Positions 1 through 63,565 of a stretch of DNA of 63,565 nucleotides are shown here, in pieces. A program made the position numbers and the translations under genes. Under the pieces are notes generated by a model. The model was not told the origin of the DNA, did no database searches, and saw only the letters and a list, made by a program, of their open reading frames with translations. Where the stretch lies: positions 1 to 63,565 of the forward strand of contig JAPSLD010000001.1 of assembly GCA_031181105.1 (NCBI GenBank). The letters run 5' to 3'. Within the stretch, counting starts at the first letter, position 1, and the number at the start of each line of letters is the position of its first letter. Source of the stretch: Isoptericola sp. (GTDB taxonomy: Bacteria > Actinomycetota > Actinomycetes > Actinomycetales > Cellulomonadaceae).

Positions 1-574
1 CGGTCGGGTTGTGCGGCGTGTTGACGACGATCAGGCGCGTGCGCTCGGAGGCCGCGGCGCGCAGGGCGTCGGCGTCGAGCCGGAACCCCTCGGCGGTCAG
101 CGGCACCGGTACGTGCGCGGCGCCGGCCATGGCGATGACGGCGGCGTGCGCGTCGTAGAACGGCTCGAGCGTGATGACCTCGTCACCCGGCCCGACGAGC
201 GCGAGGATCGACGCGGCGAGCGCCTCGGTGGCGCCGGTGGTGACGAGCACCTCGGTGTCCGGGTCGACGTCGAGCCCGTAGTGGCGGCGCTGGTGGTCCG
301 CGACGGCGCGGCGCAGCTCGGGGATGCCGTCGCCCGGCGCGTACTGGTTGCGGCCGGCGTCGATCGCGTCTTTGGCCGCCTGCTTGATGTACGCCGGGCC
401 GTCGACGTCGGGGAACCCCTGGCCGAGGTTGATCGCCCCAGTGCGGACGGCGAGCGCCGTCATCTCGGCGAAGATCGTCTGCGCGACGTCGCCGGTGGGG
501 GAGAGCAGGCCCGTCGCGCGCGCGACGTCGCGCCAGCGGCCGGCGACGGGGTGGTCGGGGTGCGCGTCCGTCAT
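1..574 (-). CDS. PLP-dependent class I/II aminotransferase (DapC-like), runs off the window edge
   Basis: Manual translation from ATG 574 gives MTDAHPDHP...QTIFAEMTALAVRTGAINLGQGFPDVDGP; TAGGGT -10 box just upstream (leaderless). Confidence 0.85.
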   Translation of the reverse strand, partial: MTDAHPDHPVAGRWRDVARATGLLSPTGDVAQTIFAEMTALAVRTGAINLGQGFPDVDGPAYIKQAAKDAIDAGRNQYAPGDGIPELRRAVADHQRRHYGLDVDPDTEVLVTTGATEALAASILALVGPGDEVITLEPFYDAHAAVIAMAGAAHVPVPLTAEGFRLDADALRAAASERTRLIVVNTPHNPT

Positions 575-810
575 GAGCCCGACCCTAGCCGCCGCTGACG
601 CCGGCGACCGAGGCCGGGCGGCCGGACCCTGGGAAGGGTATGGCCCTGGCCGCGAGGCCTCTGATACACATGACGGCGGTGCGCGGCCGGCCTCGCGCAC
701 CCGGCGCGCCGTCGGGGCTTATCCACAGGGCGATCCGCGACCCCCCCGGCGCCCGAATACGCTGTTGCCGCTCTTGCCGGTCCGGTGCAGCCGCGAGCGA
801 AGGGGGACTC

Positions 811-2073
811 GTGCCGATCGACACGCTGGCGCCTTCCGACGGGGCGTCGATCCTCGAGGACGAGGTGCGTGAGCTCGTCCGGCGACGCGAGATCGACCCG
901 GCGCGTGACCGTGCCGGCCTCGAGCGCCTCGTCGCCGAAGCCCTCACGGACTACACCGAGCGAGCCGCCCTCGGGGTGGTCCCCGCGCTGCCCGACCCGC
1001 CCGCCGCCGCGCGATCGGTGGTCGATGCGCTCGCCGGTCTGGGGCCGCTGCAGCGGTACCTCGACGATCCCGAGGTCGAGGAGATCTGGATCAACGGTCC
1101 GGCGCAGGTCTTCGTCGCGCGGGCCGGCGTGCCCGAGCTCACGACGACGATCCTCACCGCCGAGCAGGTGCGCGACCTCGTCGAGCGGATGCTCAAGTCC
1201 AGCGGGCGGCGCCTCGACCTGAGCAGCCCGTTCGTCGACGCCGTGCTGCCCGGCGGCGAACGGCTGCACGTCGTCATCCCGGACATCACGCGACGGCACT
1301 GGGCCGTCAACATCCGCAAGCACCTCGTCCGCGCCCGTCAGCTCGACGACCTCGTGCGGCTCGGCTCACTGACCCAGCACGCCGCCGCGTTCCTCGACGC
1401 AGCGGTGCGGGCCGGCCTCAACATCCTGGTGGCAGGCGCCGTCGCGGCCGGCAAGACGACGATGCTCAACGCGCTCGCGGGCTCGATCCCCTCTGGCCAG
1501 CGCGTCATCACGTGCGAGGAGGTCTTCGAGCTCAACCTCCCGGTGCGCGACGTCGTCGCGATGCAGTGCCGGCAGGCCAGCCTCGAAGGCACGGGCGAGA
1601 TCCCGCTGCGCCGGCTCGTCAAGGAGTCGCTGCGCATGCGGCCGGACCGCATCGTCATCGGCGAGGTCCGCGAGGCGGAGAGCCTGGACATGCTCGTGGC
1701 GCTCAACGCAGGCATCCCGGGGATGTCCACGATCCACGCCAACTCCGCCCATGAGGCGATCACCAAGATGTGCACGTTGCCGCTGCTCGCCGGCGAGAAC
1801 GTCACCGACCGTTTCGTCGTGCCGACGGTCGCGTCCGCCATCGACGTCGTCATGCACCTGGGTGTGCGGTCCGACGGCGTCCGGCAGGTCCGCGAGATCG
1901 TCGCGGTCACAGGCCGCGTGGAGGAGGGGCGGGTCGAGACCGCGGGGCTCTTCCACCGGCTGCCGGCCGAGCAGGGTGGCGACCTGGTACGCGGCGACGG
2001 CTTCCCGCCGGGCGCCGAGCGGTTCGCGCGGGCCGGCATCGACGTCCGAGCGCTGCTCACGGGGGCGCACTGA
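811..2073 (+). CDS. tadA: CpaF/TadA pilus assembly ATPase
   Basis: Walker A GAVAAGKTT, LRMRPDRIVIGEVR, STIHANS; start placed at GTG 811 after a purine-rich RBS. Confidence 0.9.
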   Translation: MPIDTLAPSDGASILEDEVRELVRRREIDPARDRAGLERLVAEALTDYTERAALGVVPALPDPPAAARSVVDALAGLGPLQRYLDDPEVEEIWINGPAQVFVARAGVPELTTTILTAEQVRDLVERMLKSSGRRLDLSSPFVDAVLPGGERLHVVIPDITRRHWAVNIRKHLVRARQLDDLVRLGSLTQHAAAFLDAAVRAGLNILVAGAVAAGKTTMLNALAGSIPSGQRVITCEEVFELNLPVRDVVAMQCRQASLEGTGEIPLRRLVKESLRMRPDRIVIGEVREAESLDMLVALNAGIPGMSTIHANSAHEAITKMCTLPLLAGENVTDRFVVPTVASAIDVVMHLGVRSDGVRQVREIVAVTGRVEEGRVETAGLFHRLPAEQGGDLVRGDGFPPGAERFARAGIDVRALLTGAH

Positions 2074-2930
2074 TGGGCGTCGTCGCCGGGCTGCTCCTCG
2101 GCGCCGGGCTCTTCTGCGTCTGGTGGTCCTTCTGGGAGCCCGCGCAGCGGCCCGGGCGCAGCACGCGGCGCTCCGCTCTCGTGCAGGACCTGCTCGTGCA
2201 GGCGGGAGCGCCGTCCGTCACGCCGGGTGCGCTGTACGGCGTGAGCGCCGGCCTTGGCCTCCTCGTGCTCCTGACCGGGCTCGCGCTGACGCGCTCGCCG
2301 GCGATCGCGCTGTGCTTCGCGGTCATGGCGACGGTCGCGCCGGAGGCGCTCGTCCGCGCGCGTGCGCGCAAGCGCAGGCGCGACCTTCGCGAGGTCTGGC
2401 CCGAGGTCGTCGACCACCTGGCGTCCGGCGTGCGTGCCGGCCTGTCCCTCCCGGAGGCGGTCGCCCAGCTCGGCGAACGCGGGCCGGTCGAGCTGCGCGA
2501 GCCGTTCGCGCGGTTCGCGGCCGACTACCGGGCCACGGGCCGGTTCGGCGAGTGCCTCGACCTGCTCAAGGCGCGCCTCGCGGACCCCGTGGCCGACCGG
2601 ATCGTCGAGGCGCTCCGGCTCACCCGCGAGGTGGGCGGTACGGACCTCGGCCGGCTCCTGCGCACCCTGTCGGCGTTCCTGCGGGAGGACGCCCGCACGC
2701 GTGGAGAGCTCGAGGCCCGCCAGAGCTGGACCGTCAACGGTGCCCGCCTCGCCGCGGCCGGGCCGTGGATCGTGCTCGCGTTCCTGGCGACGCGCCCGGA
2801 GACGGCTCAGGCCTACGACTCCGCGGCCGGGGTCGCCGTGCTCGGTGGCGGTGCCGGCGTCTCCGTGGTGGCCTACCGGCTCATGCGCAGGATCGGGCGC
2901 CTGCCGGAGGAAGGCCGGGTGCTGCGGTGA
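2073..2930 (+). CDS. tadB: TadB-like T2SS-F family membrane protein
   Basis: TGATG overlap with tadA; VDHLASGVRAGLSLPEA and REVGGTDLGRLL motifs; TM segments. Confidence 0.85.
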   Translation: MGVVAGLLLGAGLFCVWWSFWEPAQRPGRSTRRSALVQDLLVQAGAPSVTPGALYGVSAGLGLLVLLTGLALTRSPAIALCFAVMATVAPEALVRARARKRRRDLREVWPEVVDHLASGVRAGLSLPEAVAQLGERGPVELREPFARFAADYRATGRFGECLDLLKARLADPVADRIVEALRLTREVGGTDLGRLLRTLSAFLREDARTRGELEARQSWTVNGARLAAAGPWIVLAFLATRPETAQAYDSAAGVAVLGGGAGVSVVAYRLMRRIGRLPEEGRVLR

Positions 2931-3865
2931 GCGAATGGGTGTCGGTGCCCGGCGCGCTGGTGGGCCTGCTCGGGAGCGTGGGTCTCCTGCTGGTGCTCGT
3001 CGGCCTGCGCGCACGGCGGATCACGCTCGACGAGCGGCTCGCGCCCGCGCTGCGGCCGCGCGACGCCACGTCCGGCCTGCTGCGCGAGCAGGTCGTGCAC
3101 ACGCCGTTCCCCGTGGTCGAGCGCCTCGTCGCGCCGTGGCTCGCCGACGCCGCGCGCTGGTTCGAGCGGCTGGGCTCGCCGCGCCCCGAGGTTCGCCGTC
3201 GGCTCGACAGGGCCGGATGGGCTCAGAGCGTCGACCAGTTCCGCGCCCGGCAGGTCGTCTGGACCGTGCTGGGCCTTGCCGGGGGACTCCTCGCCGCGGT
3301 GCTGCTCGCGGCCGTCCGGGGATCGTCGCCGATGCCACTCGTGGCCCTCGTGGTGCTGTCCGGAGGGCTCGGTTTCGCTCTGTGCGACCAGCAGCTGAGC
3401 GCCGCCGTGCGGCGCCGCGAGGAGAAGATGCTCGCCGAGTTTCCCACCGTGGCCGAGCTGCTGGCCCTGGCCGTCACCGCGGGCGAGGGGCCGGTCCCCG
3501 CGCTCGAGCGGGTCGCCACCACGGCGCGCGGCGAGCTGTCTGCGGAGCTCTCGCGCATGCTCGCCGACGTCCGCGCGGGCACCCCGATCGCGCCGGCCCT
3601 CTACGCGATGGCGGACCGGACCGGTCTGCCGCCGCTGACGCGCTTCGCCGAGGGCGTCGCCGTCGCGCTCGAGCGCGGCACCCCGCTCGCCGAGGTCCTG
3701 CGCGCGCAGGCCCAGGACGTCCGCGAGTCCGGCCGCCGCGCGCTCATGGAGGCCGGCGGCAGGAAGGAGGTCGCGATGCTCGTGCCCGTCGTGTTCCTCG
3801 TCCTACCCGTGACCGTCGTGTTCGCCGTCTTCCCGTCGTTCGCCACGCTGCGGATCGGGCTCTGA
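2927..3865 (+). CDS. tadC: TadC-like T2SS-F family membrane protein
   Basis: GTGA overlap; EFPTVAELLALAVTAGEG, ERGTPLAEVLRAQA, MLVPVVFLVLP. Confidence 0.85.
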   Translation: MSEWVSVPGALVGLLGSVGLLLVLVGLRARRITLDERLAPALRPRDATSGLLREQVVHTPFPVVERLVAPWLADAARWFERLGSPRPEVRRRLDRAGWAQSVDQFRARQVVWTVLGLAGGLLAAVLLAAVRGSSPMPLVALVVLSGGLGFALCDQQLSAAVRRREEKMLAEFPTVAELLALAVTAGEGPVPALERVATTARGELSAELSRMLADVRAGTPIAPALYAMADRTGLPPLTRFAEGVAVALERGTPLAEVLRAQAQDVRESGRRALMEAGGRKEVAMLVPVVFLVLPVTVVFAVFPSFATLRIGL

Positions 3866-3894
3866 CCCACCGCCACCTAGAAAGGATCCCTCCC

Positions 3895-4074
3895 ATGCCG
3901 AACATCGACCCCCGCGACCTGCCCGCACCCGACGACCCGGAGCGCGGAGACGTACCCGGATGGGTGCTCGTCACTTTGATGACGGCCGGCCTCGTGGTGG
4001 CGCTCTGGGCCATCGCCGGGCCGCTGCTCGAGGGTGCATTCACCGACGCGATCTCGAGCGTCACGGGCCGCTGA
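3895..4074 (+). CDS. Flp-like pilin (59 aa)
   Basis: AAAGGA RBS; ERG|DVPGWVLVTLMTAGLVV hydrophobic pilin-like segment. Confidence 0.75.
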   Translation: MPNIDPRDLPAPDDPERGDVPGWVLVTLMTAGLVVALWAIAGPLLEGAFTDAISSVTGR

Positions 4075-4076
4075 CC

Positions 4077-4451
4077 GTGCGGGACGAGGAGCGCGGCTCG
4101 GCTGTGGCCGAGTTCGTCCTCGTCGCTGCGCTCGTGCTCGCGCTGTTCCTCGGCGTCGTCCAGGTGGCGCTCGCGCTGCACGTCCGGTCTCTCGTCGTCG
4201 ACGCCGCCGCCGAGGGTGCACGCATCGCCGCCCGGGCCGACCGCGACCTCGCGGACGGCGCGCAACGCACCCGCGCCCTGCTCACCGCCTCGCTGAGCGA
4301 GAGCTACGCGCGCGACGTCGCCGTCCGCACCACGACCCTCGACGGCCTGCCGGTCGTCGAGGTGACCGTGCGTGCGCCGCTGCCCGTCGTCGGGATCCTG
4401 GGACCGTCGGGCGGCCTGACCGCGCGGGGGCACGCGCTGGAGGAGGGCTGA
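4077..4451 (+). CDS. TadE-like pseudopilin
   Basis: ERG|SAVAEF prepilin motif, AAAEGAR. Confidence 0.8.
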   Translation: MRDEERGSAVAEFVLVAALVLALFLGVVQVALALHVRSLVVDAAAEGARIAARADRDLADGAQRTRALLTASLSESYARDVAVRTTTLDGLPVVEVTVRAPLPVVGILGPSGGLTARGHALEEG

Positions 4452-4885
4452 TGGATCGCGACGACGAGCGCGGCTCCGCGATGGTGGAGTTCATCGGTGC
4501 TGCCGTGCTCCTGCTCGTGCCGCTGGTGTATCTCGTCCTGACGCTCGCCCAGGTGCAGGCCGGCACCTTCGCCGTCGAGGGTGCGGCACGGGAGGCCGCA
4601 CGTGCGGTCGTGACGGCGCAGTCGTCGGCCGAGGGTGCTGCCCGTGCGCAGGCGGCCGTGCGGATCGCGCTGGCGGACCAGGGCTTCGACGACGGTGACG
4701 CGCTGCGGCTCGAGTGCTCGCACGACCCCTGCCTCACGCCGGGCGGGACCGTCGCGACGCAGGTGCGGCTCGCGGTCCCGCTGCCGTTCGTACCTGAGGC
4801 CCTGCGCTCGTGGGTCCCGCTCGAGATCCCGGTCGAGGCGACGCACGTGGGCACCGTGGACCAGTACGGGCAGGTCCGGCCATGA
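4451..4885 (+). CDS. TadE-like pseudopilin
   Basis: ERG|SAMVEF prepilin motif, AAREAAR. Confidence 0.8.
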   Translation: MDRDDERGSAMVEFIGAAVLLLVPLVYLVLTLAQVQAGTFAVEGAAREAARAVVTAQSSAEGAARAQAAVRIALADQGFDDGDALRLECSHDPCLTPGGTVATQVRLAVPLPFVPEALRSWVPLEIPVEATHVGTVDQYGQVRP

Positions 4886-5346
4886 CGATGCGGCGGGAAC
4901 GGCACGAGGAAGGCCGGATCATGCTGCTGACGGCCGGGTGCGTGGCGGTCGGGCTCATGCTCGTCGCGATGGTCGCGTCGTCGACCGCGGTGCACCTCGA
5001 CCGCAAGCAGCTGTACGACGTGGCGGACCTGCTGGCGGCCGACGCCGCGGACGCGATGCCGCCCGAGCGGTTCTACGCCGGCGAGGCCCGTGCGCCCGAC
5101 GCGTCGGGCGTGCTGACCCTGACCGACGCCGACGTCGAGCGCTCGGTCACCGAGTACCTCGCGGCCCATCCCGGTGCGCTGCGCGGTCTCGAGGCGGTGC
5201 GCGTGGTCGAGGCGTCGTCGCCCGACGGTCGCACCGCCCGCGTCGGGCTGGCGGCGACGTCGCGACCACCGCTGCTGCGGTGGTTCACCGACGCGTTCGG
5301 CGGCGGGTTCGCGATCCACGCGACGTCGTCGGCACGCGCCCAGTAG
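4882..5346 (+). CDS. TadG-like pilus protein
   Basis: ATGA overlap; EEG|RIMLL hydrophobic N-terminus; last gene of the tad cluster. Confidence 0.7.
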   Translation: MTMRRERHEEGRIMLLTAGCVAVGLMLVAMVASSTAVHLDRKQLYDVADLLAADAADAMPPERFYAGEARAPDASGVLTLTDADVERSVTEYLAAHPGALRGLEAVRVVEASSPDGRTARVGLAATSRPPLLRWFTDAFGGGFAIHATSSARAQ

Positions 5347-5355
5347 GTTCGAAGG

Positions 5356-5739
5356 ATGACCGACGACAAGGCACCGGTGGACCTGGACCAGATGTTCGAC
5401 CTCGCCCGCGCGGGAGCGGACCTGCTCCTGGAGTTCGTCGACGCCGGCGTCCCGGCCGACCACGCGGACGCCGACGGCAACACCCTGCTGATGCTCGCCG
5501 CCTACCACGGGCACGCGGACCTGGTTCGTGGGCTGGCCGAGCGCGGCGCGGACGTCGACCGGCTCAACGCCCGCGGTCAGTCCCCGCTGGCCGGCGCGGT
5601 GTTCAAGGGATACGACGACGTCGCGACCGCGCTGCTCGAGCGCGGCGCGGACCCCGACGTCGGAACGCCGAGCGCCCGCGCCACCGCGGAGATGTTCGAG
5701 CGCACGCTGCCCGAGCCTCCGTCGAACGACGGTCGCTGA
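5356..5739 (+). CDS. Ankyrin repeat protein
   Basis: [13 protein letters not shown] and [12 protein letters not shown] ankyrin motifs. Confidence 0.85.
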
Positions 5740-5761
5740 GCCGCGGGTAGGCTTGAACCTC

Positions 5762-6877
5762 GTGGCCACCATCGACTTTCCCGCAGAGATCAAGGCGCTG
5801 CGCGCCACCCTCGACTCCATCGAGGCCGTGAGCGACCCCACCGCCCTGCAGGAGAAGATCGCCCGCCTCTCCGAGCAGGCGTCGGCCCCGGACCTGTGGG
5901 ACGACCCGGACGCCGCGCAGAAGATCACGCAGGCCCTGTCCGTCACGCAGGGCGAGCTCGAGCGGGTCGAGAGGCTCCGCCAGCGCATCGACGACGTCGA
6001 AACACTCGTCGAGATGGGCCACGAGATGGACGACGCCGAGACCCTCGCCGAGGCCGAGGCGGACGTCGCCGCGATCCGCAAGGACCTCGACGTCCTCGAG
6101 GTGCGCACGCTCCTCAACGGCGAGTACGACGCCCGCGAGGCCGTCATCACGATCCGCGCCGGGGCCGGCGGCGTCGACGCCGCGGACTTCGCCGAGATGC
6201 TCATGCGCATGTACCTGCGCTGGGCCGAGCGCCACGGCTACCCGACGTCGGTGCTCGACACGTCGTACGCCGAGGAGGCCGGTCTCAAGTCCGCGACGTT
6301 CGAGGTCAAGGCGCCCTACGCGTTCGGGCACCTGTCCGTCGAGGCCGGCACGCACCGGCTCGTGCGGATCTCGCCGTTCGACAACCAGGGCCGCCGCCAG
6401 ACGTCGTTCGCCGCGGTCGAGGTGGTCCCGCTCATCGAACAGACCGACCACATCGAGATCCCCGAGTCGGAGCTGAAGATCGACGTCTTCCGCTCCTCGG
6501 GTCCCGGCGGCCAGTCCGTCAACACGACCGACTCCGCGGTGCGCATGACGCACATCCCCACGGGGACCGTCGTGTCGATGCAGAACGAGAAGTCGCAGCT
6601 ACAGAACCGCGCCGCGGCCCTGCGCGTCATGCAGTCTCGCCTGCTGCTGATCCGTCAGCAGGAGGAGGCCGCGAAGAAGAAGGAGCTCGCCGGCGACATC
6701 AAGGCGAGCTGGGGCGACCAGATGCGCTCCTACGTGCTGCAGCCGTACCAGATGGTCAAGGACCTGCGCACCGAGCACGAGTCCGGCAACACCCAGGCCG
6801 TGTTCGACGGCGCCATCGACGACTTCATCGAGGCCGGCATCCGCTGGCGCCGGTCGCAGACCGGCGACGCCGCCTGA
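5762..6877 (+). CDS. prfB: Peptide chain release factor 2
   Basis: SPF motif (RISPFD) and GGQ motif; leaderless GTG after TAGGCT. Confidence 0.95.
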
Positions 6878-6878
6878 G

Positions 6879-7082
6879 CGACGTAGCGACCCGCACGCCG
6901 AGGTAGCGCGATTCCGCGCGAGGTAGCGCGCTATTTCGGCGGTGGGCGCGCTACCTCGGCGGTGAGCGCGCTACCTCGCCGACGCGAGCGCTACCTCGGC
7001 GGTGGGCGCGCTACCTCGTCGAGCGGGGCGCTACCTCGGCGGTGGGTGCGCTACCTCGCCGAGGGGTGCGCTACGTCGGCGG
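6879..7082. repeat. 20-bp-period GTAG-core tandem repeat array; 3 forward units then 8 inverted units
   Basis: CGAGGTAGCGC-like units at 6879/6899/6919, then GCGCTACCTCG-like units every 20 bp from 6928 to 7068. Confidence 0.85.
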
Positions 7083-7213
7083 TGGTGGTGCGGGCAACAG
7101 TCCGGTCCGCGACACACCGGCGTGTCCTGCGCGAGACCCTACGGGCGGGCGTGCGAGTCTCGATCGGCGAATGGCACCGCTCCGGCGTGGAGTGGTGCGG
7201 GGGAGGGGCACGC

Positions 7214-8188
7214 GTGATCCGGTTCGAGAACGTCGAGAAGGTCTACGCCCGCGGGGCGAGGCCGGCGCTCGACGGCGTCACGGTCGACGTCGCGCGCGGC
7301 GAGTTCGTCTTCCTCGTCGGGGCCTCGGGCTCCGGCAAGTCGACGTTCCTGCGCCTGGTGCTGCGCGAGGAGCGCCCCACGGCCGGGCGCGTCTACGTCG
7401 CCGGCCGCGACCTGTCCACCATCTCGAGCTGGAAGGTGCCGTCACTGCGCCGCAGTATCGGCGTCGTGTTCCAGGACTTCCGCCTGCTGCCCAACAAGAC
7501 GGTCTACGAGAACGTCGCGTTCGCGCTCCAGGTCATCGGCCGCCCGCGGCACGTCATCAAGACCACCGTGCCCGAGGTGCTCGAGATGGTCGGCCTCGAC
7601 GGCAAGGAGAAGCGGCGCCCGCACGAGCTGTCCGGCGGCGAGCAGCAGCGCGTCGCGATCGCGCGCGCGTTCGTCAACCGCCCGCAGATCCTGCTCGCCG
7701 ACGAGCCCACGGGAAACCTCGACCCGACGACGTCGCTCGGCATCATGCGCCTGCTCGACCGCATCAACCGCACCGGCACCACCGTGGTCATGGCGACGCA
7801 CGACGACGAGATCGTCAACGAGATGCGCAAGCGCGTGGTCGAGCTCAAGACCGGCACGGTCGTGCGCGACGAGGCGGTCGGCTCCTACGGCGAGCGCGAG
7901 TCCATCCTGCCCACGATCGGCGGCACGCCCGTGCTCGACGCCCCCGGGCGCAACCAGCCGGCCATCCGGGTCACCCCCGAGCCGGCCGACCTCGAGGCCG
8001 AGCGCGCCGCCGAGGAGGCCGCGGAGCGCGCCGCCGCCGAGCACGCCGGCCCGCTGGTCCCCGTGCCCGCCGAACCGCCGGTGCGCACCCGCCGCGCCGC
8101 GGCCGCGGCCCGGCGCTACCCGGCCGACGACGTCGTGCAGCAGGTGCTCGCCGAGAACAGCCGCGCCCGCGCCGGACGGGAGGGCTGA
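7214..8188 (+). CDS. ftsE: Cell division ABC ATPase FtsE with C-terminal extension
   Basis: [28 protein letters not shown]; adjacent to ftsX. Confidence 0.92.
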
Positions 8189-8189
8189 C

Positions 8190-9101
8190 GTGCGCCTCCA
8201 GTTCGTCGTCACGGAGGTCCTGCAGGGCCTGCGCCGCAACGTGTCCATGGTCATCTCCGTCGTCCTGGTGACCTTCGTGTCGCTGACGTTCGTGGGTTCT
8301 GCCGCGCTGCTGCAGACGCAGGTCGACAAGCTCAAGGACGACTGGTACGACCTCGTCGAGGTGTCGGTCTTCCTGTGCCCCAACGGCTCGACGGCGCCGA
8401 CGTGCGCCGCGGGGGAGGCGACCGAGGAGCAGATCGACGCGCTGCGCACGGTCATCGACACCGAGCTCGCGGACGTCGTCGCGCAGACCTACCTGGAGAC
8501 CAAGGCCGACGCGTTCGCCGCGTTCAGCGAGCGCTACCCGGACGGCTACCAGGGCACCCAGCTCACCGAGGACGACATGCAGGCGTCGTTCCGGCTCAAG
8601 CTCGTCGACCCCGAGCAGTACCAGGTCGTCGCCGACGTGCTCACCGGGCGTGAGGGCGTCGAGGTCGTCGAGGACCAGCGGGCGATCTTCCAGCCGCTCT
8701 TCCTGGCGCTCAACCGGGCGTCGCTGCTCGCGGCCGGGCTCGCGGGCGTCATGCTGCTCGCCGCCGTCCTGCTGATCACGACGACGATCCGCCTGTCCGC
8801 GATGTCGCGCCGGCGCGAGACCGGCATCATGCGGCTCGTCGGCGCGTCCAACCTGTTCGTCCAGCTGCCGTTCCTGCTCGAGGGCGCGATCGCCGCCGTC
8901 GTCGGGGCGGTGCTCGCCGTCGGCGGGCTGTGGCTCGGCGTCAAGTACTTCGTCACCGACTGGCTGCAGCAATCGGTGAACTGGGTAGCCTACGTGACCG
9001 TGGGCGACGTGCTGCTCGTCGCCCCGCTGCTGATCGGCATCGCGGTCGCGCTCGCCGTGGTGTCGTCGGTCGTGACGCTCAACCGCTACACGAGGGTGTG
9101 A
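8190..9101 (+). CDS. ftsX: Cell division permease FtsX
   Basis: GLRRNVSM, IMRLVGAS, PFLLEG; prfB-ftsEX-smpB synteny. Confidence 0.92.
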   Translation: MRLQFVVTEVLQGLRRNVSMVISVVLVTFVSLTFVGSAALLQTQVDKLKDDWYDLVEVSVFLCPNGSTAPTCAAGEATEEQIDALRTVIDTELADVVAQTYLETKADAFAAFSERYPDGYQGTQLTEDDMQASFRLKLVDPEQYQVVADVLTGREGVEVVEDQRAIFQPLFLALNRASLLAAGLAGVMLLAAVLLITTTIRLSAMSRRRETGIMRLVGASNLFVQLPFLLEGAIAAVVGAVLAVGGLWLGVKYFVTDWLQQSVNWVAYVTVGDVLLVAPLLIGIAVALAVVSSVVTLNRYTRV

Positions 9102-9109
9102 GGACGACG

Positions 9110-10594
9110 ATGCAGACCTGGGGGGCTGGTCCCGCGCGTCCGGAGGGCCGCTGGCGCCGCGTGGTCGGTGCGGTGCTCGGCGCCGTGCTCGCCGCGGGCA
9201 TGGTGGTGGGCGGCGTCGTGTCGGCGGGCGCCGACGACATCGACGACCAGCGCGCCGCCGCCGAGGCGGAGCGGCGCGCCAAGGAACGCGAGCGCGAGGA
9301 GCTCCAGCACGAGCTGGAGGACACCAACGCGCGTTTCAGCCAGGCGGTGCTCGACCTCAACGCGGTCGAGGCGCGGCTCCCGGTCGCGCAGGCCGAGCTC
9401 GCGTCCGCCCAGGCGATGCTCGAGGAGGCGCGGCGCAAGGCCGAGATCCTGGCCCAGCGCCTCGAGGACGCCCAGGCCGAGGAGGCCGCGGTCACCGAGC
9501 AGATCCAGGCGGACGCCGGCAAGGTCGACGCCGCGCGCGCGGACATCGTGCAGATGGCGCGCGAGGCCTACCGGGCCGGCAGCACCCCGAGCACGCTGGG
9601 CATCGTCACCGGCGCCCAGTCGACGCGGGAGTTCCTCGAGGAGTACGCGGTCTCGTCGTCGGCCGCGCGCAGCCAGGCGCGCACGCTCGCCGAGCTGCAG
9701 GACGCCGAGTCGCTCGCGCGCAACCAGCAGGCGCGGCTGAACGCGATCCGCGAGACGATCACCGACCTCAAGGCCGAGGCGGACGCCAACGTCGTCGCGG
9801 CCCAGGAGGCCGAGCGCGAGGCGTCCGACCGCAAGGCGGAGGTCGAGCGGCTCATCTCCGAGCAGCGCGAGCTCAAGGCCACGATCGAGGACCAGCGCGA
9901 GACCGCGCTCGCCGAGCTGGAGGAGAACCAGCAGGAGCGGCAGTCCCTCGAGTCCGAGATCAAGCAGATCATCGCCAAGCAGAAGGAGCGCGACGCCCGG
10001 CTCGCCGAGGAGCGGCGCAGGGCCGAGGAGGAGGCGCGCAAGCGCGCCGCCGCCGAGGCCGCCAAGAACAACAGCGGTGGTGGCGGCTCGGGCGGCGGGG
10101 GCAGTAGCTCCGGCGGTGGTGGCAGCAGCTCCGGGGGAGGCGGCTCCGGCGGTGGCGGCGGCTCCGGCGGTGGCGGCAGCACGTCGTCGGGGCCGTTCCT
10201 GGGCTGGCCGACCAACTACAAGGTGGTCACGAGCTCGTACGGCATGCGCTACCACCCCAAGCTCAACGTATGGCGCCTGCACGCCGGCACGGACATCCGC
10301 ACCTACTGCGGCACCCCGATCTACGCGGCGCAGAGCGGGTACGTCGAGAAGGCTTACTACGCCAGCGGGCCCGGCAACAACGTGCTGATCAACCACGGCA
10401 CGCACCGGGGCAGCAACGTGATGACGCGGTACCTGCACCTGTCTACCGACGTCGTGCGGGTGGGCCAGTACGTCGACAAGGGCCAGGTCATCGGCTACTC
10501 GGGTTCGACCGGCACGTCGACGGCCTGCCACCTGCACTTCGAGGTGTACGTCAACGGCAGCACCGTGGACCCGATGAGCGGCTGGCTCAACTGA
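9110..10594 (+). CDS. Secreted coiled-coil M23 peptidoglycan endopeptidase
   Basis: Signal peptide, long coiled coil, Gly/Ser linker, HAGTD and HLH M23 motifs. Confidence 0.88.
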
Positions 10595-10694
10595 CCCCGG
10601 CCCGCGCGCCGGGTTTCTCCGGGCGCTGAAAAGGGCTCGTCACACCGGTGCGCTCCCGTATCCTGGGACGTCGACCACCCGGGAGGAGGAGACC

Positions 10695-11183
10695 ATGGCC
10701 AAGGGCGCCAAGAAGCAGGCGGACCCGCGCACGATCGTGGCGAACAACAAGAAGGCCCGCCACGACTACGTGATCGAGGACGTCTTCGAGGCCGGGCTCG
10801 TCCTGTCGGGCACGGAGGTCAAGGCGCTGCGCATGGGCCGGGCCTCGCTGATCGACGGCTACGCGACCATCGACCGCGGTGAGGCGTGGCTCGAGAACGT
10901 GCACATCCCCGAGTACTTCCAGGGCACGTGGAACAACCACGCCCCGCGGCGCCGGCGCAAGCTGCTGCTGCACCGCGAGGAGATCCTGCGGCTCGACTCC
11001 AAGGTCAAGGAGAAGGGTCACACGCTGGTGCCCCTGAGCCTGTACTTCCTCGACGGCCGCGCCAAGGTCGAGATCGCGCTCGCGCGCGGCAAGAAGGAGT
11101 ACGACAAGCGGCAGACGCTGCGCGAGAAGCAGGACATGCGCGAGGCGCAGCGCGCCATGCGCCAGCGCGAGCTGCTCAGCTGA
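10695..11183 (+). CDS. smpB: SsrA-binding protein
   Basis: [34 protein letters not shown]. Confidence 0.97.
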
Positions 11184-11589
11184 GCGACGCGACGCGTCGC
11201 ACCCGGGTGCCGGTGCGCACCGCGCGGGGAATCTCCGCGACCCGCTCGACCTCGTCGAGCACGCGGGCGACGTCGTCGGGCGAGGCGGGGGAGTCCACCT
11301 CGACGGCGTACTCGATGCCGGTCGAGGACCACGTGCCGGTGTCGTAGCCCCCGCGGGCGTGGACCCGCGCCCCGTCGACGACCACCCCGAGCGCCTCGGC
11401 CTCCCGGTAGACGTCGTTGAGCACGCACCCCGCGACCGCGAGATGCAGCAGGTGGGCACCCGTGAACGCGGCCTCCACGGTCACGCCCGCGCGCGTCCAG
11501 CGGTGGGGCAGCGTCGGCACGCTCGGCGACGGGGACCGCAGCGTCCCCGCACCTACCGTGACCTCGAAGCCCTCGGCCACGTCGCTCAC
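11176..11589 (-). CDS. OsmC-like protein
   Basis: [16 protein letters not shown] resembles the OsmC/Ohr Cys helix; typical size. Confidence 0.6.
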
Positions 11590-11684
11590 AGGAATAGGAT
11601 CGCACCGCGTCCCGTTGACGCACTAGGATGGGGAACACCGGCGCGCGAGCGTCGGTGCGACTCACACAGATTGACAACACCACA

Positions 11685-12053
11685 GGGGCTGATCGGTTTC
11701 GACGGTGGTCGTGCTTCCAGGGGAAGCGGGCCGAGGATGCAGGCTCATCTCGTTAACGCATTGCCTGCAAACCTATAGGTGCCGATAACAAGCGCACCGA
11801 CTTCGCCCTCGCCGCCTGAGCGAGCTGCGTAGTCCGTCGGCCCGGGGATGCTCTCGCCTCGGTTAGCCGGCGTCAACTAGAGAGCCACTGCTCGTAGTCC
11901 TCGTCATCGGGGCTACGGGGACACCTAGATGACTGGGCCCGTCCGCACCTTGTCTGCGTGAGTGCGGGGGCCGAGAAAATCACAGCAGACTGCGCCCGGA
12001 GAAGCCCTGGAAAAGCGCCACCGGACCCGGGTTCGATTCCCGGCAGCTCCACC
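11685..12053 (+). ncRNA. ssrA: tmRNA; tag peptide ADNKRTDFALAA* at 11781-11819
   Basis: 5' GGGGCTGATCGGTTTCGAC; 3' T-arm CCGGGTTCGATTCCCGGCAGCTCCACC; canonical ALAA tag; next to smpB. Confidence 0.97.
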
Positions 12054-12056
12054 GAC
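12051..12056 (+). repeat. Left copy of direct repeat ACCGAC (putative target-site duplication)
   Basis: Identical ACCGAC at 41286-41291; both copies abut the inverted repeats. Confidence 0.75.
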
Positions 12057-12215
12057 GGCCTCCTCACGAAATACCTGGTCGCGAGGTTACGAAACCCCGT
12101 GACCAGGGGGTTGAGGTGGTCAACGACCGTGCGAGGTCGTCGAGATCGGTGTCGGACACTCTCAGTTGGGGGTTTCGACACCGATCAGGCGCTTCTCGTC
12201 CCCTGTGTAGACACG

Positions 12216-12260
12216 ACGGCCACCCCTTCACCAGCACGGTGAGGGGGTGGCCGTTTGTGT
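12216..12260 (+). terminator. Intrinsic terminator inside element left end (may serve both ssrA and the convergent transposase)
   Basis: ACGGCCACCCCTTCACC-agcac-GGTGAGGGGGTGGCCGT followed by TTGTGT. Confidence 0.7.
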
Positions 12261-12279
12261 GTTCAGTTCGGGGAGCGTG

Positions 12280-14086
12280 CTACGCGGCGCGTTTGTCGGG
12301 CGGGTGCTCTGTGGGCACGGCCTCGACGATGATGGGCAGGAAGTTGTGGAGGTTCTCAGCGGCGAGCGGCCGGCGTCGGCCCTTGGTTCTGCTCGTGGGT
12401 GAGGCCTGACGGATGGCCCAGGCGACCAGTTTGCGCAGGTTTGCTGAGAAGACCATCAGGGCGACGATGAGGGCCTGGCGCGCGTAGCCGCGTACCCGGC
12501 GCCGGTCCGGGTCTTCGAGGGCTTCCTTGTTGCCGTTCTTGATGAAGTCGTTGTAGCTCTCGATGACGGCGCGGGCGTGCCCGTAGTGCCGATACCACTT
12601 CTCGGACCTGAACGGGTACTTCTGGATGTACTTGGCGACCTTGGCCGTCCCCCTCGGCATGGTCACGCTTGCCTGCGTGCAGATGGTGTCGGGCTGCGAC
12701 ACGGGTAGTCCGTCGCGGTCCAGCGGTCCGTTGACGGGGAAGAGCGGAAGCTGGCGACGGCCGTCGTTTTTCGGCAGCGGGCACAGGTCGCATGCCAAGG
12801 TGGGCTTGCGTCCACGTGCCGGGCAGGAGTACCGGTCCATGCCGTCGCTCCTGCCGACCTCCTTGGGGATGAGCCGGAACCTCTCGCGAAGGCCGAGCGC
12901 CTTCTGGTAAGTGGTCTCCGCCTCAGTTTTCGCGGCTTCCTTGGCTGCGCCCCGTTTCATGTTGCTGGCCTTGTCCATGGCCTTGCGGTGAGTTATGGAC
13001 GCGTTTCGAAGGTGGAGCGGCATCGATGCTGAGTACCACGTGCCGTCGACGAGGATTGCCCCGTTCAGTTCGGCCTGGAGCCCCATCTGGTTGACCTTCA
13101 AGTCGGAGCAGAACTCCCAACCGAGGGCGAGTGCGGGTCTCTGGAGGACGTCTTCGTCGCTACTGGGTAGGTAGGCGCGGTCTCCGACGAGGATGCCGGT
13201 GGGGAACCCGCGCTCTGCGAGTGACCGTAGGCAGGTGATGGCGTTGGTGCCGGGTGCGCCGGGCTTGTCGAGCGCGTAGGCCGTGACGAGGTAGGGGAAG
13301 TCGTCGTCCTGCTCCCGGCGGGTACCGTCGCCCGTCATGACCACGAGGTGGGCCTCGTAGCCCCACGTCTGGCCGTCCCGGTAGAGGCCTGCCATCGCCT
13401 CGGGGCTTGTTCTTGCCTCGGGGTCGTCGGGGAAGATGGCGCGCTGGTCTGTGTGCTGGCCTCGGACGGGCATCATCGTCGCGTCGATGCAGACGTGGCC
13501 CTTGTATGCCTTCTTCGCCGAGGCGGGCATCAGGTCGTAGGACGCCTGGAGAATCTTGCCGATGAAGGTGTTCAGGCGCTTCATGCGTGCGGCGATGAAG
13601 TCGTCGCTGAGCTTGGCGAGAGCCTCGTCTACCTCTCTGCGGGTGCTCGTCGTGGCACCGGAGATTGTCGGGTAGGGATTGAGCGGTGCCGCGAGTCGAG
13701 CGCCGGCGCGTGCGGCCCGATGGAACCAGATGTCCTTGTCGGCGTCGTCGTCGGGGATGCCGAGCAGGTCCTTGCTGGCGACGTCGAGCGCCGCGAAACG
13801 CCTCCGCGACGTTGACCAAGGCGGGGCTTTGCTCGGTCATGATGAGGCAGGCCTGGACGACCAGGAACGCGGCATCGCTGATGAGGGCGGGGCGCCCGGC
13901 GGGTTCCTTGTCCTGTGCACGGTAGTTGGCTAGGTCTTGGAAGATGCCGGTCTGCTCGAAGGCGCGGTAGACGGACCAGACGAGGGAGTGCTTGAGGCTG
14001 CTCTTGTTGGTGGTGACCTTGCCGTTCTCCAGGCCCAGGAGGCTGGACAGGATGTAGCTGAGTTCCTCTTCAGGCGTTGCGGTCAT
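12280..14086 (-). pseudogene. Large IS4/IS1182-like DDE transposase (~600 aa), single frameshift near 13790
   Basis: MTATPEEE...AEAFRG joins LDVASKDLLGI...MKRLNTF after a frame change (span 1807 = 3n+1); CIDAT, GDRAY, R-x3-E-x6-K (RAVIESYNDFIK); Cys-rich insertion. Confidence 0.75.
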
Positions 14087-15012
14087 CGCAGGACGCCGTT
14101 CGTGCGCAGGTCGTTGCGAGCGTCGTCGAGGTTGGTGACGCCGGGGACGAAGGGTAGGAACCGGAAGAGGGCCTTCATGTCCTGGACGCCAGCGATGCGT
14201 ACGAGCTCGTCGATGGGTGTCCGGGCGGAGAGATGGGTCACCAGCCAGGTGGCCCGCATGCGCCGCAGTGTCGGACGGACCTTGGTCGCGGTTCGCTCGA
14301 CGAACAGGTCGATGAGGTTCTTGTTGTCGCGTGCTTGCCCGCCCGGGCGAAACGCGTACTCGTGCGCCTCGTGCTTGCGCACGAGCATCTCCAGCGGTTG
14401 CGTCCACTCGGGAAGAACAGAGACAAGGCGAGGACACTCACCCGCGGTGATGCGGAGCACGCTGCTGTGGTTCGGCTCGACGAGGACGTCGCCGACCGTG
14501 AGCCAGGCGAGCTCGACGTTCTTCACCCCGGCGCCGAGTCCTGCCGAGAGTAGGACGGAAGCGTTGTGCCGTCGGTACGAACTGTCCTGGTTTGCGGCCC
14601 AGTTGACGAGTGTGGTCACTTCGCGACCCGTGTAGGGCCGGGACGGGTTCGACCGGGGCCATGAGGCCAGGCCGCCCTCTGGGACGTAGACGTCGTGTCT
14701 GCGGGCCAACTCGACCAGCGTCGTTCGATAGGTGCCCCTCGTGGCCGGCGCGACATCGTTGAGTTCCGTCTGAACGAAGAGGTTGATGAGCCGGTAGTCG
14801 AAGAGCTTGTGGACGTCCATCGGTAGTTGCGCGTCGTTGACTGCCCAGTCGACGAACCGACTAGTGATGTGCATGTACCGCAGGGTCGTTCGGGGCGTCG
14901 CGAGCGGTGCGGCCTCGCGCACGACGTCGGCGACGAACTCCCGCACCGACTCCCAGCGGTCGGCTGGAAGGCGTGCGGGGTGGAACGTGTCGGTCACGTC
15001 GCTGGCAGGCAT
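14083..15012 (-). CDS. Tyrosine-recombinase-fold protein lacking catalytic residues
   Basis: Box I GLGAGVKNVELAWLTVGDV (R to K), box II RRMRATWL (no His), C-terminal AGVQDMKALFRF (Tyr to Phe); ATGA overlap with transposase. Confidence 0.7.
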   Translation of the reverse strand: MPASDVTDTFHPARLPADRWESVREFVADVVREAAPLATPRTTLRYMHITSRFVDWAVNDAQLPMDVHKLFDYRLINLFVQTELNDVAPATRGTYRTTLVELARRHDVYVPEGGLASWPRSNPSRPYTGREVTTLVNWAANQDSSYRRHNASVLLSAGLGAGVKNVELAWLTVGDVLVEPNHSSVLRITAGECPRLVSVLPEWTQPLEMLVRKHEAHEYAFRPGGQARDNKNLIDLFVERTATKVRPTLRRMRATWLVTHLSARTPIDELVRIAGVQDMKALFRFLPFVPGVTNLDDARNDLRTNGVLR

Positions 15013-15084
15013 GTGCATATTTCTATACGCGAAGAGGCCGGTGTGGCAAAACGCCGGGGTCGCGTCTCCAGGTACTGTGGCCCC

Positions 15085-15393
15085 GTGCCCAGACCGAGGC
15101 GCGAGCCGCCCCGAGCGTTCGCCGAGAACTGGCCCGAGCAGCCCGTCGGGGACTCGACTGCCGAGGCTGCTCGGCTCGTTGCCATGCGGCTGCGCCAGGC
15201 CATCGCAGGCCGGCCGTTGCGTCAGGTCGAGGCCATCACCGGGGTACATAACACGACCATTGGCGTCGTTCTGCGCGGTGATGCTTGGCCCGACATCTTC
15301 ACGCTGGCAAAGCTCGAACTTGGCCTCGGCGTCGACCTGTGGCCTGTCCGGTCGGGGGTCGTCGTGAGACGACGCTCCGACGGCGGCGACTGA
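15085..15393 (+). CDS. XRE-like HTH regulator, divergent from the mobility operon
   Basis: LRQVEAITGVHNTTIGVVLRGDAWPDIFTLAKLE; TACTGT -10 before GTG. Confidence 0.7.
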   Translation: MPRPRREPPRAFAENWPEQPVGDSTAEAARLVAMRLRQAIAGRPLRQVEAITGVHNTTIGVVLRGDAWPDIFTLAKLELGLGVDLWPVRSGVVVRRRSDGGD

Positions 15394-15573
15394 GGTGCGA
15401 TTCGTTCCCGCGGTGCGGGGCTTGCGGTTGCTCATGCTCGGCGCTATGCGGAACCATTCCCGGTCCGTCGAGCGGGTTTGACGGCAGAGTTCTGCGTGGA
15501 ACAGCAGACTCGTCGGGACGGCGCGCAGGGTTGTGCGTAGCGAACGTCACATCCGCGAGGGATCCTGGGTTGT

Positions 15574-15930
15574 ATGGCGCAACGCTGGGAGCCCAGTTTC
15601 GTCCCGCGCCTGTTGGCGGACGACCCGCCGCAATTTGGGTGGGATCGCGCGCTCAACTTCGGGTCAGGACCGAGGCGGCCAAGAGGCGCTGACGATAGAC
15701 GCGCCGAGCACCAACGAGCGGCTGCGAAGTTCCAGCACGAGTTCGTAATCGAGGCACGCAGTCAGCTGCGGCGGCTCCACAAGAGCCGGACCTGGCTCGC
15801 AGATCAAACAGGTCTGGACTACACGCGTATCGGCCGCATCTTCTCCGGGCAGGTGCCGATGCGCCTCACTGACCTGGCGCCGATCGCCGCAGCACTCAGC
15901 CTGACCTCCGAGTGGGCACGCGAACGATGA
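15574..15930 (+). CDS. XRE-like HTH protein
   Basis: SRTWLADQTGLDYTRIGRIFSGQVPMRLTDL. Confidence 0.65.
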   Translation: MAQRWEPSFVPRLLADDPPQFGWDRALNFGSGPRRPRGADDRRAEHQRAAAKFQHEFVIEARSQLRRLHKSRTWLADQTGLDYTRIGRIFSGQVPMRLTDLAPIAAALSLTSEWARER

Positions 15931-16002
15931 TCGCCAAAACTGCTGGCGGCGTCCGCGTGCAGCTGGCTGTACAGCGGGCGGATTCCGGGGTTCGATACGG
16001 CG

Positions 16003-16188
16003 GTGAAGAGGACCGTGACGAAGACCTACAGCGACATTTCCGGAGAGGCCGACGCTGCGACAGTGCGCTTCTCCTTCGAGAAGGCGCAGTACGAGATCGA
16101 CCTGACTCGGGCGGACCGTGAGGAGTTCGTGCGGGCTATCGCTGGCTACACCGCGAAGGGCCGCAAGGTTCGCCGACGCGGGGACTGA
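16003..16188 (+). CDS. Lsr2 N-terminal oligomerisation domain only (61 aa)
   Basis: SDISGE...TVRFSFEKAQYEIDLT aligns with SDLSGE...TVIFGVNGTQYELELT of the Lsr2 at 25199; no RGR domain. Confidence 0.7.
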   Translation: MKRTVTKTYSDISGEADAATVRFSFEKAQYEIDLTRADREEFVRAIAGYTAKGRKVRRRGD

Positions 16189-16203
16189 CGCCGCGCGCGT
16201 TGT

Positions 16204-16941
16204 TCACCGAGCAGCGCTGGACTTCTCGGCCGCTTCGCGCGTCCAGATGTCGTACACGTCGGGGCGGAACGGGTAGTGGTGGATTCGTTTGCGCTTTCCA
16301 CCACTGATCTCGACGACGAGTGCGCGGAGAACTTCGGCCGTTGGGCCATGCCAGCCTTCCCGCAGTGCCCAAGCGTAGATGTCATCCGCCACGAGGCCGT
16401 GGCCGCGCTTGCGCAACTCGGTCAGGGTGGCGATGGCAGCGTCGGAGTCGTCGTATGAGGCGAGTGCGTTGTTCTGGTTGACGTGTGTCGTGAGGTGGCC
16501 GAGGGCGACGGCCACTGTCTGGTCGGCCAGATCCGCCGTCTCGAACGTGCGATTCCCGCCGAGGATGGTGGGTTGAGCGCCTCGGGCCCAGGGCGTCGTC
16601 GCCTCGTGGTTCCACTCGATGACGCAGATGGCTCTGGCGCGACTGTCGGTCGCGATGCGGGCAAGGCCTTGCCGGTCGGGCCACAGTACGAGGGCGACGC
16701 CGCCTGACCAGTGAAGCGCGCTGTCTCGCGACGACGCGGTGACGACGCCATGGAGTCCAGCGACCTGCCGAAGGGCTGAGTGCTGGTAAGGAATCTCTCG
16801 GCGGGGAGAGAAGAGCAGCAACTCGCCCTCGACTTCGCGGAGCCGCGCTGTGCTCCACTCAAGCGCGAGCTGGTCGGCGACCTCGTCACCGTTATCCCGA
16901 ACAACCAAGGCGGCGGGGATGTCACGGGGCTTCTCGAACAT
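16204..16941 (-). CDS. Hypothetical protein
   Basis: Non-repetitive 245-aa ORF; TAGGTT -10 before ATG. Confidence 0.6.
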   Translation of the reverse strand: MFEKPRDIPAALVVRDNGDEVADQLALEWSTARLREVEGELLLFSPRREIPYQHSALRQVAGLHGVVTASSRDSALHWSGGVALVLWPDRQGLARIATDSRARAICVIEWNHEATTPWARGAQPTILGGNRTFETADLADQTVAVALGHLTTHVNQNNALASYDDSDAAIATLTELRKRGHGLVADDIYAWALREGWHGPTAEVLRALVVEISGGKRKRIHHYPFRPDVYDIWTREAAEKSSAAR

Positions 16942-16982
16942 GACGGTGAACCTAGACGCACCATCTGACACAGAAGCTGCGT

Positions 16983-16998
16983 TCGAACGCCTGTACGA
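16983..16998 (+). promoter_or_regulatory. Putative LexA (SOS) box overlapping a -10 element
   Basis: TCGAACgcctGTACGA, one mismatch to actinobacterial TCGAAC-N4-GTTCGA; TACGAT at 16994-16999. Confidence 0.55.
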
Positions 16999-17005
16999 TC
17001 ACGGG

Positions 17006-17344
17006 GTGACAGGCGAAGGGCGGCGTCGTGAGTCGACACCACAGCAGCCGCTACCTGCGCACGCGTACTGGCCGTCGCTAGAGCCACTCAACGCCGACAT
17101 GCCACCCTCGGTTCCGACGCGCCCCCAAGGGAACGTGCCGGTGATCGCCAGGCTGGTGTGGGCAACGCACGAGGAGCTTCTTCCCGCGCGGGCGATTCGT
17201 TGGACCCGTACCCATGTGGTGGTCATGGTGCCCGCACCCGGCGGCCCCTCGAATGCGCGCGAGCTCCTAGTGTGGTTACGCGCCATGGACGTGCACCGCA
17301 CCATTCCCGCGAGGTCGAAGCCCTCTCGTCAACCGCTCGGCTGA
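17006..17344 (+). CDS. Small hypothetical protein, probably SOS-regulated and leaderless
   Basis: GTG 6 nt after TACGAT; beta-rich VPVIARLVW...AIRWTRTHVVV...VWLRAMDV. Confidence 0.5.
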   Translation: MTGEGRRRESTPQQPLPAHAYWPSLEPLNADMPPSVPTRPQGNVPVIARLVWATHEELLPARAIRWTRTHVVVMVPAPGGPSNARELLVWLRAMDVHRTIPARSKPSRQPLG

Positions 17345-17382
17345 GTGCTTCCAGCGCCGTCTTCAAATCTAGGGTCATGACA

Positions 17383-18033
17383 ATGTGGGTGGAGCAGGTG
17401 TCGGCGTGGTCGACGTTGGCGACGGCCGTCTTCACCGCGGCGCTCGCGGCGATGGCGTTCTTCGCCTGGCGGACTGCGAAGGCGACGCTCGACGCATCCC
17501 GACGCGCCAGCGAGGCGGCTGAGGCGGCAAACGAGCAGGCACGGCGAGACAGCATCGAACAGACGCGCCCGTACGTCTACGTCGAGGTCATCCCAGGGCT
17601 GTGGGGCGTCGGAGCCTACGACGTCCGCATCTCTAACTCCGGAAGGTCCACGGCTCGCCAGGTCACTCTGGAATTCGACTCGTGGCCGGAGGCGCCGGAC
17701 GACATCGCGCAGGAGGTGCAGAGGCTCTTCGCGACGCCGCGAACGCTGCCGCCCGGAACAACCCTGCGGGCGATCTGGCGGATCGAAGGCCACCTCGCCG
17801 ACGGGACGCGAGAGGCAGGGATGGGTACCGACGGTCAGATTGCCGTCAGTTACACGAGCGATGACCCCTCGCAGCCCTCCTACAGCGACGTGTTCGACGT
17901 GATGATCAGCAACTCTGGACTCTGGCCTGTGGCAGAAGAAGGACCGACAGCCGACGATCTGAAGGGCGATATCCGCAAGTTCTACCGACTGGGACAGGTG
18001 CTGGTTCGACGCGTGGGTGAACTCGGCCGCTGA
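17383..18033 (+). CDS. Membrane-anchored hypothetical protein (TM, helix, beta-rich domain)
   Basis: N-terminal TM; RPYVYVE, ISNSGRSTARQV; similar to 25618-26238. Confidence 0.65.
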   Translation: MWVEQVSAWSTLATAVFTAALAAMAFFAWRTAKATLDASRRASEAAEAANEQARRDSIEQTRPYVYVEVIPGLWGVGAYDVRISNSGRSTARQVTLEFDSWPEAPDDIAQEVQRLFATPRTLPPGTTLRAIWRIEGHLADGTREAGMGTDGQIAVSYTSDDPSQPSYSDVFDVMISNSGLWPVAEEGPTADDLKGDIRKFYRLGQVLVRRVGELGR

Positions 18034-18087
18034 CCCCGTAGCCCCGCGTGCGGTCGCACCAGAGGTCCGATTGGTTACGTTGCAGGC

Positions 18088-18900
18088 ATGAACGATCCAC
18101 TCATACCCGAGCGATTACTGCGCGCGCTGCGATATGTCGACATGGTCGAGCGTGGGGGTGGGCAGCTCACCGACTCGAAGATCGAGGCGTTCGTCAGCAC
18201 GCCGCCGCCAGAACCGGGCTTCCTGCTGAGCACTGAACGGCGCCTGATGAGGTCGTTCATGTTCGTGCAGACCGAGGGAATCGCCGAGTACATGCGAGAC
18301 CTCGGATGGATCTCGGGACAGCCGCCTCGGCTGACTGACGTCGGTCGCGCAATCGTGAACGCGTCACATCGTGACGACGGCGACCTCGGCCCAGAAGAGC
18401 ACGAAGGTGAAACGGTCGTCCTCTCACCGGAGGACCCGCTCAACCTGCTCAGCCTCACCGGCGCGGTCGGCGCAGCGAAGAGCGGCATGCTTGTCGACCC
18501 CTACTTCAAAGACGACTACGTGCTTTGGCTGCTTGAGTCCACGTCCATCGAACGTCTGCTCCTGTGTCGCGCCAGAAGTGAGCGCTCGCGGCTGGCGCTC
18601 GCAGCAGGTGCTGCGGAGAAGCTCCACCGCAGGATTGAGATCCGCTGCCTTCCGCGTAGCGCCGTGCACGACAGGTACCTCATCAGTGAGGACGGCTCCG
18701 TCTCGATGATTGGAGCCTCCATCAATGGTCTGCACAAGCACTTCACCGTGATTGCGCGGGTGAACGAGCCGGGATCCAGTGCCATCAGAGAGTACGTCGA
18801 GCGGAAGTGGACGGAGGCGGAGAAGATCAAGCCCAAGGCCGACCTTTCCACGTCCCTGACCGTCGCACCCGGAGAGGATCCGGGGGCTACGAATGAGTAG
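18088..18900 (+). CDS. Hypothetical protein with C-terminal PLD-like domain
   Basis: LVDPYF and HDRYLI...IGASINGL resemble PLD-superfamily HDR variants. Confidence 0.55.
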   Translation: MNDPLIPERLLRALRYVDMVERGGGQLTDSKIEAFVSTPPPEPGFLLSTERRLMRSFMFVQTEGIAEYMRDLGWISGQPPRLTDVGRAIVNASHRDDGDLGPEEHEGETVVLSPEDPLNLLSLTGAVGAAKSGMLVDPYFKDDYVLWLLESTSIERLLLCRARSERSRLALAAGAAEKLHRRIEIRCLPRSAVHDRYLISEDGSVSMIGASINGLHKHFTVIARVNEPGSSAIREYVERKWTEAEKIKPKADLSTSLTVAPGEDPGATNE

Positions 18901-19303
18901 CGACGAGTGGCAGCACCTCGTGACGCTCCACGTCCTGGGCTTTCCCGCGTCATTCGCCACCGCCCGGGAGGCAGCCTGGAAACAGGCAGTCGATGCAGCG
19001 TTCGTCGCGTGGGCCGACACAGAGCCAGAGCGAGACCCTGCCGCATGGCGCTACAGCGTCGAGGTCGAGTTCCGCCTCGGACCCTCCCGTCACGCCGGCG
19101 AGGTCTGGGACATCGACAACCTCGTCAAGCCGACGCTGGATGCTATGGCTGCCGTCCTCGGTGCCAGGCGGTGGCGGGGCCGCCCACAGCCCGCCGACGA
19201 CCGCGTCGACAGGCTCGTCGCGTCGAAGCGTCAGCCTCGTGAGGACGAGCGGCCCGGAGCCACCATCGCAGTCTCCGTGCGCTCCGCGGACCTCGGCGAA
19301 TAG
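18893..19303 (+). CDS. RusA-like endonuclease
   Basis: DIDNLVKPTLD and DDRV acidic motifs; 8-bp overlap with upstream gene. Confidence 0.65.
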   Translation: MSSDEWQHLVTLHVLGFPASFATAREAAWKQAVDAAFVAWADTEPERDPAAWRYSVEVEFRLGPSRHAGEVWDIDNLVKPTLDAMAAVLGARRWRGRPQPADDRVDRLVASKRQPREDERPGATIAVSVRSADLGE

Positions 19304-19432
19304 CCCTCAGAACTCCGTCCGGCGACACCAACGATCTCACTTCGGTGGCGGGGCTAATCGGCTAGCGCTTGCCCCATTGAGTTCACGTTGCGTCGTTCGT
19401 TGCGGCTGCCGGGTTCGCCATAGTGTGGGGCC

Positions 19433-20281
19433 GTGCCGCAGACCGACGCCGCGAACTTCGCCCTAACCCTGGGTGACATCCTCAAGGCGGCCGGCGTCGA
19501 GGATCTGCGGTCGGTGCTGGTCATCAGGCACACGTACAACGCTGAGGGCCTGAGCGGGCCGAGCGACCTGACCCCGCAGCGGGTGCTCGAATACACGCGT
19601 GTCCAGTCGGTAAGGGGCAAGTTCCCGGCGGTTCCGCCACCGCTGTGGCTGTTGTTCGTGGCCGACGGCGGGCGAAGCTCACGCTTCCTGTGGGCGTACG
19701 AGAACCATGGCGAGCTGGAAGCCCACCGCGAGGGCGACTGGAGAACGTTCGACCTGCGTCCGTCCGGCTTCATGGACAGCCTGCGGGACCGACTCGTCGT
19801 CGAGTGGTCGAGAGACACCGTCAACTGGGCCAAGTCGGCGGCCACCGCCGCAGCGTTTCCGGTCATGGAGATTGCCGACCCGGCCGTCGTCCCGTTCCCC
19901 GGGTATGACAGGCTCTTCATCGACTACGGCGAGCTGCAGAAGGTCGTCGAGGACCGGCGCTACCGGGACTGGCGGACCGCGCTCGGTGCTGTTCAGGGCA
20001 TCTACCTGATCGCCGACGAGAAGACCGGGAAGCTGTACGTGGGCAAAGCCGACGGCGCCGAGCGAATCCTCGGCAGGTGGACCGCGTACGCCCGCAGCGG
20101 CCACGGAGGCAACGTTGCGCTCCGAGCGGCGGTCGGACTGGACGCCGACCACCCACAGCACTTCAAGTTCAGCATCCTGCGCGTGTTCGGCCCAAACGCG
20201 ACGACCGCCGAGGTTGACCAGGCGGAAGCCCATTACAAGCGCGCACTGCTGTCACGCACTCACGGCTACAACCGCAACTGA
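19433..20281 (+). CDS. GIY-YIG nuclease family protein
   Basis: GIYLIADEKTGKLYVGKADG, RWTAY, EAHYK, GYNRN. Confidence 0.85.
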   Translation: MPQTDAANFALTLGDILKAAGVEDLRSVLVIRHTYNAEGLSGPSDLTPQRVLEYTRVQSVRGKFPAVPPPLWLLFVADGGRSSRFLWAYENHGELEAHREGDWRTFDLRPSGFMDSLRDRLVVEWSRDTVNWAKSAATAAAFPVMEIADPAVVPFPGYDRLFIDYGELQKVVEDRRYRDWRTALGAVQGIYLIADEKTGKLYVGKADGAERILGRWTAYARSGHGGNVALRAAVGLDADHPQHFKFSILRVFGPNATTAEVDQAEAHYKRALLSRTHGYNRN

Positions 20282-20343
20282 GTTCACCGGTTCCAGGTTC
20301 TGCCTGGTCCGGCGCTGTCGGCGGGGACTCTTAGTCTGCGTCT

Positions 20344-21363
20344 GTGGCTGAGAACGGCGCGGTTGACGACGAGGACGGGCCGGAGGCCGGGGACTCGGCG
20401 CGCCCAAGCCGCACCGGCCGGGCACCCAGTGCGGGCAACCTTGCTGCCGCCTACCTGAAGGCGTCCGGCGTCGACGTCAGCTCGCTGTTCAAGCCGCCAG
20501 ACCTCCCAGTGTTGATGCCCAAGATTCCAATGCCGCCCATCGTGGAGGTCCCCGACGTGTCGGCCATCGTCGCCAGGTCCTTCGGCGGGTTGCAGCCGTC
20601 CTTCTACGCGAACGCGATCGCGGCGGTTACGGCGAACTTCAACCACGGTCAGTCGATCACGGCGCTGATCCAGCCGGGCATCGATGCGATCAACGCTGCG
20701 CTGGCGCCACTGACCGCCATGACCTCGAAGGCCATCAACGCCTTCCTCGATGCCGCCTGGCCGCCGAACCTGCGCGGCCTGGACCTGAGGATCCGCGAGG
20801 TCGGGAAGTTCCTGGAGACCGAGGGCATCCCGCTCTACCTCGTGCCTCGCGCTTCGACCGCACAGGCGCTGCTCTGGGCGCCGGACACCGCAGCGCGCCG
20901 AGCCATCATCGGGCGCCGGTTCGACTCGATCCTGGACGACTGCGACGCCGTACTCGACCAGTGCATCAGCCCCGACACGATCGACGAGGTGATGTTCGTC
21001 CGCGCCGCGAGCAAGGCGCTCCGCGACGGACACCTCGCACCCGGGCAGGCGCTCGCGGCGAACGTGCTCGACTCGATGATGCACACATGGTTCGAGGATG
21101 TGCGTGTCGATCTGACGAGCCACCGCAAGACGCCGAACGGTGACGTGCTGACCGACGAGATGTCGCTGCGCACGGCGCTCGTCATGCTGCCGATCTAGCG
21201 AGTGCACAAGACGTTCGAGCGCCACAAAGGCGACAAGGTGCCGCACACCTTCAGCCGCCACGCCTCCGTTCACGCCGTCTCGAAGGTGCAGTACAACAAG
21301 CGCAACGCCGCGATTGCCCTCGTGCTCGCCACGAGCCTCGTCGGCTTCATGAACGACCTGTAG
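20344..21363 (+). pseudogene. HEPN-domain protein interrupted by in-frame TAG at 21196-21198
   Basis: Frame continues 54 codons past the TAG (RVHKTFERHKGDKVPHTFSRHASVHAVS...NDL*) and contains R-x4-H. Confidence 0.7.
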
Positions 21364-21375
21364 GTCCTACTGGCG

Positions 21376-21822
21376 TCACAGGTAACGCTCCGTCAGTTCG
21401 CCGAGGCTCCAGGAGCCGCTCATGAGCCATTCGCGCATGATTGCGTGGGCCTCGGCGCGGTCCCAACGGGCGCTCGGCGGTACCCAGAAGCCGCACCCGT
21501 GCGCGCCGATGAACGGCTTCGAACGGCGGATGCCGTGCGTGCGCTCGACGGCGAAGGCCTCGTTGTAGCCGACCTCGACTGCGAGCCCGCCGATGGGTCC
21601 GACGTCCGCCATCGTCTGGGCGTACCGGCCCGTGGGGTGGTGGGTGAGGGACAGCCAGGCGGTGTCCTCGTGCACTCCGACCAGCGCGAGAAGCTGGTGC
21701 AGGTGGTCCCAGTCGCGCAGTGGGACTTCGTGGCCGCCGGGCCAGTTCATGTAGTAGGTGATCTCGCTCGGTAGGGGAGCCGTCGCGACGGCGGCACTGG
21801 GCCGCAGGTCGAGGACCGTCAT
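21376..21822 (-). CDS. Hypothetical protein, last gene of 5-gene operon
   Basis: ATGA overlap with the HAD gene. Confidence 0.6.
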   Translation of the reverse strand: MTVLDLRPSAAVATAPLPSEITYYMNWPGGHEVPLRDWDHLHQLLALVGVHEDTAWLSLTHHPTGRYAQTMADVGPIGGLAVEVGYNEAFAVERTHGIRRSKPFIGAHGCGFWVPPSARWDRAEAHAIMREWLMSGSWSLGELTERYL

Positions 21823-22706
21823 GGCTGCCTCTCACCGCCCTCGACCAACAGCTCGCGAACCAGCTGTCTGTGTGCGGCGCGGGCTTCTGTGACGGTCCTG
21901 GTCACGACCTTCCGGACGTTCTTCAAAGTGTCGGCTGCGGAAAGGTAAGTGAGGAACGGCTCTGCTCTCGTGCCCTGGTACTCGGTGTGAACGATGCCGT
22001 GCGGGGTGGGGGTCTTGCCGATCCGGTCGAGTTGGCCGTGCATGAACACGACACGCCACTGAGCGAACGTAGCCGGCTGGCCGTTGAAGCTCACGTACTC
22101 GTCCTCGCCGTCGTGGCCGTCGCGCCAAGCGTCGAGCACCTCGACGATGGACTCCATGCCGAACTCGTCGATCCCGAAGCGGCTGAAGGGACTGACTGGG
22201 TAGAAGCGTCCACGGTCGGTGCGGTCCAGGTGCCACTTCGCGACGTCGTAGCCCAGGTCGTCGTCCACCCACACGAAGTCGCGGCCCTTCGTAGCCTCAG
22301 CAACGGCGATGGACTTCCACCAGACCGTGGGGTCCCATGTCCGGTACGGGCCCTCGGCGTCGAGCACACGCCAGGGCAGCCCGTGCAGGCCCAGTCGCGC
22401 TCCCAGCAGGTTCGCCTCCTCGCGCCAGGTCGTGCACCAGACGGGTTCGACGCGACCTGCGTCGACGAGCTCGTTGATGCGGTCGATGTTGGCCTGGTGC
22501 CAGATGACCGTGCCCGACAGCGGTTGGGTCTCGAACTCGTACCGCATCGTCTTCGAGTCGGGTAGCCCGTCGTAGGCGTTGATGACACCGTCAACGTCGA
22601 GGACCAGCAGGGGCGGGCGCGTGGCGGGGGCAGTCATGGGGTCCTTCGTGCGAGAAGCGAGCGACGGGTGGTGGGGGCTGGCGGGAGGTTCAGGGCTGCC
22701 CGTCAC
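21819..22706 (-). CDS. HAD-superfamily phosphatase (RNA-repair-associated SAK-like); alternative start 22637
   Basis: LDVDGV, WCTTW, WWK, FVWVDDD motifs. Confidence 0.75.
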   Translation of the reverse strand: MTGSPEPPASPHHPSLASRTKDPMTAPATRPPLLVLDVDGVINAYDGLPDSKTMRYEFETQPLSGTVIWHQANIDRINELVDAGRVEPVWCTTWREEANLLGARLGLHGLPWRVLDAEGPYRTWDPTVWWKSIAVAEATKGRDFVWVDDDLGYDVAKWHLDRTDRGRFYPVSPFSRFGIDEFGMESIVEVLDAWRDGHDGEDEYVSFNGQPATFAQWRVVFMHGQLDRIGKTPTPHGIVHTEYQGTRAEPFLTYLSAADTLKNVRKVVTRTVTEARAAHRQLVRELLVEGGERQP

Positions 22707-22957
22707 GTCCGCGTCGATGCGGCGGTGGAGCCGTGGAACTCGAGCTCGTCATGCTCGATGGGCGTGGTGCGCTCGTCGACGCGCGTGCCTAGGTCGCAGA
22801 AGGTCTGGTCGTCTTCGGGATGAGGGACTTGGACCATCCGACGGGCGACACTGGCGGGGACCTGGTGTTCCCAGATCTGATGGACGCGTTGCAGGTAGCT
22901 GCGGGTCCATCGGATGGTGACCATCGGCTCGGCTGAGTCCGCACCGCGCTCGGTCAT
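22703..22957 (-). CDS. Small hypothetical protein (84 aa)
   Basis: 4-bp start/stop overlaps with both neighbours. Confidence 0.5.
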   Translation of the reverse strand: MTERGADSAEPMVTIRWTRSYLQRVHQIWEHQVPASVARRMVQVPHPEDDQTFCDLGTRVDERTTPIEHDELEFHGSTAASTRT

Positions 22958-24060
22958 GGCGACTGTGTGATGAGCGGTTGCACGTCCAAGGTGTCCAGGT
23001 CGAGAACGACGGCGTTGCCGTGGGTCCACTCCATGTCCAACACATGGGTCGTCGTCTGCGACCCGTCAGGGTGCGTGATGACGCCCGAGCGGCGCTGGTG
23101 CCAGTGCCCGCAGAAGACCAGGTGCGGCTTGGTGCGGTCGACGGCCTGGCGCAGGAGCGCGCGAACCTCGTTCGCCTCGCTCAGTTCCGGCTCGCGTACG
23201 GGGAAGCCCGACTTCACTAGCGCACCGCCCTCGGGCACGTCGTGTGTGACCAGCACGTCCAGCGGTTCGTCGCTGAGGGTGTCGACGTCCGCCTGCATGG
23301 GCGCCTCCTGCGGCCACCAGGAGACTCCCGGCGCGCGATGGCGGCGGTCCACGCTGACCGCGCCCCCGATGGCTCCGAAGCGCCGGGTGCCGACGCTCCA
23401 GCGGTGGCCTCGGGGAAGTGCACGCAGCCGCTTGCCGAGGACGAGCATGCCCTCCCGGTCGCGCTTGGCCGCGTCCAGTCGGTCGTAGTTCTCGTGGTTG
23501 CCAGGCACGACGAGCAACCGGGAGCCGTGCTTGTGCAGCGCGGCGTCCACGAGCTTGGTCATCGAGCGGTCGCTGTTGCCCCAGGGACCAATGCCGAAAT
23601 CGCCCACGTGCACGAGCAGGTGGACACCCTGCTCGGCGGCGCGCTCGATCACCTGGCGGGCGGCGCCGTCCACGCCGTGCCAGTCACCTGCCACGGCGAC
23701 GCGGCGCACGCCTCTCAGGTCGAGTCCTTCGGTCACGGTGGGGCTGCTCCTTCTCGGTTCGAACGTGGGCGTGGCTTTGATGGCGGCTGGCAGGAGCCAG
23801 GCCCACAGCTGGGCGTCGATGAGCTCGACGAGCACCGCGTGCTGCGCATGCTCTGGTGCCTCGTGCAGGCGTTCGTGCCAGGACTGGGCGTAGGCGCGGG
23901 CTGCGGATCCGAGCGCCTGGGCTGCTTCGGGAAGTGATGCGCCCTCGGCAGCGATCCAGTTAGCGCCGTCGATGCGAGCGGTCCACACCTCAGCCCCGTC
24001 GTCGTCGAGGCTCCACGCGAACACCGGGCGGTAGCAGCCCCGCTGCTCTTCGCGGCTCAT
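22954..24060 (-). CDS. Calcineurin-like metallophosphoesterase with extra N-terminal domain
   Basis: GDWHG, VGDFG, PGNHEN, THD, GHWH motifs. Confidence 0.85.
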   Translation of the reverse strand: MSREEQRGCYRPVFAWSLDDDGAEVWTARIDGANWIAAEGASLPEAAQALGSAARAYAQSWHERLHEAPEHAQHAVLVELIDAQLWAWLLPAAIKATPTFEPRRSSPTVTEGLDLRGVRRVAVAGDWHGVDGAARQVIERAAEQGVHLLVHVGDFGIGPWGNSDRSMTKLVDAALHKHGSRLLVVPGNHENYDRLDAAKRDREGMLVLGKRLRALPRGHRWSVGTRRFGAIGGAVSVDRRHRAPGVSWWPQEAPMQADVDTLSDEPLDVLVTHDVPEGGALVKSGFPVREPELSEANEVRALLRQAVDRTKPHLVFCGHWHQRRSGVITHPDGSQTTTHVLDMEWTHGNAVVLDLDTLDVQPLITQSP

Positions 24061-24449
24061 GTGCCCGCTATCGGTGGCGCCGCCAGCAGTTCGGCCAGCT
24101 CGTCGTCGCTGAGCGGCCCGTCGATGCGCTCCACGACCCGGCCGATCCAGTACAGGTCGGCGTCGAGCCGCCCCACGTCGTAGACCATCTTGTGGCGCGC
24201 ACCCACCCGCACCACCCAGTTGCGCACGTCCTCCATGTCCACGTCACCGTCGGGCTGCAGGGGCGGACCGGAGATGAGGTCGACCAGCTCCTGCCAGACG
24301 CCCTCGCCATCGAGCGGGCGCTTGGCGTTGGTCCGCATCACCTTGGGGCGGCGGCCACGCAGGTCGAGCAGGTAGAGGGTCGGACTCTCGCTGCGGATGG
24401 CGTAGACGCCCGGCGCGGCGGGCGGGATGAGGAGCTGATCGTGGTTCAT
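24057..24449 (-). CDS. Hypothetical protein, first gene of operon
   Basis: ATGA overlap with the phosphoesterase. Confidence 0.55.
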   Translation of the reverse strand: MNHDQLLIPPAAPGVYAIRSESPTLYLLDLRGRRPKVMRTNAKRPLDGEGVWQELVDLISGPPLQPDGDVDMEDVRNWVVRVGARHKMVYDVGRLDADLYWIGRVVERIDGPLSDDELAELLAAPPIAGT

Positions 24450-24689
24450 GGGGCTGCAGATCTACCAGGCCGGCCCCGCCCGAGCCCAGCCGGCGGTCGA
24501 CGACCGTGCGCGATGCCGGGCGGTCCGCCGCAGTGAACGGGCTGGTGGGTGCGCGTTTCGGGGGTGTTCCAGGACGGAGCGTCTCAGCAGGGCCGCTCGG
24601 TCGACATCGTCGGGTCGGTCGGGCGACGGCATCCCACCACAGCGGCGCGGTGCCTGGCCGGGAGCGCTCGCTCCTGCTGGGATCAGGCC

Positions 24690-25173
24690 ATGGGAGCCAG
24701 CATAGTTGCGGTCGTCGGAACCATCGTGGGTGGTGCGCTCGGCGCCGTCCTGGGCTTCGTCTTCGAGCGTCGGAACGCTGTCGACGCCTCCAGGCGCGCC
24801 CGCGCCGAGACGCTGCGACAGGAGCGGTCCACGGCGTACGCACAGTTCGCTGGTGCCCTCGGGGTCTACCGCCGCGCGCAGATCGACCGCTGGGACACGA
24901 ACTCCACAGACACCGGCGTGGCTGCGGACGCGCTGGGAGAGGCGCGCAGACAGCGGGACGCCGCGCGAGAAGCGATGTTCCGAGTCCAACTGCTGGCGGG
25001 GACGAGGAGTGTCCGAGAAGGGGCTCAGGCCGCCTTTAACGCGATGGACATTTCGAGTGACGAGCGCAGAGGACGCCAAGGCTGCACGTGACAGCACGTG
25101 GAAGGCGATGTACCGGTTCGTCGAAATCGCGCGAAACGAACTCGATGAGGCGCTCGCAGAGGAGACCTCTTGA
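24690..25173 (+). pseudogene. KilB-like membrane-anchored protein, frameshift near 25051
   Basis: MGASIVAVVGTIVGG...LRQERSTAYAQFAGAL; helical C-terminus AARDSTWKAMYRFVEIARNEL lies in another frame (span 484 = 3n+1). Confidence 0.5.
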
Positions 25174-25198
25174 GACCCGTTGACGGTACGGTAATCGT

Positions 25199-25549
25199 AT
25201 GGTTCAGAAGATCGTCACCGAACTCGTCTCCGACCTTTCCGGCGAGGCGCAGGATGTCGCTACCGTGATCTTCGGCGTCAACGGCACCCAGTACGAGCTG
25301 GAGCTCACCGGCAAGGAGCGCGAGCAGTTCGAGAAGGCGCTCGAACCGTATGTCGCCGTGGCCCGGAAGACGGCTGGCCGTGGCGTCCGCAGGAACGGCG
25401 GAAACGGCAGTGCTTCTTCAAGCTCCACGAGCAAGCGCGACGACCTCGCAGCGATCCGGTCGTGGGCGCGCGAGAACGGGCACCCGGACCTCGGAGACCG
25501 TGGCCGAATCCCGAACAAGATCGTCGAGGCGTACGACGCGGCACACTGA
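25199..25549 (+). CDS. lsr2: Lsr2 family nucleoid-associated protein
   Basis: MVQKIVTELVSDL, YELELT, IRSWARENG, DRGRIP. Confidence 0.9.
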   Translation: MVQKIVTELVSDLSGEAQDVATVIFGVNGTQYELELTGKEREQFEKALEPYVAVARKTAGRGVRRNGGNGSASSSSTSKRDDLAAIRSWARENGHPDLGDRGRIPNKIVEAYDAAH

Positions 25550-25617
25550 CGCACGAGCTGTAGGCGCCGCTCTTGGGCCATCAGCCTCATGTCGCATCGC
25601 GGCAATCTTGGTGTCGG

Positions 25618-26238
25618 CTAAGACTCCAGATCGCGAAGCGTTCCGAGCAGTTCTCGGTGGTCCTCGCGCTGCTCGCGACGGAAGTGCTTGAACTCCTGGA
25701 CGAAGCCCTCACCGATGGACGGTGATGCGTTAGTGAACCGGATGTCGTCGAAGCGGACCGCGAATTGGTCTTGCAACGGCGTCCCGTCGGAGGCCATGCC
25801 CGTGACGGTGAGGGTAAATTTCTCCGGCTGGTCCGAGACGTCGAGAAGCTCGTAGCCCAGACCGAGCGACCACATCAGCGTCCTGCCCGGCCCAACAGAA
25901 GCGATGCCTGACGCCGCATCCGCCTGTCCCTTCTCGCACCTCATGTCTGTGCGGCCTGGGCGCACTGGCGGGTCGACTACGACCCGGACGTCGTGGGCAG
26001 GTGTCGGACCGGAGTTTCCGACCATGAGGCAGAGCACCGAGCGCCGATCAGGATCGGGACGGATGTCCGCCCACAGCAGCGGGTGGCGCGCCTCGGCTGC
26101 GATGCGCGCCTGCAGTTCGGTCTGAGCCTTCGCCGCGTTGGCGGCTCGAATGGTGAACGGCAAGGCGACCAGCGACACGACGGCGGCTGCGATCGCTGCG
26201 CCTGAGGCAGCGATGGTGGCGACGAGATTGGCGTCCAT
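25618..26238 (-). CDS. Membrane-anchored hypothetical protein, same architecture as 17383-18033
   Basis: TM; HPLLWAD, VGNSGPTPAHDV. Confidence 0.65.
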   Translation of the reverse strand: MDANLVATIAASGAAIAAAVVSLVALPFTIRAANAAKAQTELQARIAAEARHPLLWADIRPDPDRRSVLCLMVGNSGPTPAHDVRVVVDPPVRPGRTDMRCEKGQADAASGIASVGPGRTLMWSLGLGYELLDVSDQPEKFTLTVTGMASDGTPLQDQFAVRFDDIRFTNASPSIGEGFVQEFKHFRREQREDHRELLGTLRDLES

Positions 26239-26486
26239 GACCGGAACCTACGGCGTCCCACTGACGTAGAACCGAGACTTCGTTCGCCGGCTCGGGTCGC
26301 CCGCTTCGCGGCCCGCAATGCCGCAGCGTCAAGGGACGTGTCGGCCATCCGCTCTATGGTCCCTCGCATGGGTGAGGAAGCGACGTCGGGTATCCCTACG
26401 CCAGATCGCTGCCATGCGGTCATCGATGACCTGGTGACACGCTGGCGTTCCGATGGCGAGGAGGCGCGGATTCGCGCCTCCGGATC

Positions 26487-26990
26487 ATGGTCTCGCGACT
26501 GGTCCCGAGGGTTCTTGACGTGTATCGAGGCGACATAGTGGTCTTCAAAGACCCAGGCGGATGGCTGCCGGCGGCCCCATTGAAAGATCATTCGCTAGTG
26601 AGCGATGCACTCATGTCGGTCGGCTTGATGCCGCAGGACTCCGACCAGCACCTGGTCAAGCGCGTCATCGGCGTGCCAGGCGATGTCGTCGCCTGCGAGA
26701 GCGATGTCGCGGTCACGGTCAACGGGGCGCACATCGACGAGGCCTCCTATCTCAAGCCCGAAAGGATCACTTGCTCAGACGCATTCAGTGTGACGGTTCC
26801 GCCCGACTCGCTGTTCGTCATGGGCGACAACCGCGAGAGCTCTCACGACTCGCGCTACACCGCCGAAACGCCAGTCGGGCAGTTTGTCCCCATGAAGGCG
26901 GTCCTGGGCACAGTGGTGCTTACTGTGTGGCCACTGGACCGCATGAGCGTTCACGGTGGGCAGGCAGAGACCTTCCAGCAAGTCCCGTAG
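26487..26990 (+). pseudogene. Signal peptidase I fragment lacking the N-terminal TM and catalytic Ser
   Basis: RGDIVVFKDP, LVKRVIGVPGD, VMGDNRESSHDSR; no in-frame SMxPT box. Confidence 0.75.
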
Positions 26991-27427
26991 TGGGCCGACG
27001 ACACTTCTCGCGCGAACCCTCTTCGGGCAAATGCGCGCTGCCTGACTCGGAAATGTTCAGACCAGTGGAGAATCGCCATCCGGTATCTGAAGGTGTGCTA
27101 TAATCGGAACCACAACTGGATAGCGCGCGTTCGTTGGTTGAGGCTGGTCAGCGGTTGGGAGTTCGACTCTCTCCTTCCGTCAGGGATGCTTGTGGCACTC
27201 ATGGTCCTCCTCGCGTTCGTCCGGCTCTTGAGTGAAGTTCGATTCGAGAATCCCGGAAGAAGGAGGTTCAAGGTGAAAGGTTCCAACACACCGAAGCACA
27301 TGAAGATGCAGGCAAACCGAAACGTAAGACCCTTCTGGCAGTATTTGTTGGAAACGGGCTGGGCGATCGGTGCGGGGGCCGTTGGTGGTCCGCTGGCATC
27401 CTGAGCAAACGAACGCGCGGGCAACTA

Positions 27428-27468
27428 AGCGCAGGGCGCCCCGGTCATGGACAGGGGCGCCCTGCGCT
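27428..27468. terminator. Strong hairpin, probable terminator
   Basis: AGCGCAGGGCGCCCC...GGGGCGCCCTGCGCT 15-bp perfect stem. Confidence 0.6.
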
Positions 27469-27884
27469 GCCTAAGTTCGGTCCGAGCGGTTCACGCCCGA
27501 GTCGTGCGGTGGGCAGACTGTGGCGCGTGTGGCGCAAGTATCAGGGCATGCCAATCGTCAGAGTCGCGTACCCGGGGTGGCCCAAAGAGGCCGATCCATT
27601 GGACTGGGGAGCAAGCACCCCGACGACGGATACGCATTCGCTTGGCCGGACCCAGCCGAACCGGAGCTCGGCACGTGGGCGAGAAAGGAGGCCGGTTCCA
27701 AGGTTGTCGTGGTCGGCTACAACACCAGCCGCTGGAGCGACCTCTCCACCCTCGTACTGCACCTGCCGTGACGGGGCGGTAGACCTTCCACTGATCGAGC
27801 GTCGGGCGCTGTTTCAGCGGGGCGTCGAAGTTCGTGCCCTCGGCAAAATCTAGGGACGGTGGAGCGCAGGTGCTCAGATCTGCC

Positions 27885-29174
27885 CTACTCCATGCCGCCA
27901 GCGGGCAGGACCTTGCGGATTGCCTCCAGCAGCAGCTCGCCGCGTTCGGCCTCTCCCGTTCCGGACCGGTAGCCGTACATGTCCAGGCCGACAGCGACCA
28001 CCGCCTTGGGCCGGTCCGCGAACCCGGTCGCGTCCCAGCGCACCGGGGGCAGGGCGTCGGGGTAGACGAGCACGGACAGGTCGGCGCCCACGGCTGCCGC
28101 GGTAGAGACGGCTTGGAAGAAGTGGCTTCTCGTGCGCTCCGGCGTCGGCACGGAGTATTTGGCTTCGAACGCGACGACGATCCGCCCGTCCTTGGACAGC
28201 GTTGCGTCGGGGTCAACCTGACGGTCCGTGTGGATGCCGGCCCAGACGCCTGGTTCTGTATCGACGGCACCGAGGAAGTCGTGCAGCGAGTGCTCTCCGG
28301 CCACCAGGGGCACGCCTTCCCGCTGTGCCTGGCGAGCTGCTGCCCGTACCGAACGGTGCAGGAGTGTTTCCAGGAGCGGCCAGGGCTCGACAGCCAGACC
28401 AAGCCCTTCCTGGACGCCCGATCTGCGCAGTGGTGAGACGCGTCGAATCACCGCGCACGCTGTCACCCAAGCGTCCGCGTACTCCCGCCACTGGGGAGGA
28501 AGCGGGCGCGCGGCCACGCCCGGGTCCAGGGTCGCATGCAGTGCCAGGCCGGGCCGTAGATCGCCGCGAAGAGCACGCAGTCGCTGCGCGATCGACGGGT
28601 CGGAACTTCGAGAGGCCAAGGTCTCGGCAACCCATGCCATCGCGGAGGTGAACGCGTTGTCCGTCGTGAGCGAGGTGCGCTGCTGCGGGAAGATGTGCGG
28701 TCGCAGGATTCGGCTCGTGGTCCAGCGGGTGACGTCGAGACGACCGCGAAGACGCGACTCGGTCGTCCTGGCTGGAACGATCACGGACAGTGGGCCGGCA
28801 CGCCTGATGGCGTCGCCGAGCTGCTGGGCGTACAGGTGGGCCAGAGCGTCCGGAAGGTAGAGGCGCGGCGAGACCTCAGCTTCCCTGACCTGTCCTTCGT
28901 AACTGACCCGCTCAGCGCGAATCAGGTCGTAGACCGCCGCCGTCCAGTTCTCGCCAGGCATGGTCTTGGGTGCGATGTCGACCAAGACGTCCTGAGTGAC
29001 CTGCACGGTCCCCACCAGGTTCTGGACCGTGGGTGCCGCCGAGTCACCACCGAGAAAGCGCATCCGAGGCTTGAGCTCTTCCCGTAACGAGACCAGGCGC
29101 TCACGAATGGCTTGCGCCGTCGTCAGGTCGACGCCCGTGATTGGCTGGCCCTCGGTGACCTCGATGCGCTGCAT
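27885..29174 (-). CDS. McrC-like PD-(D/E)xK nuclease subunit
   Basis: NLVGTV, RLRGRLDV, TTDNAF, DPDA...FEAKY; coupled to McrB-like gene. Confidence 0.8.
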   Translation of the reverse strand: MQRIEVTEGQPITGVDLTTAQAIRERLVSLREELKPRMRFLGGDSAAPTVQNLVGTVQVTQDVLVDIAPKTMPGENWTAAVYDLIRAERVSYEGQVREAEVSPRLYLPDALAHLYAQQLGDAIRRAGPLSVIVPARTTESRLRGRLDVTRWTTSRILRPHIFPQQRTSLTTDNAFTSAMAWVAETLASRSSDPSIAQRLRALRGDLRPGLALHATLDPGVAARPLPPQWREYADAWVTACAVIRRVSPLRRSGVQEGLGLAVEPWPLLETLLHRSVRAAARQAQREGVPLVAGEHSLHDFLGAVDTEPGVWAGIHTDRQVDPDATLSKDGRIVVAFEAKYSVPTPERTRSHFFQAVSTAAAVGADLSVLVYPDALPPVRWDATGFADRPKAVVAVGLDMYGYRSGTGEAERGELLLEAIRKVLPAGGME

Positions 29175-30913
29175 CAGAGCAGCGAGGCAAGGGCTGCCAC
29201 GAGGTCGTCACGCTCCAGGTCCTGGAAGCGTGTGAGCCTGAGACGGCTGGTTGCCACCTGTCCGACGAGACCTCGCGGGCGATGCCATGCAGCAGCCGCG
29301 ACTCCACCGGACTCGTCGTCCTTGTCAGCGACGTTGAGCACCGCGGCCAACGCGGCGTCGTTGTCGGTGAACGACAGGCCGAGGGTGCCCATGACCTGGT
29401 TGTCCATCGCTGCGGCGAGCGCACGGAGTGCCTCGTCGCCGGTGTCACCATCGACGTGCCAGAACACGCTTTGGCCGAGCAGGAAGTCGCGCCCGAGCAC
29501 CACTTCGATGCGGTCGTTGAGACGCGAGAGGATCTCGACGGCGAGAGCCTTGATGTGCTCAGGAGTCGTCCAGCTGTCCGATTCGGCGAGCGTGAAGTCC
29601 TCGGGGACACCGAGGTTCTCCCGCAGCGCGTCGAGGTCGGGTTCGACGAAGATGATCGAGAACCTGCGGCGCAGGGCGGCGTCCAGCGGGGCGACCGACC
29701 GGTCGGCGCTGTTCATCGCCGCGAGGATGTAGAGCGTTTTGGGCAACGAGATGGTGTCGTCGAGTGCGGCACCATCTATCTCGGGACCCAGGTGCCGGTA
29801 GGGCGTGGCAATCTGTGCACCGGAGCCGGGCTTGCCTGGCTCTGAGCGCTTGTCACGGTCGAGGAGTGCCAGCGTGTCACCGAAGATGGCCGCTGCGGAG
29901 CCTCGGTTGAACTCGTCGCACTCCAGCAGGGCGATGTTGCCCTCGGTGGACGCGTGCTGGGCGAGCTCGAGAAGTGGTCCGACATGCGGCTTGACGATGA
30001 CGGACTTGGAGCCGGCGTCGACGTCGGGCAGGAGCCCGATGACGAAGTCCTCGTAGGTGTAAGACGGGTGGAACACCAGGGACCGCACACGCGCGTTGCC
30101 CTCGGGCGCAATGCGCTTCTCCTGGAACGCTCCGTGCAGCATCTCGTCATCGAAGAGCACCTCGGGCTGACCTGCCTGGAACAGTTCGCGGTAGTCCTCC
30201 ATGGCGACCGTCTTGCCGGTGCCTGGAGGTCCGACGAGCAAGACGTTCGGGTTCTCTTCGAGCGCCTCCGCGATCTGCTTGACGAGCTTCTCTGCACGCA
30301 TCGGTACGCCCTTTCTGAAGTCCACGAACCCGCCCGGATCCCGCGTAGACAACGCACGCATCTTCGCGCGAACGACGTCGGGCAGCGTGTCCCAGGAAGC
30401 AAACTCTCGGCCAGGCGCAGGATTCTGCAGCACGACTCGCGCGTGCAGAATCGGCCCTTCGCCGTGGCGGTGGACGGCCACCAGCCACGGATGCTCCCCG
30501 GACTGCTGGAGCGTGTCCAACTGCTGGTCGGCAGCGGCATCGTTCTTGATGCCCGGAGTGCCGGCCAAGGTGGAAAGTGACGTGTCCGTAGGGCTGGGCG
30601 TGAGCTTCCACGGCGGGGGTGCGTTGTCCGTCTCCCAGCGCAGGTTCATGCGCCCGCCTTGATCAGCGAAGTCCGCGGCAGGCTTGATGAGACCGTCCGT
30701 GTACTCACCGCCTGGCCAACGCCAGGTCACGCGCGTCTGCCCGCCTGGTGCGATTCCCAGCGCGCGTTCCAGGGCCCGGGCAAGGTCGCGGCGCGGCTGC
30801 AGGAAGTCCTTGGTGTAGGTGGTGCTCTCCGGGATGCGCCCGTAGGTCGCCTTGAAGGTCGCCTTCGTGTCGGCCTTCCAGAAAAAGACCGCCTGGACGG
30901 GGAGCGCTGTCAC
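29174..30913 (-). CDS. McrB-like AAA+ GTPase with unrecognised N-terminal domain
   Basis: GPPGTGKT, FHPSYTYEDF, DEFNRG, MNSADRS, LRRRF. Confidence 0.88.
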   Translation of the reverse strand: MTALPVQAVFFWKADTKATFKATYGRIPESTTYTKDFLQPRRDLARALERALGIAPGGQTRVTWRWPGGEYTDGLIKPAADFADQGGRMNLRWETDNAPPPWKLTPSPTDTSLSTLAGTPGIKNDAAADQQLDTLQQSGEHPWLVAVHRHGEGPILHARVVLQNPAPGREFASWDTLPDVVRAKMRALSTRDPGGFVDFRKGVPMRAEKLVKQIAEALEENPNVLLVGPPGTGKTVAMEDYRELFQAGQPEVLFDDEMLHGAFQEKRIAPEGNARVRSLVFHPSYTYEDFVIGLLPDVDAGSKSVIVKPHVGPLLELAQHASTEGNIALLECDEFNRGSAAAIFGDTLALLDRDKRSEPGKPGSGAQIATPYRHLGPEIDGAALDDTISLPKTLYILAAMNSADRSVAPLDAALRRRFSIIFVEPDLDALRENLGVPEDFTLAESDSWTTPEHIKALAVEILSRLNDRIEVVLGRDFLLGQSVFWHVDGDTGDEALRALAAAMDNQVMGTLGLSFTDNDAALAAVLNVADKDDESGGVAAAAWHRPRGLVGQVATSRLRLTRFQDLERDDLVAALASLL

Positions 30914-31764
30914 GGGCGCGGACCGCCGAGGATGATCGCCTCGGGGGAGTCAGCCTGCTCGACGTCGCGGCGGTTCTGGGCCGCGACGGAACGTCGTGTA
31001 GTGAAGCGCACGATCTCATTGTCGGGGAACAGGTCTCGGACCTGCTCGGTGTCCCGGTTCGACATCACCCAGCGCACCCCTCGCTCCGTCAGCTGGTGGC
31101 ACAGAGCGGCGAGCTCGGCGAGGTCTGGCGCGCGGAACCGCTTCTCCGTGTACAGGTAAAACTTCGACGTGTCACTGATCGGCAGGTAGGGCGGGTCCAG
31201 GTAGACAAAATCCCCAGCCTTCGGCTTCTCCAGCGTGACGCGGAAGTCGTCGTTGGTGATCGTGGCGCCGATGAGAGCGTCGCTGAGCCGGTGGAGGGTG
31301 TCCTCGTCGAAGCCTCGGAACGGGCGGTCTCCCCACGGCACGTTGAACTGGCCCCACTTGTTGACGCGCCACAGTCCGTTCCAGGCTGTCTGGTTGACGT
31401 AGAGGAACCAGGCCGCCTGGCCGACAAGACTCTCAGGGACTGCCTGCCGCTGGGAGTAGTAGAAGTCCTTGGAGTCGTTGCTCTTGTAGTAGTCGAGCGC
31501 GGCCAGGAGTCCGGCGGGATCCTGCTGGACCGTCCGCCAGACCGTGATGAGGATCTCGTTCAGGTCGTGCAAGTGGGGAGCTCCGGCGATGCGGTCGCGG
31601 ATCGCCCAGAACATGGCGCCGCCACCCAGGAACGGCTCGTGGTAGTCGTCGAACTCCGCCGGTACGTGGGGCAGGATCTTCCCCAGCAACCGCGTCTTTC
31701 CGCCCGCCCACTTGAGGAACGGGCGCAGCGGCGGGGCGGAGACGTCGGTGGGGGCGGCGGTCAT
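30910..31764 (-). CDS. Dam-like (alpha class) DNA adenine methyltransferase
   Basis: FLKWAGGK, EPFLGGGA, YLDPPY, VMSN. Confidence 0.9.
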   Translation of the reverse strand: MTAAPTDVSAPPLRPFLKWAGGKTRLLGKILPHVPAEFDDYHEPFLGGGAMFWAIRDRIAGAPHLHDLNEILITVWRTVQQDPAGLLAALDYYKSNDSKDFYYSQRQAVPESLVGQAAWFLYVNQTAWNGLWRVNKWGQFNVPWGDRPFRGFDEDTLHRLSDALIGATITNDDFRVTLEKPKAGDFVYLDPPYLPISDTSKFYLYTEKRFRAPDLAELAALCHQLTERGVRWVMSNRDTEQVRDLFPDNEIVRFTTRRSVAAQNRRDVEQADSPEAIILGGPRP

Positions 31765-31864
31765 GGGTCGAAGCCTAGAGTGAGGGACCCACGCAGCCGT
31801 GGAGGTGCCCGCCGTGCCGCCGGCGGTGGATCCAGATGTCTGATGCTCCTGCTGTACTTGAGCC

Positions 31865-33142
31865 GTGACAGACGCCCTGACCCTCACGTGGCCCAACCAC
31901 GACCGCCTGCTCATCGCGAGCAACGAGACGGACTATGAGTGGATCGCGGGCGACGCCGAGCCGGTCAAGGCCAAGGACCGTGGTCGCATCGGCGAAGGCG
32001 AGGCAACCGGGGTCGTCGCGTGCGGTGACGGACTCGACGCCCTCGACGCGCTTGCGATCGACGGCAAGCTCATGGACCAGAAGATCCGGCTCGTCTACGT
32101 CGACCCGCCGTTCGGCGCCCAGAAGCGGTTCGGGCATTACCGAGACACACTGTCCACGGCAGCCTGGCTGTCGATGCTCCGCGACCGTCTCGCGGCGCTC
32201 AAGCCGCTGCTGAGCCCTGACGCTTCAGTCTGGTTGCACCTGGACGAGACGATGAGCCACCGCGCACGCCTGGTGCTCGACGAGGTCTTCGGCGAGAGCG
32301 CCTACGTGGCGACCATCGTCTGGCAGAAGCGGCTGACGGTGGAGTCACGCACCGCCGTCTCCGTCTCCCACGACCCGATCCTGGTTTACGCGCCCGCCGG
32401 TCGGAAGCACTGGAAGACCGTGCGCAACCGCATCGCGAGCACCGTGGCTGGAAGCAACCGTGACGGTGACCCGCGCGGCCCCTGGCGTGATGCTCCCTTC
32501 ACCGCACCGGGCTACCGGGCGGGTCAGCAGTACACGATCATCAACCCCGCTGGTATTGAGCTGACCCCACCGCGCGGGCGCTCGTGGTTCGCGACCCGGC
32601 CGGTATTCGAGCGCCTCGTCGCCGAGGACCGCATCTGGTGGACCAAGCGCGGCGCCGGCCAGCCGCGCATCAAGAACTTTGAGATCGACGGCACGCAGGT
32701 GCCCGGCACGATCTGGTCCGGCGAGGAGGTCGGTACCAACGACGATGCCAAGCGTCACCTTGCCGGTCTCTTCGCCGAAGCCGAATCGGTCTTCGATACC
32801 CCTAAGCCCGAGGCGCTCCTGGAGCGCATCATCCACATCGGGTCCAACCCGGGCGAACTCGTCGTGGACCTATTCGGCGGATCGGGCACCACGGCGGCCG
32901 TCGCCCACAAGATGGGCCGCCGCTGGTTCACCAGCGAACGCCTCGTCGATACGGTCAGCAACGTCCTGGTGCCCAGGCTCGCAACTGTGGTCGGCGGCAC
33001 CGACTTCGGCGGCGTGACCACCAAACACGGCTGGGCTGGCGGCGGAGCCTTCGAAGTCGTGCAGGTGCGCCCGCGCCTCGGCCGCGTCCGCGAGTTGCCC
33101 TACGTCGTCGACAGCGCAGCATCAGCGTCACGGAACCGCTGA
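31865..33142 (+). CDS. Beta-class N6/N4 DNA methyltransferase (Mod-like)
   Basis: YVDPPF, FDTPKPEALLERII, DLFGGSGTT. Confidence 0.88.
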   Translation: MTDALTLTWPNHDRLLIASNETDYEWIAGDAEPVKAKDRGRIGEGEATGVVACGDGLDALDALAIDGKLMDQKIRLVYVDPPFGAQKRFGHYRDTLSTAAWLSMLRDRLAALKPLLSPDASVWLHLDETMSHRARLVLDEVFGESAYVATIVWQKRLTVESRTAVSVSHDPILVYAPAGRKHWKTVRNRIASTVAGSNRDGDPRGPWRDAPFTAPGYRAGQQYTIINPAGIELTPPRGRSWFATRPVFERLVAEDRIWWTKRGAGQPRIKNFEIDGTQVPGTIWSGEEVGTNDDAKRHLAGLFAEAESVFDTPKPEALLERIIHIGSNPGELVVDLFGGSGTTAAVAHKMGRRWFTSERLVDTVSNVLVPRLATVVGGTDFGGVTTKHGWAGGGAFEVVQVRPRLGRVRELPYVVDSAASASRNR

Positions 33143-33207
33143 TGTTGCGCGCCGATGGCGCTCGTCGTGGCGGTCGACGCAAGCGTGTAGGACTCGGGTT
33201 GCCGCCG

Positions 33208-34137
33208 CTACGCACCCGAACTGGTTTGCCGCTTTGATCCGGCGGCGAACTGCTCACTGGAGAAGTCGCCGGTAAAGAGATCCTCGTTGAGCAAGCGAAG
33301 CAGCGTCTTGATGTTCTGCTTTGAGAAGTCAAGCTCGCCGCGCTTGATGAACTTGTCCGGTTCCAAGCCCCGCTTCCTCATGGCGGCGCGAAGCTCGCGG
33401 GTTGTCAGAGTCTTGATGTGCGGTCTTCGCAGGATGGCGTGGAACTTGGAGCGGTAGTGCGAGTTCCGCCGCAAGGCGTCGACGAGAGATTCTTTGGTTT
33501 CCTGAGTGATGGGAATGCCAGCCGCGAGTTCATCAACCCAGGTCGAGGTCTTCGACAGGACGGCCTCGGAATCCCTGAACATCAACTCGAACTGCCGCTT
33601 GTCCAAGACGTATGCCCACTCTGGCGTCAAGACCATGTCGTATCGGCTGTCGAACGCGAGGAGCGGGTACTCGACGTGGTCCAGCGTTCCGTCCAGAAGC
33701 CTTGCGACGATGCTCTTCGTGGCGAGCTGGACGGGGTTCCGCTTGCGGATAAACACTGTACGCGAGTCGCCCGATCCGATCACGGCGGCGTAGCAAACGA
33801 GGGGCCTGGTGCGGACTTCGTCATCCGTGGCGAGCGGGAGGGAGCTGCCCATTTCGAGTTGGTCAACGAGTTCAGTGTCGAGGAGTTCGTCTCGTGCTGC
33901 GACGAGATGCGTGTTGTCTTCGATATCGACGTCAGGGCTGTATGGATGTCCGTCGGTCATCGCCGCAGTGGTGTCAGCGGCGGCCTGGCGAAGTGCATCT
34001 TCTACGGCTCCACGGGTCTTGACGAGGCGAGTCACAACTCTGGCTCCAGTGCGCCACGCTACGACCAGTGCCAGTGGACCGCCTGTGTCGATCTGCGGCG
34101 TCCCCAATTGAAGTCCTTTCGGTTGCTTGACCATCAC
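33208..34137 (-). CDS. kwaB: KwaB-like (DUF4868) Kiwa defence protein
   Basis: LAFDSRYDM, FELMFR, LLRLLNEDLFT C-terminus; coupled to a KwaA-like gene. Confidence 0.7.
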   Translation of the reverse strand: MMVKQPKGLQLGTPQIDTGGPLALVVAWRTGARVVTRLVKTRGAVEDALRQAAADTTAAMTDGHPYSPDVDIEDNTHLVAARDELLDTELVDQLEMGSSLPLATDDEVRTRPLVCYAAVIGSGDSRTVFIRKRNPVQLATKSIVARLLDGTLDHVEYPLLAFDSRYDMVLTPEWAYVLDKRQFELMFRDSEAVLSKTSTWVDELAAGIPITQETKESLVDALRRNSHYRSKFHAILRRPHIKTLTTRELRAAMRKRGLEPDKFIKRGELDFSKQNIKTLLRLLNEDLFTGDFSSEQFAAGSKRQTSSGA

Positions 34138-34658
34138 GGCTCCAATGCCGCGTGGTCGACAATCACGTCGTCCGAGATGCGGGATGCTCGCACAGTGTCT
34201 CCCCGTAGAACGCGCTTCTTGGTAATCAGATAGCCGCTATATCCGTTCTCATCCTCGACTGCCAGGACCTTCCATCCCAGGACGAACAGCACCGGGTTGA
34301 CCTGGATGATGCCCGTGCGAACGTGTACTACGCCAGCGACGAGGAAAAACACGCCGTAAGCAAGCAGGTCCCTGCTGCTGGGCTCCGACACGGTGAGAAA
34401 GGGAAGTAGATATCCGGCAAGGTAGGCGGAAGCCTCGCCGCCCGCCGATCTGGCCGTCACGATCACGTAGTCCCCGGCGCTAACGCCTGCTTGCCGTCGC
34501 ACGAGCAGTACGACGGCTGTGACTCCGATGACCGCCGCCGCGAAGCATGCGACCCGCAAGTTTCGCCCATCGAACCGGATCGTGAGCATCACGAACAGCG
34601 GGGCGTACGACGACAGGAACATCACCGGTTTGGTGAGCAGTCCCTCGCCAGCAGCCAT
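34134..34658 (-). CDS. kwaA: KwaA-like multi-TM Kiwa protein
   Basis: FLSSYAPLF, YLAGYLLPF, VNPVLFVLGWKV; about four TM segments. Confidence 0.7.
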   Translation of the reverse strand: MAAGEGLLTKPVMFLSSYAPLFVMLTIRFDGRNLRVACFAAAVIGVTAVVLLVRRQAGVSAGDYVIVTARSAGGEASAYLAGYLLPFLTVSEPSSRDLLAYGVFFLVAGVVHVRTGIIQVNPVLFVLGWKVLAVEDENGYSGYLITKKRVLRGDTVRASRISDDVIVDHAALEP

Positions 34659-34764
34659 GCGCTCACAGTACGAGTTCGGTCCGACAAAGGTCCTCAACTT
34701 GATCGGGTGAGGTGGCCGCCGTCGGGCTACCGAGCGCCGTCGTCACGTCCTTCCATGAAGGCGC

Positions 34765-35712
34765 TCAGAACTTGCCCTTGTCCTCCGGGTGCTTTGCTTC
34801 ATAGTCGCCGCGGAGCTCGTGGATGGACTTCCAGCCGCCGTCACGCGAGGCGTGCCACCAGCGCCATGCGTTCTGCGTCTTGCCAGGAAGCGGGTTGGTG
34901 GCGACCTCCCAGGCGCGATTCGGGCTGATGCAGACCTGCCCGTTGACGATGAGATTGCCGTTGGCGAGCACCTTCGCCTGCACACCTGAGGAACCTCGCA
35001 GTGTCTCGCCATCGCTGAGGTAGCCACGCGCGACCATCCCGGCGATCTTCCCCCAATGTGACTGCCGCCCGCGGCGCTGCTCGAACGGGGGAGCAGAGAC
35101 CGCCGGTGGTGCAGGACGAGCCGCCTCCTCCTGGGCCAGAGAGGGCGGGCGGGCGGCCTCCGCGATCATGTCCACCGCAACCGTCTCAGGGATGTCGGCC
35201 CGAATCTGCACGCGCCCCTTGGTGACGTCGTAGCCGAGCAATCTCAGGACCACCGTCACGTTCGGCAGGACGCCCCGACGCAGACGCGACTTCTCCCGCT
35301 CGGTCGGCGTGTCGTCCGCCGGGGTGTTGTTGTTCTGCGTGACAGCGAACCGGAAACCCGAAAGATGCTGGTAAAGCGCGCCCTCTAGGTAGCCAGCCGA
35401 GGCAGACGTGAACGCGTCGTTCCAGCCCGGAAGGATGACCAGCACCCGGTTCCACCACGACTTGTCCTTCAGGTGGCTAGCGATTCGCTGGGCGACGGTG
35501 CCCGTACCCACCTTGCCGACGTAGAACGTCCACGCCCCGTTCTCTCCCGGCGCAGGCCCGAGCAAGATGTAGGTGTCGAGGGCACCCTCGGCGCTCGCCG
35601 CAAAGGCCCGCTCCAGAAGGACGAACCGGTAGGCCGAGTCTGGTACTCGGAACTCGATGGCCTTCCGCGTGTCGTCGGGGACGATCACCTGAACGTCGAC
35701 GTCTTCACTCAA
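34765..35712 (-). CDS. GIY-YIG-like nuclease with C-terminal RAMA/DUF4357-like domain
   Basis: TYILLG...FYVGK, RIASHLKDKSWW, YLE; C-terminal NGNLIVNG...SPNRA...NAWRWW. Confidence 0.65.
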   Translation of the reverse strand: MSEDVDVQVIVPDDTRKAIEFRVPDSAYRFVLLERAFAASAEGALDTYILLGPAPGENGAWTFYVGKVGTGTVAQRIASHLKDKSWWNRVLVILPGWNDAFTSASAGYLEGALYQHLSGFRFAVTQNNNTPADDTPTEREKSRLRRGVLPNVTVVLRLLGYDVTKGRVQIRADIPETVAVDMIAEAARPPSLAQEEAARPAPPAVSAPPFEQRRGRQSHWGKIAGMVARGYLSDGETLRGSSGVQAKVLANGNLIVNGQVCISPNRAWEVATNPLPGKTQNAWRWWHASRDGGWKSIHELRGDYEAKHPEDKGKF

Positions 35713-35842
35713 TTGTGCCTCCAGCGCACCTGTGGGCTGCGGCTACGAGGGCCGGCTGCTTGCCCAGGTTAACCGCCGGTGATTGGGGGCACTGGCAGCA
35801 GCACGTGGCGGTGCCGTCAGTGGCGGGTGGAATCCTCTGCTC

Positions 35843-36853
35843 ATGCGCTCCGTTGCCGCGTGGCTGAAGCACTGGTGGATCGCCGTAGCGGCGGGTGCGC
35901 TCGGCATCGCAGTTCTCGCTGCTTCGTGGGTCGTTCCCGACCGGCTGAACGGCGACGCTGGCACGTGGTGGGAAGCGGTACTGACGAACGTCGGCGCAGC
36001 CATCCTGCTCATTGCCCCCATTGCCTGGGCCTCGGAGCGACTGACGCGGCAGGTCGAGATCGTCCGCGAGGACGTCGAGGCGAGTCGTGTCGCGACGGAC
36101 GCTGTCCGTGAGGATGTCCGCCGCGTCCGAGAAGAGACCACTCAAGAGGTGGAGGGACTGCGCCAGGAGGTTGCTTCGCTGCGCGACCTCAGTGACAGCC
36201 TTCGTGCGCGTCGTGACGCCGAGATGCAGCGAGAGACCGGGGCGTACCGTCGGCTCGGTCTCGATGGAACCGTGCCAGCGCGCGAGGATGTGATCGAAGC
36301 CTTACGCCTCGCCATCGAGAACGGCGTCGTCGAGCAGCGTTACGGACCTCGGGCAGCGCTGGGACCCGGGCGGAGTGACTACCTCAGGCTTCGATACGAG
36401 CCGAACGACTTCGGCGAGAGCGATCTGTTCTTCGAGGTCATGTCCGTGGAAGGCTGGGTCAAGCGCTTCGTCGCATGGGATGAGGGCGGGTTGATCCAAG
36501 ACGTTCTCTTCGGGGTAACGAAGGCGCTGCGCCAAGAGGGGTTGGAGTCCAGTTTGGATGCTAGTGACTGGTTTCGACGCCTTTCGCAGACCCTGGTCAT
36601 CGGTGCCTCGCACTCGTCGCTACACAAGATCGTCGAACTCCACGAACCCCAGTGGGCGGTCACCCGTGACGGCGTCACTGCGTACGAGGGCGAACGCTGG
36701 TCCCTTGGTCCGGATCAGTTCGACTATCACGAAGTGATGGAGTCTGTGATGAAGGAAGCGTGGGTGGATCCTCGCGCACTCGGCGACGCCATAGCGACGT
36801 GGAAGGCACTCTTCGCCAAGCCGAGCTTGTGGGGCACAGAACCGCCGTTCTAG
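35843..36853 (+). CDS. Hypothetical membrane protein (2 TM, coiled coil, globular domain)
   Basis: Two hydrophobic N-terminal segments followed by an E/R-rich helix. Confidence 0.6.
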   Translation: MRSVAAWLKHWWIAVAAGALGIAVLAASWVVPDRLNGDAGTWWEAVLTNVGAAILLIAPIAWASERLTRQVEIVREDVEASRVATDAVREDVRRVREETTQEVEGLRQEVASLRDLSDSLRARRDAEMQRETGAYRRLGLDGTVPAREDVIEALRLAIENGVVEQRYGPRAALGPGRSDYLRLRYEPNDFGESDLFFEVMSVEGWVKRFVAWDEGGLIQDVLFGVTKALRQEGLESSLDASDWFRRLSQTLVIGASHSSLHKIVELHEPQWAVTRDGVTAYEGERWSLGPDQFDYHEVMESVMKEAWVDPRALGDAIATWKALFAKPSLWGTEPPF

Positions 36854-36919
36854 CGAGTGCCGTTCGCGTCGCAGAGCAGTTCGACTGCCTTGTCAGAGGC
36901 GGCTGGGATTCTCCGAGCC

Positions 36920-37420
36920 ATGGATGAACCAAAGTGCTACCAGCAGGCCGCCGATCGGATTATGGCCGCGATCTACTCCGAAGTGCACTGGCAGGAAGCC
37001 ATCGAGTACGGGCGAGCACGATCGATCCGGCACTTCATCACGTCGGTCGTCCTTGCGGTTGGCGATAGGCCACTCGACCTCGTGGCACTCGACGGCGCGG
37101 AGCACGAGAACGAGCGCTTCGAGCTGAGCGCTGTGATCGTTGCCGGCGATCTGTTGGTCGAGGCCAGCGTCTCTGGAGAGCGTCACGACGACGAGGCCGA
37201 CCTCGCGGTCGAGGCGCGCTCTTTGTGGGAGGTCGAGAAGGTCGGCGTCCTGGCGCGACGCGGCCCCTGGCCTTCGCAGCCGTTGGTCACCCTGCGCTTC
37301 CGTTCTGGCGAGACAATCGTGGTTCCGGATGGTTGTGGATACAGCGCGGCCGAGACTGATGCTCGCGCTGACTTCGCCGTCCGAGTGCACCACCACCTCG
37401 GCAGTTCGGTCACCGACTGA
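36920..37420 (+). CDS. Hypothetical protein
   Basis: Non-repetitive ORF filling the gap between neighbours. Confidence 0.5.
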   Translation: MDEPKCYQQAADRIMAAIYSEVHWQEAIEYGRARSIRHFITSVVLAVGDRPLDLVALDGAEHENERFELSAVIVAGDLLVEASVSGERHDDEADLAVEARSLWEVEKVGVLARRGPWPSQPLVTLRFRSGETIVVPDGCGYSAAETDARADFAVRVHHHLGSSVTD

Positions 37421-37529
37421 TCAATCACTCGTCGTCCGTGCCCGCGCCGTCGAGATGACCGTCTTGGACGCGCCGTCCGGTTGCCTCGTACTGACGCTCG
37501 ACGTACGCCGTAACGCTACGGTCTGCATT

Positions 37530-37823
37530 GTGGCGACGCGGCACGAGTGCCCCCAGTGTGGGCGCAAGACCCAGGTGGGTCCCAATGGCAACTGGTACAG
37601 CCACATGCGGCACGATGACCCGTCCGTCTTGTGCCCGCTGTCCGCTCAGCCTGCATATGGGTACGAGCCGAACCCGGCGAGCCGCTCGATTCGCGCCGAC
37701 GACGTGATCCAAGAGATCGAGATTCCTCCCAAGAAGCCGCTCCGCCCTGTTGTGAAGGGAGCCGAGGAGGGCACCTCCATCCGAACAATCTCTGGCGGGC
37801 TGCCTGGATCCAGGCGCCGGTAG
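37530..37823 (+). CDS. Small zinc-finger-like protein
   Basis: CPQC...H...CPLS; TACGGT -10 before GTG; C-terminal SIRTISGGLPG. Confidence 0.5.
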   Translation: MATRHECPQCGRKTQVGPNGNWYSHMRHDDPSVLCPLSAQPAYGYEPNPASRSIRADDVIQEIEIPPKKPLRPVVKGAEEGTSIRTISGGLPGSRRR

Positions 37824-37860
37824 TCCACTCGCGCTTACGCCAGAAGTGGCGCTGTATCGC

Positions 37861-38571
37861 TCAGTCGATGGGTCGAACGAGGTCAGGACTGTCGTTCTGG
37901 ACATTGCCGACGGCGACACCGACCTTGATGGGTGTCAGGTGTGGCTCTGGCACCTTGGCGAGTAGGGCGTCGACCTCTTCGGTGTCGGTGAGCTCGGGGT
38001 CAAGCCAGGCGTCCCAGAAGTCCGCGGGCAGCAGCAGCGGCGAGCGGTCGTGGATGTGCCCGAGCGTGTCCGTGGCGTTCGTTGTGATGACCGTTAGCGA
38101 CCACAGCCACCTGTCTGCGTCTTCGTCGCCCTTGCTCGGGTCGCGCCACAGTTCGTACAGGCCCGCAGCGGCGAGCGGGGCACCGTCGGGGTCGGTGAGG
38201 TAGTAAGGCTGCTTGCGACCCTCGCCGGACTCGGGTGCCTGCCACTCGTAGTAGCCGTCCATCGGCACGATGAGACGCCGTCGGGACGCCGCGCGTCGGA
38301 AGGAAGGCTTGTCGGTGATGGTCTCGAAGCGGGCGTTGATCATGCGGGCGCCGGTCTTGATGTCCTTGGCCCAGGAGGGCACCAGGCCCCAGTTGAGCGT
38401 TCGCAGCTGGCGGGCCACGTGCCCGGACTGCTCCCGTTCGAGGACCGCGCGGACATCCTGAGTGGGCGCGATGTTCCGAGAGGGTCCGAGTTCCTCGCCG
38501 ACGAGTTCGGCGACATGGAACCGATCTGCGATCTCCTGATCGCGGCGCGCGTTCGCATACCTGCCACACAT
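37861..38571 (-). CDS. SOS response-associated peptidase (SRAP/YedK/HMCES)
   Basis: MCGRY, WGLVPSW, INARFET, GYYEW, IHDRSP. Confidence 0.92.
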   Translation of the reverse strand: MCGRYANARRDQEIADRFHVAELVGEELGPSRNIAPTQDVRAVLEREQSGHVARQLRTLNWGLVPSWAKDIKTGARMINARFETITDKPSFRRAASRRRLIVPMDGYYEWQAPESGEGRKQPYYLTDPDGAPLAAAGLYELWRDPSKGDEDADRWLWSLTVITTNATDTLGHIHDRSPLLLPADFWDAWLDPELTDTEEVDALLAKVPEPHLTPIKVGVAVGNVQNDSPDLVRPID

Positions 38572-38714
38572 GGCGGTCAGTCTCGCTTCGAACGCGACGA
38601 CTGGCTATCAGAAGAGCGCAGCGCAGCGCCGCCGCGATTTGACACGTTTCCGCAGCTCGAGTCAGGATCGCGTCTCCGACTGCGTATAGAAATACGCACA
38701 ACGAAGGAGGACGG

Positions 38715-39281
38715 ATGGGCCAGAAGAGCAACGTCATTCGAGCGGCGGAAGGCATGGTTGTCATGAGGGCAAGTGAGGTGCTCAAGTGCGCACACGCCTT
38801 CATGTACGGCTCGCTCATGTTGGGCGAGCTCCTGCACGCCGACGGTGACGGGCTTCAGATTGATGATGTCTGGGACGCCTACGAAGTGGACTTCGACACG
38901 GCTTCGGCGGCCATGCAGCAGATGTTCTACGCCGCGCACGAGGCTCTTGGTGACTCCACGAGCGCCTCGCTCTTGGATGAGGTCGGCCTCGTGGCCGACG
39001 CGCGCACGTTCGCGGACGAGGCCCTCGTTGACCTGATGGTCTCGAAGCGAGAGGTGGCTCGAACCGCGTTCTTCGGTCTTGCTGTCCTGCTCGATGTCAT
39101 GGACGAGACGGCTGGCTGGTTTGCCAAGGACAAGCCCCGTCGCAAGGCCGCGAAGCGCGCTGCCCAACAGATCGGGTGCGAGCTCGACTTCTTGGGCTCG
39201 GCTTTGAAGGAGGCGCGCACCCTCACTCCAGTCATCTTGATGCGTCTCAGTGACGCGACGGAGTTCGCTCACGCCGCCTGA
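38715..39281 (+). CDS. Hypothetical helical protein
   Basis: AGGAGG RBS; TTGACA at 38639; downstream terminator. Confidence 0.6.
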   Translation: MGQKSNVIRAAEGMVVMRASEVLKCAHAFMYGSLMLGELLHADGDGLQIDDVWDAYEVDFDTASAAMQQMFYAAHEALGDSTSASLLDEVGLVADARTFADEALVDLMVSKREVARTAFFGLAVLLDVMDETAGWFAKDKPRRKAAKRAAQQIGCELDFLGSALKEARTLTPVILMRLSDATEFAHAA

Positions 39282-39331
39282 GTTCGAGTGCCGGGACCAG
39301 CCGGGTGCCTACATAGCGTGACGCGTGCCAC

Positions 39332-39365
39332 GGGGCCGTCAGGGAGATTTCTTCCTGACGGCCCC
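39332..39365 (+). terminator. Terminator hairpin
   Basis: GGGGCCGTCAGG...CCTGACGGCCCC. Confidence 0.7.
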
Positions 39366-39495
39366 ACTTGTATGCCCGGAACGAGAATCGCCCGTCAACA
39401 TGCAGGGTGACCGCACGAGCGGCTCTTTCAAAGTTCTCCGCATAGGGGAAGGAAGTCGAGAGGCTGCACGACCCAGATTCGAGGAGGTGGACGTC

Positions 39496-39627
39496 ATGAC
39501 AAACGCACTCACTGTCGCCACGCCAGGATCCTTGCTGTCCATCCCGAGTCCGCGCCGGGCAGCCTTCCCCCACCAACAGTGTGGGAACCCATGCACCTGG
39601 ACACTCCGATCCGGAGCCGCCGCGTAG
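39496..39627 (+). CDS. Putative 43-aa leader peptide/uORF
   Basis: GAGGAGGT RBS; MTNALTVATPG...TWTLRSGAAA; followed closely by a hairpin. Confidence 0.45.
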   Translation: MTNALTVATPGSLLSIPSPRRAAFPHQQCGNPCTWTLRSGAAA

Positions 39628-39648
39628 AAGCCGTTGGGTTTCGAGCGC

Positions 39649-39684
39649 AAGGCCGCCTCCGGGGACGTTCCGGAAGGTGGCCTT
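39649..39684 (+). terminator. Attenuator-like hairpin
   Basis: AAGGCCGCCTCCGG...CCGGAAGGTGGCCTT. Confidence 0.55.
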
Positions 39685-39701
39685 AGTCATAACAGAATCA
39701 A

Positions 39702-39769
39702 GTCTCCTCAGCGCAAGTGGTGTGCAACGGCTCTCGGGCCGTCGAGAGGTTCGATCCCTCAAAGAGACG
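39702..39769 (+). ncRNA. Degenerate tRNA-like cloverleaf
   Basis: Acceptor GTCTC/GAGAC, D arm GCGC-AAGTGGT-GTGC, ACGGC-TCTCGG-GCCGT, T arm GAGG-TTCGATC-CCTC. Confidence 0.5.
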
Positions 39770-40014
39770 CGTAGCGCCCTCCGGCAACGGCGGAGCGCAT
39801 GAGCCCTCCGGGGCAGTTGTCAACTGCACAGTGGACGAGAAGATTCACCGCACCGAGCCAACGGTGCGGTACGAAGACCCATCCCGTGGTCCGGCCTCAT
39901 CCTGTTGGGGTGAGGGCCGGACCACAGATGGGTCGCGCTGCTCGAACCGGCTGCGGCTGTGAGAGCGGCGGTTCGCGCAGCGGCTCCGTCGGCTGCCACC
40001 ACTACTGTTGCCGC

Positions 40015-41139
40015 ATGGCGGATCCTTCGGAATATGAGCTCGCGGCATGGCGCGACGTCCAGCGGTTCGAAGGGCGCCCGCTGACGCGAGGGATGCAGAG
40101 CGCCAGCGAGCGGGTATCCAACGGCGCCGCGGAACTCAGCAAGCGGGCCATGAAGTTCTTGGAGGGCCACCCCAAGGCGCAAGAAGCACTCTCGCGGGGG
40201 CAGGAAGCCGTCACAAAGGGCGCACACGCTCTCGGCACTGGAGCTCGCGGGGTTGCGGATGCTGTACCCGACGGGATGACCGACTGGGGTCGCTCCGCCG
40301 TCGACTCGATGCGGCAGACGGCTGCACGGGTCTCACGAGCGGGCCTCTCCTCGAAGCGTGTGGTCTCGCGGCACCAGAAGCGCGGGCACGATGTCAAGGC
40401 ACTCGCAGATGTGCGGCGCCTTGATCTTGAGCGGGTTGATTCCGTCCGTGGGCGTGGAGCGAGTTGGTACTACCCGGCCGTCGCCGCACTCTCGGGGGCA
40501 GGCGCAGGGGTCGTTATCACTGGCGGGCAGCTCGCCGTCACCGTCTCCGGTGGGGTAGCGACGGCACCTTCAGGAGGTGCAATCGCCGGTGCAGTCATCG
40601 GTGATGCGACAGTCGTCCTCGGTCTGGCCTCTCGTTGCGTCGGCAACGTCTCCTTGCTCTACGGCTACGACCCGGAGGAACCCTCGGAGAAACTCTTCGT
40701 GATGTCCGTCGTCAACGCGGGAACCGCCATGTCGGCCACCGCGACGACCGCAGCAATGGCCGACATCTCGCGCCTGACCCAGGCGCTTGTTCGTGGCAAG
40801 GCCTGGGCGATCCTGGACAAGTCGCTCGTCGCCCAGGTTTCCAAAGCGTTCGCGAAGGCATTCGGCGCGCGCTTCACCAGGCAGTCGCTCGGCAAGGTTG
40901 TGCCTGCAGCGGGGATTGTTCTCGGCGGCACGTTCAACTGGGCCACCCTGGAATCGATCGTTGATGCCGCTGACGTTGCATATCGGAGGCGGTTCCTCCT
41001 GGAGAAGTACCCGCAACTCGGCGAAGAGGAAGCAGTAGGACCGGCGCCCGCTGTTAGCTCCGACAGCGGAGATGATGCGGACGAGGCGATCAGCGTGCTC
41101 GACGAGCTCGCGGACGTCGGCGGCCCCGACCTTCGCTGA
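40015..41139 (+). CDS. EcsC family protein
   Basis: GAGAG...GGAIAG, LLYGYDP, LGKVVPAAG, YRRRFL. Confidence 0.75.
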   Translation: MADPSEYELAAWRDVQRFEGRPLTRGMQSASERVSNGAAELSKRAMKFLEGHPKAQEALSRGQEAVTKGAHALGTGARGVADAVPDGMTDWGRSAVDSMRQTAARVSRAGLSSKRVVSRHQKRGHDVKALADVRRLDLERVDSVRGRGASWYYPAVAALSGAGAGVVITGGQLAVTVSGGVATAPSGGAIAGAVIGDATVVLGLASRCVGNVSLLYGYDPEEPSEKLFVMSVVNAGTAMSATATTAAMADISRLTQALVRGKAWAILDKSLVAQVSKAFAKAFGARFTRQSLGKVVPAAGIVLGGTFNWATLESIVDAADVAYRRRFLLEKYPQLGEEEAVGPAPAVSSDSGDDADEAISVLDELADVGGPDLR

Positions 41140-41285
41140 CCCGGTGGAGTAGGGTCCGGGGCGAGGACTTCTAGCGCGGGTTTTGGCCTCCTGACCTGCG
41201 GCTTGGGAAATCTCGCGGGCCTACACGGGATCTTCACATTCGGTCGAGGGTCTCCGTGCTGGTCAGGGAGATAACTAAGGAGGCC

Positions 41286-41291
41286 ACCGAC
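41286..41291 (+). repeat. Right copy of direct repeat ACCGAC
   Basis: Immediately follows AGGAGGCC. Confidence 0.75.
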
Positions 41292-41326
41292 CGAGAGACT
41301 CCGCGAACCGCGGAGGCACCTCTGCG

Positions 41327-41360
41327 ACTGAGGCCCGTCCCTGTTGGGGCGGGCCTCAGT
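41327..41360 (+). terminator. Terminator hairpin, probably the displaced native ssrA terminator
   Basis: ACTGAGGCCCGTCC-ctgttg-GGGCGGGCCTCAGT, 35 bp beyond the direct repeat. Confidence 0.6.
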
Positions 41361-41528
41361 GCTGTCTGTGGCCCGGTGTGCCAGCCATGCGCGCTGCCGG
41401 GACAGCCATCCACCGGCAGGTCCGGACACCGTGGTGGAGGCCTCGCTCGTCGTCCTGCCGATGCGCTCGGCGAGCTCTCGCACCTCGCACGAGTGGCCGG
41501 CGCCCGTCACATCGGCAAGTCTCGTGTC

Positions 41529-41759
41529 ATGACCAAGCACACGCTGACGATCAAGATGGACGCAGAGATCACCGACGAGGGCGCCCTCGTCGAGTCGGTG
41601 GAGTCCGCCACACCGGAGGACTCCCTGTCGCCCCGAGACATCCGCGAGGACGACCGGGCGTTCGCGACGCTCGTGGCGGGCATCTCCAAGGCGCTCAAGA
41701 ACGTGTCGGTCCCGGGCGTCGAGATCAGTGGACTCGAGGTCGTCGCGCAAGACGAATAG
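41529..41759 (+). CDS. Small acidic hypothetical protein (76 aa)
   Basis: Host-like codon usage from ATG 41529. Confidence 0.55.
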   Translation: MTKHTLTIKMDAEITDEGALVESVESATPEDSLSPRDIREDDRAFATLVAGISKALKNVSVPGVEISGLEVVAQDE

Positions 41760-42041
41760 CACCTGCGGCTCGTGCGCGAGTCGCCGGTCACACCCGACGG
41801 CTTCGAGGCCGAGCTCGCGAGCCTGCATGCGAGCGACCTACCGCTCGCGCACGTGAACGCGATCAGCGCGGTTGCGGAACACTCCAGGTCCGCGTCGGCC
41901 CGCACGGCACCCGCCGTGCGCGCCTTCGTCGTGCCGCGCCGGTTATGGGCTTGATCAACGCGTTGACCCTCGTGGTCGCGCGACCCTACCGTGACGCACG
42001 GGCGGTGCTCGCCCTGGGCTACCGACGTCGAAGGAGACCTC

Positions 42042-45000
42042 GTGCCGTTCCCTGCCTCGCGCGCCGCCGTGCCGCGCCGTCTCGTGTCCCTCACCGCGGC
42101 CTGCGCCGTGGCCGGCGGCGGTCTGGTCGCCGCGGCACCACCGGCCGGGGCGGAGGCGCCCGTGGGGGAGGTCTACGTCTCGGACCTGCCGTGGCTGGCC
42201 CAGTCGAACGGCTGGGGCCCGATCGAGCGCGACATGTCGAACGGCGAGGCGGCTGCCGGCGACGGCCGTCCGCTCACGGTGGGCGGGGTCGTCTACGACA
42301 AGGGCATCGGGATGCACGCCACCGGAAGCCTCTCGGTGGAGCTCGCGAGCAACTGCAGCCGCTTCCTCGCCGACGTCGGCCTCGACGACGAGGTAACGAC
42401 GGGCGTGGGGACCGTCCGGTTCGAGGTCTACGGCGACGGTGCCCTGCTGGCCCAGACGGCCGTGCTGACGGGCGACGACCCGGCGGCGTCGCTCGACGTC
42501 GACGTGGCGGGCGTCGAGGTGCTCCGGCTCGTGGCGGACGAGGCGACGAACGGGAAGAACTTCGACCACGCCGACTGGGGCGATGCGCGCCTCGTGTGCG
42601 CCGACGACGCGCCCGAGCCGCCGACCGAGGTGGCCCGCTGGGACGTTCCCGCGCCCGAGGGCGCGACCAGCGCCGTCGTGCGTCTGGACTCCGACGGCCG
42701 CGTGGCGCTCGACGTCGAGGACGGCGGGGAGACCGTCGCCACGGCGACTCGCCTCGGCCTCGTCGGGAGCGACGGCGACTTCCGGCGCGGGCTCAGCCTC
42801 GTCGACCGCACCGAGACCGTCGTCGCGGACGAGTACCGCATGACCACCGGCAAGCGCGACCGTCGCTCGTACGTCCACACCGAGTCCGTCTTCACCTTCG
42901 AGAACGCCGACGGCCGGCGGATCGGGTTGGCCGTGCGCGCCGCCGAGGACGGCGTGGCGTACCGCTACCTGCTCGACGGCGACGGGGAGCACCGGGTCGA
43001 CGACGAGTCCGGCGCGTGGACGCTGCCCGACGACGGCCCGGCGTGGATGCAGCGCTCGTACGCCGTCAACTACGAGGCCGAGTGGGACAGCACGACCGTG
43101 CGGGCGGGCAACGGGTCGGGGGCCGTCGGGTTCCCGGTGCTCTTCGGCCAGGGCGACCGCTACGTCCTGCTCAGCGAGTCCGACCTCCACGGCGACTACT
43201 CGGGTGCCCACCTGACGCACGCGCCCGGCTCGCTGACCTACGGCGTGGACCTCTTCCAGGGCCGCCCGGTCGTCTCGTCGGGGCCGCTCACCACCCCGTG
43301 GCGCGTCGCGATCGTCGGCGGGCTCGACGACGTGGTGGGGTCGACGCTGGTCGACGACCTCGCCACCCCGAACCAGCTCGAGGGCACCGACACGTCGTGG
43401 ATCCAGCCCGGCCGGTCCAGCTGGAGCTGGCTGACCGACTGGTCCAGCCCGCGGGACGAGGCGCGGCAGCGTGACTTCGTCGACCTCGCCGCGCGCAACG
43501 GCTGGGAGTACGTGCTGCTCGACGAGGGCTGGGACGAGCGCTGGGTCCCGCGGACGGTGCGGTACGCCCGGACCAAGGGCGTCGACGTCATCATCTGGTT
43601 CCACAGCCGCGACCTGCGCACGCAGGAGCAGCGCGACGAGTGGCTGCCCCGCATCGCGTCGTGGGGCGTGCGCGGCATCAAGGTCGACTTCATGGACACC
43701 GACAGCCAGGAGATCCATCGCTGGTACGACGCGATCGCGGCGGACACCGCGAAGCACCGCCTGATGATCAACTTCCACGGCTCGTCCCTGCCCACGGGCA
43801 TGCAGCGGACCTGGCCGCACATCATGAGCTACGAGTCGGTGCGCGGCGCGGAGAACGGCATCAACCCCGAGCGCAGCCTCATCGTGCCGTTCACGCGCAA
43901 CGTCGTCGGGTCGATGGACTGGACGCCGGTGACGTTCTCGCGCGGGAACGGGAACTCGTCCAAGGCGCACGAGGTCGCCATGGGCATCGCCTACGAGTCG
44001 GGCTGGCAGCACTTCTCCGACAAGCCCGAGGCGTACGCGGCCGAGCCGGACGCCGAGGCGTTCCTGCAGAACATTCCCGCCCGCTGGGACGACACCCGCC
44101 TCGTCGGCGGGACCCCGGGCCAGGACGCCGTCCTGGCCCGTCGGTCGGGCGACCGCTGGTTCGTCGCCGGCATGCGGGCCGGCAACGGCGAGCCGCTCGA
44201 GCTGCCGCTCGACAGCCTCCGCGGGTCCGGTCTCGGGAGCAAGGTGCTGGTGGACCTGCTGACCGACGACGGGACCGACGGGTCGTCCACGGCACGCAGC
44301 ACCGTCCGTGCCGACCGGACCGACACGCTGTCGGTGCCCACCGCGACCAACGGCGGGTTCGCGGCGGTCGTGTGCACCGCCAAGCCGGGCCGGGACACGT
44401 GCCTCGAGCCCGTGGAGCCGTGGCCCGCCGCCACCCTCGCCGTCGAGCCTGACGAGGCCGACGTCGCCCCGGGCGCGACCGTCGAGGTCACGGCGGCCCT
44501 CACGATCGCCGACCGCGACGTGGCGGACGTGCGGCTCGAGCTCGAGGTGCCGCAGGGCTGGACCGCCGAGGGCGGGGCCGACGTGGTCCGGCGGGTCGCC
44601 GCGGGGCACACCGTCGAGACGACATGGTCCGTCACGGTGCCCGCCGACGGCGCGACGGGGACCGTGGAGCTCCCGGTCACCGGCCACTACCGCGTCGGTG
44701 GCGAGCGTTACACCGCCGAGTCGCAGTCGACCGTGTGGATCACGCCGCCGCCGCTGCGGGGCGAGCACTTCGTCTCGGACCTCGAGTGGTCGGAGCAGAG
44801 CAACGGGTACGGGCCGATCGAGCGCGACATGTCCAACGGCCAGGCGGCGCCCGGCGACGGGCGCCCGCTCGAGATGCACGACGTCGTCTACGACAAGGGC
44901 GTCGGGATGCACGCGACCGGTTCCCTCACCACGTGGCTGGGCGGCACGTGCACCGCCTTCCGCGCGCTGGTGGGCATCGACGACGAGGTGCTCGAGACCC

Positions 45001-45221
45001 CGGGCGAGTCCGGCGTCGGGTCGGTGCGGTTCCGGGTCTACGGCGACGACGTCCTGCTCGCCGAGACGGACGTCCTGACGAACCACGACCCGGTGGTCGA
45101 GCTCGACGTGGACGTCACCGGCGTGCAGCGTCTGCGTCTCGAGGCGCACGAAGGCACCGACGGCAAGAACTTCGACCACGCCGACTGGGCCGACGCACGG
45201 CTCACCTGCGCCACGGGCTGA
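42042..45221 (+). CDS. Secreted GH97 glycosidase with two NPCBM domains
   Basis: AAGGAG RBS, signal peptide, GIKVDF, INFHG, YESVRGAE, MDWTPV; NPCBM repeat (NGWGPIERDMSNG...DHADW) at both ends. Confidence 0.85.
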   Translation: MPFPASRAAVPRRLVSLTAACAVAGGGLVAAAPPAGAEAPVGEVYVSDLPWLAQSNGWGPIERDMSNGEAAAGDGRPLTVGGVVYDKGIGMHATGSLSVELASNCSRFLADVGLDDEVTTGVGTVRFEVYGDGALLAQTAVLTGDDPAASLDVDVAGVEVLRLVADEATNGKNFDHADWGDARLVCADDAPEPPTEVARWDVPAPEGATSAVVRLDSDGRVALDVEDGGETVATATRLGLVGSDGDFRRGLSLVDRTETVVADEYRMTTGKRDRRSYVHTESVFTFENADGRRIGLAVRAAEDGVAYRYLLDGDGEHRVDDESGAWTLPDDGPAWMQRSYAVNYEAEWDSTTVRAGNGSGAVGFPVLFGQGDRYVLLSESDLHGDYSGAHLTHAPGSLTYGVDLFQGRPVVSSGPLTTPWRVAIVGGLDDVVGSTLVDDLATPNQLEGTDTSWIQPGRSSWSWLTDWSSPRDEARQRDFVDLAARNGWEYVLLDEGWDERWVPRTVRYARTKGVDVIIWFHSRDLRTQEQRDEWLPRIASWGVRGIKVDFMDTDSQEIHRWYDAIAADTAKHRLMINFHGSSLPTGMQRTWPHIMSYESVRGAENGINPERSLIVPFTRNVVGSMDWTPVTFSRGNGNSSKAHEVAMGIAYESGWQHFSDKPEAYAAEPDAEAFLQNIPARWDDTRLVGGTPGQDAVLARRSGDRWFVAGMRAGNGEPLELPLDSLRGSGLGSKVLVDLLTDDGTDGSSTARSTVRADRTDTLSVPTATNGGFAAVVCTAKPGRDTCLEPVEPWPAATLAVEPDEADVAPGATVEVTAALTIADRDVADVRLELEVPQGWTAEGGADVVRRVAAGHTVETTWSVTVPADGATGTVELPVTGHYRVGGERYTAESQSTVWITPPPLRGEHFVSDLEWSEQSNGYGPIERDMSNGQAAPGDGRPLEMHDVVYDKGVGMHATGSLTTWLGGTCTAFRALVGIDDEVLETPGESGVGSVRFRVYGDDVLLAETDVLTNHDPVVELDVDVTGVQRLRLEAHEGTDGKNFDHADWADARLTCATG

Positions 45222-45272
45222 CCCGGGCCGCCAGGTGACGTGGCGGGACGTGGACGGGTGCGCCGACGCAGG

Positions 45273-46475
45273 TCACGACGCGCTCGCCGGGTCCCCTGCC
45301 GGGGCCGGCCGCAGCGACCAGGTCCACGCCGCGCCGAGGCTCGCGAGCGCGGCCGCGGCGCCGAACGCCCACGCGGTCCCGCCCGCCTGGGCGGCGAGCC
45401 CGAACGCCATGGGTCCGATCCCCAGGCCGAGGTCGAGCGCCATGCTGGCGGTCCCGGACGCCGCCCCGCGCTCGGTGGGCGACGCCGTCGCGAAGATGGC
45501 GGAGAAGAAGGCCGGCGTGCTGAACGTGACACCGACTCCGAGGACGGCCGCGCCGGCGACCAGGGCCGCCGGTGTGCGCAGCACGGCCGCCAGGAGCAGG
45601 CCCGCCGCGATCGCGACCAGCGCCGCGCTCGCGAGCGTGAGGGCCGGCACGCGGTCGACGATCCGGGCGAACGCGACGCGCCCGACGACGACCACCGAGC
45701 CGTAGACGAGCAGCGGCAGGCTCACGTTCGCCATGCCGAGCGACTCCGCGTGCAGCGCCGCGTACACGAGGAACGCGCCCATCGCCATGACGGAGGCGAG
45801 GAACCCCACGCTCGGGCGGATCGCCGGCCGGTGGACCCACACCCAGCCGCCGTGCGCGCCGTGCGGGGGTCGGCCGCCGACGCGAGTCTCGCCGATGGAC
45901 CCCGCCACGACCGCCGCGACGACGGCCAGGACCGCGGCCCCGTACCAGGCGCCCGCGAAGCTCGTCGCCCCGATCAGCAGCTCGCCGAGGGGCGGGCCGA
46001 GCGTGATCCCCAGGTAGAGCCCGATCGAGTTGTAGCTCATCGCCTCGCCGCGCCGGCTCTCCGGCGCGAGGTCGGCGAGCGCCGCGAGGGAGGCGACGAA
46101 GAACGCGGCCTCCGCCACGCCCAGGAGGAGGCGGAGCGCGACCACCACGAGCAGCGCGCCGGCGTGCGCGGTCAGCGCGAGGCACGCCGCCGCGAGCAGC
46201 GCGCCTCCGATCATGAGGGGCGACCGGCCCCAGACGTCGCACAGGTGGCCCACCACCGGGCGCAGCGCGAGGGCGGACAGGGCGAACGCCCCGAAGGCCA
46301 GGCCGGTGCCGGCCGCGTCCGAGCCCACCGGACCGGTGACGTAGAGCGGCAGGGCGAGGATCGAGACACCGACCGCGGTGAAGTACGCGAGGTCGGCCAG
46401 GGCGAGCCGGACGAACGCCGACGTGAGCAGCGGCTCGCGCGCGGCGCGGCCGGGCGGCGTCGGGGCGGCGGCCAT
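45273..46475 (-). CDS. MFS transporter
   Basis: About 12 TM; GHLCDVWGR motif A. Confidence 0.85.
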   Translation of the reverse strand: MAAAPTPPGRAAREPLLTSAFVRLALADLAYFTAVGVSILALPLYVTGPVGSDAAGTGLAFGAFALSALALRPVVGHLCDVWGRSPLMIGGALLAAACLALTAHAGALLVVVALRLLLGVAEAAFFVASLAALADLAPESRRGEAMSYNSIGLYLGITLGPPLGELLIGATSFAGAWYGAAVLAVVAAVVAGSIGETRVGGRPPHGAHGGWVWVHRPAIRPSVGFLASVMAMGAFLVYAALHAESLGMANVSLPLLVYGSVVVVGRVAFARIVDRVPALTLASAALVAIAAGLLLAAVLRTPAALVAGAAVLGVGVTFSTPAFFSAIFATASPTERGAASGTASMALDLGLGIGPMAFGLAAQAGGTAWAFGAAAALASLGAAWTWSLRPAPAGDPASAS

Positions 46476-46590
46476 GGTTCCAGCATGCGCCCGCACCGCC
46501 GCCCACGTCAGGGTCCTCTTCGCTCGGGGTGCAGGCGCCGACGCCGCGAGTTCGGCCGGGCTCCGAACCAACTTCGCTAGGGTGGCCGAC

Positions 46591-48288
46591 GTGCCGTCCG
46601 TCACAGACCTCGTCCCCGCCCCGGCGTCGCTGCGGACGGGCGCGGGGACGGTCACGGTGCCCGACGGCGCCCGCGTCGCCGCCGACGCGGCGCTGCGACC
46701 CGCCGCGCGCTGGTGGCGCCGGGTGAGCGAGGACGCGTTCGGCCTCGAGCTCGTGCCCGACGCCGGTACCCCGGCAGGGGCCGCCGACGTCGCGTTCGTC
46801 GTCGCCCCGGACCTGGCGCCCGGCGCGTACCGCCTCGCGGTCCGCACCGGCCCGGCCCGGGTGCGGGTCGAGGCGGCCGACCTCGCCGGCGCCCACGCGG
46901 CCGCGCAGACCCTCCGCCAGCTCGCCGGCCCGGCGGCCTTCCGGCGCGCGGGCGACGGCCCCCTCACGCTCCCGGCGGTGCACGTCGAGGACGCGCCCCG
47001 GCACGGCTGGCGGGGCGTGCTGCTCGACGTCGCGCGGCACTTCCTGCCCAAGGCCGACGTGCTGCGCTTCGTCGACCTCGCCGCGGCGCACCACCTCGAC
47101 GTCGTGCAGCTGCACCTCACCGACGACCAGGGGTGGCGCGTCGAGATCGAGCGGTACCCCCGCCTGACCGAGGTCGGCGCGTGGCGCCGCGAGTCCATGG
47201 TCGGCACCTGGCGCACCGGCACCCCGGACGGCCGCCCGCACGGCGGGTACTACACGGCCGACGACCTGCGCGAGATCGTCGCGTACGCACGCGAGCGCGG
47301 GATCACGGTCGTGCCAGAGATCGACGTGCCGGGCCACGTGCAGGCCGCGCTCGCCGCCTACCCCGAGCTCGCCGCGCGCCCCGGCGCGCACGAGGTGCGC
47401 ACCACGTGGGGCATCAGCGACGACGTCCTCGACCCGTCGGAGGCGTCGCTGGCGTTCTTCCGCGACGTCCTCGACGAGGTGTGCGCGATCTTCGACTCGC
47501 CGTTCGTCGCCCTGGGCGGCGACGAGGTGCCGACCACCGCCTGGCGCGAGCGCCCCGACGTCGTGGAGCGTGCCGCGAGCCTCGGCCTGCTCGACGACGC
47601 CGGCACGCCCGACGTCGTGCGGCTCCACGGCTGGTTCCTCGCGCGGCTCGCCGACCACCTGCGCGGGCGCGGCCGGCGGGCCGTCGTCTGGGACGAGGCG
47701 TTCGGGCCCGACCTGCCGCGCGACGTCGTCGTGACGTGCTGGCGCGGCCACGCCGTCGCCGCCACTGCGCTCGCGGCCGGGCACGACGTCATCATGGCGC
47801 CCGAGCAGGAGGTCTACCTCGACCACCGCGCGTCGGACGGTCCCCACGAGCCCGTCCCGGTCGGTTTCGTGCGCACGGTCGACGACGTGCGCGCGTTCGA
47901 GCCGCTGCCCGCCGCGTTCCTGGAGTCGGTGACGACACCGCTGCGCGGGCGGCTCCTCGGCGCGCAGGCGCAGGTCTGGACCGAGCACCTCGACTCGGCG
48001 CGCCGCGTCGACTATGCGACCTTCCCGCGCCTGGCGGCGTTCGCCGAGGCGGTCTGGTCGCCCGACGCCCCGGGGTTCGCGGAGCGGCTCGAGTCGCACC
48101 TGGCCCGGCTCGACGCCGCGGGCGTCGAGTACCGCCCCCTCGACGGGCCGCGGCCGTGGCAGACCCGCCCCGGGGTCGCGGGCCACCCGCGGGACCTGGC
48201 GGCCGAGCGGGCCGCGGCCGGCTGGGCGGGGCTCGGCGGGTGGGTCGAGGGCCGCGACGGCGCCGAACCGGGGAGGTCGCCCGGATGA
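46591..48288 (+). CDS. GH20 beta-N-acetylhexosaminidase
   Basis: RGVLLDVARHF, HLTDDQGWR, PEIDVPGH, GGDE. Confidence 0.9.
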   Translation: MPSVTDLVPAPASLRTGAGTVTVPDGARVAADAALRPAARWWRRVSEDAFGLELVPDAGTPAGAADVAFVVAPDLAPGAYRLAVRTGPARVRVEAADLAGAHAAAQTLRQLAGPAAFRRAGDGPLTLPAVHVEDAPRHGWRGVLLDVARHFLPKADVLRFVDLAAAHHLDVVQLHLTDDQGWRVEIERYPRLTEVGAWRRESMVGTWRTGTPDGRPHGGYYTADDLREIVAYARERGITVVPEIDVPGHVQAALAAYPELAARPGAHEVRTTWGISDDVLDPSEASLAFFRDVLDEVCAIFDSPFVALGGDEVPTTAWRERPDVVERAASLGLLDDAGTPDVVRLHGWFLARLADHLRGRGRRAVVWDEAFGPDLPRDVVVTCWRGHAVAATALAAGHDVIMAPEQEVYLDHRASDGPHEPVPVGFVRTVDDVRAFEPLPAAFLESVTTPLRGRLLGAQAQVWTEHLDSARRVDYATFPRLAAFAEAVWSPDAPGFAERLESHLARLDAAGVEYRPLDGPRPWQTRPGVAGHPRDLAAERAAAGWAGLGGWVEGRDGAEPGRSPG

Positions 48289-49943
48289 CGACGGGCGAGC
48301 CGGCCGCCCCCGTCGCGCCCGTCAGCACCGTGCGCGGCGTGCTCCTGCCGCTGCCCGACGGCGGCACCTCCGGCCCGATGGACCTGCACCTGGCCGCGGG
48401 GCGGGTGCGCGCGGTGGTGCCGTCGTCGGGCGACGCGTCCGACGGCACGGTGCTCGACGACGGAACGGTGCTCGACGCCGGCGGGAGGCTGGCGCTGCCC
48501 GGCCTCGTCGACGCGCACGTCCACGGCGCGGCGGCGGTCCTCGAGCCCGCGGTGCAGCACGCGCTGCTGCGCCAGGGCGTGACCGCGATCGTCGTCGGCG
48601 CCGACGGCGTGGGCTTCGCGCCGTCCGACGAGACCACCTACGGCTGGGCCGCCGAGTACTTCGCCGGGATCGACGGCGCCCACCCGACGTTCCGCGGCGG
48701 CTCCGTCGCGGACCTGCTCGCCACGTACGAGGGCACCACCGCGATCGGGGTCGCGACGCTCGTGCCCCACGGCACGCTGCGCCACGCCGTGCTCGGCACC
48801 GAGCAGCGCGCGGCGGCGCCGGACGAGGTCGCGCGCATGGTCGCGCTCGCGCGCCAGGCGTTCGACGACGGGGCGTGCGGTCTGTCGACCGGGCTCGAGT
48901 ACGTGCCGGCCGCCTGGGCGGGGCAGGACGAGCTCGTCGCCCTGGCGCGGGTCGCGGCCGACCGCGGCCTGCCGCACGTGTCGCACATGCGCGGGTACGA
49001 GGACCGGGCCGAGGCGGCGTTCGGCGAGCTGGTGCGCCTCGCGCGCGCGTCCGGCGCCGCGACGCACGTGTCGCACCTGCACGGCCCGGCCGACGTCCTG
49101 GTCCGGCTGCTCGACGACGCCGGCGCCGCGGGGCTCGACGTCACCTTCGACTCCTATCCCTACCTGCGGGGCTGCTCGATCCTGGCCATGGTGGCCCTGC
49201 CCACGTGGCTCCCGCTGGCCGACCCGGACGCCACGCTGGCCTCGCTCGCCGACCCCGGCGTGCGGGCGCGGGTGCGCGAGCACCTCGCCCGGCTGGAGGA
49301 CCTGTGGCCGCGGGTCACGCTCGCGTGGGTACCGGGCGAGGACGCCGCGGCGGGCCGGTCGCTGCCGGACGTCGCGACGGGATGGGGCGTCGAGCCGGCC
49401 GAGGCGGCGCTGCGGCTGCTCGTCGCGTCCCGGCTGCGCGCGAGCTGCGTCTTCGCCCAGCCGCCGACCAACAGCGCCGCGTCGGTGCGGACGCTGGCGA
49501 ACCACCCCGGCCACCTGGGCGGGTCCGACGCGATCTACCAGCCGGTCGCCCCGGCGGCGGCGGGCCGGCCGCACCCGCGCGGCTGGGGCGCCTTCGCGCG
49601 CCTGCTCGCCGAGCGCGTCCGCGACACCGGCGACTGGTCGTGGCACGAGGCCGTCGAGCACCTGTCCGCACGGGCGGCGCGGCGCTTCGGGCTCGCCGAC
49701 CGTGGCCGGATCGCACCGGGCGCCGCCGCCGACGTCGTGCTCGTCGACCCCGACGCCGTGCGCGACCGGGCGACCTACGACCGGCCGCGCGTGCCGGCGT
49801 CGGGCATCGACGACGTGCTCGTGGCCGGGGTGCCCGTGCTCGCCGGCGGGGAGCTGACCGGGGCCACGCCGGGCCGCGCCCTGCGCCCCACCCGCCGAGG
49901 TAGCGCAGCATTCGCCGAGGTAGCGCAGGATCCGCCGAGGTAG
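48285..49943 (+). CDS. N-acyl-D-amino-acid deacylase family amidohydrolase
   Basis: PGLVDAHVH, LSTGLEY, SHMR, GSDA, HPRGWGAF. Confidence 0.85.
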   Translation: MTTGEPAAPVAPVSTVRGVLLPLPDGGTSGPMDLHLAAGRVRAVVPSSGDASDGTVLDDGTVLDAGGRLALPGLVDAHVHGAAAVLEPAVQHALLRQGVTAIVVGADGVGFAPSDETTYGWAAEYFAGIDGAHPTFRGGSVADLLATYEGTTAIGVATLVPHGTLRHAVLGTEQRAAAPDEVARMVALARQAFDDGACGLSTGLEYVPAAWAGQDELVALARVAADRGLPHVSHMRGYEDRAEAAFGELVRLARASGAATHVSHLHGPADVLVRLLDDAGAAGLDVTFDSYPYLRGCSILAMVALPTWLPLADPDATLASLADPGVRARVREHLARLEDLWPRVTLAWVPGEDAAAGRSLPDVATGWGVEPAEAALRLLVASRLRASCVFAQPPTNSAASVRTLANHPGHLGGSDAIYQPVAPAAAGRPHPRGWGAFARLLAERVRDTGDWSWHEAVEHLSARAARRFGLADRGRIAPGAAADVVLVDPDAVRDRATYDRPRVPASGIDDVLVAGVPVLAGGELTGATPGRALRPTRRGSAAFAEVAQDPPR

Positions 49944-49966
49944 CGCGATCCTGGGCGAGGTAGCAC
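49893..49966 (+). repeat. Four 20-bp-period CGAGGTAGC units
   Basis: Same family as 6879-7082; supplies the deacylase stop codon. Confidence 0.8.
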
Positions 49967-49996
49967 GGGTACGACCGACGAGGACATGAGGCACGA

Positions 49997-51154
49997 ATGA
50001 GGATCGACGACGCCGGCCGCTCCTGGGCCCTGCTCACGCTCGACCGAGCGGCGCTCGAGCACAACGTCGCGACCGTCGCGGCGGCGGTCGACGCCGCGGG
50101 CGCCGAGCTCGCGCCGCACGTCAAGACGCACATGTCGCCCGAGATCTGGCGGCGCCAGCTCGACGCCGGTGCGTGGGGCGCCACGGTCGCGACGCCGGGC
50201 CAGCTGCGCACCGCCCTCGGGTGGGGCACCGTCCGGCGCGCGCTGCTGGCCAACGAGCTCGTCGACCCGCGCGACCTCGCGTGGCTGCGCGACGCGCTCG
50301 ACCGCGGCGACGCCGAGGAGGTCTGGCTCTACGTCGACTCCTCGCGGGGCGTGGAGCTGCTGGCCGCGGCGTTCGCGGGAGCCGCCCGTCCCGAACGGCT
50401 CGGCGTGCTCGTCGAGCTGGGCGTCCCCGGCGGGCGCACCGGCGTGCGCACGGTCGCGGACGCCACCACCCTCGCGCGCTCGGTGGCCGAGGCCGGGCTG
50501 CGCCTCGCCGGCGTCGCCGGCTACGAGGGGCCGGTCGCGGCCGGCACGAGCGCGGCCGAGCTCGACGCGGTGGCGCGCTGGTGCGCGACCCTGCGCGAGG
50601 CGGGCGACGCCGTCGCGCCCCTGGTCGAGGGTCCGGTCGTGCTCTCGGCGGGCGGCAGCGCCTTCGCCGACGTCGTGCTGCGCGAGCTCACGGCGGCGGA
50701 CGGCGTCCGCGTCGTCGTGCGGTCCGGCGCGTACGTCACGTCCGACCACGGCCACTACCTGCGTTCGGACCCGTGGACGCGGCTCGGCGCCGCCGCGCTG
50801 CGGCCCGCCGTCACGGTGTGGGCCTCGGTGCTCTCGGCGCCCGAGCCGGGGCTCGTGATCTGCGGCATGGGCCGGCGCGACGTGTCGTTCGACATCGACC
50901 TGCCGTTCCCGCTCGTCGCGCGGGCCGTGGACGACGCCGGACGCCTCGGGCCCGCGCGGGACCTTCCCGGCGCCGCGGTGACCGGGCTCAACGACCAGCA
51001 CGCGTACGTCACGGTGCCCGACGACGCGCGGCTCGCCCCGGGCGACGTCGTCGGCTTCGGCATCTCGCACCCGTGCACCACGCTCGACAAGCACCGCACC
51101 GGGCTCGTCACCGACGGCGACGACGTCGTCGAGCAGGTGACGTTCCAGCTCTGA
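49997..51154 (+). CDS. PLP-dependent D-amino acid deaminase (DSD1/alanine racemase fold)
   Basis: APHVKTHMS, RTGVR, GYEG, RSGAY, LNDQH, SHPCT. Confidence 0.85.
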   Translation: MRIDDAGRSWALLTLDRAALEHNVATVAAAVDAAGAELAPHVKTHMSPEIWRRQLDAGAWGATVATPGQLRTALGWGTVRRALLANELVDPRDLAWLRDALDRGDAEEVWLYVDSSRGVELLAAAFAGAARPERLGVLVELGVPGGRTGVRTVADATTLARSVAEAGLRLAGVAGYEGPVAAGTSAAELDAVARWCATLREAGDAVAPLVEGPVVLSAGGSAFADVVLRELTAADGVRVVVRSGAYVTSDHGHYLRSDPWTRLGAAALRPAVTVWASVLSAPEPGLVICGMGRRDVSFDIDLPFPLVARAVDDAGRLGPARDLPGAAVTGLNDQHAYVTVPDDARLAPGDVVGFGISHPCTTLDKHRTGLVTDGDDVVEQVTFQL

Positions 51155-51204
51155 CCACGACACGGACGACAGCACACGACGACCACCACGACGAGGAGCG
51201 AACC

Positions 51205-51609
51205 GTGACCCGCAAGACCGCGATCAGCACGCCGCACGCCCCGGCGCCGGCGCACACCTTCCACCAGGGCGTACGCTCCGGGCCGTTCGTCCAGGTCTCG
51301 GGCCAGGGGCCCGTCGACCCGGCGACGGGGGAGTACGTCCACCTCGGCGACGTCGCGGCCCAGACGACGCGCACGCTCGAGAACGTCCGCGCGATCGTCG
51401 AGGCCGGCGGTGCCACGTTCGACGACGTCGTCATGCTGCGCGTGTACCTGACGAGCCGCGACGACTTCGCCGCGATGAACCAGGCCTACGGCGCGTTCGT
51501 CGAGCAGCACTGCCCGAGCGGGGTGCTCCCGAGCCGCACGACGGTCATGGTCGGGCTGCCGCGCCCGGAGATGCTCGTCGAGATCGACGCCCTCGCCGTG
51601 ACGGCGTAG
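51205..51609 (+). CDS. RidA family protein
   Basis: VSGQGP, FAAMNQAY, PSRTT, LVEIDA. Confidence 0.9.
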   Translation: MTRKTAISTPHAPAPAHTFHQGVRSGPFVQVSGQGPVDPATGEYVHLGDVAAQTTRTLENVRAIVEAGGATFDDVVMLRVYLTSRDDFAAMNQAYGAFVEQHCPSGVLPSRTTVMVGLPRPEMLVEIDALAVTA

Positions 51610-51612
51610 CGC

Positions 51613-52584
51613 TCAGCGCCCGACGGGCTCCGGCTCGCGCTCCGGACCGGCCGGCGAGGCGGGCGCGCCCGCGTCCGGGCCGTCGTCGGGCCCGGGCCCG
51701 CCGCCCGCGCCGGGAGCGCCCGGTGCCGCCGGCCGCAGGCGCCGGCGCACGAGGCGGTAGACGACGTACCCGGCCGCCGCGACGGCGAGCCACGGCAGCA
51801 GGATGCCGAGCACCAGCACGAGGCCCTCGACCGTCGCCACGAGCGCGGCCCACCCCGACCCCAGGCCGCCCACGAAGCCGCCCTGGCGGGCGGCGACGGT
51901 CGCCGGCTCGGAGGTGACCTCCACCTGCAGCGTCGACATCGCGACCTGCTCGGACAGCACCTGCCGCTCGGCCTTGAGCGCGTCGAGCTCGGCCTGCCGC
52001 TCGGAGAGCTCCTGCTCGACCTGGAGCAGGTCGTCGGTGCTGGCGGCGCTGCTCATGAGCTCGCGCAGCCGCTCGGTCGAGGTGGTCAGTGCCGCGATCC
52101 GCGCGTCGAGGTCCCGGCCCTGCGTCGTGACGTCGTCCGTGTCGACGCTCACCTCGTTGACGTCGCCGAGGCCGGACAGCGCCTCGAGCGTCGTCGACAT
52201 GCGGTCCGCCGGGATGCGGAGCGTCAGGGACGCGCTGCCGGGCACGTCGCCGTCCGCGGAGATCTCGGTCCGCCGCTCGACGCGGCCACCCGCCTGCTCG
52301 GCGATCCGCGCCAGGTCGCGCGCGGTGGCCGACGGGTCCGGCGCGACGACGGTCGCGTGCGCCGTCGTGACGATCTCGCGGTCGACGGCGGCCTCCTCCG
52401 AGACGCCCGCACCGGCGCCGAGGTCGGCGCTCGAGCCCGCGCCGACGTCGTGCGCGGCGGTGTCGCCGCCGCTCTCCGCGGCCCCGCCGTCGGCGCCGGC
52501 CGAGCACGCGGCCAGCGTCAGCGCGAGGGCGGCGCAGGTCAGGAGCGCGGACGCGCCACGGCGTCGGGCGGGCGAGGCAGGCAT
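51613..52584 (-). CDS. DUF4349 lipoprotein
   Basis: Lipobox LAAC, LTLRIP, DVT...DLDARI, C-terminal TM. Confidence 0.8.
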   Translation of the reverse strand: MPASPARRRGASALLTCAALALTLAACSAGADGGAAESGGDTAAHDVGAGSSADLGAGAGVSEEAAVDREIVTTAHATVVAPDPSATARDLARIAEQAGGRVERRTEISADGDVPGSASLTLRIPADRMSTTLEALSGLGDVNEVSVDTDDVTTQGRDLDARIAALTTSTERLRELMSSAASTDDLLQVEQELSERQAELDALKAERQVLSEQVAMSTLQVEVTSEPATVAARQGGFVGGLGSGWAALVATVEGLVLVLGILLPWLAVAAAGYVVYRLVRRRLRPAAPGAPGAGGGPGPDDGPDAGAPASPAGPEREPEPVGR

Positions 52585-52760
52585 GCGGACGAGCGTAGGC
52601 GCGGCGCGCGGTGTCCCAGGCCCGCAGCGCTGGATCGTGACAAGACCGTGCTGCGACCGTGATCTTCACCCGCTTCACCCGCTGATCGGGGGTCACGATT
52701 CGGTCACGACGGCGGGCGGGGGCCTCGACACCCGCGGATTAAGTCGCTCTACTAACAAAC

Positions 52761-53918
52761 GTGTCCGCGACGACGACGACGCCGCGCGAGTCCCGCCGAG
52801 CCCTCGGCGCGGGCCTGCGCGCCACCGCCAAGGTGCTCCCCGAGCACGCCCGGGCGCACAACCGGGCGCTCCTGCTCCAGCACCTCTTCCACGCCGGGCC
52901 GACGTCACGGGCGGACCTGGCCCGAGCGACGGCGCTGACGCGGGTGACGGTCTCCGACCTGGTCAGCGTCCTGCTCGCCGAGGGGCTCGTCGAGGAGCTC
53001 GGCGTCCGGCCCGGCCGGCGCGTGGGCAAGCCGGCGACCCTCGTCGGGATGCGCACGGACGCCTACCAGGTCGTCGCCGTCGACCTGTCGGACGAGGCCG
53101 TCGTGCGCGGGGCCGTGCTCACGCTCGCGGGCGAGGTGGTCGTGCGGCGGTCGCTCGCCGTGGACGAGCGCTCGGGCGACGACCTCGTCGACCTTCTGAC
53201 GCGGTTCGCCCGGCGCCTGCTCTCCGCGGCGACGCGGCCGGTGATCGGCGTCGGTGTCGGCTCGCCCGGCGTCGTCGACCCGTGGGGCCGGGTCGTCGAG
53301 GCGCCCAACCGGGCGTGGTCCGACCTGCCGTTGGCCGCGCTGCTCTCCGAGCGGCTCGGGCTGCCCGTGCAGGTCGCCAACGACGCCGACACCGCCGCCC
53401 TCGGCGAGTACACGTACGGCGGGGCGGCCGGCTCGATGCTGGTCCTGACCGTGGGGCAGGGCGTCGGCGCGGGGATCGTCGTCGACGGCGCACGGGTGCA
53501 CGGGGCGGGCGACGCCGCCGGCGAGCTGGGGCACGTCACGGTCGTCGACGACGGCGAGCCGTGCGCGTGCGGGCGGCGCGGCTGCCTGGAGACCGTGCTG
53601 TCCGCGCCCGCGCTGCGCCGGGCCGTCGCCGGTCTGGACGCCGCGGAGGCGGACGCCGCGCTGGCCGCGGCCGGCCGGGTGCTCGGCGCGGCGCTCGCCC
53701 CCGTGGTCAGCGCCCTCAACCTGGCCGAGGTGCTGCTGTGCGGACCTCCCGAGCTGCTCGACGGCGCGCTGCGCCGGGCCGCGACGGACACCCTGCGCGA
53801 GCGCACCATGCCGGCCGTCGGAGCGGGGCTGCGGCTGCGCATGGCCGCCCTCGGCGGGGACGTGGTGCTGGCGGGCGCCGCGGTCCTCGTCCTCGCCGCG
53901 CAGCTGGGCATCTCGTGA
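52761..53918 (+). CDS. ROK family transcriptional repressor (NagC-like)
   Basis: SRADLARATALTRVTVS HTH; GELGH, CACGRRGCLE. Confidence 0.88.
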   Translation: MSATTTTPRESRRALGAGLRATAKVLPEHARAHNRALLLQHLFHAGPTSRADLARATALTRVTVSDLVSVLLAEGLVEELGVRPGRRVGKPATLVGMRTDAYQVVAVDLSDEAVVRGAVLTLAGEVVVRRSLAVDERSGDDLVDLLTRFARRLLSAATRPVIGVGVGSPGVVDPWGRVVEAPNRAWSDLPLAALLSERLGLPVQVANDADTAALGEYTYGGAAGSMLVLTVGQGVGAGIVVDGARVHGAGDAAGELGHVTVVDDGEPCACGRRGCLETVLSAPALRRAVAGLDAAEADAALAAAGRVLGAALAPVVSALNLAEVLLCGPPELLDGALRRAATDTLRERTMPAVGAGLRLRMAALGGDVVLAGAAVLVLAAQLGIS

Positions 53919-54874
53919 CCCCGGACCTCGCCGTCGGCGTCGACATCGGCGGCACCAAGACCCTCGCCGTCCTCCTCGGGCCCGACGGTGCCGTGCTCGC
54001 CCGGACCCGGATCGCGACCGAGCCCGGGCCCCGCGGGGTCGTCGACGGCGCCGCCCGCGCCGTGCGGGCCGTCGTCGGGCAGGCCGGGCTCGAGCCCGGG
54101 CGGGTCGGGGCCGTCGGCGTGGGCATCCCCGGCCTCGTCGACCCCGCCGCGGGCACCGTGCGGCACGCCGTGAACGTCGGCGTCGACGACGGCCCGCTGC
54201 CGCTGGTCGCCGAGCTGTCGCGCGCGCTCGGCGGCGTGCGGGTCGCGGTCGAGAACGACCTCAACGTGGCGGCCCTCGGCGCCGCCCACCTGGCCGGCCG
54301 GGAGACGGGCGAGGCGGTCGACCTCGCCTTCCTCGCGCTCGGGACGGGCCTGGCCGCCGGCCTCGTGCTCGACGGGCGGCTGCGGCGCGGGGCGCGCGGC
54401 GCGGCCGGGGAGATCGGCCACGTGCCGGTCGACCCGGCGGGCCCCGTGTGCCCGTGCGGGCAGCGGGGCTGTCTCGAGCTGTACGCGTCCGGCTCGGCGG
54501 TCCGGGCCCTGTGGCCGACGGCTCCTGCCGAGGTCCCCGCGCCCGTGGCGCTGTTCGAGGCCGCCGCCGCGGGCGACCCGGCGGCCGTGGCGGCGCGCGC
54601 CCGCTACGCGTCCGCCGTGGCAGCCGCGGTGCGCATGCTCGTGCTCGCCGTGGACGTGCGGGAGGTCGTCCTCGGCGGCGGCGTCGCGGCGCTCGGCGAG
54701 CCCCTGCTCGCCGCCGTGCGCGACGCCCTGACGGCCGCGTCGTCGGGGTCCGCGTTCCTCACCTCGCTGCGCCTGTCCGACCGGGTGCGCCTCGCCCCCG
54801 ATAGCGTGCCCGTGGGGGCGGTGGGCGCGGCCGTCCTCGGCCGCGAGCGCCGCGGTCCGCCGTCGACCCCCTAG
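53915..54874 (+). CDS. ROK family sugar kinase
   Basis: GVDIGGTK, ENDLN, GEIGH, CPCGQRGCLE; no HTH. Confidence 0.85.
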   Translation: MTPDLAVGVDIGGTKTLAVLLGPDGAVLARTRIATEPGPRGVVDGAARAVRAVVGQAGLEPGRVGAVGVGIPGLVDPAAGTVRHAVNVGVDDGPLPLVAELSRALGGVRVAVENDLNVAALGAAHLAGRETGEAVDLAFLALGTGLAAGLVLDGRLRRGARGAAGEIGHVPVDPAGPVCPCGQRGCLELYASGSAVRALWPTAPAEVPAPVALFEAAAAGDPAAVAARARYASAVAAAVRMLVLAVDVREVVLGGGVAALGEPLLAAVRDALTAASSGSAFLTSLRLSDRVRLAPDSVPVGAVGAAVLGRERRGPPSTP

Positions 54875-54927
54875 CCGAGGTAGCGCGCCCCGCGCCGAGG
54901 TAGCGCGCTCCTCGCCGAGGTAGCGCC
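54874..54927 (+). repeat. Three 20-bp-period GCCGAGGTAGCGC units
   Basis: Same repeat family, between ROK kinase and nagB. Confidence 0.8.
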
Positions 54928-54947
54928 ACGGACGAACTGGAGTCTCC

Positions 54948-55730
54948 ATGGAAGTTGTCATCGCTCCCGCCGAGCGGCTCGCCGAGCTCGCGGCCGACGC
55001 GGTCGAGGCGCTGCTGCGCGCCACGCCCGACGCCGTGCTCGGCCTCGCGACGGGGTCGAGCCCGCTCGCGGTGTACGACGAGCTCGCGCGGCGCCACCGC
55101 GAGTCGGGCCTGTCGTTCGCTCGCGCCCGCGGCTTCCTGCTCGACGAGTACGTGGGTCTGCCGGCCGACCACCCGCAGCGGTACCGCACCGTCATCGAGG
55201 CCGAGATCGCCTCGCGGGTCGACTGGCCGGCCGGCCAGGTGCAGGGCCCGGACGGTCTCGCCGACGACATCCCGGCCGCCTGCGCCGCGTACGAGCGCGC
55301 GATCGCCGACGCCGGGGGAGTCGACCTCCAGCTGCTCGGCATCGGCACCGACGGGCACATCGCGTTCAACGAGCCCGGCTCGTCCCTCGCCTCGCGCACG
55401 CGGATCAAGACGCTGACCCGGCAGACCCGCCTCGACAACGCGCGGTTCTTCGACGACGACGTCGACCAGGTGCCCACGCACTGCCTCACCCAGGGCCTCG
55501 GCACGATCATGGAGGCCCGTCACCTCGTGCTGCTGGCGACGGGCCGGCACAAGGCCGAGGCCGTGCACCAGCTCGTCGAGGGGCCCGTCTCGGCGATGTG
55601 GCCCGGCACCGTGATGCAGCTGCACCCGCACGCGACCGTGCTGGTGGACGACGCCGCGGCCTCGCGCCTGCAGCTCGCCGACTACTACCGCCAGACGTAC
55701 GAGAGCAAGCCGCGGTGGCAGGAGCTCTGA
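54948..55730 (+). CDS. nagB: Glucosamine-6-phosphate deaminase
   Basis: LGLATGSSP, LDEY, GIGTDGHIAFNEPGS. Confidence 0.95.
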   Translation: MEVVIAPAERLAELAADAVEALLRATPDAVLGLATGSSPLAVYDELARRHRESGLSFARARGFLLDEYVGLPADHPQRYRTVIEAEIASRVDWPAGQVQGPDGLADDIPAACAAYERAIADAGGVDLQLLGIGTDGHIAFNEPGSSLASRTRIKTLTRQTRLDNARFFDDDVDQVPTHCLTQGLGTIMEARHLVLLATGRHKAEAVHQLVEGPVSAMWPGTVMQLHPHATVLVDDAAASRLQLADYYRQTYESKPRWQEL

Positions 55731-55802
55731 CGCGTCCGCTCGCACGGGCGGTGCCGGCACGGCCCGCCAGGGTGTCGGTAGGGGCGTCGTAGACTGCCGG
55801 TC

Positions 55803-56108
55803 ATGAGCGATCCTCTCTCCACGCCGCCCGCGGACCCGCACGAGCCGGGCGCGGGGACGAGCGTCCTGGAGCGCCCGGAGACCCGCGAGCAGGCGGCCGA
55901 ACCGGGCGACCACGAGCGCTTCGCGCACTACGTGCGCAAGGAGAAGATCATGGAGTCGGCGATGACCGGCAAGCCCGTGATCGCGCTCTGCGGCAAGGTC
56001 TGGGTGCCGGGTCGCGACCCGTCGAAGTTCCCGGTCTGCCCGGTGTGCAAGGAGATCTACGACGGCCTTCGTGAGCCGCAGGACGGCGAGGGCGACTCCG
56101 GCAAGTGA
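55803..56108 (+). CDS. DUF3039 protein
   Basis: GDHERFAHYV, ALCGKVW, CPVCKEIY. Confidence 0.85.
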   Translation: MSDPLSTPPADPHEPGAGTSVLERPETREQAAEPGDHERFAHYVRKEKIMESAMTGKPVIALCGKVWVPGRDPSKFPVCPVCKEIYDGLREPQDGEGDSGK

Positions 56109-57958
56109 CCGCGCGGCCGCTTCCCGAGTCCGAGTCCGTCGACCTCTTCACCGCCGCCGAGGAACCGCCGCAGCGGCTCCCGCAGTCGCCGTCGTCGTCC
56201 GCCGCGTCCCAGCTCAGCCCGGCGTTCCCGCGCCGCGCACCGTGGGGCACGGCGTCGAACCTGCGCGCCTGGCAGGCGGAGGCGCTCGCGCTCTACCACG
56301 AGCGCTCGCCGCGCGACTTCCTCGCCGTCGCCACGCCGGGCGCCGGTAAGACGACGTTCGCCCTGCGCGTGGCCACCGAGCTGCTCGAGTCCGGCGTCGT
56401 GAGGCGGGTGACCGTCGTCGCGCCGACGGAGCACCTCAAGCACCAGTGGGCCGACGCCGCGGCGCGCGTGGGCATCCGGATCGACCCGTCGTTCAAGAAC
56501 AGCCAGGGCAAGCACGGCTCCCACTACGACGGCGTCGCGCTCACGTACGCCCAGGTCGCGGCCAAGCCGGCCCTGCACCGCGCCCGCACCGAGGCCGCGC
56601 GCACCCTCGTGATCCTCGACGAGGTGCACCACGCGGGTGACGCGCTGAGCTGGGGCGAGGCCGTGCGCGACGCGTTCGAGGGCGCCACGCGCCGCCTGGC
56701 GCTGACGGGTACCCCGTTCCGCTCCGACACCGCGCCGATCCCGTTCGTCATCTACGAGCCGGACACCGACGGCGTGCGCCGCTCTAAGGCCGACTACACC
56801 TACGGCTACGGGGACGCGCTGCGCGACCACGTCGTGCGCCCGGTGCTGTTCATGACCTACTCGGGCCAGATGCGCTGGCGCACGCGCGCGGGCGACGAGG
56901 TGAGCGCCCGCCTCGGCGAGGCCATGACCAAGGACATGCACGCGCAGGCCTGGCGCACCGCGCTCGACCCGGACGGCGAGTGGATCCCGTCGGTCCTCGC
57001 CGCGGCCGACAAGCGCCTCGCCGAGATGCGCCGCGCCGTGCCCGACGCCGGCGGCCTGGTGATCGCGTCCGACCAGTCCGACGCGCGCGCCTACGCCGGG
57101 CACCTCGCGCGGCTCACGGGGGAGAGCCCGACCGTCGTGCTCTCGGACGACGACGGCGCGAGCGCCCGCATCGACGAGTTCGCCGCGGGGACGCAGCGGT
57201 GGATGGTCGCGGTGCGCATGGTGTCCGAGGGCGTGGACGTCCCCCGTCTGGCCGTCGGCGTCTACGCGACGAGCACGTCCACGCCGCTGTTCTTCGCGCA
57301 GGCGGTCGGGCGCTTCGTGCGCGCGCGCAAGCGCGGGGAGACGGCGTCGGTGTTCCTGCCGAGCGTGCCCCTGCTGCTCGAGCTCGCGAACGGCATGGAG
57401 CTCGAGCGCGACCACGCGCTCGACCGGCCGCAGACGGCCGAGGAGCAGGGGATCGACTACGACCCCGAGGCCGCGTTGCTCGCGGCGGCCAACCGCGAGG
57501 AGAAGGCGTCCGGGGAGCTCGAGGGCAGCTTCCAGGCGCTCGAGGCGCAGGCGTCGTTCGACCGCGTGCTGTTCGACGGCGGCGAGTTCGGCGCCGGCGC
57601 GGACGTCGGCTCGGCCGAGGAGCTCGACTTCCTGGGCCTGCCCGGGCTGCTCGAGGCCGACCAGGTCACGACGCTGCTGCGCCAGCGGCAGGCCGAGCAC
57701 CTGCGGGGCCGTGGCGGGGCGACGTCGAGCGAGGCGGCGCTCGAGCGCTCGGAGGCCGAGCACCGCCGTGCCGCCGAGCTGCGCAAGGAGCTGTCCAAGC
57801 TCGTCTCGGCGTGGGCGCGCAAGTCCGGGCGCCCGCACGGGTCGGTGCACACCGAGCTTCGCCGCCGGTGCGGCGGGCCCGAGGTGCCGCTCGCGACGGC
57901 CGACCAGCTGCAGGCGCGCGTCGAGATGGTGCGCGGCTGGTTCGTGGGCAGGCGCTAG
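56105..57958 (+). CDS. SF2 DEAD/DEAH-box helicase
   Basis: ATPGAGKT, DEVH, LTGT, QAVGRFVR. Confidence 0.9.
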   Translation: MTARPLPESESVDLFTAAEEPPQRLPQSPSSSAASQLSPAFPRRAPWGTASNLRAWQAEALALYHERSPRDFLAVATPGAGKTTFALRVATELLESGVVRRVTVVAPTEHLKHQWADAAARVGIRIDPSFKNSQGKHGSHYDGVALTYAQVAAKPALHRARTEAARTLVILDEVHHAGDALSWGEAVRDAFEGATRRLALTGTPFRSDTAPIPFVIYEPDTDGVRRSKADYTYGYGDALRDHVVRPVLFMTYSGQMRWRTRAGDEVSARLGEAMTKDMHAQAWRTALDPDGEWIPSVLAAADKRLAEMRRAVPDAGGLVIASDQSDARAYAGHLARLTGESPTVVLSDDDGASARIDEFAAGTQRWMVAVRMVSEGVDVPRLAVGVYATSTSTPLFFAQAVGRFVRARKRGETASVFLPSVPLLLELANGMELERDHALDRPQTAEEQGIDYDPEAALLAAANREEKASGELEGSFQALEAQASFDRVLFDGGEFGAGADVGSAEELDFLGLPGLLEADQVTTLLRQRQAEHLRGRGGATSSEAALERSEAEHRRAAELRKELSKLVSAWARKSGRPHGSVHTELRRRCGGPEVPLATADQLQARVEMVRGWFVGRR

Positions 57959-57971
57959 GGGCGGGACGTCG

Positions 57972-58691
57972 TCAGGCCGGCGGCTCGGGCAGCCAGGTGA
58001 ACCAGCCGTCCTCCGGGGCCTGGTCGAGCCGGCGCACCTCGGCGGACCCGAGGACCCCGGCGTCGACGAGGCCGTGGGCGACGATCCGGGCCACGGCACC
58101 CGCGCCGCGCGGGCTGAAGTGCGTGTTGTCCTCGCGCTGCTCCGTGATGTTGAAGCAGGTCCGGCTCTCGTCCGGTCCCAGCGCCTGCCAGAGGTCGAGG
58201 GTCGCGCGCTGCACGTCGAGGAGCGGGACGTCGAGCTCGGTCGCCAGCGCCCGCGCCGCGTCGGGGTACTGGCCGTGGCTCTCGAGAGCCTTCCCGGCGT
58301 CGTCGAACCCGCGGCGCTCGGCCGGCGTCGCCAGCACCGGCACCGCGCCCCGCTCCCGGGCGGCGGACACGTAGCCCGCCAGGTGCTCCCGGTACGTCGA
58401 CCACGGCTCGGTGTACCGCGAGGGGTCCTCGGACTTCGCGTCGTTGTGGCCGAACTGCACGACGAGCACGTCACCGGCCCGCAGCGCGGCCAGGACGGGC
58501 TCGAGCCGGCCCTCGTCCACGAAGCTCTTCGAGCTGCGCCCGTTGCGCGCGTGGTTCTCGACCACCAGGCCGGGCGCGAGGTAGAACGGCAGGGCCATGC
58601 CCCAGCCCGTCTCCGGTCGGGCGTCGGCCGCCTTGGGTGCGGCGGTGGAGTCGCCGGCGACGAAGACGTGGCGGGTGCGGGACGTGACCAT
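57972..58691 (-). CDS. SGNH/GDSL esterase (rhamnogalacturonan acetylesterase-like)
   Basis: GDST, QFGHND, DNTH. Confidence 0.85.
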   Translation of the reverse strand: MVTSRTRHVFVAGDSTAAPKAADARPETGWGMALPFYLAPGLVVENHARNGRSSKSFVDEGRLEPVLAALRAGDVLVVQFGHNDAKSEDPSRYTEPWSTYREHLAGYVSAARERGAVPVLATPAERRGFDDAGKALESHGQYPDAARALATELDVPLLDVQRATLDLWQALGPDESRTCFNITEQREDNTHFSPRGAGAVARIVAHGLVDAGVLGSAEVRRLDQAPEDGWFTWLPEPPA

Positions 58692-58792
58692 GGCGTCGGT
58701 GCCTTCCTCGTACGGGACGCCGCCCGTCGTCGGGAAGCGCTTGCCGCGGCGACGCTACCCGGAGCCCACGGCGCGCGGCAACGCCGTGCGCG

Positions 58793-60223
58793 TCAGGCGA
58801 GCGTCACCTCGACGGTGGGGATCGCCGGGTCGCCCGCGGAGAGCCGCCGCGCGCCGCGCGGCAGCTCGGCGCGCGCGGTGCGGTGGTGCTTGACCGCGTT
58901 CTGCACGCCGTACGCGCCGACCCAGCGCGAGTCCACCGCGCCGTCGACCACGAGCGGCACGTGCAGCGGCCGCAGGGCCCCGTCGGCGACGGCGGCCTCC
59001 TCCGGGGTCCACGCGACGACGCGCTCGTCGGGCCCGGTGATCACGACCTCCTCCGTGGCCCGCCCGTCCGGGCCGAGCCGCCGCGCGGCCACCTTGCGCC
59101 CGCCCTGGCTCGACTTCTTCGTCGACGCCTTCGCCACGGGCTGCAGGACGCCCGAGGAGTCGGCGCGCGCGACCAGCTTGTAGACCATCCCGCACGTCGG
59201 CGCGCCGGACCCCGTCACGAGCGACGTGCCGACGCCGTACGCGTCCACCGGCGCCGCGGCGAGCGAGGCGATCGCGTACTCGTCCAGGTCGGAGGTCACC
59301 ACGATCCTGGTGCCCGTGGCGCCGAGCTCGTCGAGCTGCTGGCGGACCTCGACCGCGAGCGAGCCCAGGTCGCCCGAGTCCAGGCGCACGGCGCCGAGCG
59401 ACGTCCCCGCGGCGGCGACGGCGTTCTCGACGCCGCGACGCACGTCGTAGGTGTCGACCAGCAGCGTCGTCCCCGTGCCGTGCGAGGCGACCTGCGACGC
59501 GAAGGCCGACGGCTCGTCGTCGTGCAGGAGGGTGAAGGCGTGCGCGGCGGTGCCGATCGTGTCGAGCCCGTACCGGAACCCCGCCTCGAGGTTGGACGTG
59601 CCGGTGAAGCCGCCGATGACGGCGGCGCGCGCCGCGGCGACCGCGGCCTGCTCGTGGGCGCGGCGCGAACCCATCTCGAGGCAGGGCCGGTCGACGGCGG
59701 CGCTGGTCATGCGCGACGCGGCCGAGGCGACGGCGGAGTCGTAGTTGAGGATCGACAGCACGAGCGTCTCCAGCAGCACCGCCTCGGCGAAGGTGCCCTC
59801 CACCTGCATCAGCGGCGAGCCGGGGAAGAACATCTCGCCCTCGGCGTACCCCTGGATCGTCCCCGTGAAGCGGTAGCCGGAGAGGAAGTCGAGCGTCCGG
59901 TCGTCGACGACGCGCGTGCGCTCGAGGAACGCCAGCTCGGCGTCGTCGAACCGGAAGTGGGGGAGCGCTTCCAGGACCCGTCCCGTCCCGGCCAGCACGC
60001 CGTAGCGACGGCCCGCCGGGAGCCGGCGCGTGAACACCTCGAACACGCAGTGCCGGTGCGCCGTGCCGTCGGCCAGCGCGGCCTGGAGCATCGTCAGCTC
60101 GTACCGGTCGGTGAGCAGCGCGAGCGACGGGCGCAGCGTCGGCCGCGGCGCCGCGGGCAGGGAGACCGGCAGCGTGGCCGGGACGGAGGTCGGGGCGGCG
60201 GCGCCCCGGGTCGCGTCGGTCAT
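58793..60223 (-). CDS. pncB: Nicotinate phosphoribosyltransferase
   Basis: LLTDRYELTM, EMGSRR, GTAAH, LVDTYD, VRLDSGD. Confidence 0.92.
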   Translation of the reverse strand: MTDATRGAAAPTSVPATLPVSLPAAPRPTLRPSLALLTDRYELTMLQAALADGTAHRHCVFEVFTRRLPAGRRYGVLAGTGRVLEALPHFRFDDAELAFLERTRVVDDRTLDFLSGYRFTGTIQGYAEGEMFFPGSPLMQVEGTFAEAVLLETLVLSILNYDSAVASAASRMTSAAVDRPCLEMGSRRAHEQAAVAAARAAVIGGFTGTSNLEAGFRYGLDTIGTAAHAFTLLHDDEPSAFASQVASHGTGTTLLVDTYDVRRGVENAVAAAGTSLGAVRLDSGDLGSLAVEVRQQLDELGATGTRIVVTSDLDEYAIASLAAAPVDAYGVGTSLVTGSGAPTCGMVYKLVARADSSGVLQPVAKASTKKSSQGGRKVAARRLGPDGRATEEVVITGPDERVVAWTPEEAAVADGALRPLHVPLVVDGAVDSRWVGAYGVQNAVKHHRTARAELPRGARRLSAGDPAIPTVEVTLA

Positions 60224-60300
60224 GGGGAACACCGTAGGGCGCGCGGACCGGTCAGGCAGGTCGAGCCCGCGTGGTGGGCGGGCATGCATAGGCTGGGAGG

Positions 60301-60672
60301 GTGAGTACGACGACCGGACCGATGCTCTCGACCCTGGCGGACGCCGGGACGGCGACCGAGGAGGAGACCCGCACCGACACGTGGACGGACGCGGTGCCGG
60401 GGCTGGCCGACCCCTGGGTCACCATCGTGTGGAACGACCCGGTGAACCTCATGTCCTACGTGAGCTACGTCTTCGAGAGCTACTTCGGGTACCCGCCCGC
60501 GAAGGCGCGCAAGCTCATGCTGCAGGTGCACCACGACGGCCGTGCGGTCGTGTCGTCGGGGCCGCGCGAGCGCATGGAGGTCGACGTCCAGGCCATGCAC
60601 GGCTTCGGGCTGTGGGCCACGCTGCAGCCGTCCGGCCAGGGCGCCGCCGGCGCCGAGGGAGGTGCGGCATGA
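60301..60672 (+). CDS. clpS: Clp protease adaptor ClpS
   Basis: [20 protein letters not shown]. Confidence 0.92.
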
Positions 60673-61355
60673 CCCCGTTCCGCTCGACCCCCGACGGGTA
60701 CGTCGCGCACTGGGAGGCGGTGGAGCGGCACGTGCTGGCCCGCGTCGCGCGCGACGTCGCCGAGCTGGTCCGCACCGAGTCGGGCGTCGGGCCCGGCGTC
60801 GAGGCCGGCGAGGGCGTCGCGTTCACCGGCGTCGGCCGCGTGCCCCACGACCCCGCCGTGCAGCGCCTGCTGCCCGACGCGCACAAGGAGGACCCCGACG
60901 TCGCCGCCGACTTCCGGCACCTGACCCAGACCGACCTCGCCACGGCCAAGATCGCCCGCCTCGAGGCGTTCGCCGACGCGCTCGATCCCGACCGTGCCGC
61001 CGCGCGCGTCCTCGACGGTGACCTCGACGAGCCCGAGTGGGACCAGGGGGCCCAGGTCGTCGTGCCGCGGGACGAGGCCCAGGCGTTCGCCGGGGCGCTG
61101 ACCGACGTGCGGATCGTGCTCGCCGAGCGCCTCGAGCTCGACGACGACGCCGCCGTCGAGCAGCTGCACGACGAGGTCATCGCCGGCGTCGCGGGCGACG
61201 ACCTCGACGAGACCGACGACCTCGACGAGACCGACGACGGCGGCCCGGGCGGCGAGCAGCGCCGGTACTGGGGCGGGGTCTTCGTGGCGGCGGGCTTCGC
61301 GCAGGAGTCGCTGGTCGACGAGATGCTGGCGGACCTGCGCGCGCAGCGCGGCTGA
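60669..61355 (+). CDS. DUF2017 family protein
   Basis: [28 protein letters not shown]; follows clpS. Confidence 0.8.
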
Positions 61356-61437
61356 CCTGCGCGGGTGTGGCTCGCGCCACCGTGTCCCTGGTCACGTCGC
61401 CGGGTTCTGACGCCCTGTCACCGATAGGCTGCGAGCC

Positions 61438-62241
61438 GTGAACGACGCCCCCATCGGGATCTTCGACAGCGGGGTCGGCGGACTCACCGTCGCCCGCGCG
61501 ATCCTCGGCCAGCTTCCCCACGAGCAGCTGCTCTACATCGGGGACACGGCGAACAGTCCGTACGGACCCAAGCCGCTCGCCGCCGTGCGCGCGATGGCGC
61601 TCGCCGTCATGGACCAGCTGGTCGACGACGGCGTCAAGATGCTCGTCATCGCGTGCAACTCGGCCTCGTCGGTCGCGCTGCGCGACGCGCGCGAGCGCTA
61701 CACGGTCCGCCGCGGCATCCCCGTGGTCGAGGTGATCCTCCCGGCCGCCCGCCGGGCGGTGCTCACCTCGCGCACGGGCCGCATCGGCGTCGTCGCGACC
61801 CAGGCCACGGTCGACTCGCGCGCCTACGACGACGCGTTCCACGTCACCCCGGGGCTGCAGGTCGTCAGCCAGGCGTGCCCGGAGTTCGTGCGCCTCGCCG
61901 AGGAGGGCACGACGTCGGGACCCGAGGCGCTCGCGACCGCCCGCGAGTACCTCGCACCGCTCCAGGCGGCCGGCGTCGACACGCTCGTGCTCGGCTGCAC
62001 CCACTACCCGCTGCTGACCGGCGTCATCTCGTACGTCATGGGCGAGGACGTGACGCTCGTGTCGAGCGCGGAGGAGACCGCCAAGGACGTGTACCGCAAC
62101 CTCGTCGAGCACGACCTCGAGCGCTCGCCCGACGCCGGGCCGCCGGCCCACCGCTTCCGCGCGACGGGCAGCCCGGCGCCGTTCCAGCAGCTCGCGCGCC
62201 GGTTCCTCGGCCCCGAGGTGACGCTGGTGGAAGCCGCATGA
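61438..62241 (+). CDS. murI: Glutamate racemase
   Basis: [22 protein letters not shown]. Confidence 0.95.
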
Positions 62242-63044
62242 GGCTCGTGACCGTCGGCGTCTCGGGCTCGTTCCCGGGGCCGCACTCGCCCGCCTCGACG
62301 TACCTGGTGCAGGGGCACGACGGCGAGCGCGACTGGAACGTCGTGCTCGACCTCGGCAACGGCGGCCTCGGTGCGCTGCAGCGGCACGTCGACCCGGCCG
62401 ACCTCGACGCGGTGGGGCTGTCCCACCTGCACCCGGACCACTGCGCCGACCTGTCGGGGCTGTACGTGTACCTGCGCTACCACCCGGTGCGCGGGAGCGC
62501 CCGCACCGGGGCCCGCCGGGGCCTGCCCGTGCACGGGCCGTCCGGCACGCGCGAGCGCGCGGCGGCCATGTACGGGCTCGAGCCCGGCGAGACGATGGAC
62601 TCCGAGTACGACTTCCGCACGTGGCGGCCGGGGTCGCCCGTGCGGGTGGGCCCGCTGACGCTCGAGCCGTTCGCGGTGTTCCACCCGGTCGAGGCGTACG
62701 GGATCACGGTGACCGGCCCGTCGTCGGTGCGCCCGGGGGAGACGGCGACGCTGGTCTTCTCGGGCGACACGGACTACTGCGAGTCGCTCGTCGAGGCGGC
62801 CCGCGACGCCGACCTGCTGCTGTGCGAGGCGGCGTTCCAGGAGGGGCGCGACGACGTCGTCGAGCGCGGCATCCACCTCACCGGGCGCCGCGCCGGCAAG
62901 GTCGCCGCGTCCGCCGGGGCGCGCCGGCTGCTGCTCACGCACCTGACGGCGTGGAGCGACCCGGACGTCGCGCTCGCCGAGGCGCGCGAGCAGTACGCCG
63001 GTCCGCTGGAGGCCGCCGTGCCCGGCGGCGTCTACGAGCTCTGA
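62238..63044 (+). CDS. MBL-fold metallohydrolase
   Basis: SHLHPDH, FSGDT, HLT. Confidence 0.88.
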
Positions 63045-63064
63045 CGCGGCCGGAGGGACCGATC

Positions 63065-63433
63065 GTGCGCAACCAGGTGTGGCCCGCCGTCGTCGCCGAC
63101 GTCGTGTGCGTGCTCGTGTTCACCCTGGTCGGCACCGCGTCGCACGCGACCGCGGGCTCGGCCGGGTACGTCGCCCTCGTGACGCTGCCGTTCCTCGTCG
63201 GGCTCGCCGTCGGCTGGGCCGCCGCCCGCGCGTGGCGAGCGCCGGTGCGCCCGTGGCCGACCGGCGCCGCGGTCTGGTTCTCGACCGTCGTCCTCGGGCT
63301 GCTGCTGCGGCCCCTGGCCGGCGGCGGGTTCGCGTGGAGCTTCGCGGTCGTGACGGCCGTGTTCCTCGCCGCGACGATGCTCGGCTGGCGCATGCTGGCC
63401 GCCCTGCTCGCCCGCCGCAGCATCACGTCCTGA
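63065..63433 (+). CDS. DUF3054 membrane protein
   Basis: ADVVCVLVF...SH, PFLVG, LGWR. Confidence 0.75.
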   Translation: MRNQVWPAVVADVVCVLVFTLVGTASHATAGSAGYVALVTLPFLVGLAVGWAAARAWRAPVRPWPTGAAVWFSTVVLGLLLRPLAGGGFAWSFAVVTAVFLAATMLGWRMLAALLARRSITS

Positions 63434-63565
63434 GCTGTGGGCGGCGACGATCGCGGGGGCGAGGGCGCGCAGCGCCTTGCCGCGGTGGCTGATCGCGTTC
63501 TTCTCCGCGGCCGTCAGCTCGGCCGACGTGCGCGTCCCCGGGGCGCCGTCGGGCCCGGTGGGCTG
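63430..63565 (-). CDS. rdgB: C-terminus of non-canonical purine NTP pyrophosphatase (partial; 3' end uncertain)
   Basis: RTSAELTAAEKNAISHRGKAL; in-frame stop not reached until 63032. Confidence 0.85.

Follow-up and report, generated by a model that had tools for sequence, protein, structure and literature searches.

Islands at ssrA and tRNA genes normally carry an active tyrosine or serine integrase and duplicate the 3′ end of the gene, and large site-specific DDE elements are typically Tn7-like, with TnsABC plus TniQ. Tn7 makes a 5-bp duplication and forms tandem islands, IS1182 elements consist of a single gene, and tyrosine-recombinase folds are sequence-specific DNA binders. Transfer RNA genes are also favored as safe sites by casposons and by Ty3 of yeast, which is guided by Pol III factors and inserts near the transcription start. 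According to the available portions of Faure et al. 2023 (PMC10293859), Tn7-like elements reach tRNA genes by TnsD or by a guide RNA (CyCAST), and TnsF, a catalytically inactive tyrosine-recombinase derivative, belongs to Tn6022-type Tn7-like transposons whose target is comM. As described there, TnsF acts with TnsA, TnsB, TnsC, and TniQ, and the known Tn7-like protein selectors all use TnsC.

The locus studied here comes from Isoptericola sp. (contig JAPSLD010000001.1). The window, the whole 63,565-nt stretch analyzed, holds an element of ∼29.2 kb directly behind ssrA. In a preliminary description, it was proposed to be a DDE transposon with cargo that targets a site without damaging the RNA gene and is neither Tn7-like nor an integrase island, and this proposal holds across the family of related elements. 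Judging from sequences, structural models, and analogy, the element is probably a frameshifted 29.2-kb cargo copy of a DDE family found at a fixed position behind tRNA and tmRNA genes, and its partner protein is likely a catalytically dead selector that would bind T-arm DNA and recruit the transposase directly, without TnsC. The features, by position and strand, are as follows.

11685 to 12053, plus: tmRNA gene (ssrA, ARAGORN), the target gene, intact
12051 to 12056, plus: target duplication ACCGAC, left copy; begins at the discriminator A and matches the family geometry
12057 to 12095, plus: near end, with an 8-bp perfect TIR and a pair of ACGAAA boxes at a spacing of 23 bp
12211 to 12260, no strand assigned: hairpin with a strong fold (z −7.35), in the gap separating ssrA from the convergent transposase gene
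12280 to 13800, minus: DDE transposase, C-terminal frame, with D34, D135, and E342 (P0001 is 12280 to 13584)
13800 to 14086, minus: DDE transposase, N-terminal 95 aa in the other frame (hhalign prob 95, E 3.6e-8 to the family N terminus)
14083 to 15021, minus: partner protein (AF2, Foldseek, residue alignment, Atlas)
15085 to 15393, plus: divergent HTH gene, putatively XRE-type and with a presumed start codon (homologs)
15574 to 15930, plus: second HTH-like gene (Pfam HTH_31, E 0.003; homologs in five relatives)
19433 to 20281, plus: UzuA (GIY-YIG) defense protein (PADLOC, E 8e-96)
25199 to 25549, plus: Lsr2-like protein (Pfam)
27885 to 33142, no strand assigned: McrC-like and McrB-like proteins and two DNA methyltransferases (profile searches)
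33208 to 35712, minus: KwaB and KwaA (Kiwa-like) and PDC-S14 (profile searches)
37861 to 38571, minus: SRAP protein (Pfam, E 7e-68)
39799 to 41139, plus: EcsC-family protein (Pfam, E 3e-20)
41259 to 41285, minus: far end, with the TIR and TGACC at positions 21 to 25 (41261 to 41265)
41286 to 41291, plus: target duplication ACCGAC, right copy, read from the sequence
41292 to 41896, no strand assigned: presumably older inserted DNA outside the element, with its own hairpin (41327 to 41360) and an 83-aa ORF; absent from the close relative G421
41897 to 41936, plus: ancestral ssrA terminator with a damaged left arm (alignment to G421)

The family is widespread in Actinomycetota. Roughly 5% of the genomes sampled carry it (22 of 401 for the order, at E 1e-10); a class-level search at E 1e-6 gave 26 of 401 genomes, 7 of them weak ordinary IS matches. 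Two loci, L085 and L125, bear non-actinobacterial MAG labels and are possibly mis-binned. Copies within one genome are 99.1 to 100% identical and lie at different targets, and tandem pile-ups of copies at one tRNA were seen. Three Streptomyces plasmid copies (of 6 records) have both genes and no tRNA or T-loop, and a TIR/TSD search on these three found nothing credible. Phage records and viral contigs gave no match, and neither did PDB sequences at E 1.

The enrichment of homologous elements at tRNA and tmRNA 3′ ends that had been anticipated was borne out. At 62 of 94 loci, the transposase stop has a convergent 3′ end of such a gene no more than 300 nt away, compared to 5 of 1,233 background genes; the 94 are the loci with enough flank, with 10 short-flank loci and L049, which had no local profile match, left out. 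A further 15 loci showed the T-loop motif only, and 17 had neither tRNA nor T-loop. Among these 17, five adjoin a further copy of the element, the tRNA end is a remnant or is masked at two, and at one a tRNA lies at a distance of 617 nt from an internal stop; nine were left unexplained. In a second, evenly drawn set, a tRNA or tmRNA gene was present at 17 of 18 strong places, two of them tmRNA (one locus with no flank, L237, and the duplicates L223 and L248 to L250 left out), and the weak IS1182/IS5/IS256-like matches had a tRNA or a partner in 0 of 7 cases. Insertion at the tmRNA 3′ end was correctly described for the window, but the family is not tmRNA specific and uses many tRNA types as well.

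Several features of the targeting were seen. First, in 62 of 78 cases the GG begins exactly 5 nt past the acceptor stem, and 61 of 79 T-loop junctions lie within full tRNAs. Second, the insertion orientation is fixed relative to the RNA gene. Third, a GGTTCRANYCC stretch is conserved 21 to 11 bp before the discriminator, a conservation that is circular because the T-arm consensus served to find the junctions. Finally, an intact gene seems unnecessary, as three of the four copies in OY969891 have an orphan T-arm fragment or a look-alike as their target.

The transposase of the family is ∼600 aa long, which exceeds the closest matches among ordinary IS transposases by ∼200 aa, and its D34/D135/E342 triad is invariant in 29 of 29 aligned sequences. 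In an AF2 model of a relative (L061, pLDDT 90), the triad lies on the expected strands and helix of an RNase H-like fold, and the best Foldseek matches of the transposase model were DDE transposases, including Tn5, though weak (E 0.010 to 0.019). About 190 residues separate the second Asp from the Glu, the protein has a large insertion domain in which Cys is conserved, and a Y-3-R-3-E-6-K motif is present, which we take to be the motif labeled YREK. P0001 scored 16.8 bits against NCBIfam IS1182 (cut-off, 270), and IS1182 profile matches were weak and found in 22 of 62 members (best E among the 62, 7.9e-8). Of the intact IS4/IS1182-like catalytic set first reported, the triad is real, but the protein is only distantly IS1182-like and its gene is frameshifted. 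A single frameshift near 13800 splits the window copy, and the letters of this region are identical in the contigs of runs X1 and X2 (the read check spanned 11300 to 16000). Programmed frameshifting was considered and rejected; no slippery heptamer was seen, homologs are single ORFs, and the shift was treated as a lesion. The window copy would need transposase in trans.

The partner gene lies directly upstream of the transposase gene at 78 of 81 loci, and in the window copy the transposase ATG overlaps the partner stop (ATGA). The three exceptions are two 5′-truncated transposases (L123 and L134) and the second copy in one genome (L053 in G375); no intact partner-less relative that could serve as a natural control was found. 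The tree distances of transposase and partner are correlated (r 0.76), and of the 40 supported splits in the transposase tree, 17 disagree with the tree of the partner. The partner was modeled as a full tyrosine-recombinase fold with core-binding and catalytic domains (AF2 pLDDT 94). Foldseek with the model matched XerA, XerH, and Cre (E 2e-7 to 5e-7). At the R, H, R, H/W, and Y active-site positions, the window copy has K, R, R, V, and F. Across the family, the two catalytic His positions are kept in 3 of 49 and 0 of 49 partners, the first Arg in 25 of 49, and the second in 49 of 49; the Tyr is present in 33 of 49 and lost in 16, the window copy included, and another invariant Arg lies in a beta hairpin. 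The preliminary description was right that no intact tyrosine or serine integrase is recognizable, but it had missed this tyrosine-recombinase-fold gene with a degenerate active site.

These observations suggest the following mechanism. The transposase would bind the end repeats and join both ends to a staggered target of 5 to 7 bp, probably by Tn5-like cut-and-paste. The partner would bind the conserved T-arm stretch and bend the DNA, which would fix both position and orientation. The host side would keep all 76 tRNA positions, and a hairpin would come with the element, leaving the RNA gene usable and the site reusable; the hairpin at 12211 to 12260 is likely the replacement terminator for ssrA. 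Minimal elements have no space for an ATPase, and a Walker A motif was found in 1 of 34; no TniQ/TnsD or Cas selector was seen either, and the 3.0- to 3.3-kb elements have <650 nt past the two genes at the far end. We also lean slightly toward the broader view that the family is a new two-protein class of target-specific bacterial transposon. A DDE transposase and a domesticated dead tyrosine recombinase, the latter reading the T-arm motif common to tRNA and tmRNA genes, would then suffice, without TnsC, TniQ, or guide RNA, to set cargo of up to ∼37 kb at a single exact base, and each genome would offer dozens of such safe sites; a second, tRNA-independent plasmid route may also exist.

The transposase might itself read the T-arm, leaving the dead recombinase to bind the element ends or play an architectural part, for instance at the TGACC box or the 22- to 23-bp repeats, or to serve as a regulator. 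The extra ∼200 aa of the transposase and its ∼190-residue spacing would accommodate such a role, the conserved far-end TGACC-type box has no assigned ligand, and the plasmid copies keep the partner yet lie away from tRNAs. However, tyrosine-recombinase folds bind specific DNA sequences, and one has been co-opted as a selector in Tn6022, as far as the available text of PMC10293859 goes; moreover, the nearest partner-less transposases, though very distant, were never at tRNAs (0 of 7). We regard this assignment of roles as unlikely, though deserving of weight. It is quite improbable that insertion is guided by transcription or RNA processing of the host where stable RNAs end (through terminating polymerase, an R-loop, or the tRNA itself), with the partner as an adaptor. 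The orientation follows transcription and most T-loop junctions lie in full tRNAs, as such guidance would have it, but the spacing from the T-loop is exact to a single base, and recent copies occur at orphan 3′ fragments (if the fragments predate insertion) and at two look-alikes without an Rfam match. Still less probable is a partner that is an active, atypical tyrosine recombinase excising, circularizing, or resolving the element beside the DDE enzyme. Its complete fold, the Tyr kept in most copies, and the invariant second and beta-hairpin Arg residues would fit such activity; against it are the family-wide loss of both His, the first Arg kept in about half of the copies, the Tyr lost in 16, and the variable duplications next to TIRs, which are the product of a DDE enzyme.

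A dead selector acting with a DDE transposase remains the preferred reading. At the junctions, an 8-bp inverted repeat (GGCCTCCT at 12057 to 12064 and AGGAGGCC at 41278 to 41285) is present next to the 6-bp duplication from the discriminator base, as had been noted, and in the same genome an 8-bp inverted repeat with a 6-bp direct repeat was matched within 50 kb at 76 of 20,000 random junctions. The junction 14-mer occurs twice in the 2.7-Mb genome, one occurrence being at this locus. The TGACC register of the far end is common to 7 of 10 large relatives and gives independent support for 41285. The GC content per kb is 0.62 to 0.72 inside the element (mean, 0.658), compared to 0.736 over the next 5 kb. 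The two ACGAAA boxes of the near end are likely transposase sites; the end-repeat lag is 22 to 23 in 61 of 63 family near ends, and the window lag of 23 scores 7/12, which alone is not above background. The 8-bp repeat fits the imperfect TIR of the family, which spans ∼17 bp, rather weakly (10/17 matches), and the window ends rank 633 and 2,878 of 127,074 on the family end profile, which failed to single them out.

Across the family, the duplication starts at the discriminator base, varies in sequence, and is usually 5 bp and sometimes 6 or 7 bp, so that the 6 bp first given is correct for the window and not typical of the family. When ends were called blind to duplication, an exact duplication was found in 21 of 34 short elements (mismatched flanks in the other 13) and in 6 of 13 large ones, with 2 more at the same site but one base off; a new set of large elements gave 3 of 10. 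The 25 exact duplications comprised 22 distinct sequences, in line with the proposed combination of family TIRs and variable duplications. The repeat reaches 0 to 4 bases into the acceptor stem, and it reads 8 bp in the window because the terminal CC of the element meets the CC of ssrA. It is hardly credible that the locus is a usual integrase island built on the 8-bp core CCACCGAC, the alternative that the preliminary description had offered, or that 41285 is a chance match with the true end elsewhere, e.g., at 16500. In favor of these readings, the direct repeat is 8 bp long in the window, CCACCGAC is a frequent sequence (3.8 copies expected per 51 kb), foreign DNA runs ∼600 bp past 41291, and the site at 16500 fits the near end at 14/17 and shares the top score with 41285 when scored blind to duplication. 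Against them, 7 of the 25 relatives that have exact duplications show a repeat that stays out of the acceptor stem, the element ORFs showed no intact integrase, the 16500 site has no duplication, lies within a 255-aa ORF, and was treated as chance, and TGACC at positions 21 to 25 coincides with the exact 6-bp copy at 41285.

The right flank did not turn out as predicted. The preliminary description had expected the empty site ssrA-ACCGAC-cgagag-terminator and had named in advance a different junction in relatives as counting against it; the closest relative, G421, does show another junction, ssrA-ACC-TGTGACGAAGGCCC. The hairpin at 41327 to 41360, 35 nt past 41291, exists (fold z −4.8 over a 90-nt stretch) but is not the ancestral ssrA terminator that it was taken for, because the G421 terminator matches 41897 to 41936 (fold z −2.0, compared to −6.6 for the G421 terminator). 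From the alignment, the different empty site would be explained by an older ∼600-bp insertion between the element and the ancestral terminator. A consensus terminator scan of 41100 to 42100 gave no match, and 18 congeners with an empty ssrA are too divergent to show the junction. The possibility that 41292 to 41896 is an older copy of the same transposon family was not supported, its repeat lag of 21 scoring at the background level (7/12).

Family elements range from 3 to 37 kb, and defense cargo is frequent in the large ones. The family explains a class of actinobacterial defense islands. The HTH gene at 15085 to 15393 is conserved in the Actinomycetes branch (18 distinct places) and was found in none of the 34 minimal 3-kb elements. 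Both core proteins are mostly annotated as hypothetical, and integrase-based island finders would likely miss these islands for this reason. No description of the family was found in the main texts of the open literature, and the family is apparently undescribed. If the proposed mechanism is true, it would mean that target selection arose independently and that a tyrosine recombinase was domesticated for a second time, outside the TnsC route as that route is set out in the available part of PMC10293859. With the intact 3-kb copies, the mechanism can be tested directly, and these copies could yield a compact means of inserting large DNA at actinobacterial safe sites.

Among known systems, Ty3 and casposons differ from the family in enzymes and hosts, and the family inserts at the tRNA 3′ end. 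Integrase islands, as far as the accessible text of the tyrosine recombinase classification covers them (PMC8138268), share the chromosomal neighborhood, the defense cargo, and the fold of the partner, whereas the family has TIRs, a variable 5- to 7-bp duplication, a degenerate active site, and no 3′-end duplication. The IS1182/IS4 clan shares the DDE triad, the insertion domain, and the Y-3-R-3-E-6-K motif; unlike IS1182, the family has a ∼600-aa transposase, a near-constant partner, a fixed tRNA target, and cargo of up to 37 kb. Tn7-like tRNA-homing elements likewise insert in one orientation downstream of a tRNA with cargo, but they need TnsABC with TniQ/TnsD or Cas, none of which was found in the family, and one family element uses several tRNA types within a single genome. 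In the window, the ORFs scanned (48 and 25) had no Pfam or NCBIfam match to TnsB or TnsC, the sole AAA+ protein being McrB-like, and Pfam, NCBIfam, and PADLOC found no TniQ/TnsD or Cas selector. Compared to TnsF, as the available portions of PMC10293859 describe it, the family has two core genes, no ATPase, no tnsABC-tniQ operon, and an IS1182-like rather than TnsB-like transposase, and it targets many tRNA types and tmRNA instead of comM. In both, however, a DDE transposon with a fixed site carries a tyrosine-recombinase fold with degenerate catalytic residues. TnsF is the closest analog, the inactivity of the family partner being predicted from its residues.

The 29.2-kb element lies behind the tmRNA gene ssrA, and both junctions are as the preliminary description placed them: ACCGAC begins at the tmRNA discriminator, a second copy follows far downstream, and an 8-bp inverted repeat borders each copy on its inner side. 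At random junctions of the same genome, a comparable matching copy within 50 kb occurred in 76 of 20,000 cases. GC content is 0.658 within the element versus 0.736 over the next 5 kb. The main features are these:

12051-12056: left copy of the target duplication, ACCGAC, starting at the tmRNA discriminator
12280-13584, strand opposite ssrA, adjoining ssrA: C-terminal transposase frame (P0001)
13800-14086, strand opposite ssrA: N-terminal transposase piece in another frame, aligning to the family N terminus
14083-15021, minus strand: gene for the 312-aa partner protein
15085-15393: divergent HTH gene beyond the partner gene
41286-41291: right copy of the target duplication, ACCGAC
41292-41896: ~600 bp of apparently older foreign DNA separating the element from the ancestral ssrA terminator; includes a separate hairpin and an ORF of 83 aa

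The terminal inverted repeat (TIR) of this copy is weak (10/17 versus the family TIR), and in blind scoring, with the duplication unused, its far end (opposite ssrA) tied with a site at 16500 that lacks a duplication. The far end carries TGACC at positions 21 to 25, as in large relatives. A second occurrence of GGCCTCCT, followed by GACCTGCGG, lies on the plus strand at 41186-41202, 85 bp inward of the far end; position 12100 and many flanks also have TGACC-type boxes.

The empty site that had been predicted, ssrA-ACCGAC-cgagag-terminator, was not seen among the genomes searched, 33 of the genus. The closest empty-site relative, G421 (ssrA identity, 98%), differs, reading ACC-TGTGACGAAGGCCC downstream of ssrA; the same flank is present as a loose end in X2, one of the sequencing runs whose contigs match the window sequence. 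The terminator behind G421 ssrA aligns to 41897-41936, which suggests that the element inserted ahead of ~600 bp of foreign DNA that was already there. The right edge of that stretch bears a faint likeness to a degraded ssrA 3′ end.

The transposase is of the DDE type, as proposed, with D34, D135, and E342 invariant in 29 of 29 aligned members, but its assignment to IS1182 failed. IS1182 is the nearest profile, matched by 22 of 62 family members (best E value, 7.9e-8), and P0001 scored 16.8 bits against a cutoff of 270. The search found 49 transposase proteins, full-length members being mostly 520 to 640 aa. A model from an intact relative (L061; pLDDT, 90) gave no Foldseek match at E 0.001, the best rows being ISCth4, piggyBac, Mos1, and Tn5 (E, 0.010 to 0.016). 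The frameshift in the window copy is probably a real lesion because two runs, each from a different study, have contigs with the same letters across it; either run may be the source sample.

Relatives were enriched at tRNA and tmRNA 3′ ends, as anticipated. The first set comprised 104 loci, including the window, from a scan limited to the best 80 of 185 stretches; 10 short-flank loci were excluded. Among the remaining 94, whose rows are not independent, 62 had the 3′ end of a convergent tRNA or tmRNA gene no more than 300 nt from the transposase stop, compared to a background of 5 of 1,233 genes; 15 had only a T-loop motif and 17 had neither. Nine loci of this set without a tRNA were not accounted for. 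Within the same set, again including the best 80 of 185 stretches, 62 of 78 cases have GG starting 5 nt past the acceptor stem. Across several Actinomycetes branches, 19 calls fall at tRNA-Leu(CAG); the 3-kb elements of Acidimicrobiia use many tRNA types. Among the tRNAs targeted are those for Leu, Ala, Glu, Ser, Arg, Met, Pro, His, Thr, Gly, Lys, Val, Asn, and Cys. In a second set of 400 evenly drawn genomes, 18 places were strong, and 17 of these were at a tRNA or tmRNA (two at tmRNA; one counted despite a chosen frame entering the tRNA by 19 nt), versus 0 of 7 weak, ordinary IS matches (0 of 6 without the unpublished G844). Of six plasmid records, the three examined have both core genes, and no tRNA, T-loop, or element ends were found in them. 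On one plasmid (NZ_CP108257.1, L218:21790-22020), the gene pair has a type I-E cas operon on one side and a CRISPR array on the other, and its near end (the tRNA/tmRNA side in other loci) abuts a repeat rather than a tRNA; this arrangement may point to another targeting route or to passive capture.

Both ends were called in 38 of 63 tested elements. For 34 short elements (3.0 to 3.3 kb) the duplication was not used, and it proved exact in 21 and mismatched in 13; four longer elements required it. The expected variable 6-bp duplication is indeed variable (22 distinct sequences among 25 exact cases) but mostly 5 bp long (22, versus three of 6 bp). An 8-bp recombinase core, the alternative reading, was rejected because the repeat stops short of the acceptor stem in 7 of the 25. 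When the search for large elements was conditioned on a duplication, the ends were clear in 10 of 13 genomes (9.4 to 36.7 kb; duplications of 5, 6, or 7 bp); a blind search recovered 6 of 13 exactly, two more one base off at the same site, and 3 of 10 exactly in a new set. Near ends carry a ~12-bp box repeated at a lag of 22 to 23 in 61 of 63, and TGACC occupies far-end positions 21 to 25 in 7 of 10 large relatives. Same-genome copies are 99.1 to 100% identical and lie at different targets.

Several loci depart from this layout. Three of four near-identical copies in OY969891.1 (L097, L098, and L102) have a one-base mismatch between duplication copies, possibly from assembly error or repair bias. 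In tandem pile-ups (L050, L057, L090, L104, L106, and L120), the newer copy lies between the tRNA and the older copy, with the duplication between the two copies. Some large elements contain nested far ends or a second piece of partner or transposase (L150 in G355, L140 in G309, and L064), suggesting growth through use of an outer end; in G355 an identical 6-bp flank follows two ends 1.9 kb apart.

The transposase ATG overlaps the stop of the partner gene, and of 81 loci with sufficient flank (including the best 80 of 185 stretches), 78 have a partner upstream of the transposase. The window partner had no Pfam or NCBIfam match, and its model (pLDDT, 94) matches the full tyrosine recombinases XerA, XerH, and Cre (E, 2e-7 to 5e-7). 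Its active site is degenerate: of 49 family partners, 25 retain the first Arg, 3 the HxxR His, all 49 the second Arg, none the second His/Trp, and 33 the Tyr; the window protein has K, R, R, V, and F. Searching from the partner, a transposase was adjacent in 7 of the 9 best matches (4 of 6 without the unpublished G442, G571, and G647) and in 0 of 18 weak matches, which resemble ordinary recombinases. Tree distances of the two proteins correlate (r = 0.76; 0 of 999 permutations), weak evidence because kin share history; the transposase tree shares 19 of 34 supported partner splits, and 17 of its own 40 supported splits contradict the partner tree. A single open frame spans both genes in L108, L110, and L116, which may reflect genuine fusion or a frameshift error. 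L197 (G491) and L194 (G574) hold several partner-like domains in tandem, possibly a related system; L197 has no nearby transposase.

Within the Actinomycetes branch, the divergent HTH gene is kept at 18 places; it was not found in 34 minimal elements, one of which has a Walker A motif. The window cargo includes UzuA, McrBC-like genes, two methyltransferases, KwaAB, PDC-S14, SRAP, Lsr2, and EcsC. Among 10 large relatives (101 selected ORFs), seven had clear defense matches, two kinase only, and one none. A minus-strand cluster of six genes at 21376-25097, with a HAD_SAK_2 domain, a metallophosphoesterase, and otherwise no family matches, is a candidate defense or RNA-repair module.

The family's architecture, geometry, recent within-genome spread, and cargo were shown, and the element almost certainly belongs to this family of target-specific DDE transposons. 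A full mechanism can be proposed with moderate confidence. The DDE transposase would transfer strands into the target with a 5- to 7-bp stagger. The target would be chosen through the DNA sequence at the T-arm, because three of the four near-identical OY969891 copies sit at orphan fragments or a look-alike and two look-alike sites had no Rfam match, with possible errors in long reads and the sequence of events as caveats. The presumably dead recombinase would read that sequence, a putative selector role suggested by analogy with TnsF, which was described by Faure et al. 2023 (PMC10293859).

No description of the family was found in the literature searched; supplements, subscription papers, and IS databases could hold one. 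The word "inactive" is absent from the main text of Smyshlyaev et al. 2021 (PMC8138268). Known selectors, as the text of Faure et al. 2023 (PMC10293859) presents them, all use TnsC. In operation the family resembles a Tn7 homing pathway, but it does not qualify as a Tn7-like element, as IS1182, or as an integrase island. The suggestion of a site-targeted cargo element outside the Tn7-like and integrase-island classes was supported: the element is a real, new kind of target-specific transposon with a putative selector.

What the first reader, a model, noticed from the sequence alone, without database searches (positions are those of the whole stretch)
12280..15012. Catalytically dead tyrosine recombinase translationally coupled to a DDE transposase
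Seen: a 309-aa protein with tyrosine-recombinase layout has K for the box-I Arg, R for the HxxR His, and no Tyr anywhere in its C-terminal region (ALFRF). Its TGA overlaps the transposase ATG (14083-14086). Known: TnsF of Tn6022-type Tn7-like elements uses an inactive tyrosine-recombinase domain as target selector, but with TnsABC. Inference: a minimal two-component system in which the dead recombinase recognises the target or element ends and the DDE enzyme does the chemistry, with no AAA+ adaptor.
Basis: partly seen in the sequence, partly recalled or inferred. Interest (0 to 1): 0.88.

Follow-up and report, generated by a model that had tools for sequence, protein, structure and literature searches.

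The report
tRNA-end transposon with dead integrase partner
The two genes are the mobility module of a 29-kb transposon that sits exactly behind the tmRNA gene; it belongs to a widespread actinobacterial family in which a Tn5-like cutting enzyme is paired with an integrase-shaped protein that has lost its catalytic residues and likely steers insertion to the 3' ends of tRNA and tmRNA genes, though this copy's cutting enzyme is broken by a frameshift.

Summary
Observation largely confirmed. The 309-aa protein has a complete tyrosine-recombinase fold and lacks the catalytic set, as do its relatives (0 of 40 keep R-H-R-Y), yet it is under purifying selection. The pair lies at the left end of a 29.2-kb element behind ssrA, with short inverted ends and a 5-bp duplication; the empty allele exists. 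Relatives: 74 of 81 readable copies sit behind a tRNA/tmRNA 3' end (16 target types), 54 of 55 carry the dead recombinase, and the duplication starts at the discriminator base. No shared AAA+ ATPase. The transposase folds most like Tn5. New support for target selection: target sequence tracks the recombinase's core-binding domain, not the transposase, and plasmid insertions away from tRNAs carry a T-loop-like motif at the tRNA spacing. Direct binding is untested. I found no paper describing it; this scan noted the family before on other genomes.

The parts
11685..12053 (+). tmRNA (ssrA) gene, the target; discriminator base at 12051; left intact by the insertion
   Evidence: ARAGORN; position rule
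12051..12055 (+). left copy of the 5-bp target duplication (ACCGA), starting at the discriminator base
   Evidence: empty allele joins tmRNA to the right flank with one copy
12056..12094 (+). left end: terminal box (12056-12071) and a second ACGAAA box 23 bp further in (12089-12094)
   Evidence: best repeat spacing 22-23 bp in 65 of 74 left ends
12215..12255 (+). 18-pair hairpin between tmRNA and the transposase stop, terminator-like
   Evidence: consensus match only
12280..13800 (-). transposase, 3' part with the DDE triad (codons near 13484, 13181, 12560) and a Cys-rich insertion; Tn5/IS4-clan-like
   Evidence: fold of an intact homologue
13796..14086 (-). transposase, 5' part (about 95 codons), separated from the rest by a frameshift at about 13795-13815
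14083..15012 (-). catalytically dead tyrosine-recombinase-fold protein (core-binding domain about 1-110, catalytic-type domain about 120-305); likely target selector
15094..15393 (+). small divergent helix-turn-helix gene (start uncertain), possible regulator; relatives in 7 of 17 delimited elements, and a divergent HTH gene is annotated in all 5 plasmid copies opened
15574..16188 (+). second HTH gene and Lsr2 dimerisation-domain gene (cargo)
16204..41139 (.). cargo rich in defence genes: UzuA (19433-20281), McrC/McrB (27885-30913), two DNA methyltransferases (30910-33142), KwaB/KwaA (33208-34697), PDC-S14 (34765-35712), SRAP (37861-38571), EcsC (39799-41139)
   Evidence: GC 0.658 against 0.729 and 0.76 in the flanks
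41259..41285 (-). right end: CTGNNCAG palindrome at positions 20-27 from the end and 8-bp inverted match to the left end (41278-41285); the GAAA box is eroded
   Evidence: same register in 9 of 16 other right ends
41286..41294 (+). right copy of the target pentamer followed by four more bases that make an overlapping second copy; the empty allele has one copy
   Evidence: doubled pentamers also at G156 and G527
41295..41890 (.). older ~600-bp islet at the same site, outside the element; present in the empty allele, absent in other strains of the same runs

Best explanation
The gene pair is the mobility module of a site-specific, cargo-carrying DDE transposon that inserts just behind tRNA and tmRNA genes with a 5-bp duplication starting at the discriminator base, and the dead recombinase likely acts as its target selector. 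Shown: element ends, duplication, empty allele, family-wide position, YR fold without catalytic residues, intact DDE triad in the family, tight gene coupling, no shared AAA+ ATPase. Inferred steps: (1) the dead recombinase clamps the DNA encoding the T-loop and 3' acceptor-stem strand (about tRNA positions 57-72) with its core-binding domain; (2) it recruits the Tn5-like transposase directly; (3) the transposase, bound to the terminal boxes, excises the element (cut-and-paste inferred from the Tn5-like fold and YREK motif) and joins it at a fixed distance, left end towards the RNA gene; (4) the recognised sequence stays intact, so later copies stack in tandem. This window's copy is probably immobile by itself (frameshifted transposase, eroded right box).
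For: Ends and duplication: empty allele in runs X3, X4 and X3, X5. Right ends with a 5-bp duplication and inverted-end score >=10 in 13 of 29 other elements (4 more by end motif or tandem left end; 12 not found in the 10-60 kb read, one of them a rejected score-10 hit) and 5 of 13 (20 kb read); a second tmRNA element with the same signature. A plasmid copy sits inside a CRISPR spacer; removing it plus one pentamer restores the 32-nt spacer of a 61-bp-period array. Position: 74 of 81 readable copies behind a convergent tRNA/tmRNA, 16 target types. Partner: 54 of 55; all 14 recombinase genes with E<1e-30 in 401 genomes abut a transposase (9 of them were in the query alignment); stop and start overlap or lie within 8 nt in 24 of 31 distinct loci, the other 7 have broken frames. 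Dead but kept: 0 of 40 with R-H-R-Y; invariant G160, R195, R253, W256, G275; median dN/dS 0.22 over 77 non-independent Streptomyces pairs. Folds: XerA/XerH/Cre top hits, model pLDDT 92.6; Tn5 transposase Z 14.6, rmsd 8.7, 303 aligned, next 9.7. No ATPase: only the two core genes recur in most of 17 delimited elements, 10 of 17 have no GxxGxGK[ST] motif. Division of labour (26 diverse pairs): target distance vs core-binding domain r=0.37, p=0.0003 given the transposase; vs transposase r=-0.05 given the recombinase; left-end distance vs transposase r=0.27, p=0.003, vs recombinase -0.02; jackknife 0.31-0.42, 0 of 1000 random column sets reach it. DNA readout: 3 of 3 readable tRNA-free plasmid sites carry GAATCC 15-16 nt before the left end, where the T-loop motif lies in the tRNA-Ala targets of their closest relatives (background 3.5e-4 per site, motif picked after seeing the sites).
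Against: No experiment and no complex model. Mantel-type tests on related sequences overstate significance; without the 10 Leu-CAG elements the core-binding signal falls to r=0.19, p=0.056 (n=16), the transposase N-terminal window also carries a signal (r=0.25), and the end-versus-transposase signal is not localised in sliding windows. 40 of the 74 tRNA-adjacent copies are Leu-CAG, mostly related Streptomyces elements. Exceptions exist: L002 and L044 have no tRNA beside them, 4 of 7 genomes checked from other classes show no convergent tRNA next to the transposase, and the plasmid copies lie off tRNA. One element (L112) showed no recombinase in the DNA read. Two of the three pseudo-sites are one base off the tRNA register and their right ends were not found. 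Foldseek gave the transposase no hit with E<=0.001. The motif census for ATPases would miss degenerate Walker A motifs and host factors.
Confidence: 0.7

Rival explanations
1. The dead recombinase binds or bridges the transposon ends (synapsis, orientation, long cargo), and the transposase itself reads the tRNA DNA.
For: Ends are asymmetric, with an extra left box and a right-end palindrome that could be sites for a second protein; the transposase N-terminal window also co-varies with the target (r=0.25).
Against: Left-end sequence does not track the recombinase (r=-0.02) while target sequence tracks its core-binding domain; the second left box repeats the terminal box, so one protein can serve both.
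Confidence: 0.15
2. The dead recombinase selects the target, but a third factor (the divergent HTH protein or a host ATPase or nucleoid protein) is needed as adaptor, so the system is not truly two-component.
For: A divergent HTH gene recurs (7 of 17 elements by BLAST; 5 of 5 plasmid copies opened); Tn6022 needs TniQ and TnsC between TnsF and the transposase (PMC10293859, sections 11-12 read).
Against: No third gene is shared by most elements; elements of 4.7 kb have both ends and no Walker A motif.
Confidence: 0.1
3. The dead recombinase is only a regulator or inhibitor of transposition; tRNA preference comes from the transposase or from host transcription or structure at tRNA ends.
For: Translational coupling and DNA-binding residues fit a regulator too; no binding data.
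Against: Does not explain co-variation of the core-binding domain with target sequence, or T-loop-like DNA at non-transcribed-tRNA plasmid sites.
Confidence: 0.04
4. An ordinary integrase island whose integrase decayed locally, with an unrelated IS beside it.
For: Low-GC defence island at ssrA is the classic look of an integrase island; the transposase is frameshifted here.
Against: No duplicated tmRNA 3' fragment at the far end; inverted ends with 5-bp duplication; family-wide loss of catalytic residues under purifying selection; 54 of 55 linkage.
Confidence: 0.01

Closest known systems
Tn6022-type Tn7-like transposons with TnsF (Faure et al. 2023, PMC10293859; passages and sections 11, 12 read)
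   Same: A catalytically inactive tyrosine-recombinase derivative serves a DDE transposon as target selector; fixed site; target duplication; some relatives here also have tandem core-binding domains.
   Different: TnsF is 498 aa with N-terminal zinc fingers, CB1+CB2 and a partial catalytic domain, works through TniQ with TnsA, TnsB and TnsC, and targets comM. Here: about 310 aa, one CB plus a full-length catalytic-type domain, a Tn5-like rather than TnsB-like transposase, no TnsA/TnsC/TniQ among shared genes, tRNA/tmRNA targets.
Tn7-like elements with TnsD/TniQ that home to tRNA or ssrA ends (search listings PMC9881144, PMC11837452 seen; mechanism recalled)
   Same: Insertion just downstream of an essential RNA gene that stays intact, fixed orientation, 5-bp duplication (recalled for Tn7), tandem stacking, defence cargo.
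   Different: Unrelated proteins; no AAA+ adaptor; insertion point directly at the gene end.
Tn5/IS50 and the IS4 clan of insertion sequences
   Same: Best structural match (Z 14.6), weak DDE_Tnp_1 and IS1182 hits below cut-off, YREK motif, short inverted ends.
   Different: Obligate second gene, strict site choice, 4.7-37 kb cargo between single ends, 5-bp rather than Tn5's 9-bp duplication (recalled).
Tyrosine-integrase genomic islands at tRNA/tmRNA genes (PMC10484663 and PMC8138268, passages read)
   Same: Same sites and the same protein fold; PMC10484663 reports that tRNA sites are dominated by tyrosine integrases.
   Different: The recombinase is dead and the junctions are transposon-type, not att-site repeats.
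Tsy (PMC10293859, passages read)
   Same: Tyrosine-recombinase-based target selector with a small HTH gene.
   Different: Tsy uses two active recombinases, has no inverted ends and no DDE enzyme.

Membership tests
Tn7-like / Tn6022 | TnsC AAA+ ATPase within the element core | tested here: not met
   Only the two core genes recur in most of 17 delimited elements; 10 of 17 lack any GxxGxGK[ST] motif; the window's one match is cargo McrB
Tn7-like / Tn6022 | TnsB (Mu/integrase-type) transposase, usually with TnsA | tested here: not met
   Tn5 Z 14.6 over 303 residues versus TnsB Z 9.0 over 152 core residues; no shared third enzyme
Tn7-like / Tn6022 | TniQ/TnsD | tested here: inconclusive
   No third gene shared by most elements, but no TniQ profile was run on them
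TnsF | N-terminal zinc fingers, tandem CB domains, partial catalytic domain | tested here: not met
   Model shows one helical CB domain and a complete catalytic-type domain matching XerH/Cre over about 300 columns; the protein has one Cys
TnsF | inactivated tyrosine-recombinase active site | tested here: met
TnsF | binds target DNA and is required for targeted insertion | not testable with these tools
   indirect co-variation only
Tyrosine recombinase superfamily (fold) | CB + catalytic-domain fold | tested here: met
   profile hit XerA E=3e-11; Foldseek XerA, XerH, Cre probability 1.00; PF00589 in 8 of 26 members
Active tyrosine integrase island | R-K-H-R-H/W-Y catalytic residues | tested here: not met
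   0 of 40 with R-H-R-Y; 29 of 40 keep only one of five scored residues
Active tyrosine integrase island | duplicated 3' fragment of the target gene at the far end | tested here: not met
   no direct repeat of the tmRNA 3' end over 10 nt elsewhere in the window other than chance 10-mers; only the pentamer is duplicated
IS4 clan / Tn5-like DDE | RNase H-like DDE core with insertion domain and YREK motif | tested here: met
IS4 clan / Tn5-like DDE | terminal inverted repeats and fixed-length target duplication | tested here: met
A named IS family (IS1182, IS4, IS5 etc.) | score above the curated family cut-off | tested here: not met
   DDE_Tnp_1 18.8 bits vs 23; IS1182 16.7 vs 270, no NCBIfam hit for three intact homologues
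IS4 clan / Tn5-like DDE | hairpin cut-and-paste chemistry | not testable with these tools
   inferred from fold and motif

The most novel reading that the evidence does not exclude
A two-protein, ATP-independent, site-specific transposon: a dead tyrosine integrase reads tRNA/tmRNA 3' DNA with its core-binding domain and docks a Tn5-like transposase directly, and changing that domain alone has retargeted the element among at least 16 RNA genes, making it a naturally modular tool for inserting 5-37 kb at a chosen safe site.
Probability: 0.55. Interest if true: 0.93.

Novelty: categorically new. Interest (0 to 1): 0.85.

Why it matters
Protein-guided site-specific DDE transposition is known from Tn7-like systems, which need three to five proteins including an AAA+ adaptor. 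Here two genes appear to be enough, with a transposase class normally regarded as near-random. It is an independent recruitment of a dead tyrosine recombinase as targeting module, it explains a class of actinobacterial defence islands at tRNA/tmRNA genes that look like integrase islands but are not, and the many natural target switches give a direct way to test how a DNA-binding module is reprogrammed. Members were found in about 3-7% of genomes sampled (11 of 151, 22 of 401, 21 of 401, 13 of 401) and are annotated only as hypothetical proteins where annotation was seen.

Tried and rejected
A 6-bp duplication with an 8-bp perfect inverted end (my first reading): rejected, because the sixth base differs between the two copies in several relatives and the CRISPR-spacer insertion fixes five; for this window alone six cannot be excluded because of the doubled pentamer. 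A right end at 41289 (simplest reading of the empty allele): fits but puts the right-end palindrome four bases out of the family register. Assembly error for the frameshift: rejected. Programmed frameshift: not supported, most relatives have one open frame and broken ones break elsewhere. Empty site in 32 genomes of the genus: none found. End-motif pattern search in five genomes: too unspecific. Fused or much longer forms of the recombinase: none among 7,995 candidates of 722-2,060 aa, weak evidence. Phage genomes: no match; viral contigs one weak 23-residue match; metagenome contig scan none. No RNA holder listed. Rfam scan of 9 tRNA-less loci: nothing. Tree comparison: recombinase and transposase trees are broadly congruent with target switches between sister elements, the transposase tree is the quick version; kin share labels, so this shows co-inheritance only. 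Complex prediction, the large profile search and the protein atlas were not available, so there is no verdict on binding or on spread beyond Actinomycetota. Literature: seven full-text searches found no description of this family; the library lacks most subscription papers and no supplements were read, so a prior description is not excluded. The unpublished genomes G194, G201 and G873, G994, G1066 are included in those two tallies only; no other claim rests on them.
Full report
Observation. The 309-aa ORF (15012->14083, minus strand) and its ATGA overlap with the next start at 14086 are in the sequence. The protein has no Pfam or NCBIfam hit on its own, but a profile of 26 relatives hits XerA (E=3e-11), XerD, Tn1549 Int, Cre and IntI4, and its AlphaFold model (pLDDT 92.6) matches XerA, XerH and Cre across both domains. 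Against XerA the box-I Arg is K164, the HxxR His is R250, the His/Trp is V276 and the nucleophile is F285; only the second Arg (R253) is kept, and the loop that carries the catalytic Lys is shortened. Profile positions 15-99 lie in one frame and 100-603 in another. A contig from a second study covers the spot without differences or gaps, so this copy's transposase is really split.

The element. The genes lie 227 bp behind the only tmRNA gene of the assembly, at the edge of a low-GC stretch (0.658 against 0.729 and 0.76). There is no att-type repeat of the tmRNA end. Instead the left end (12056) and right end (41285) share an 8-bp inverted match and are flanked by the pentamer that begins at the tmRNA discriminator base; the 13-base right junction is expected 0.002 times by chance in 51 kb. 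Public runs hold the empty allele: contigs that leave the window at 12055 continue with the right flank (X3, X4), and contigs that start at 41290 are preceded by the tmRNA end (X3, X5). The right junction carries four extra bases that form an overlapping second pentamer. The family's right-end palindrome (positions 20-27 in 9 of 16 other ends) places the end at 41285, and doubled pentamers occur in two other elements; an end at 41289 is the alternative. Cargo is mostly defence: UzuA, McrBC, two methyltransferases, KwaAB, PDC-S14, plus SRAP, EcsC and Lsr2.

The family. Transposase relatives were found in 11 of 151 close genomes, 22 of 401 of the class, 21 of 401 of the order, 13 of 401 of the phylum (counts include the window's genome and overlap) and at 34 named loci, mostly Streptomyces, also Nocardia, Microbacterium and MAGs. 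Of 86 distinct copies from the first four searches, 81 had the C-terminus and at least 600 bp downstream; 74 of these lie behind a convergent tRNA or tmRNA, of 16 kinds, 40 of them Leu-CAG. Of the 7 others, two are tandem copies behind another element's end and three lie about 4 kb behind a tRNA or another copy; L002 and L044 are unexplained. Of 55 copies with the N-terminus and upstream DNA, 54 have the recombinase-like gene. Conversely all 14 recombinase genes scoring E<1e-30 in 401 genomes abut a transposase (9 were in the query alignment), while several weaker hits are paired recombinases with intact HxxR/GH/Y motifs and no transposase. Stop and start overlap or lie within 8 nt in 24 of 31 distinct loci; the other 7 have broken frames. 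None of 40 recombinases keeps R-H-R-Y, while G160, R195, R253, W256 and G275 are invariant and dN/dS among Streptomyces copies is about 0.22: dead, but kept.

Ends and duplication across the family. Taking the five bases from the discriminator as the duplication, a right end with inverted-end score of 10 or more was found for 13 of 29 other elements and 5 of 13 more, with lengths from 4.65 to 37 kb; four more were accepted on the end motif or a directly following left end; the rest were not found in the 10-60 kb read. The rule holds for A, G and T discriminators. Tandem stacks occur (G051, G057, G048, G542, G375, G341, G541, G905), as expected if the recognised sequence lies inside the RNA gene and survives insertion. 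A second clade targets tmRNA with the same geometry (G945). Left ends have a 15-bp box ending in GAAA and a repeat 22-23 bp further in (65 of 74). An independent ruler: on plasmid NZ_CP108257.1 a 5,487-bp member lies inside a type I-E CRISPR spacer, and removing it with one pentamer restores the 32-nt spacer.

The enzyme. The DDE triad and a YREK-type motif are conserved. An intact homologue (L015; pLDDT 83.1) gave only weak Foldseek hits to DDE enzymes but aligns best to Tn5 transposase (Z 14.6, rmsd 8.7, 303 residues; next 9.7; TnsB 9.0 over the core only). It passes no named IS-family cut-off. Among 17 delimited elements the transposase is in 17 and the recombinase in 14 by BLAST; no other gene is shared by more than 7, and 10 have no Walker A motif. 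So no TnsC-like adaptor is carried.

What does the dead recombinase do? Two indirect tests favour target selection. First, in 26 diverse pairs (40 thinned to under 70% identity) the 16 bases before the duplication co-vary with the recombinase given the transposase (r=0.24, p=0.005), specifically with its core-binding domain (r=0.37, p=0.0003; catalytic-type domain 0.06), and not with the transposase given the recombinase (-0.05); left ends show the reverse (transposase 0.27, p=0.003; recombinase -0.02). The core-binding signal survives a jackknife (0.31-0.42) and exceeds 1000 of 1000 random column sets, but drops to 0.19 (p=0.056) without the Leu-CAG elements, and the transposase N-terminal window also shows 0.25. 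Such tests overstate significance on related sequences, so this is support, not proof. Second, six Streptomyces plasmid copies exist; five were opened, three had a readable left end, none at a tRNA. Their closest relatives target tRNA-Ala, and all three sites have GAATCC 15-16 nt before the end, the place of the T-loop motif; the CRISPR-spacer site matches the Ala target in register at the T-loop and the last four bases. This points to readout of DNA sequence rather than of an RNA or of transcription. Against a universal rule: in other classes 4 of 7 genomes checked show no convergent tRNA beside the transposase, two of them with extra dead-recombinase domains.

Mechanism (inferred). The recombinase clamps the T-loop/acceptor-stem DNA, docks the transposase that holds the two ends, and strand transfer with a 5-bp stagger starts at the discriminator base with the left end facing the RNA gene. 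Cut-and-paste is inferred from the Tn5-like fold. I put this at 0.7; end-binding by the recombinase 0.15; need for a third factor 0.1.

Known systems. TnsF of Tn6022 is the conceptual precedent (PMC10293859, passages and sections 11-12 read): an inactivated recombinase as selector, but with zinc fingers, a partial catalytic domain, TniQ, TnsA, TnsB and TnsC, and comM as target. The element here fails the Tn7 tests, the integrase-island tests and the named-IS cut-offs, so it works like Tn7 homing without being a member of any of these. PMC8138268 and PMC10484663 (passages read) do not mention such a pair in the passages seen. Seven searches found no description; subscription papers and supplements were not seen. 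This scan's own notes list 13 findings of the same kind in at least 9 other genomes, 8 shown, some describing the same 3'-end targeting and some a 5'-start-targeting form that I did not test; they are unchecked leads, not support. What this window adds is a tmRNA-targeting copy with an observed empty allele, the CRISPR-spacer ruler, T-loop-like pseudo-sites and the domain-level co-variation.

Verdict. Real, family-wide and apparently unpublished; this copy is a likely immobile member. Interest 0.85.

Noticed in passing
L205 (NZ_CP108257.1), locus about 34480-39970: A 5,487-bp member is inserted inside a spacer of a type I-E CRISPR array next to an intact cas operon; the spacer resembles a tRNA-Ala 3' end.
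   Followed up: yes
window 41295-41890: Older ~600-bp islet at the same ssrA site with a short ORF; its start resembles the first bases behind tmRNA in G905, so it may be the remnant of another member; other strains in the same runs lack it.
   Followed up: partly
G051 region (L055), about 7.4-8.2 kb: A 762-bp mini-element with both ends and the duplication, in a tandem stack: a possible non-autonomous derivative.
   Followed up: partly
G327, G355, G402, G541 (L136, L140, L135, L150); G905, G945, G919, G997 (L238-L245): Variants with extra N-terminal core-binding domains, or an additional upstream gene with one or two more dead-recombinase domains, recalling the tandem CB domains of TnsF.
   Followed up: partly
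right ends of many elements; window 41259-41266: A CTGNNC(A/T)G palindrome at positions 20-27 of the right end only; binding partner unknown.
   Followed up: partly
G156, G527, window 41286-41294: Doubled target pentamers at right junctions, possibly footprints of earlier excisions.
   Followed up: no
window 27885-34697: McrBC next to two DNA methyltransferases and a Kiwa pair; the McrB protein has a long N-terminal domain with no Pfam match.
   Followed up: no
window 11176-11589 (-): Small ORF between smpB and ssrA that looks like an OsmC-type protein by eye (label recalled, not searched).
   Followed up: no
L044, L002, G919, G997, G1129, G1081: Members without a convergent tRNA beside the transposase; in G997 and G1129 a tRNA-Gly lies on the recombinase side, 5-14 kb away.
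   Followed up: partly
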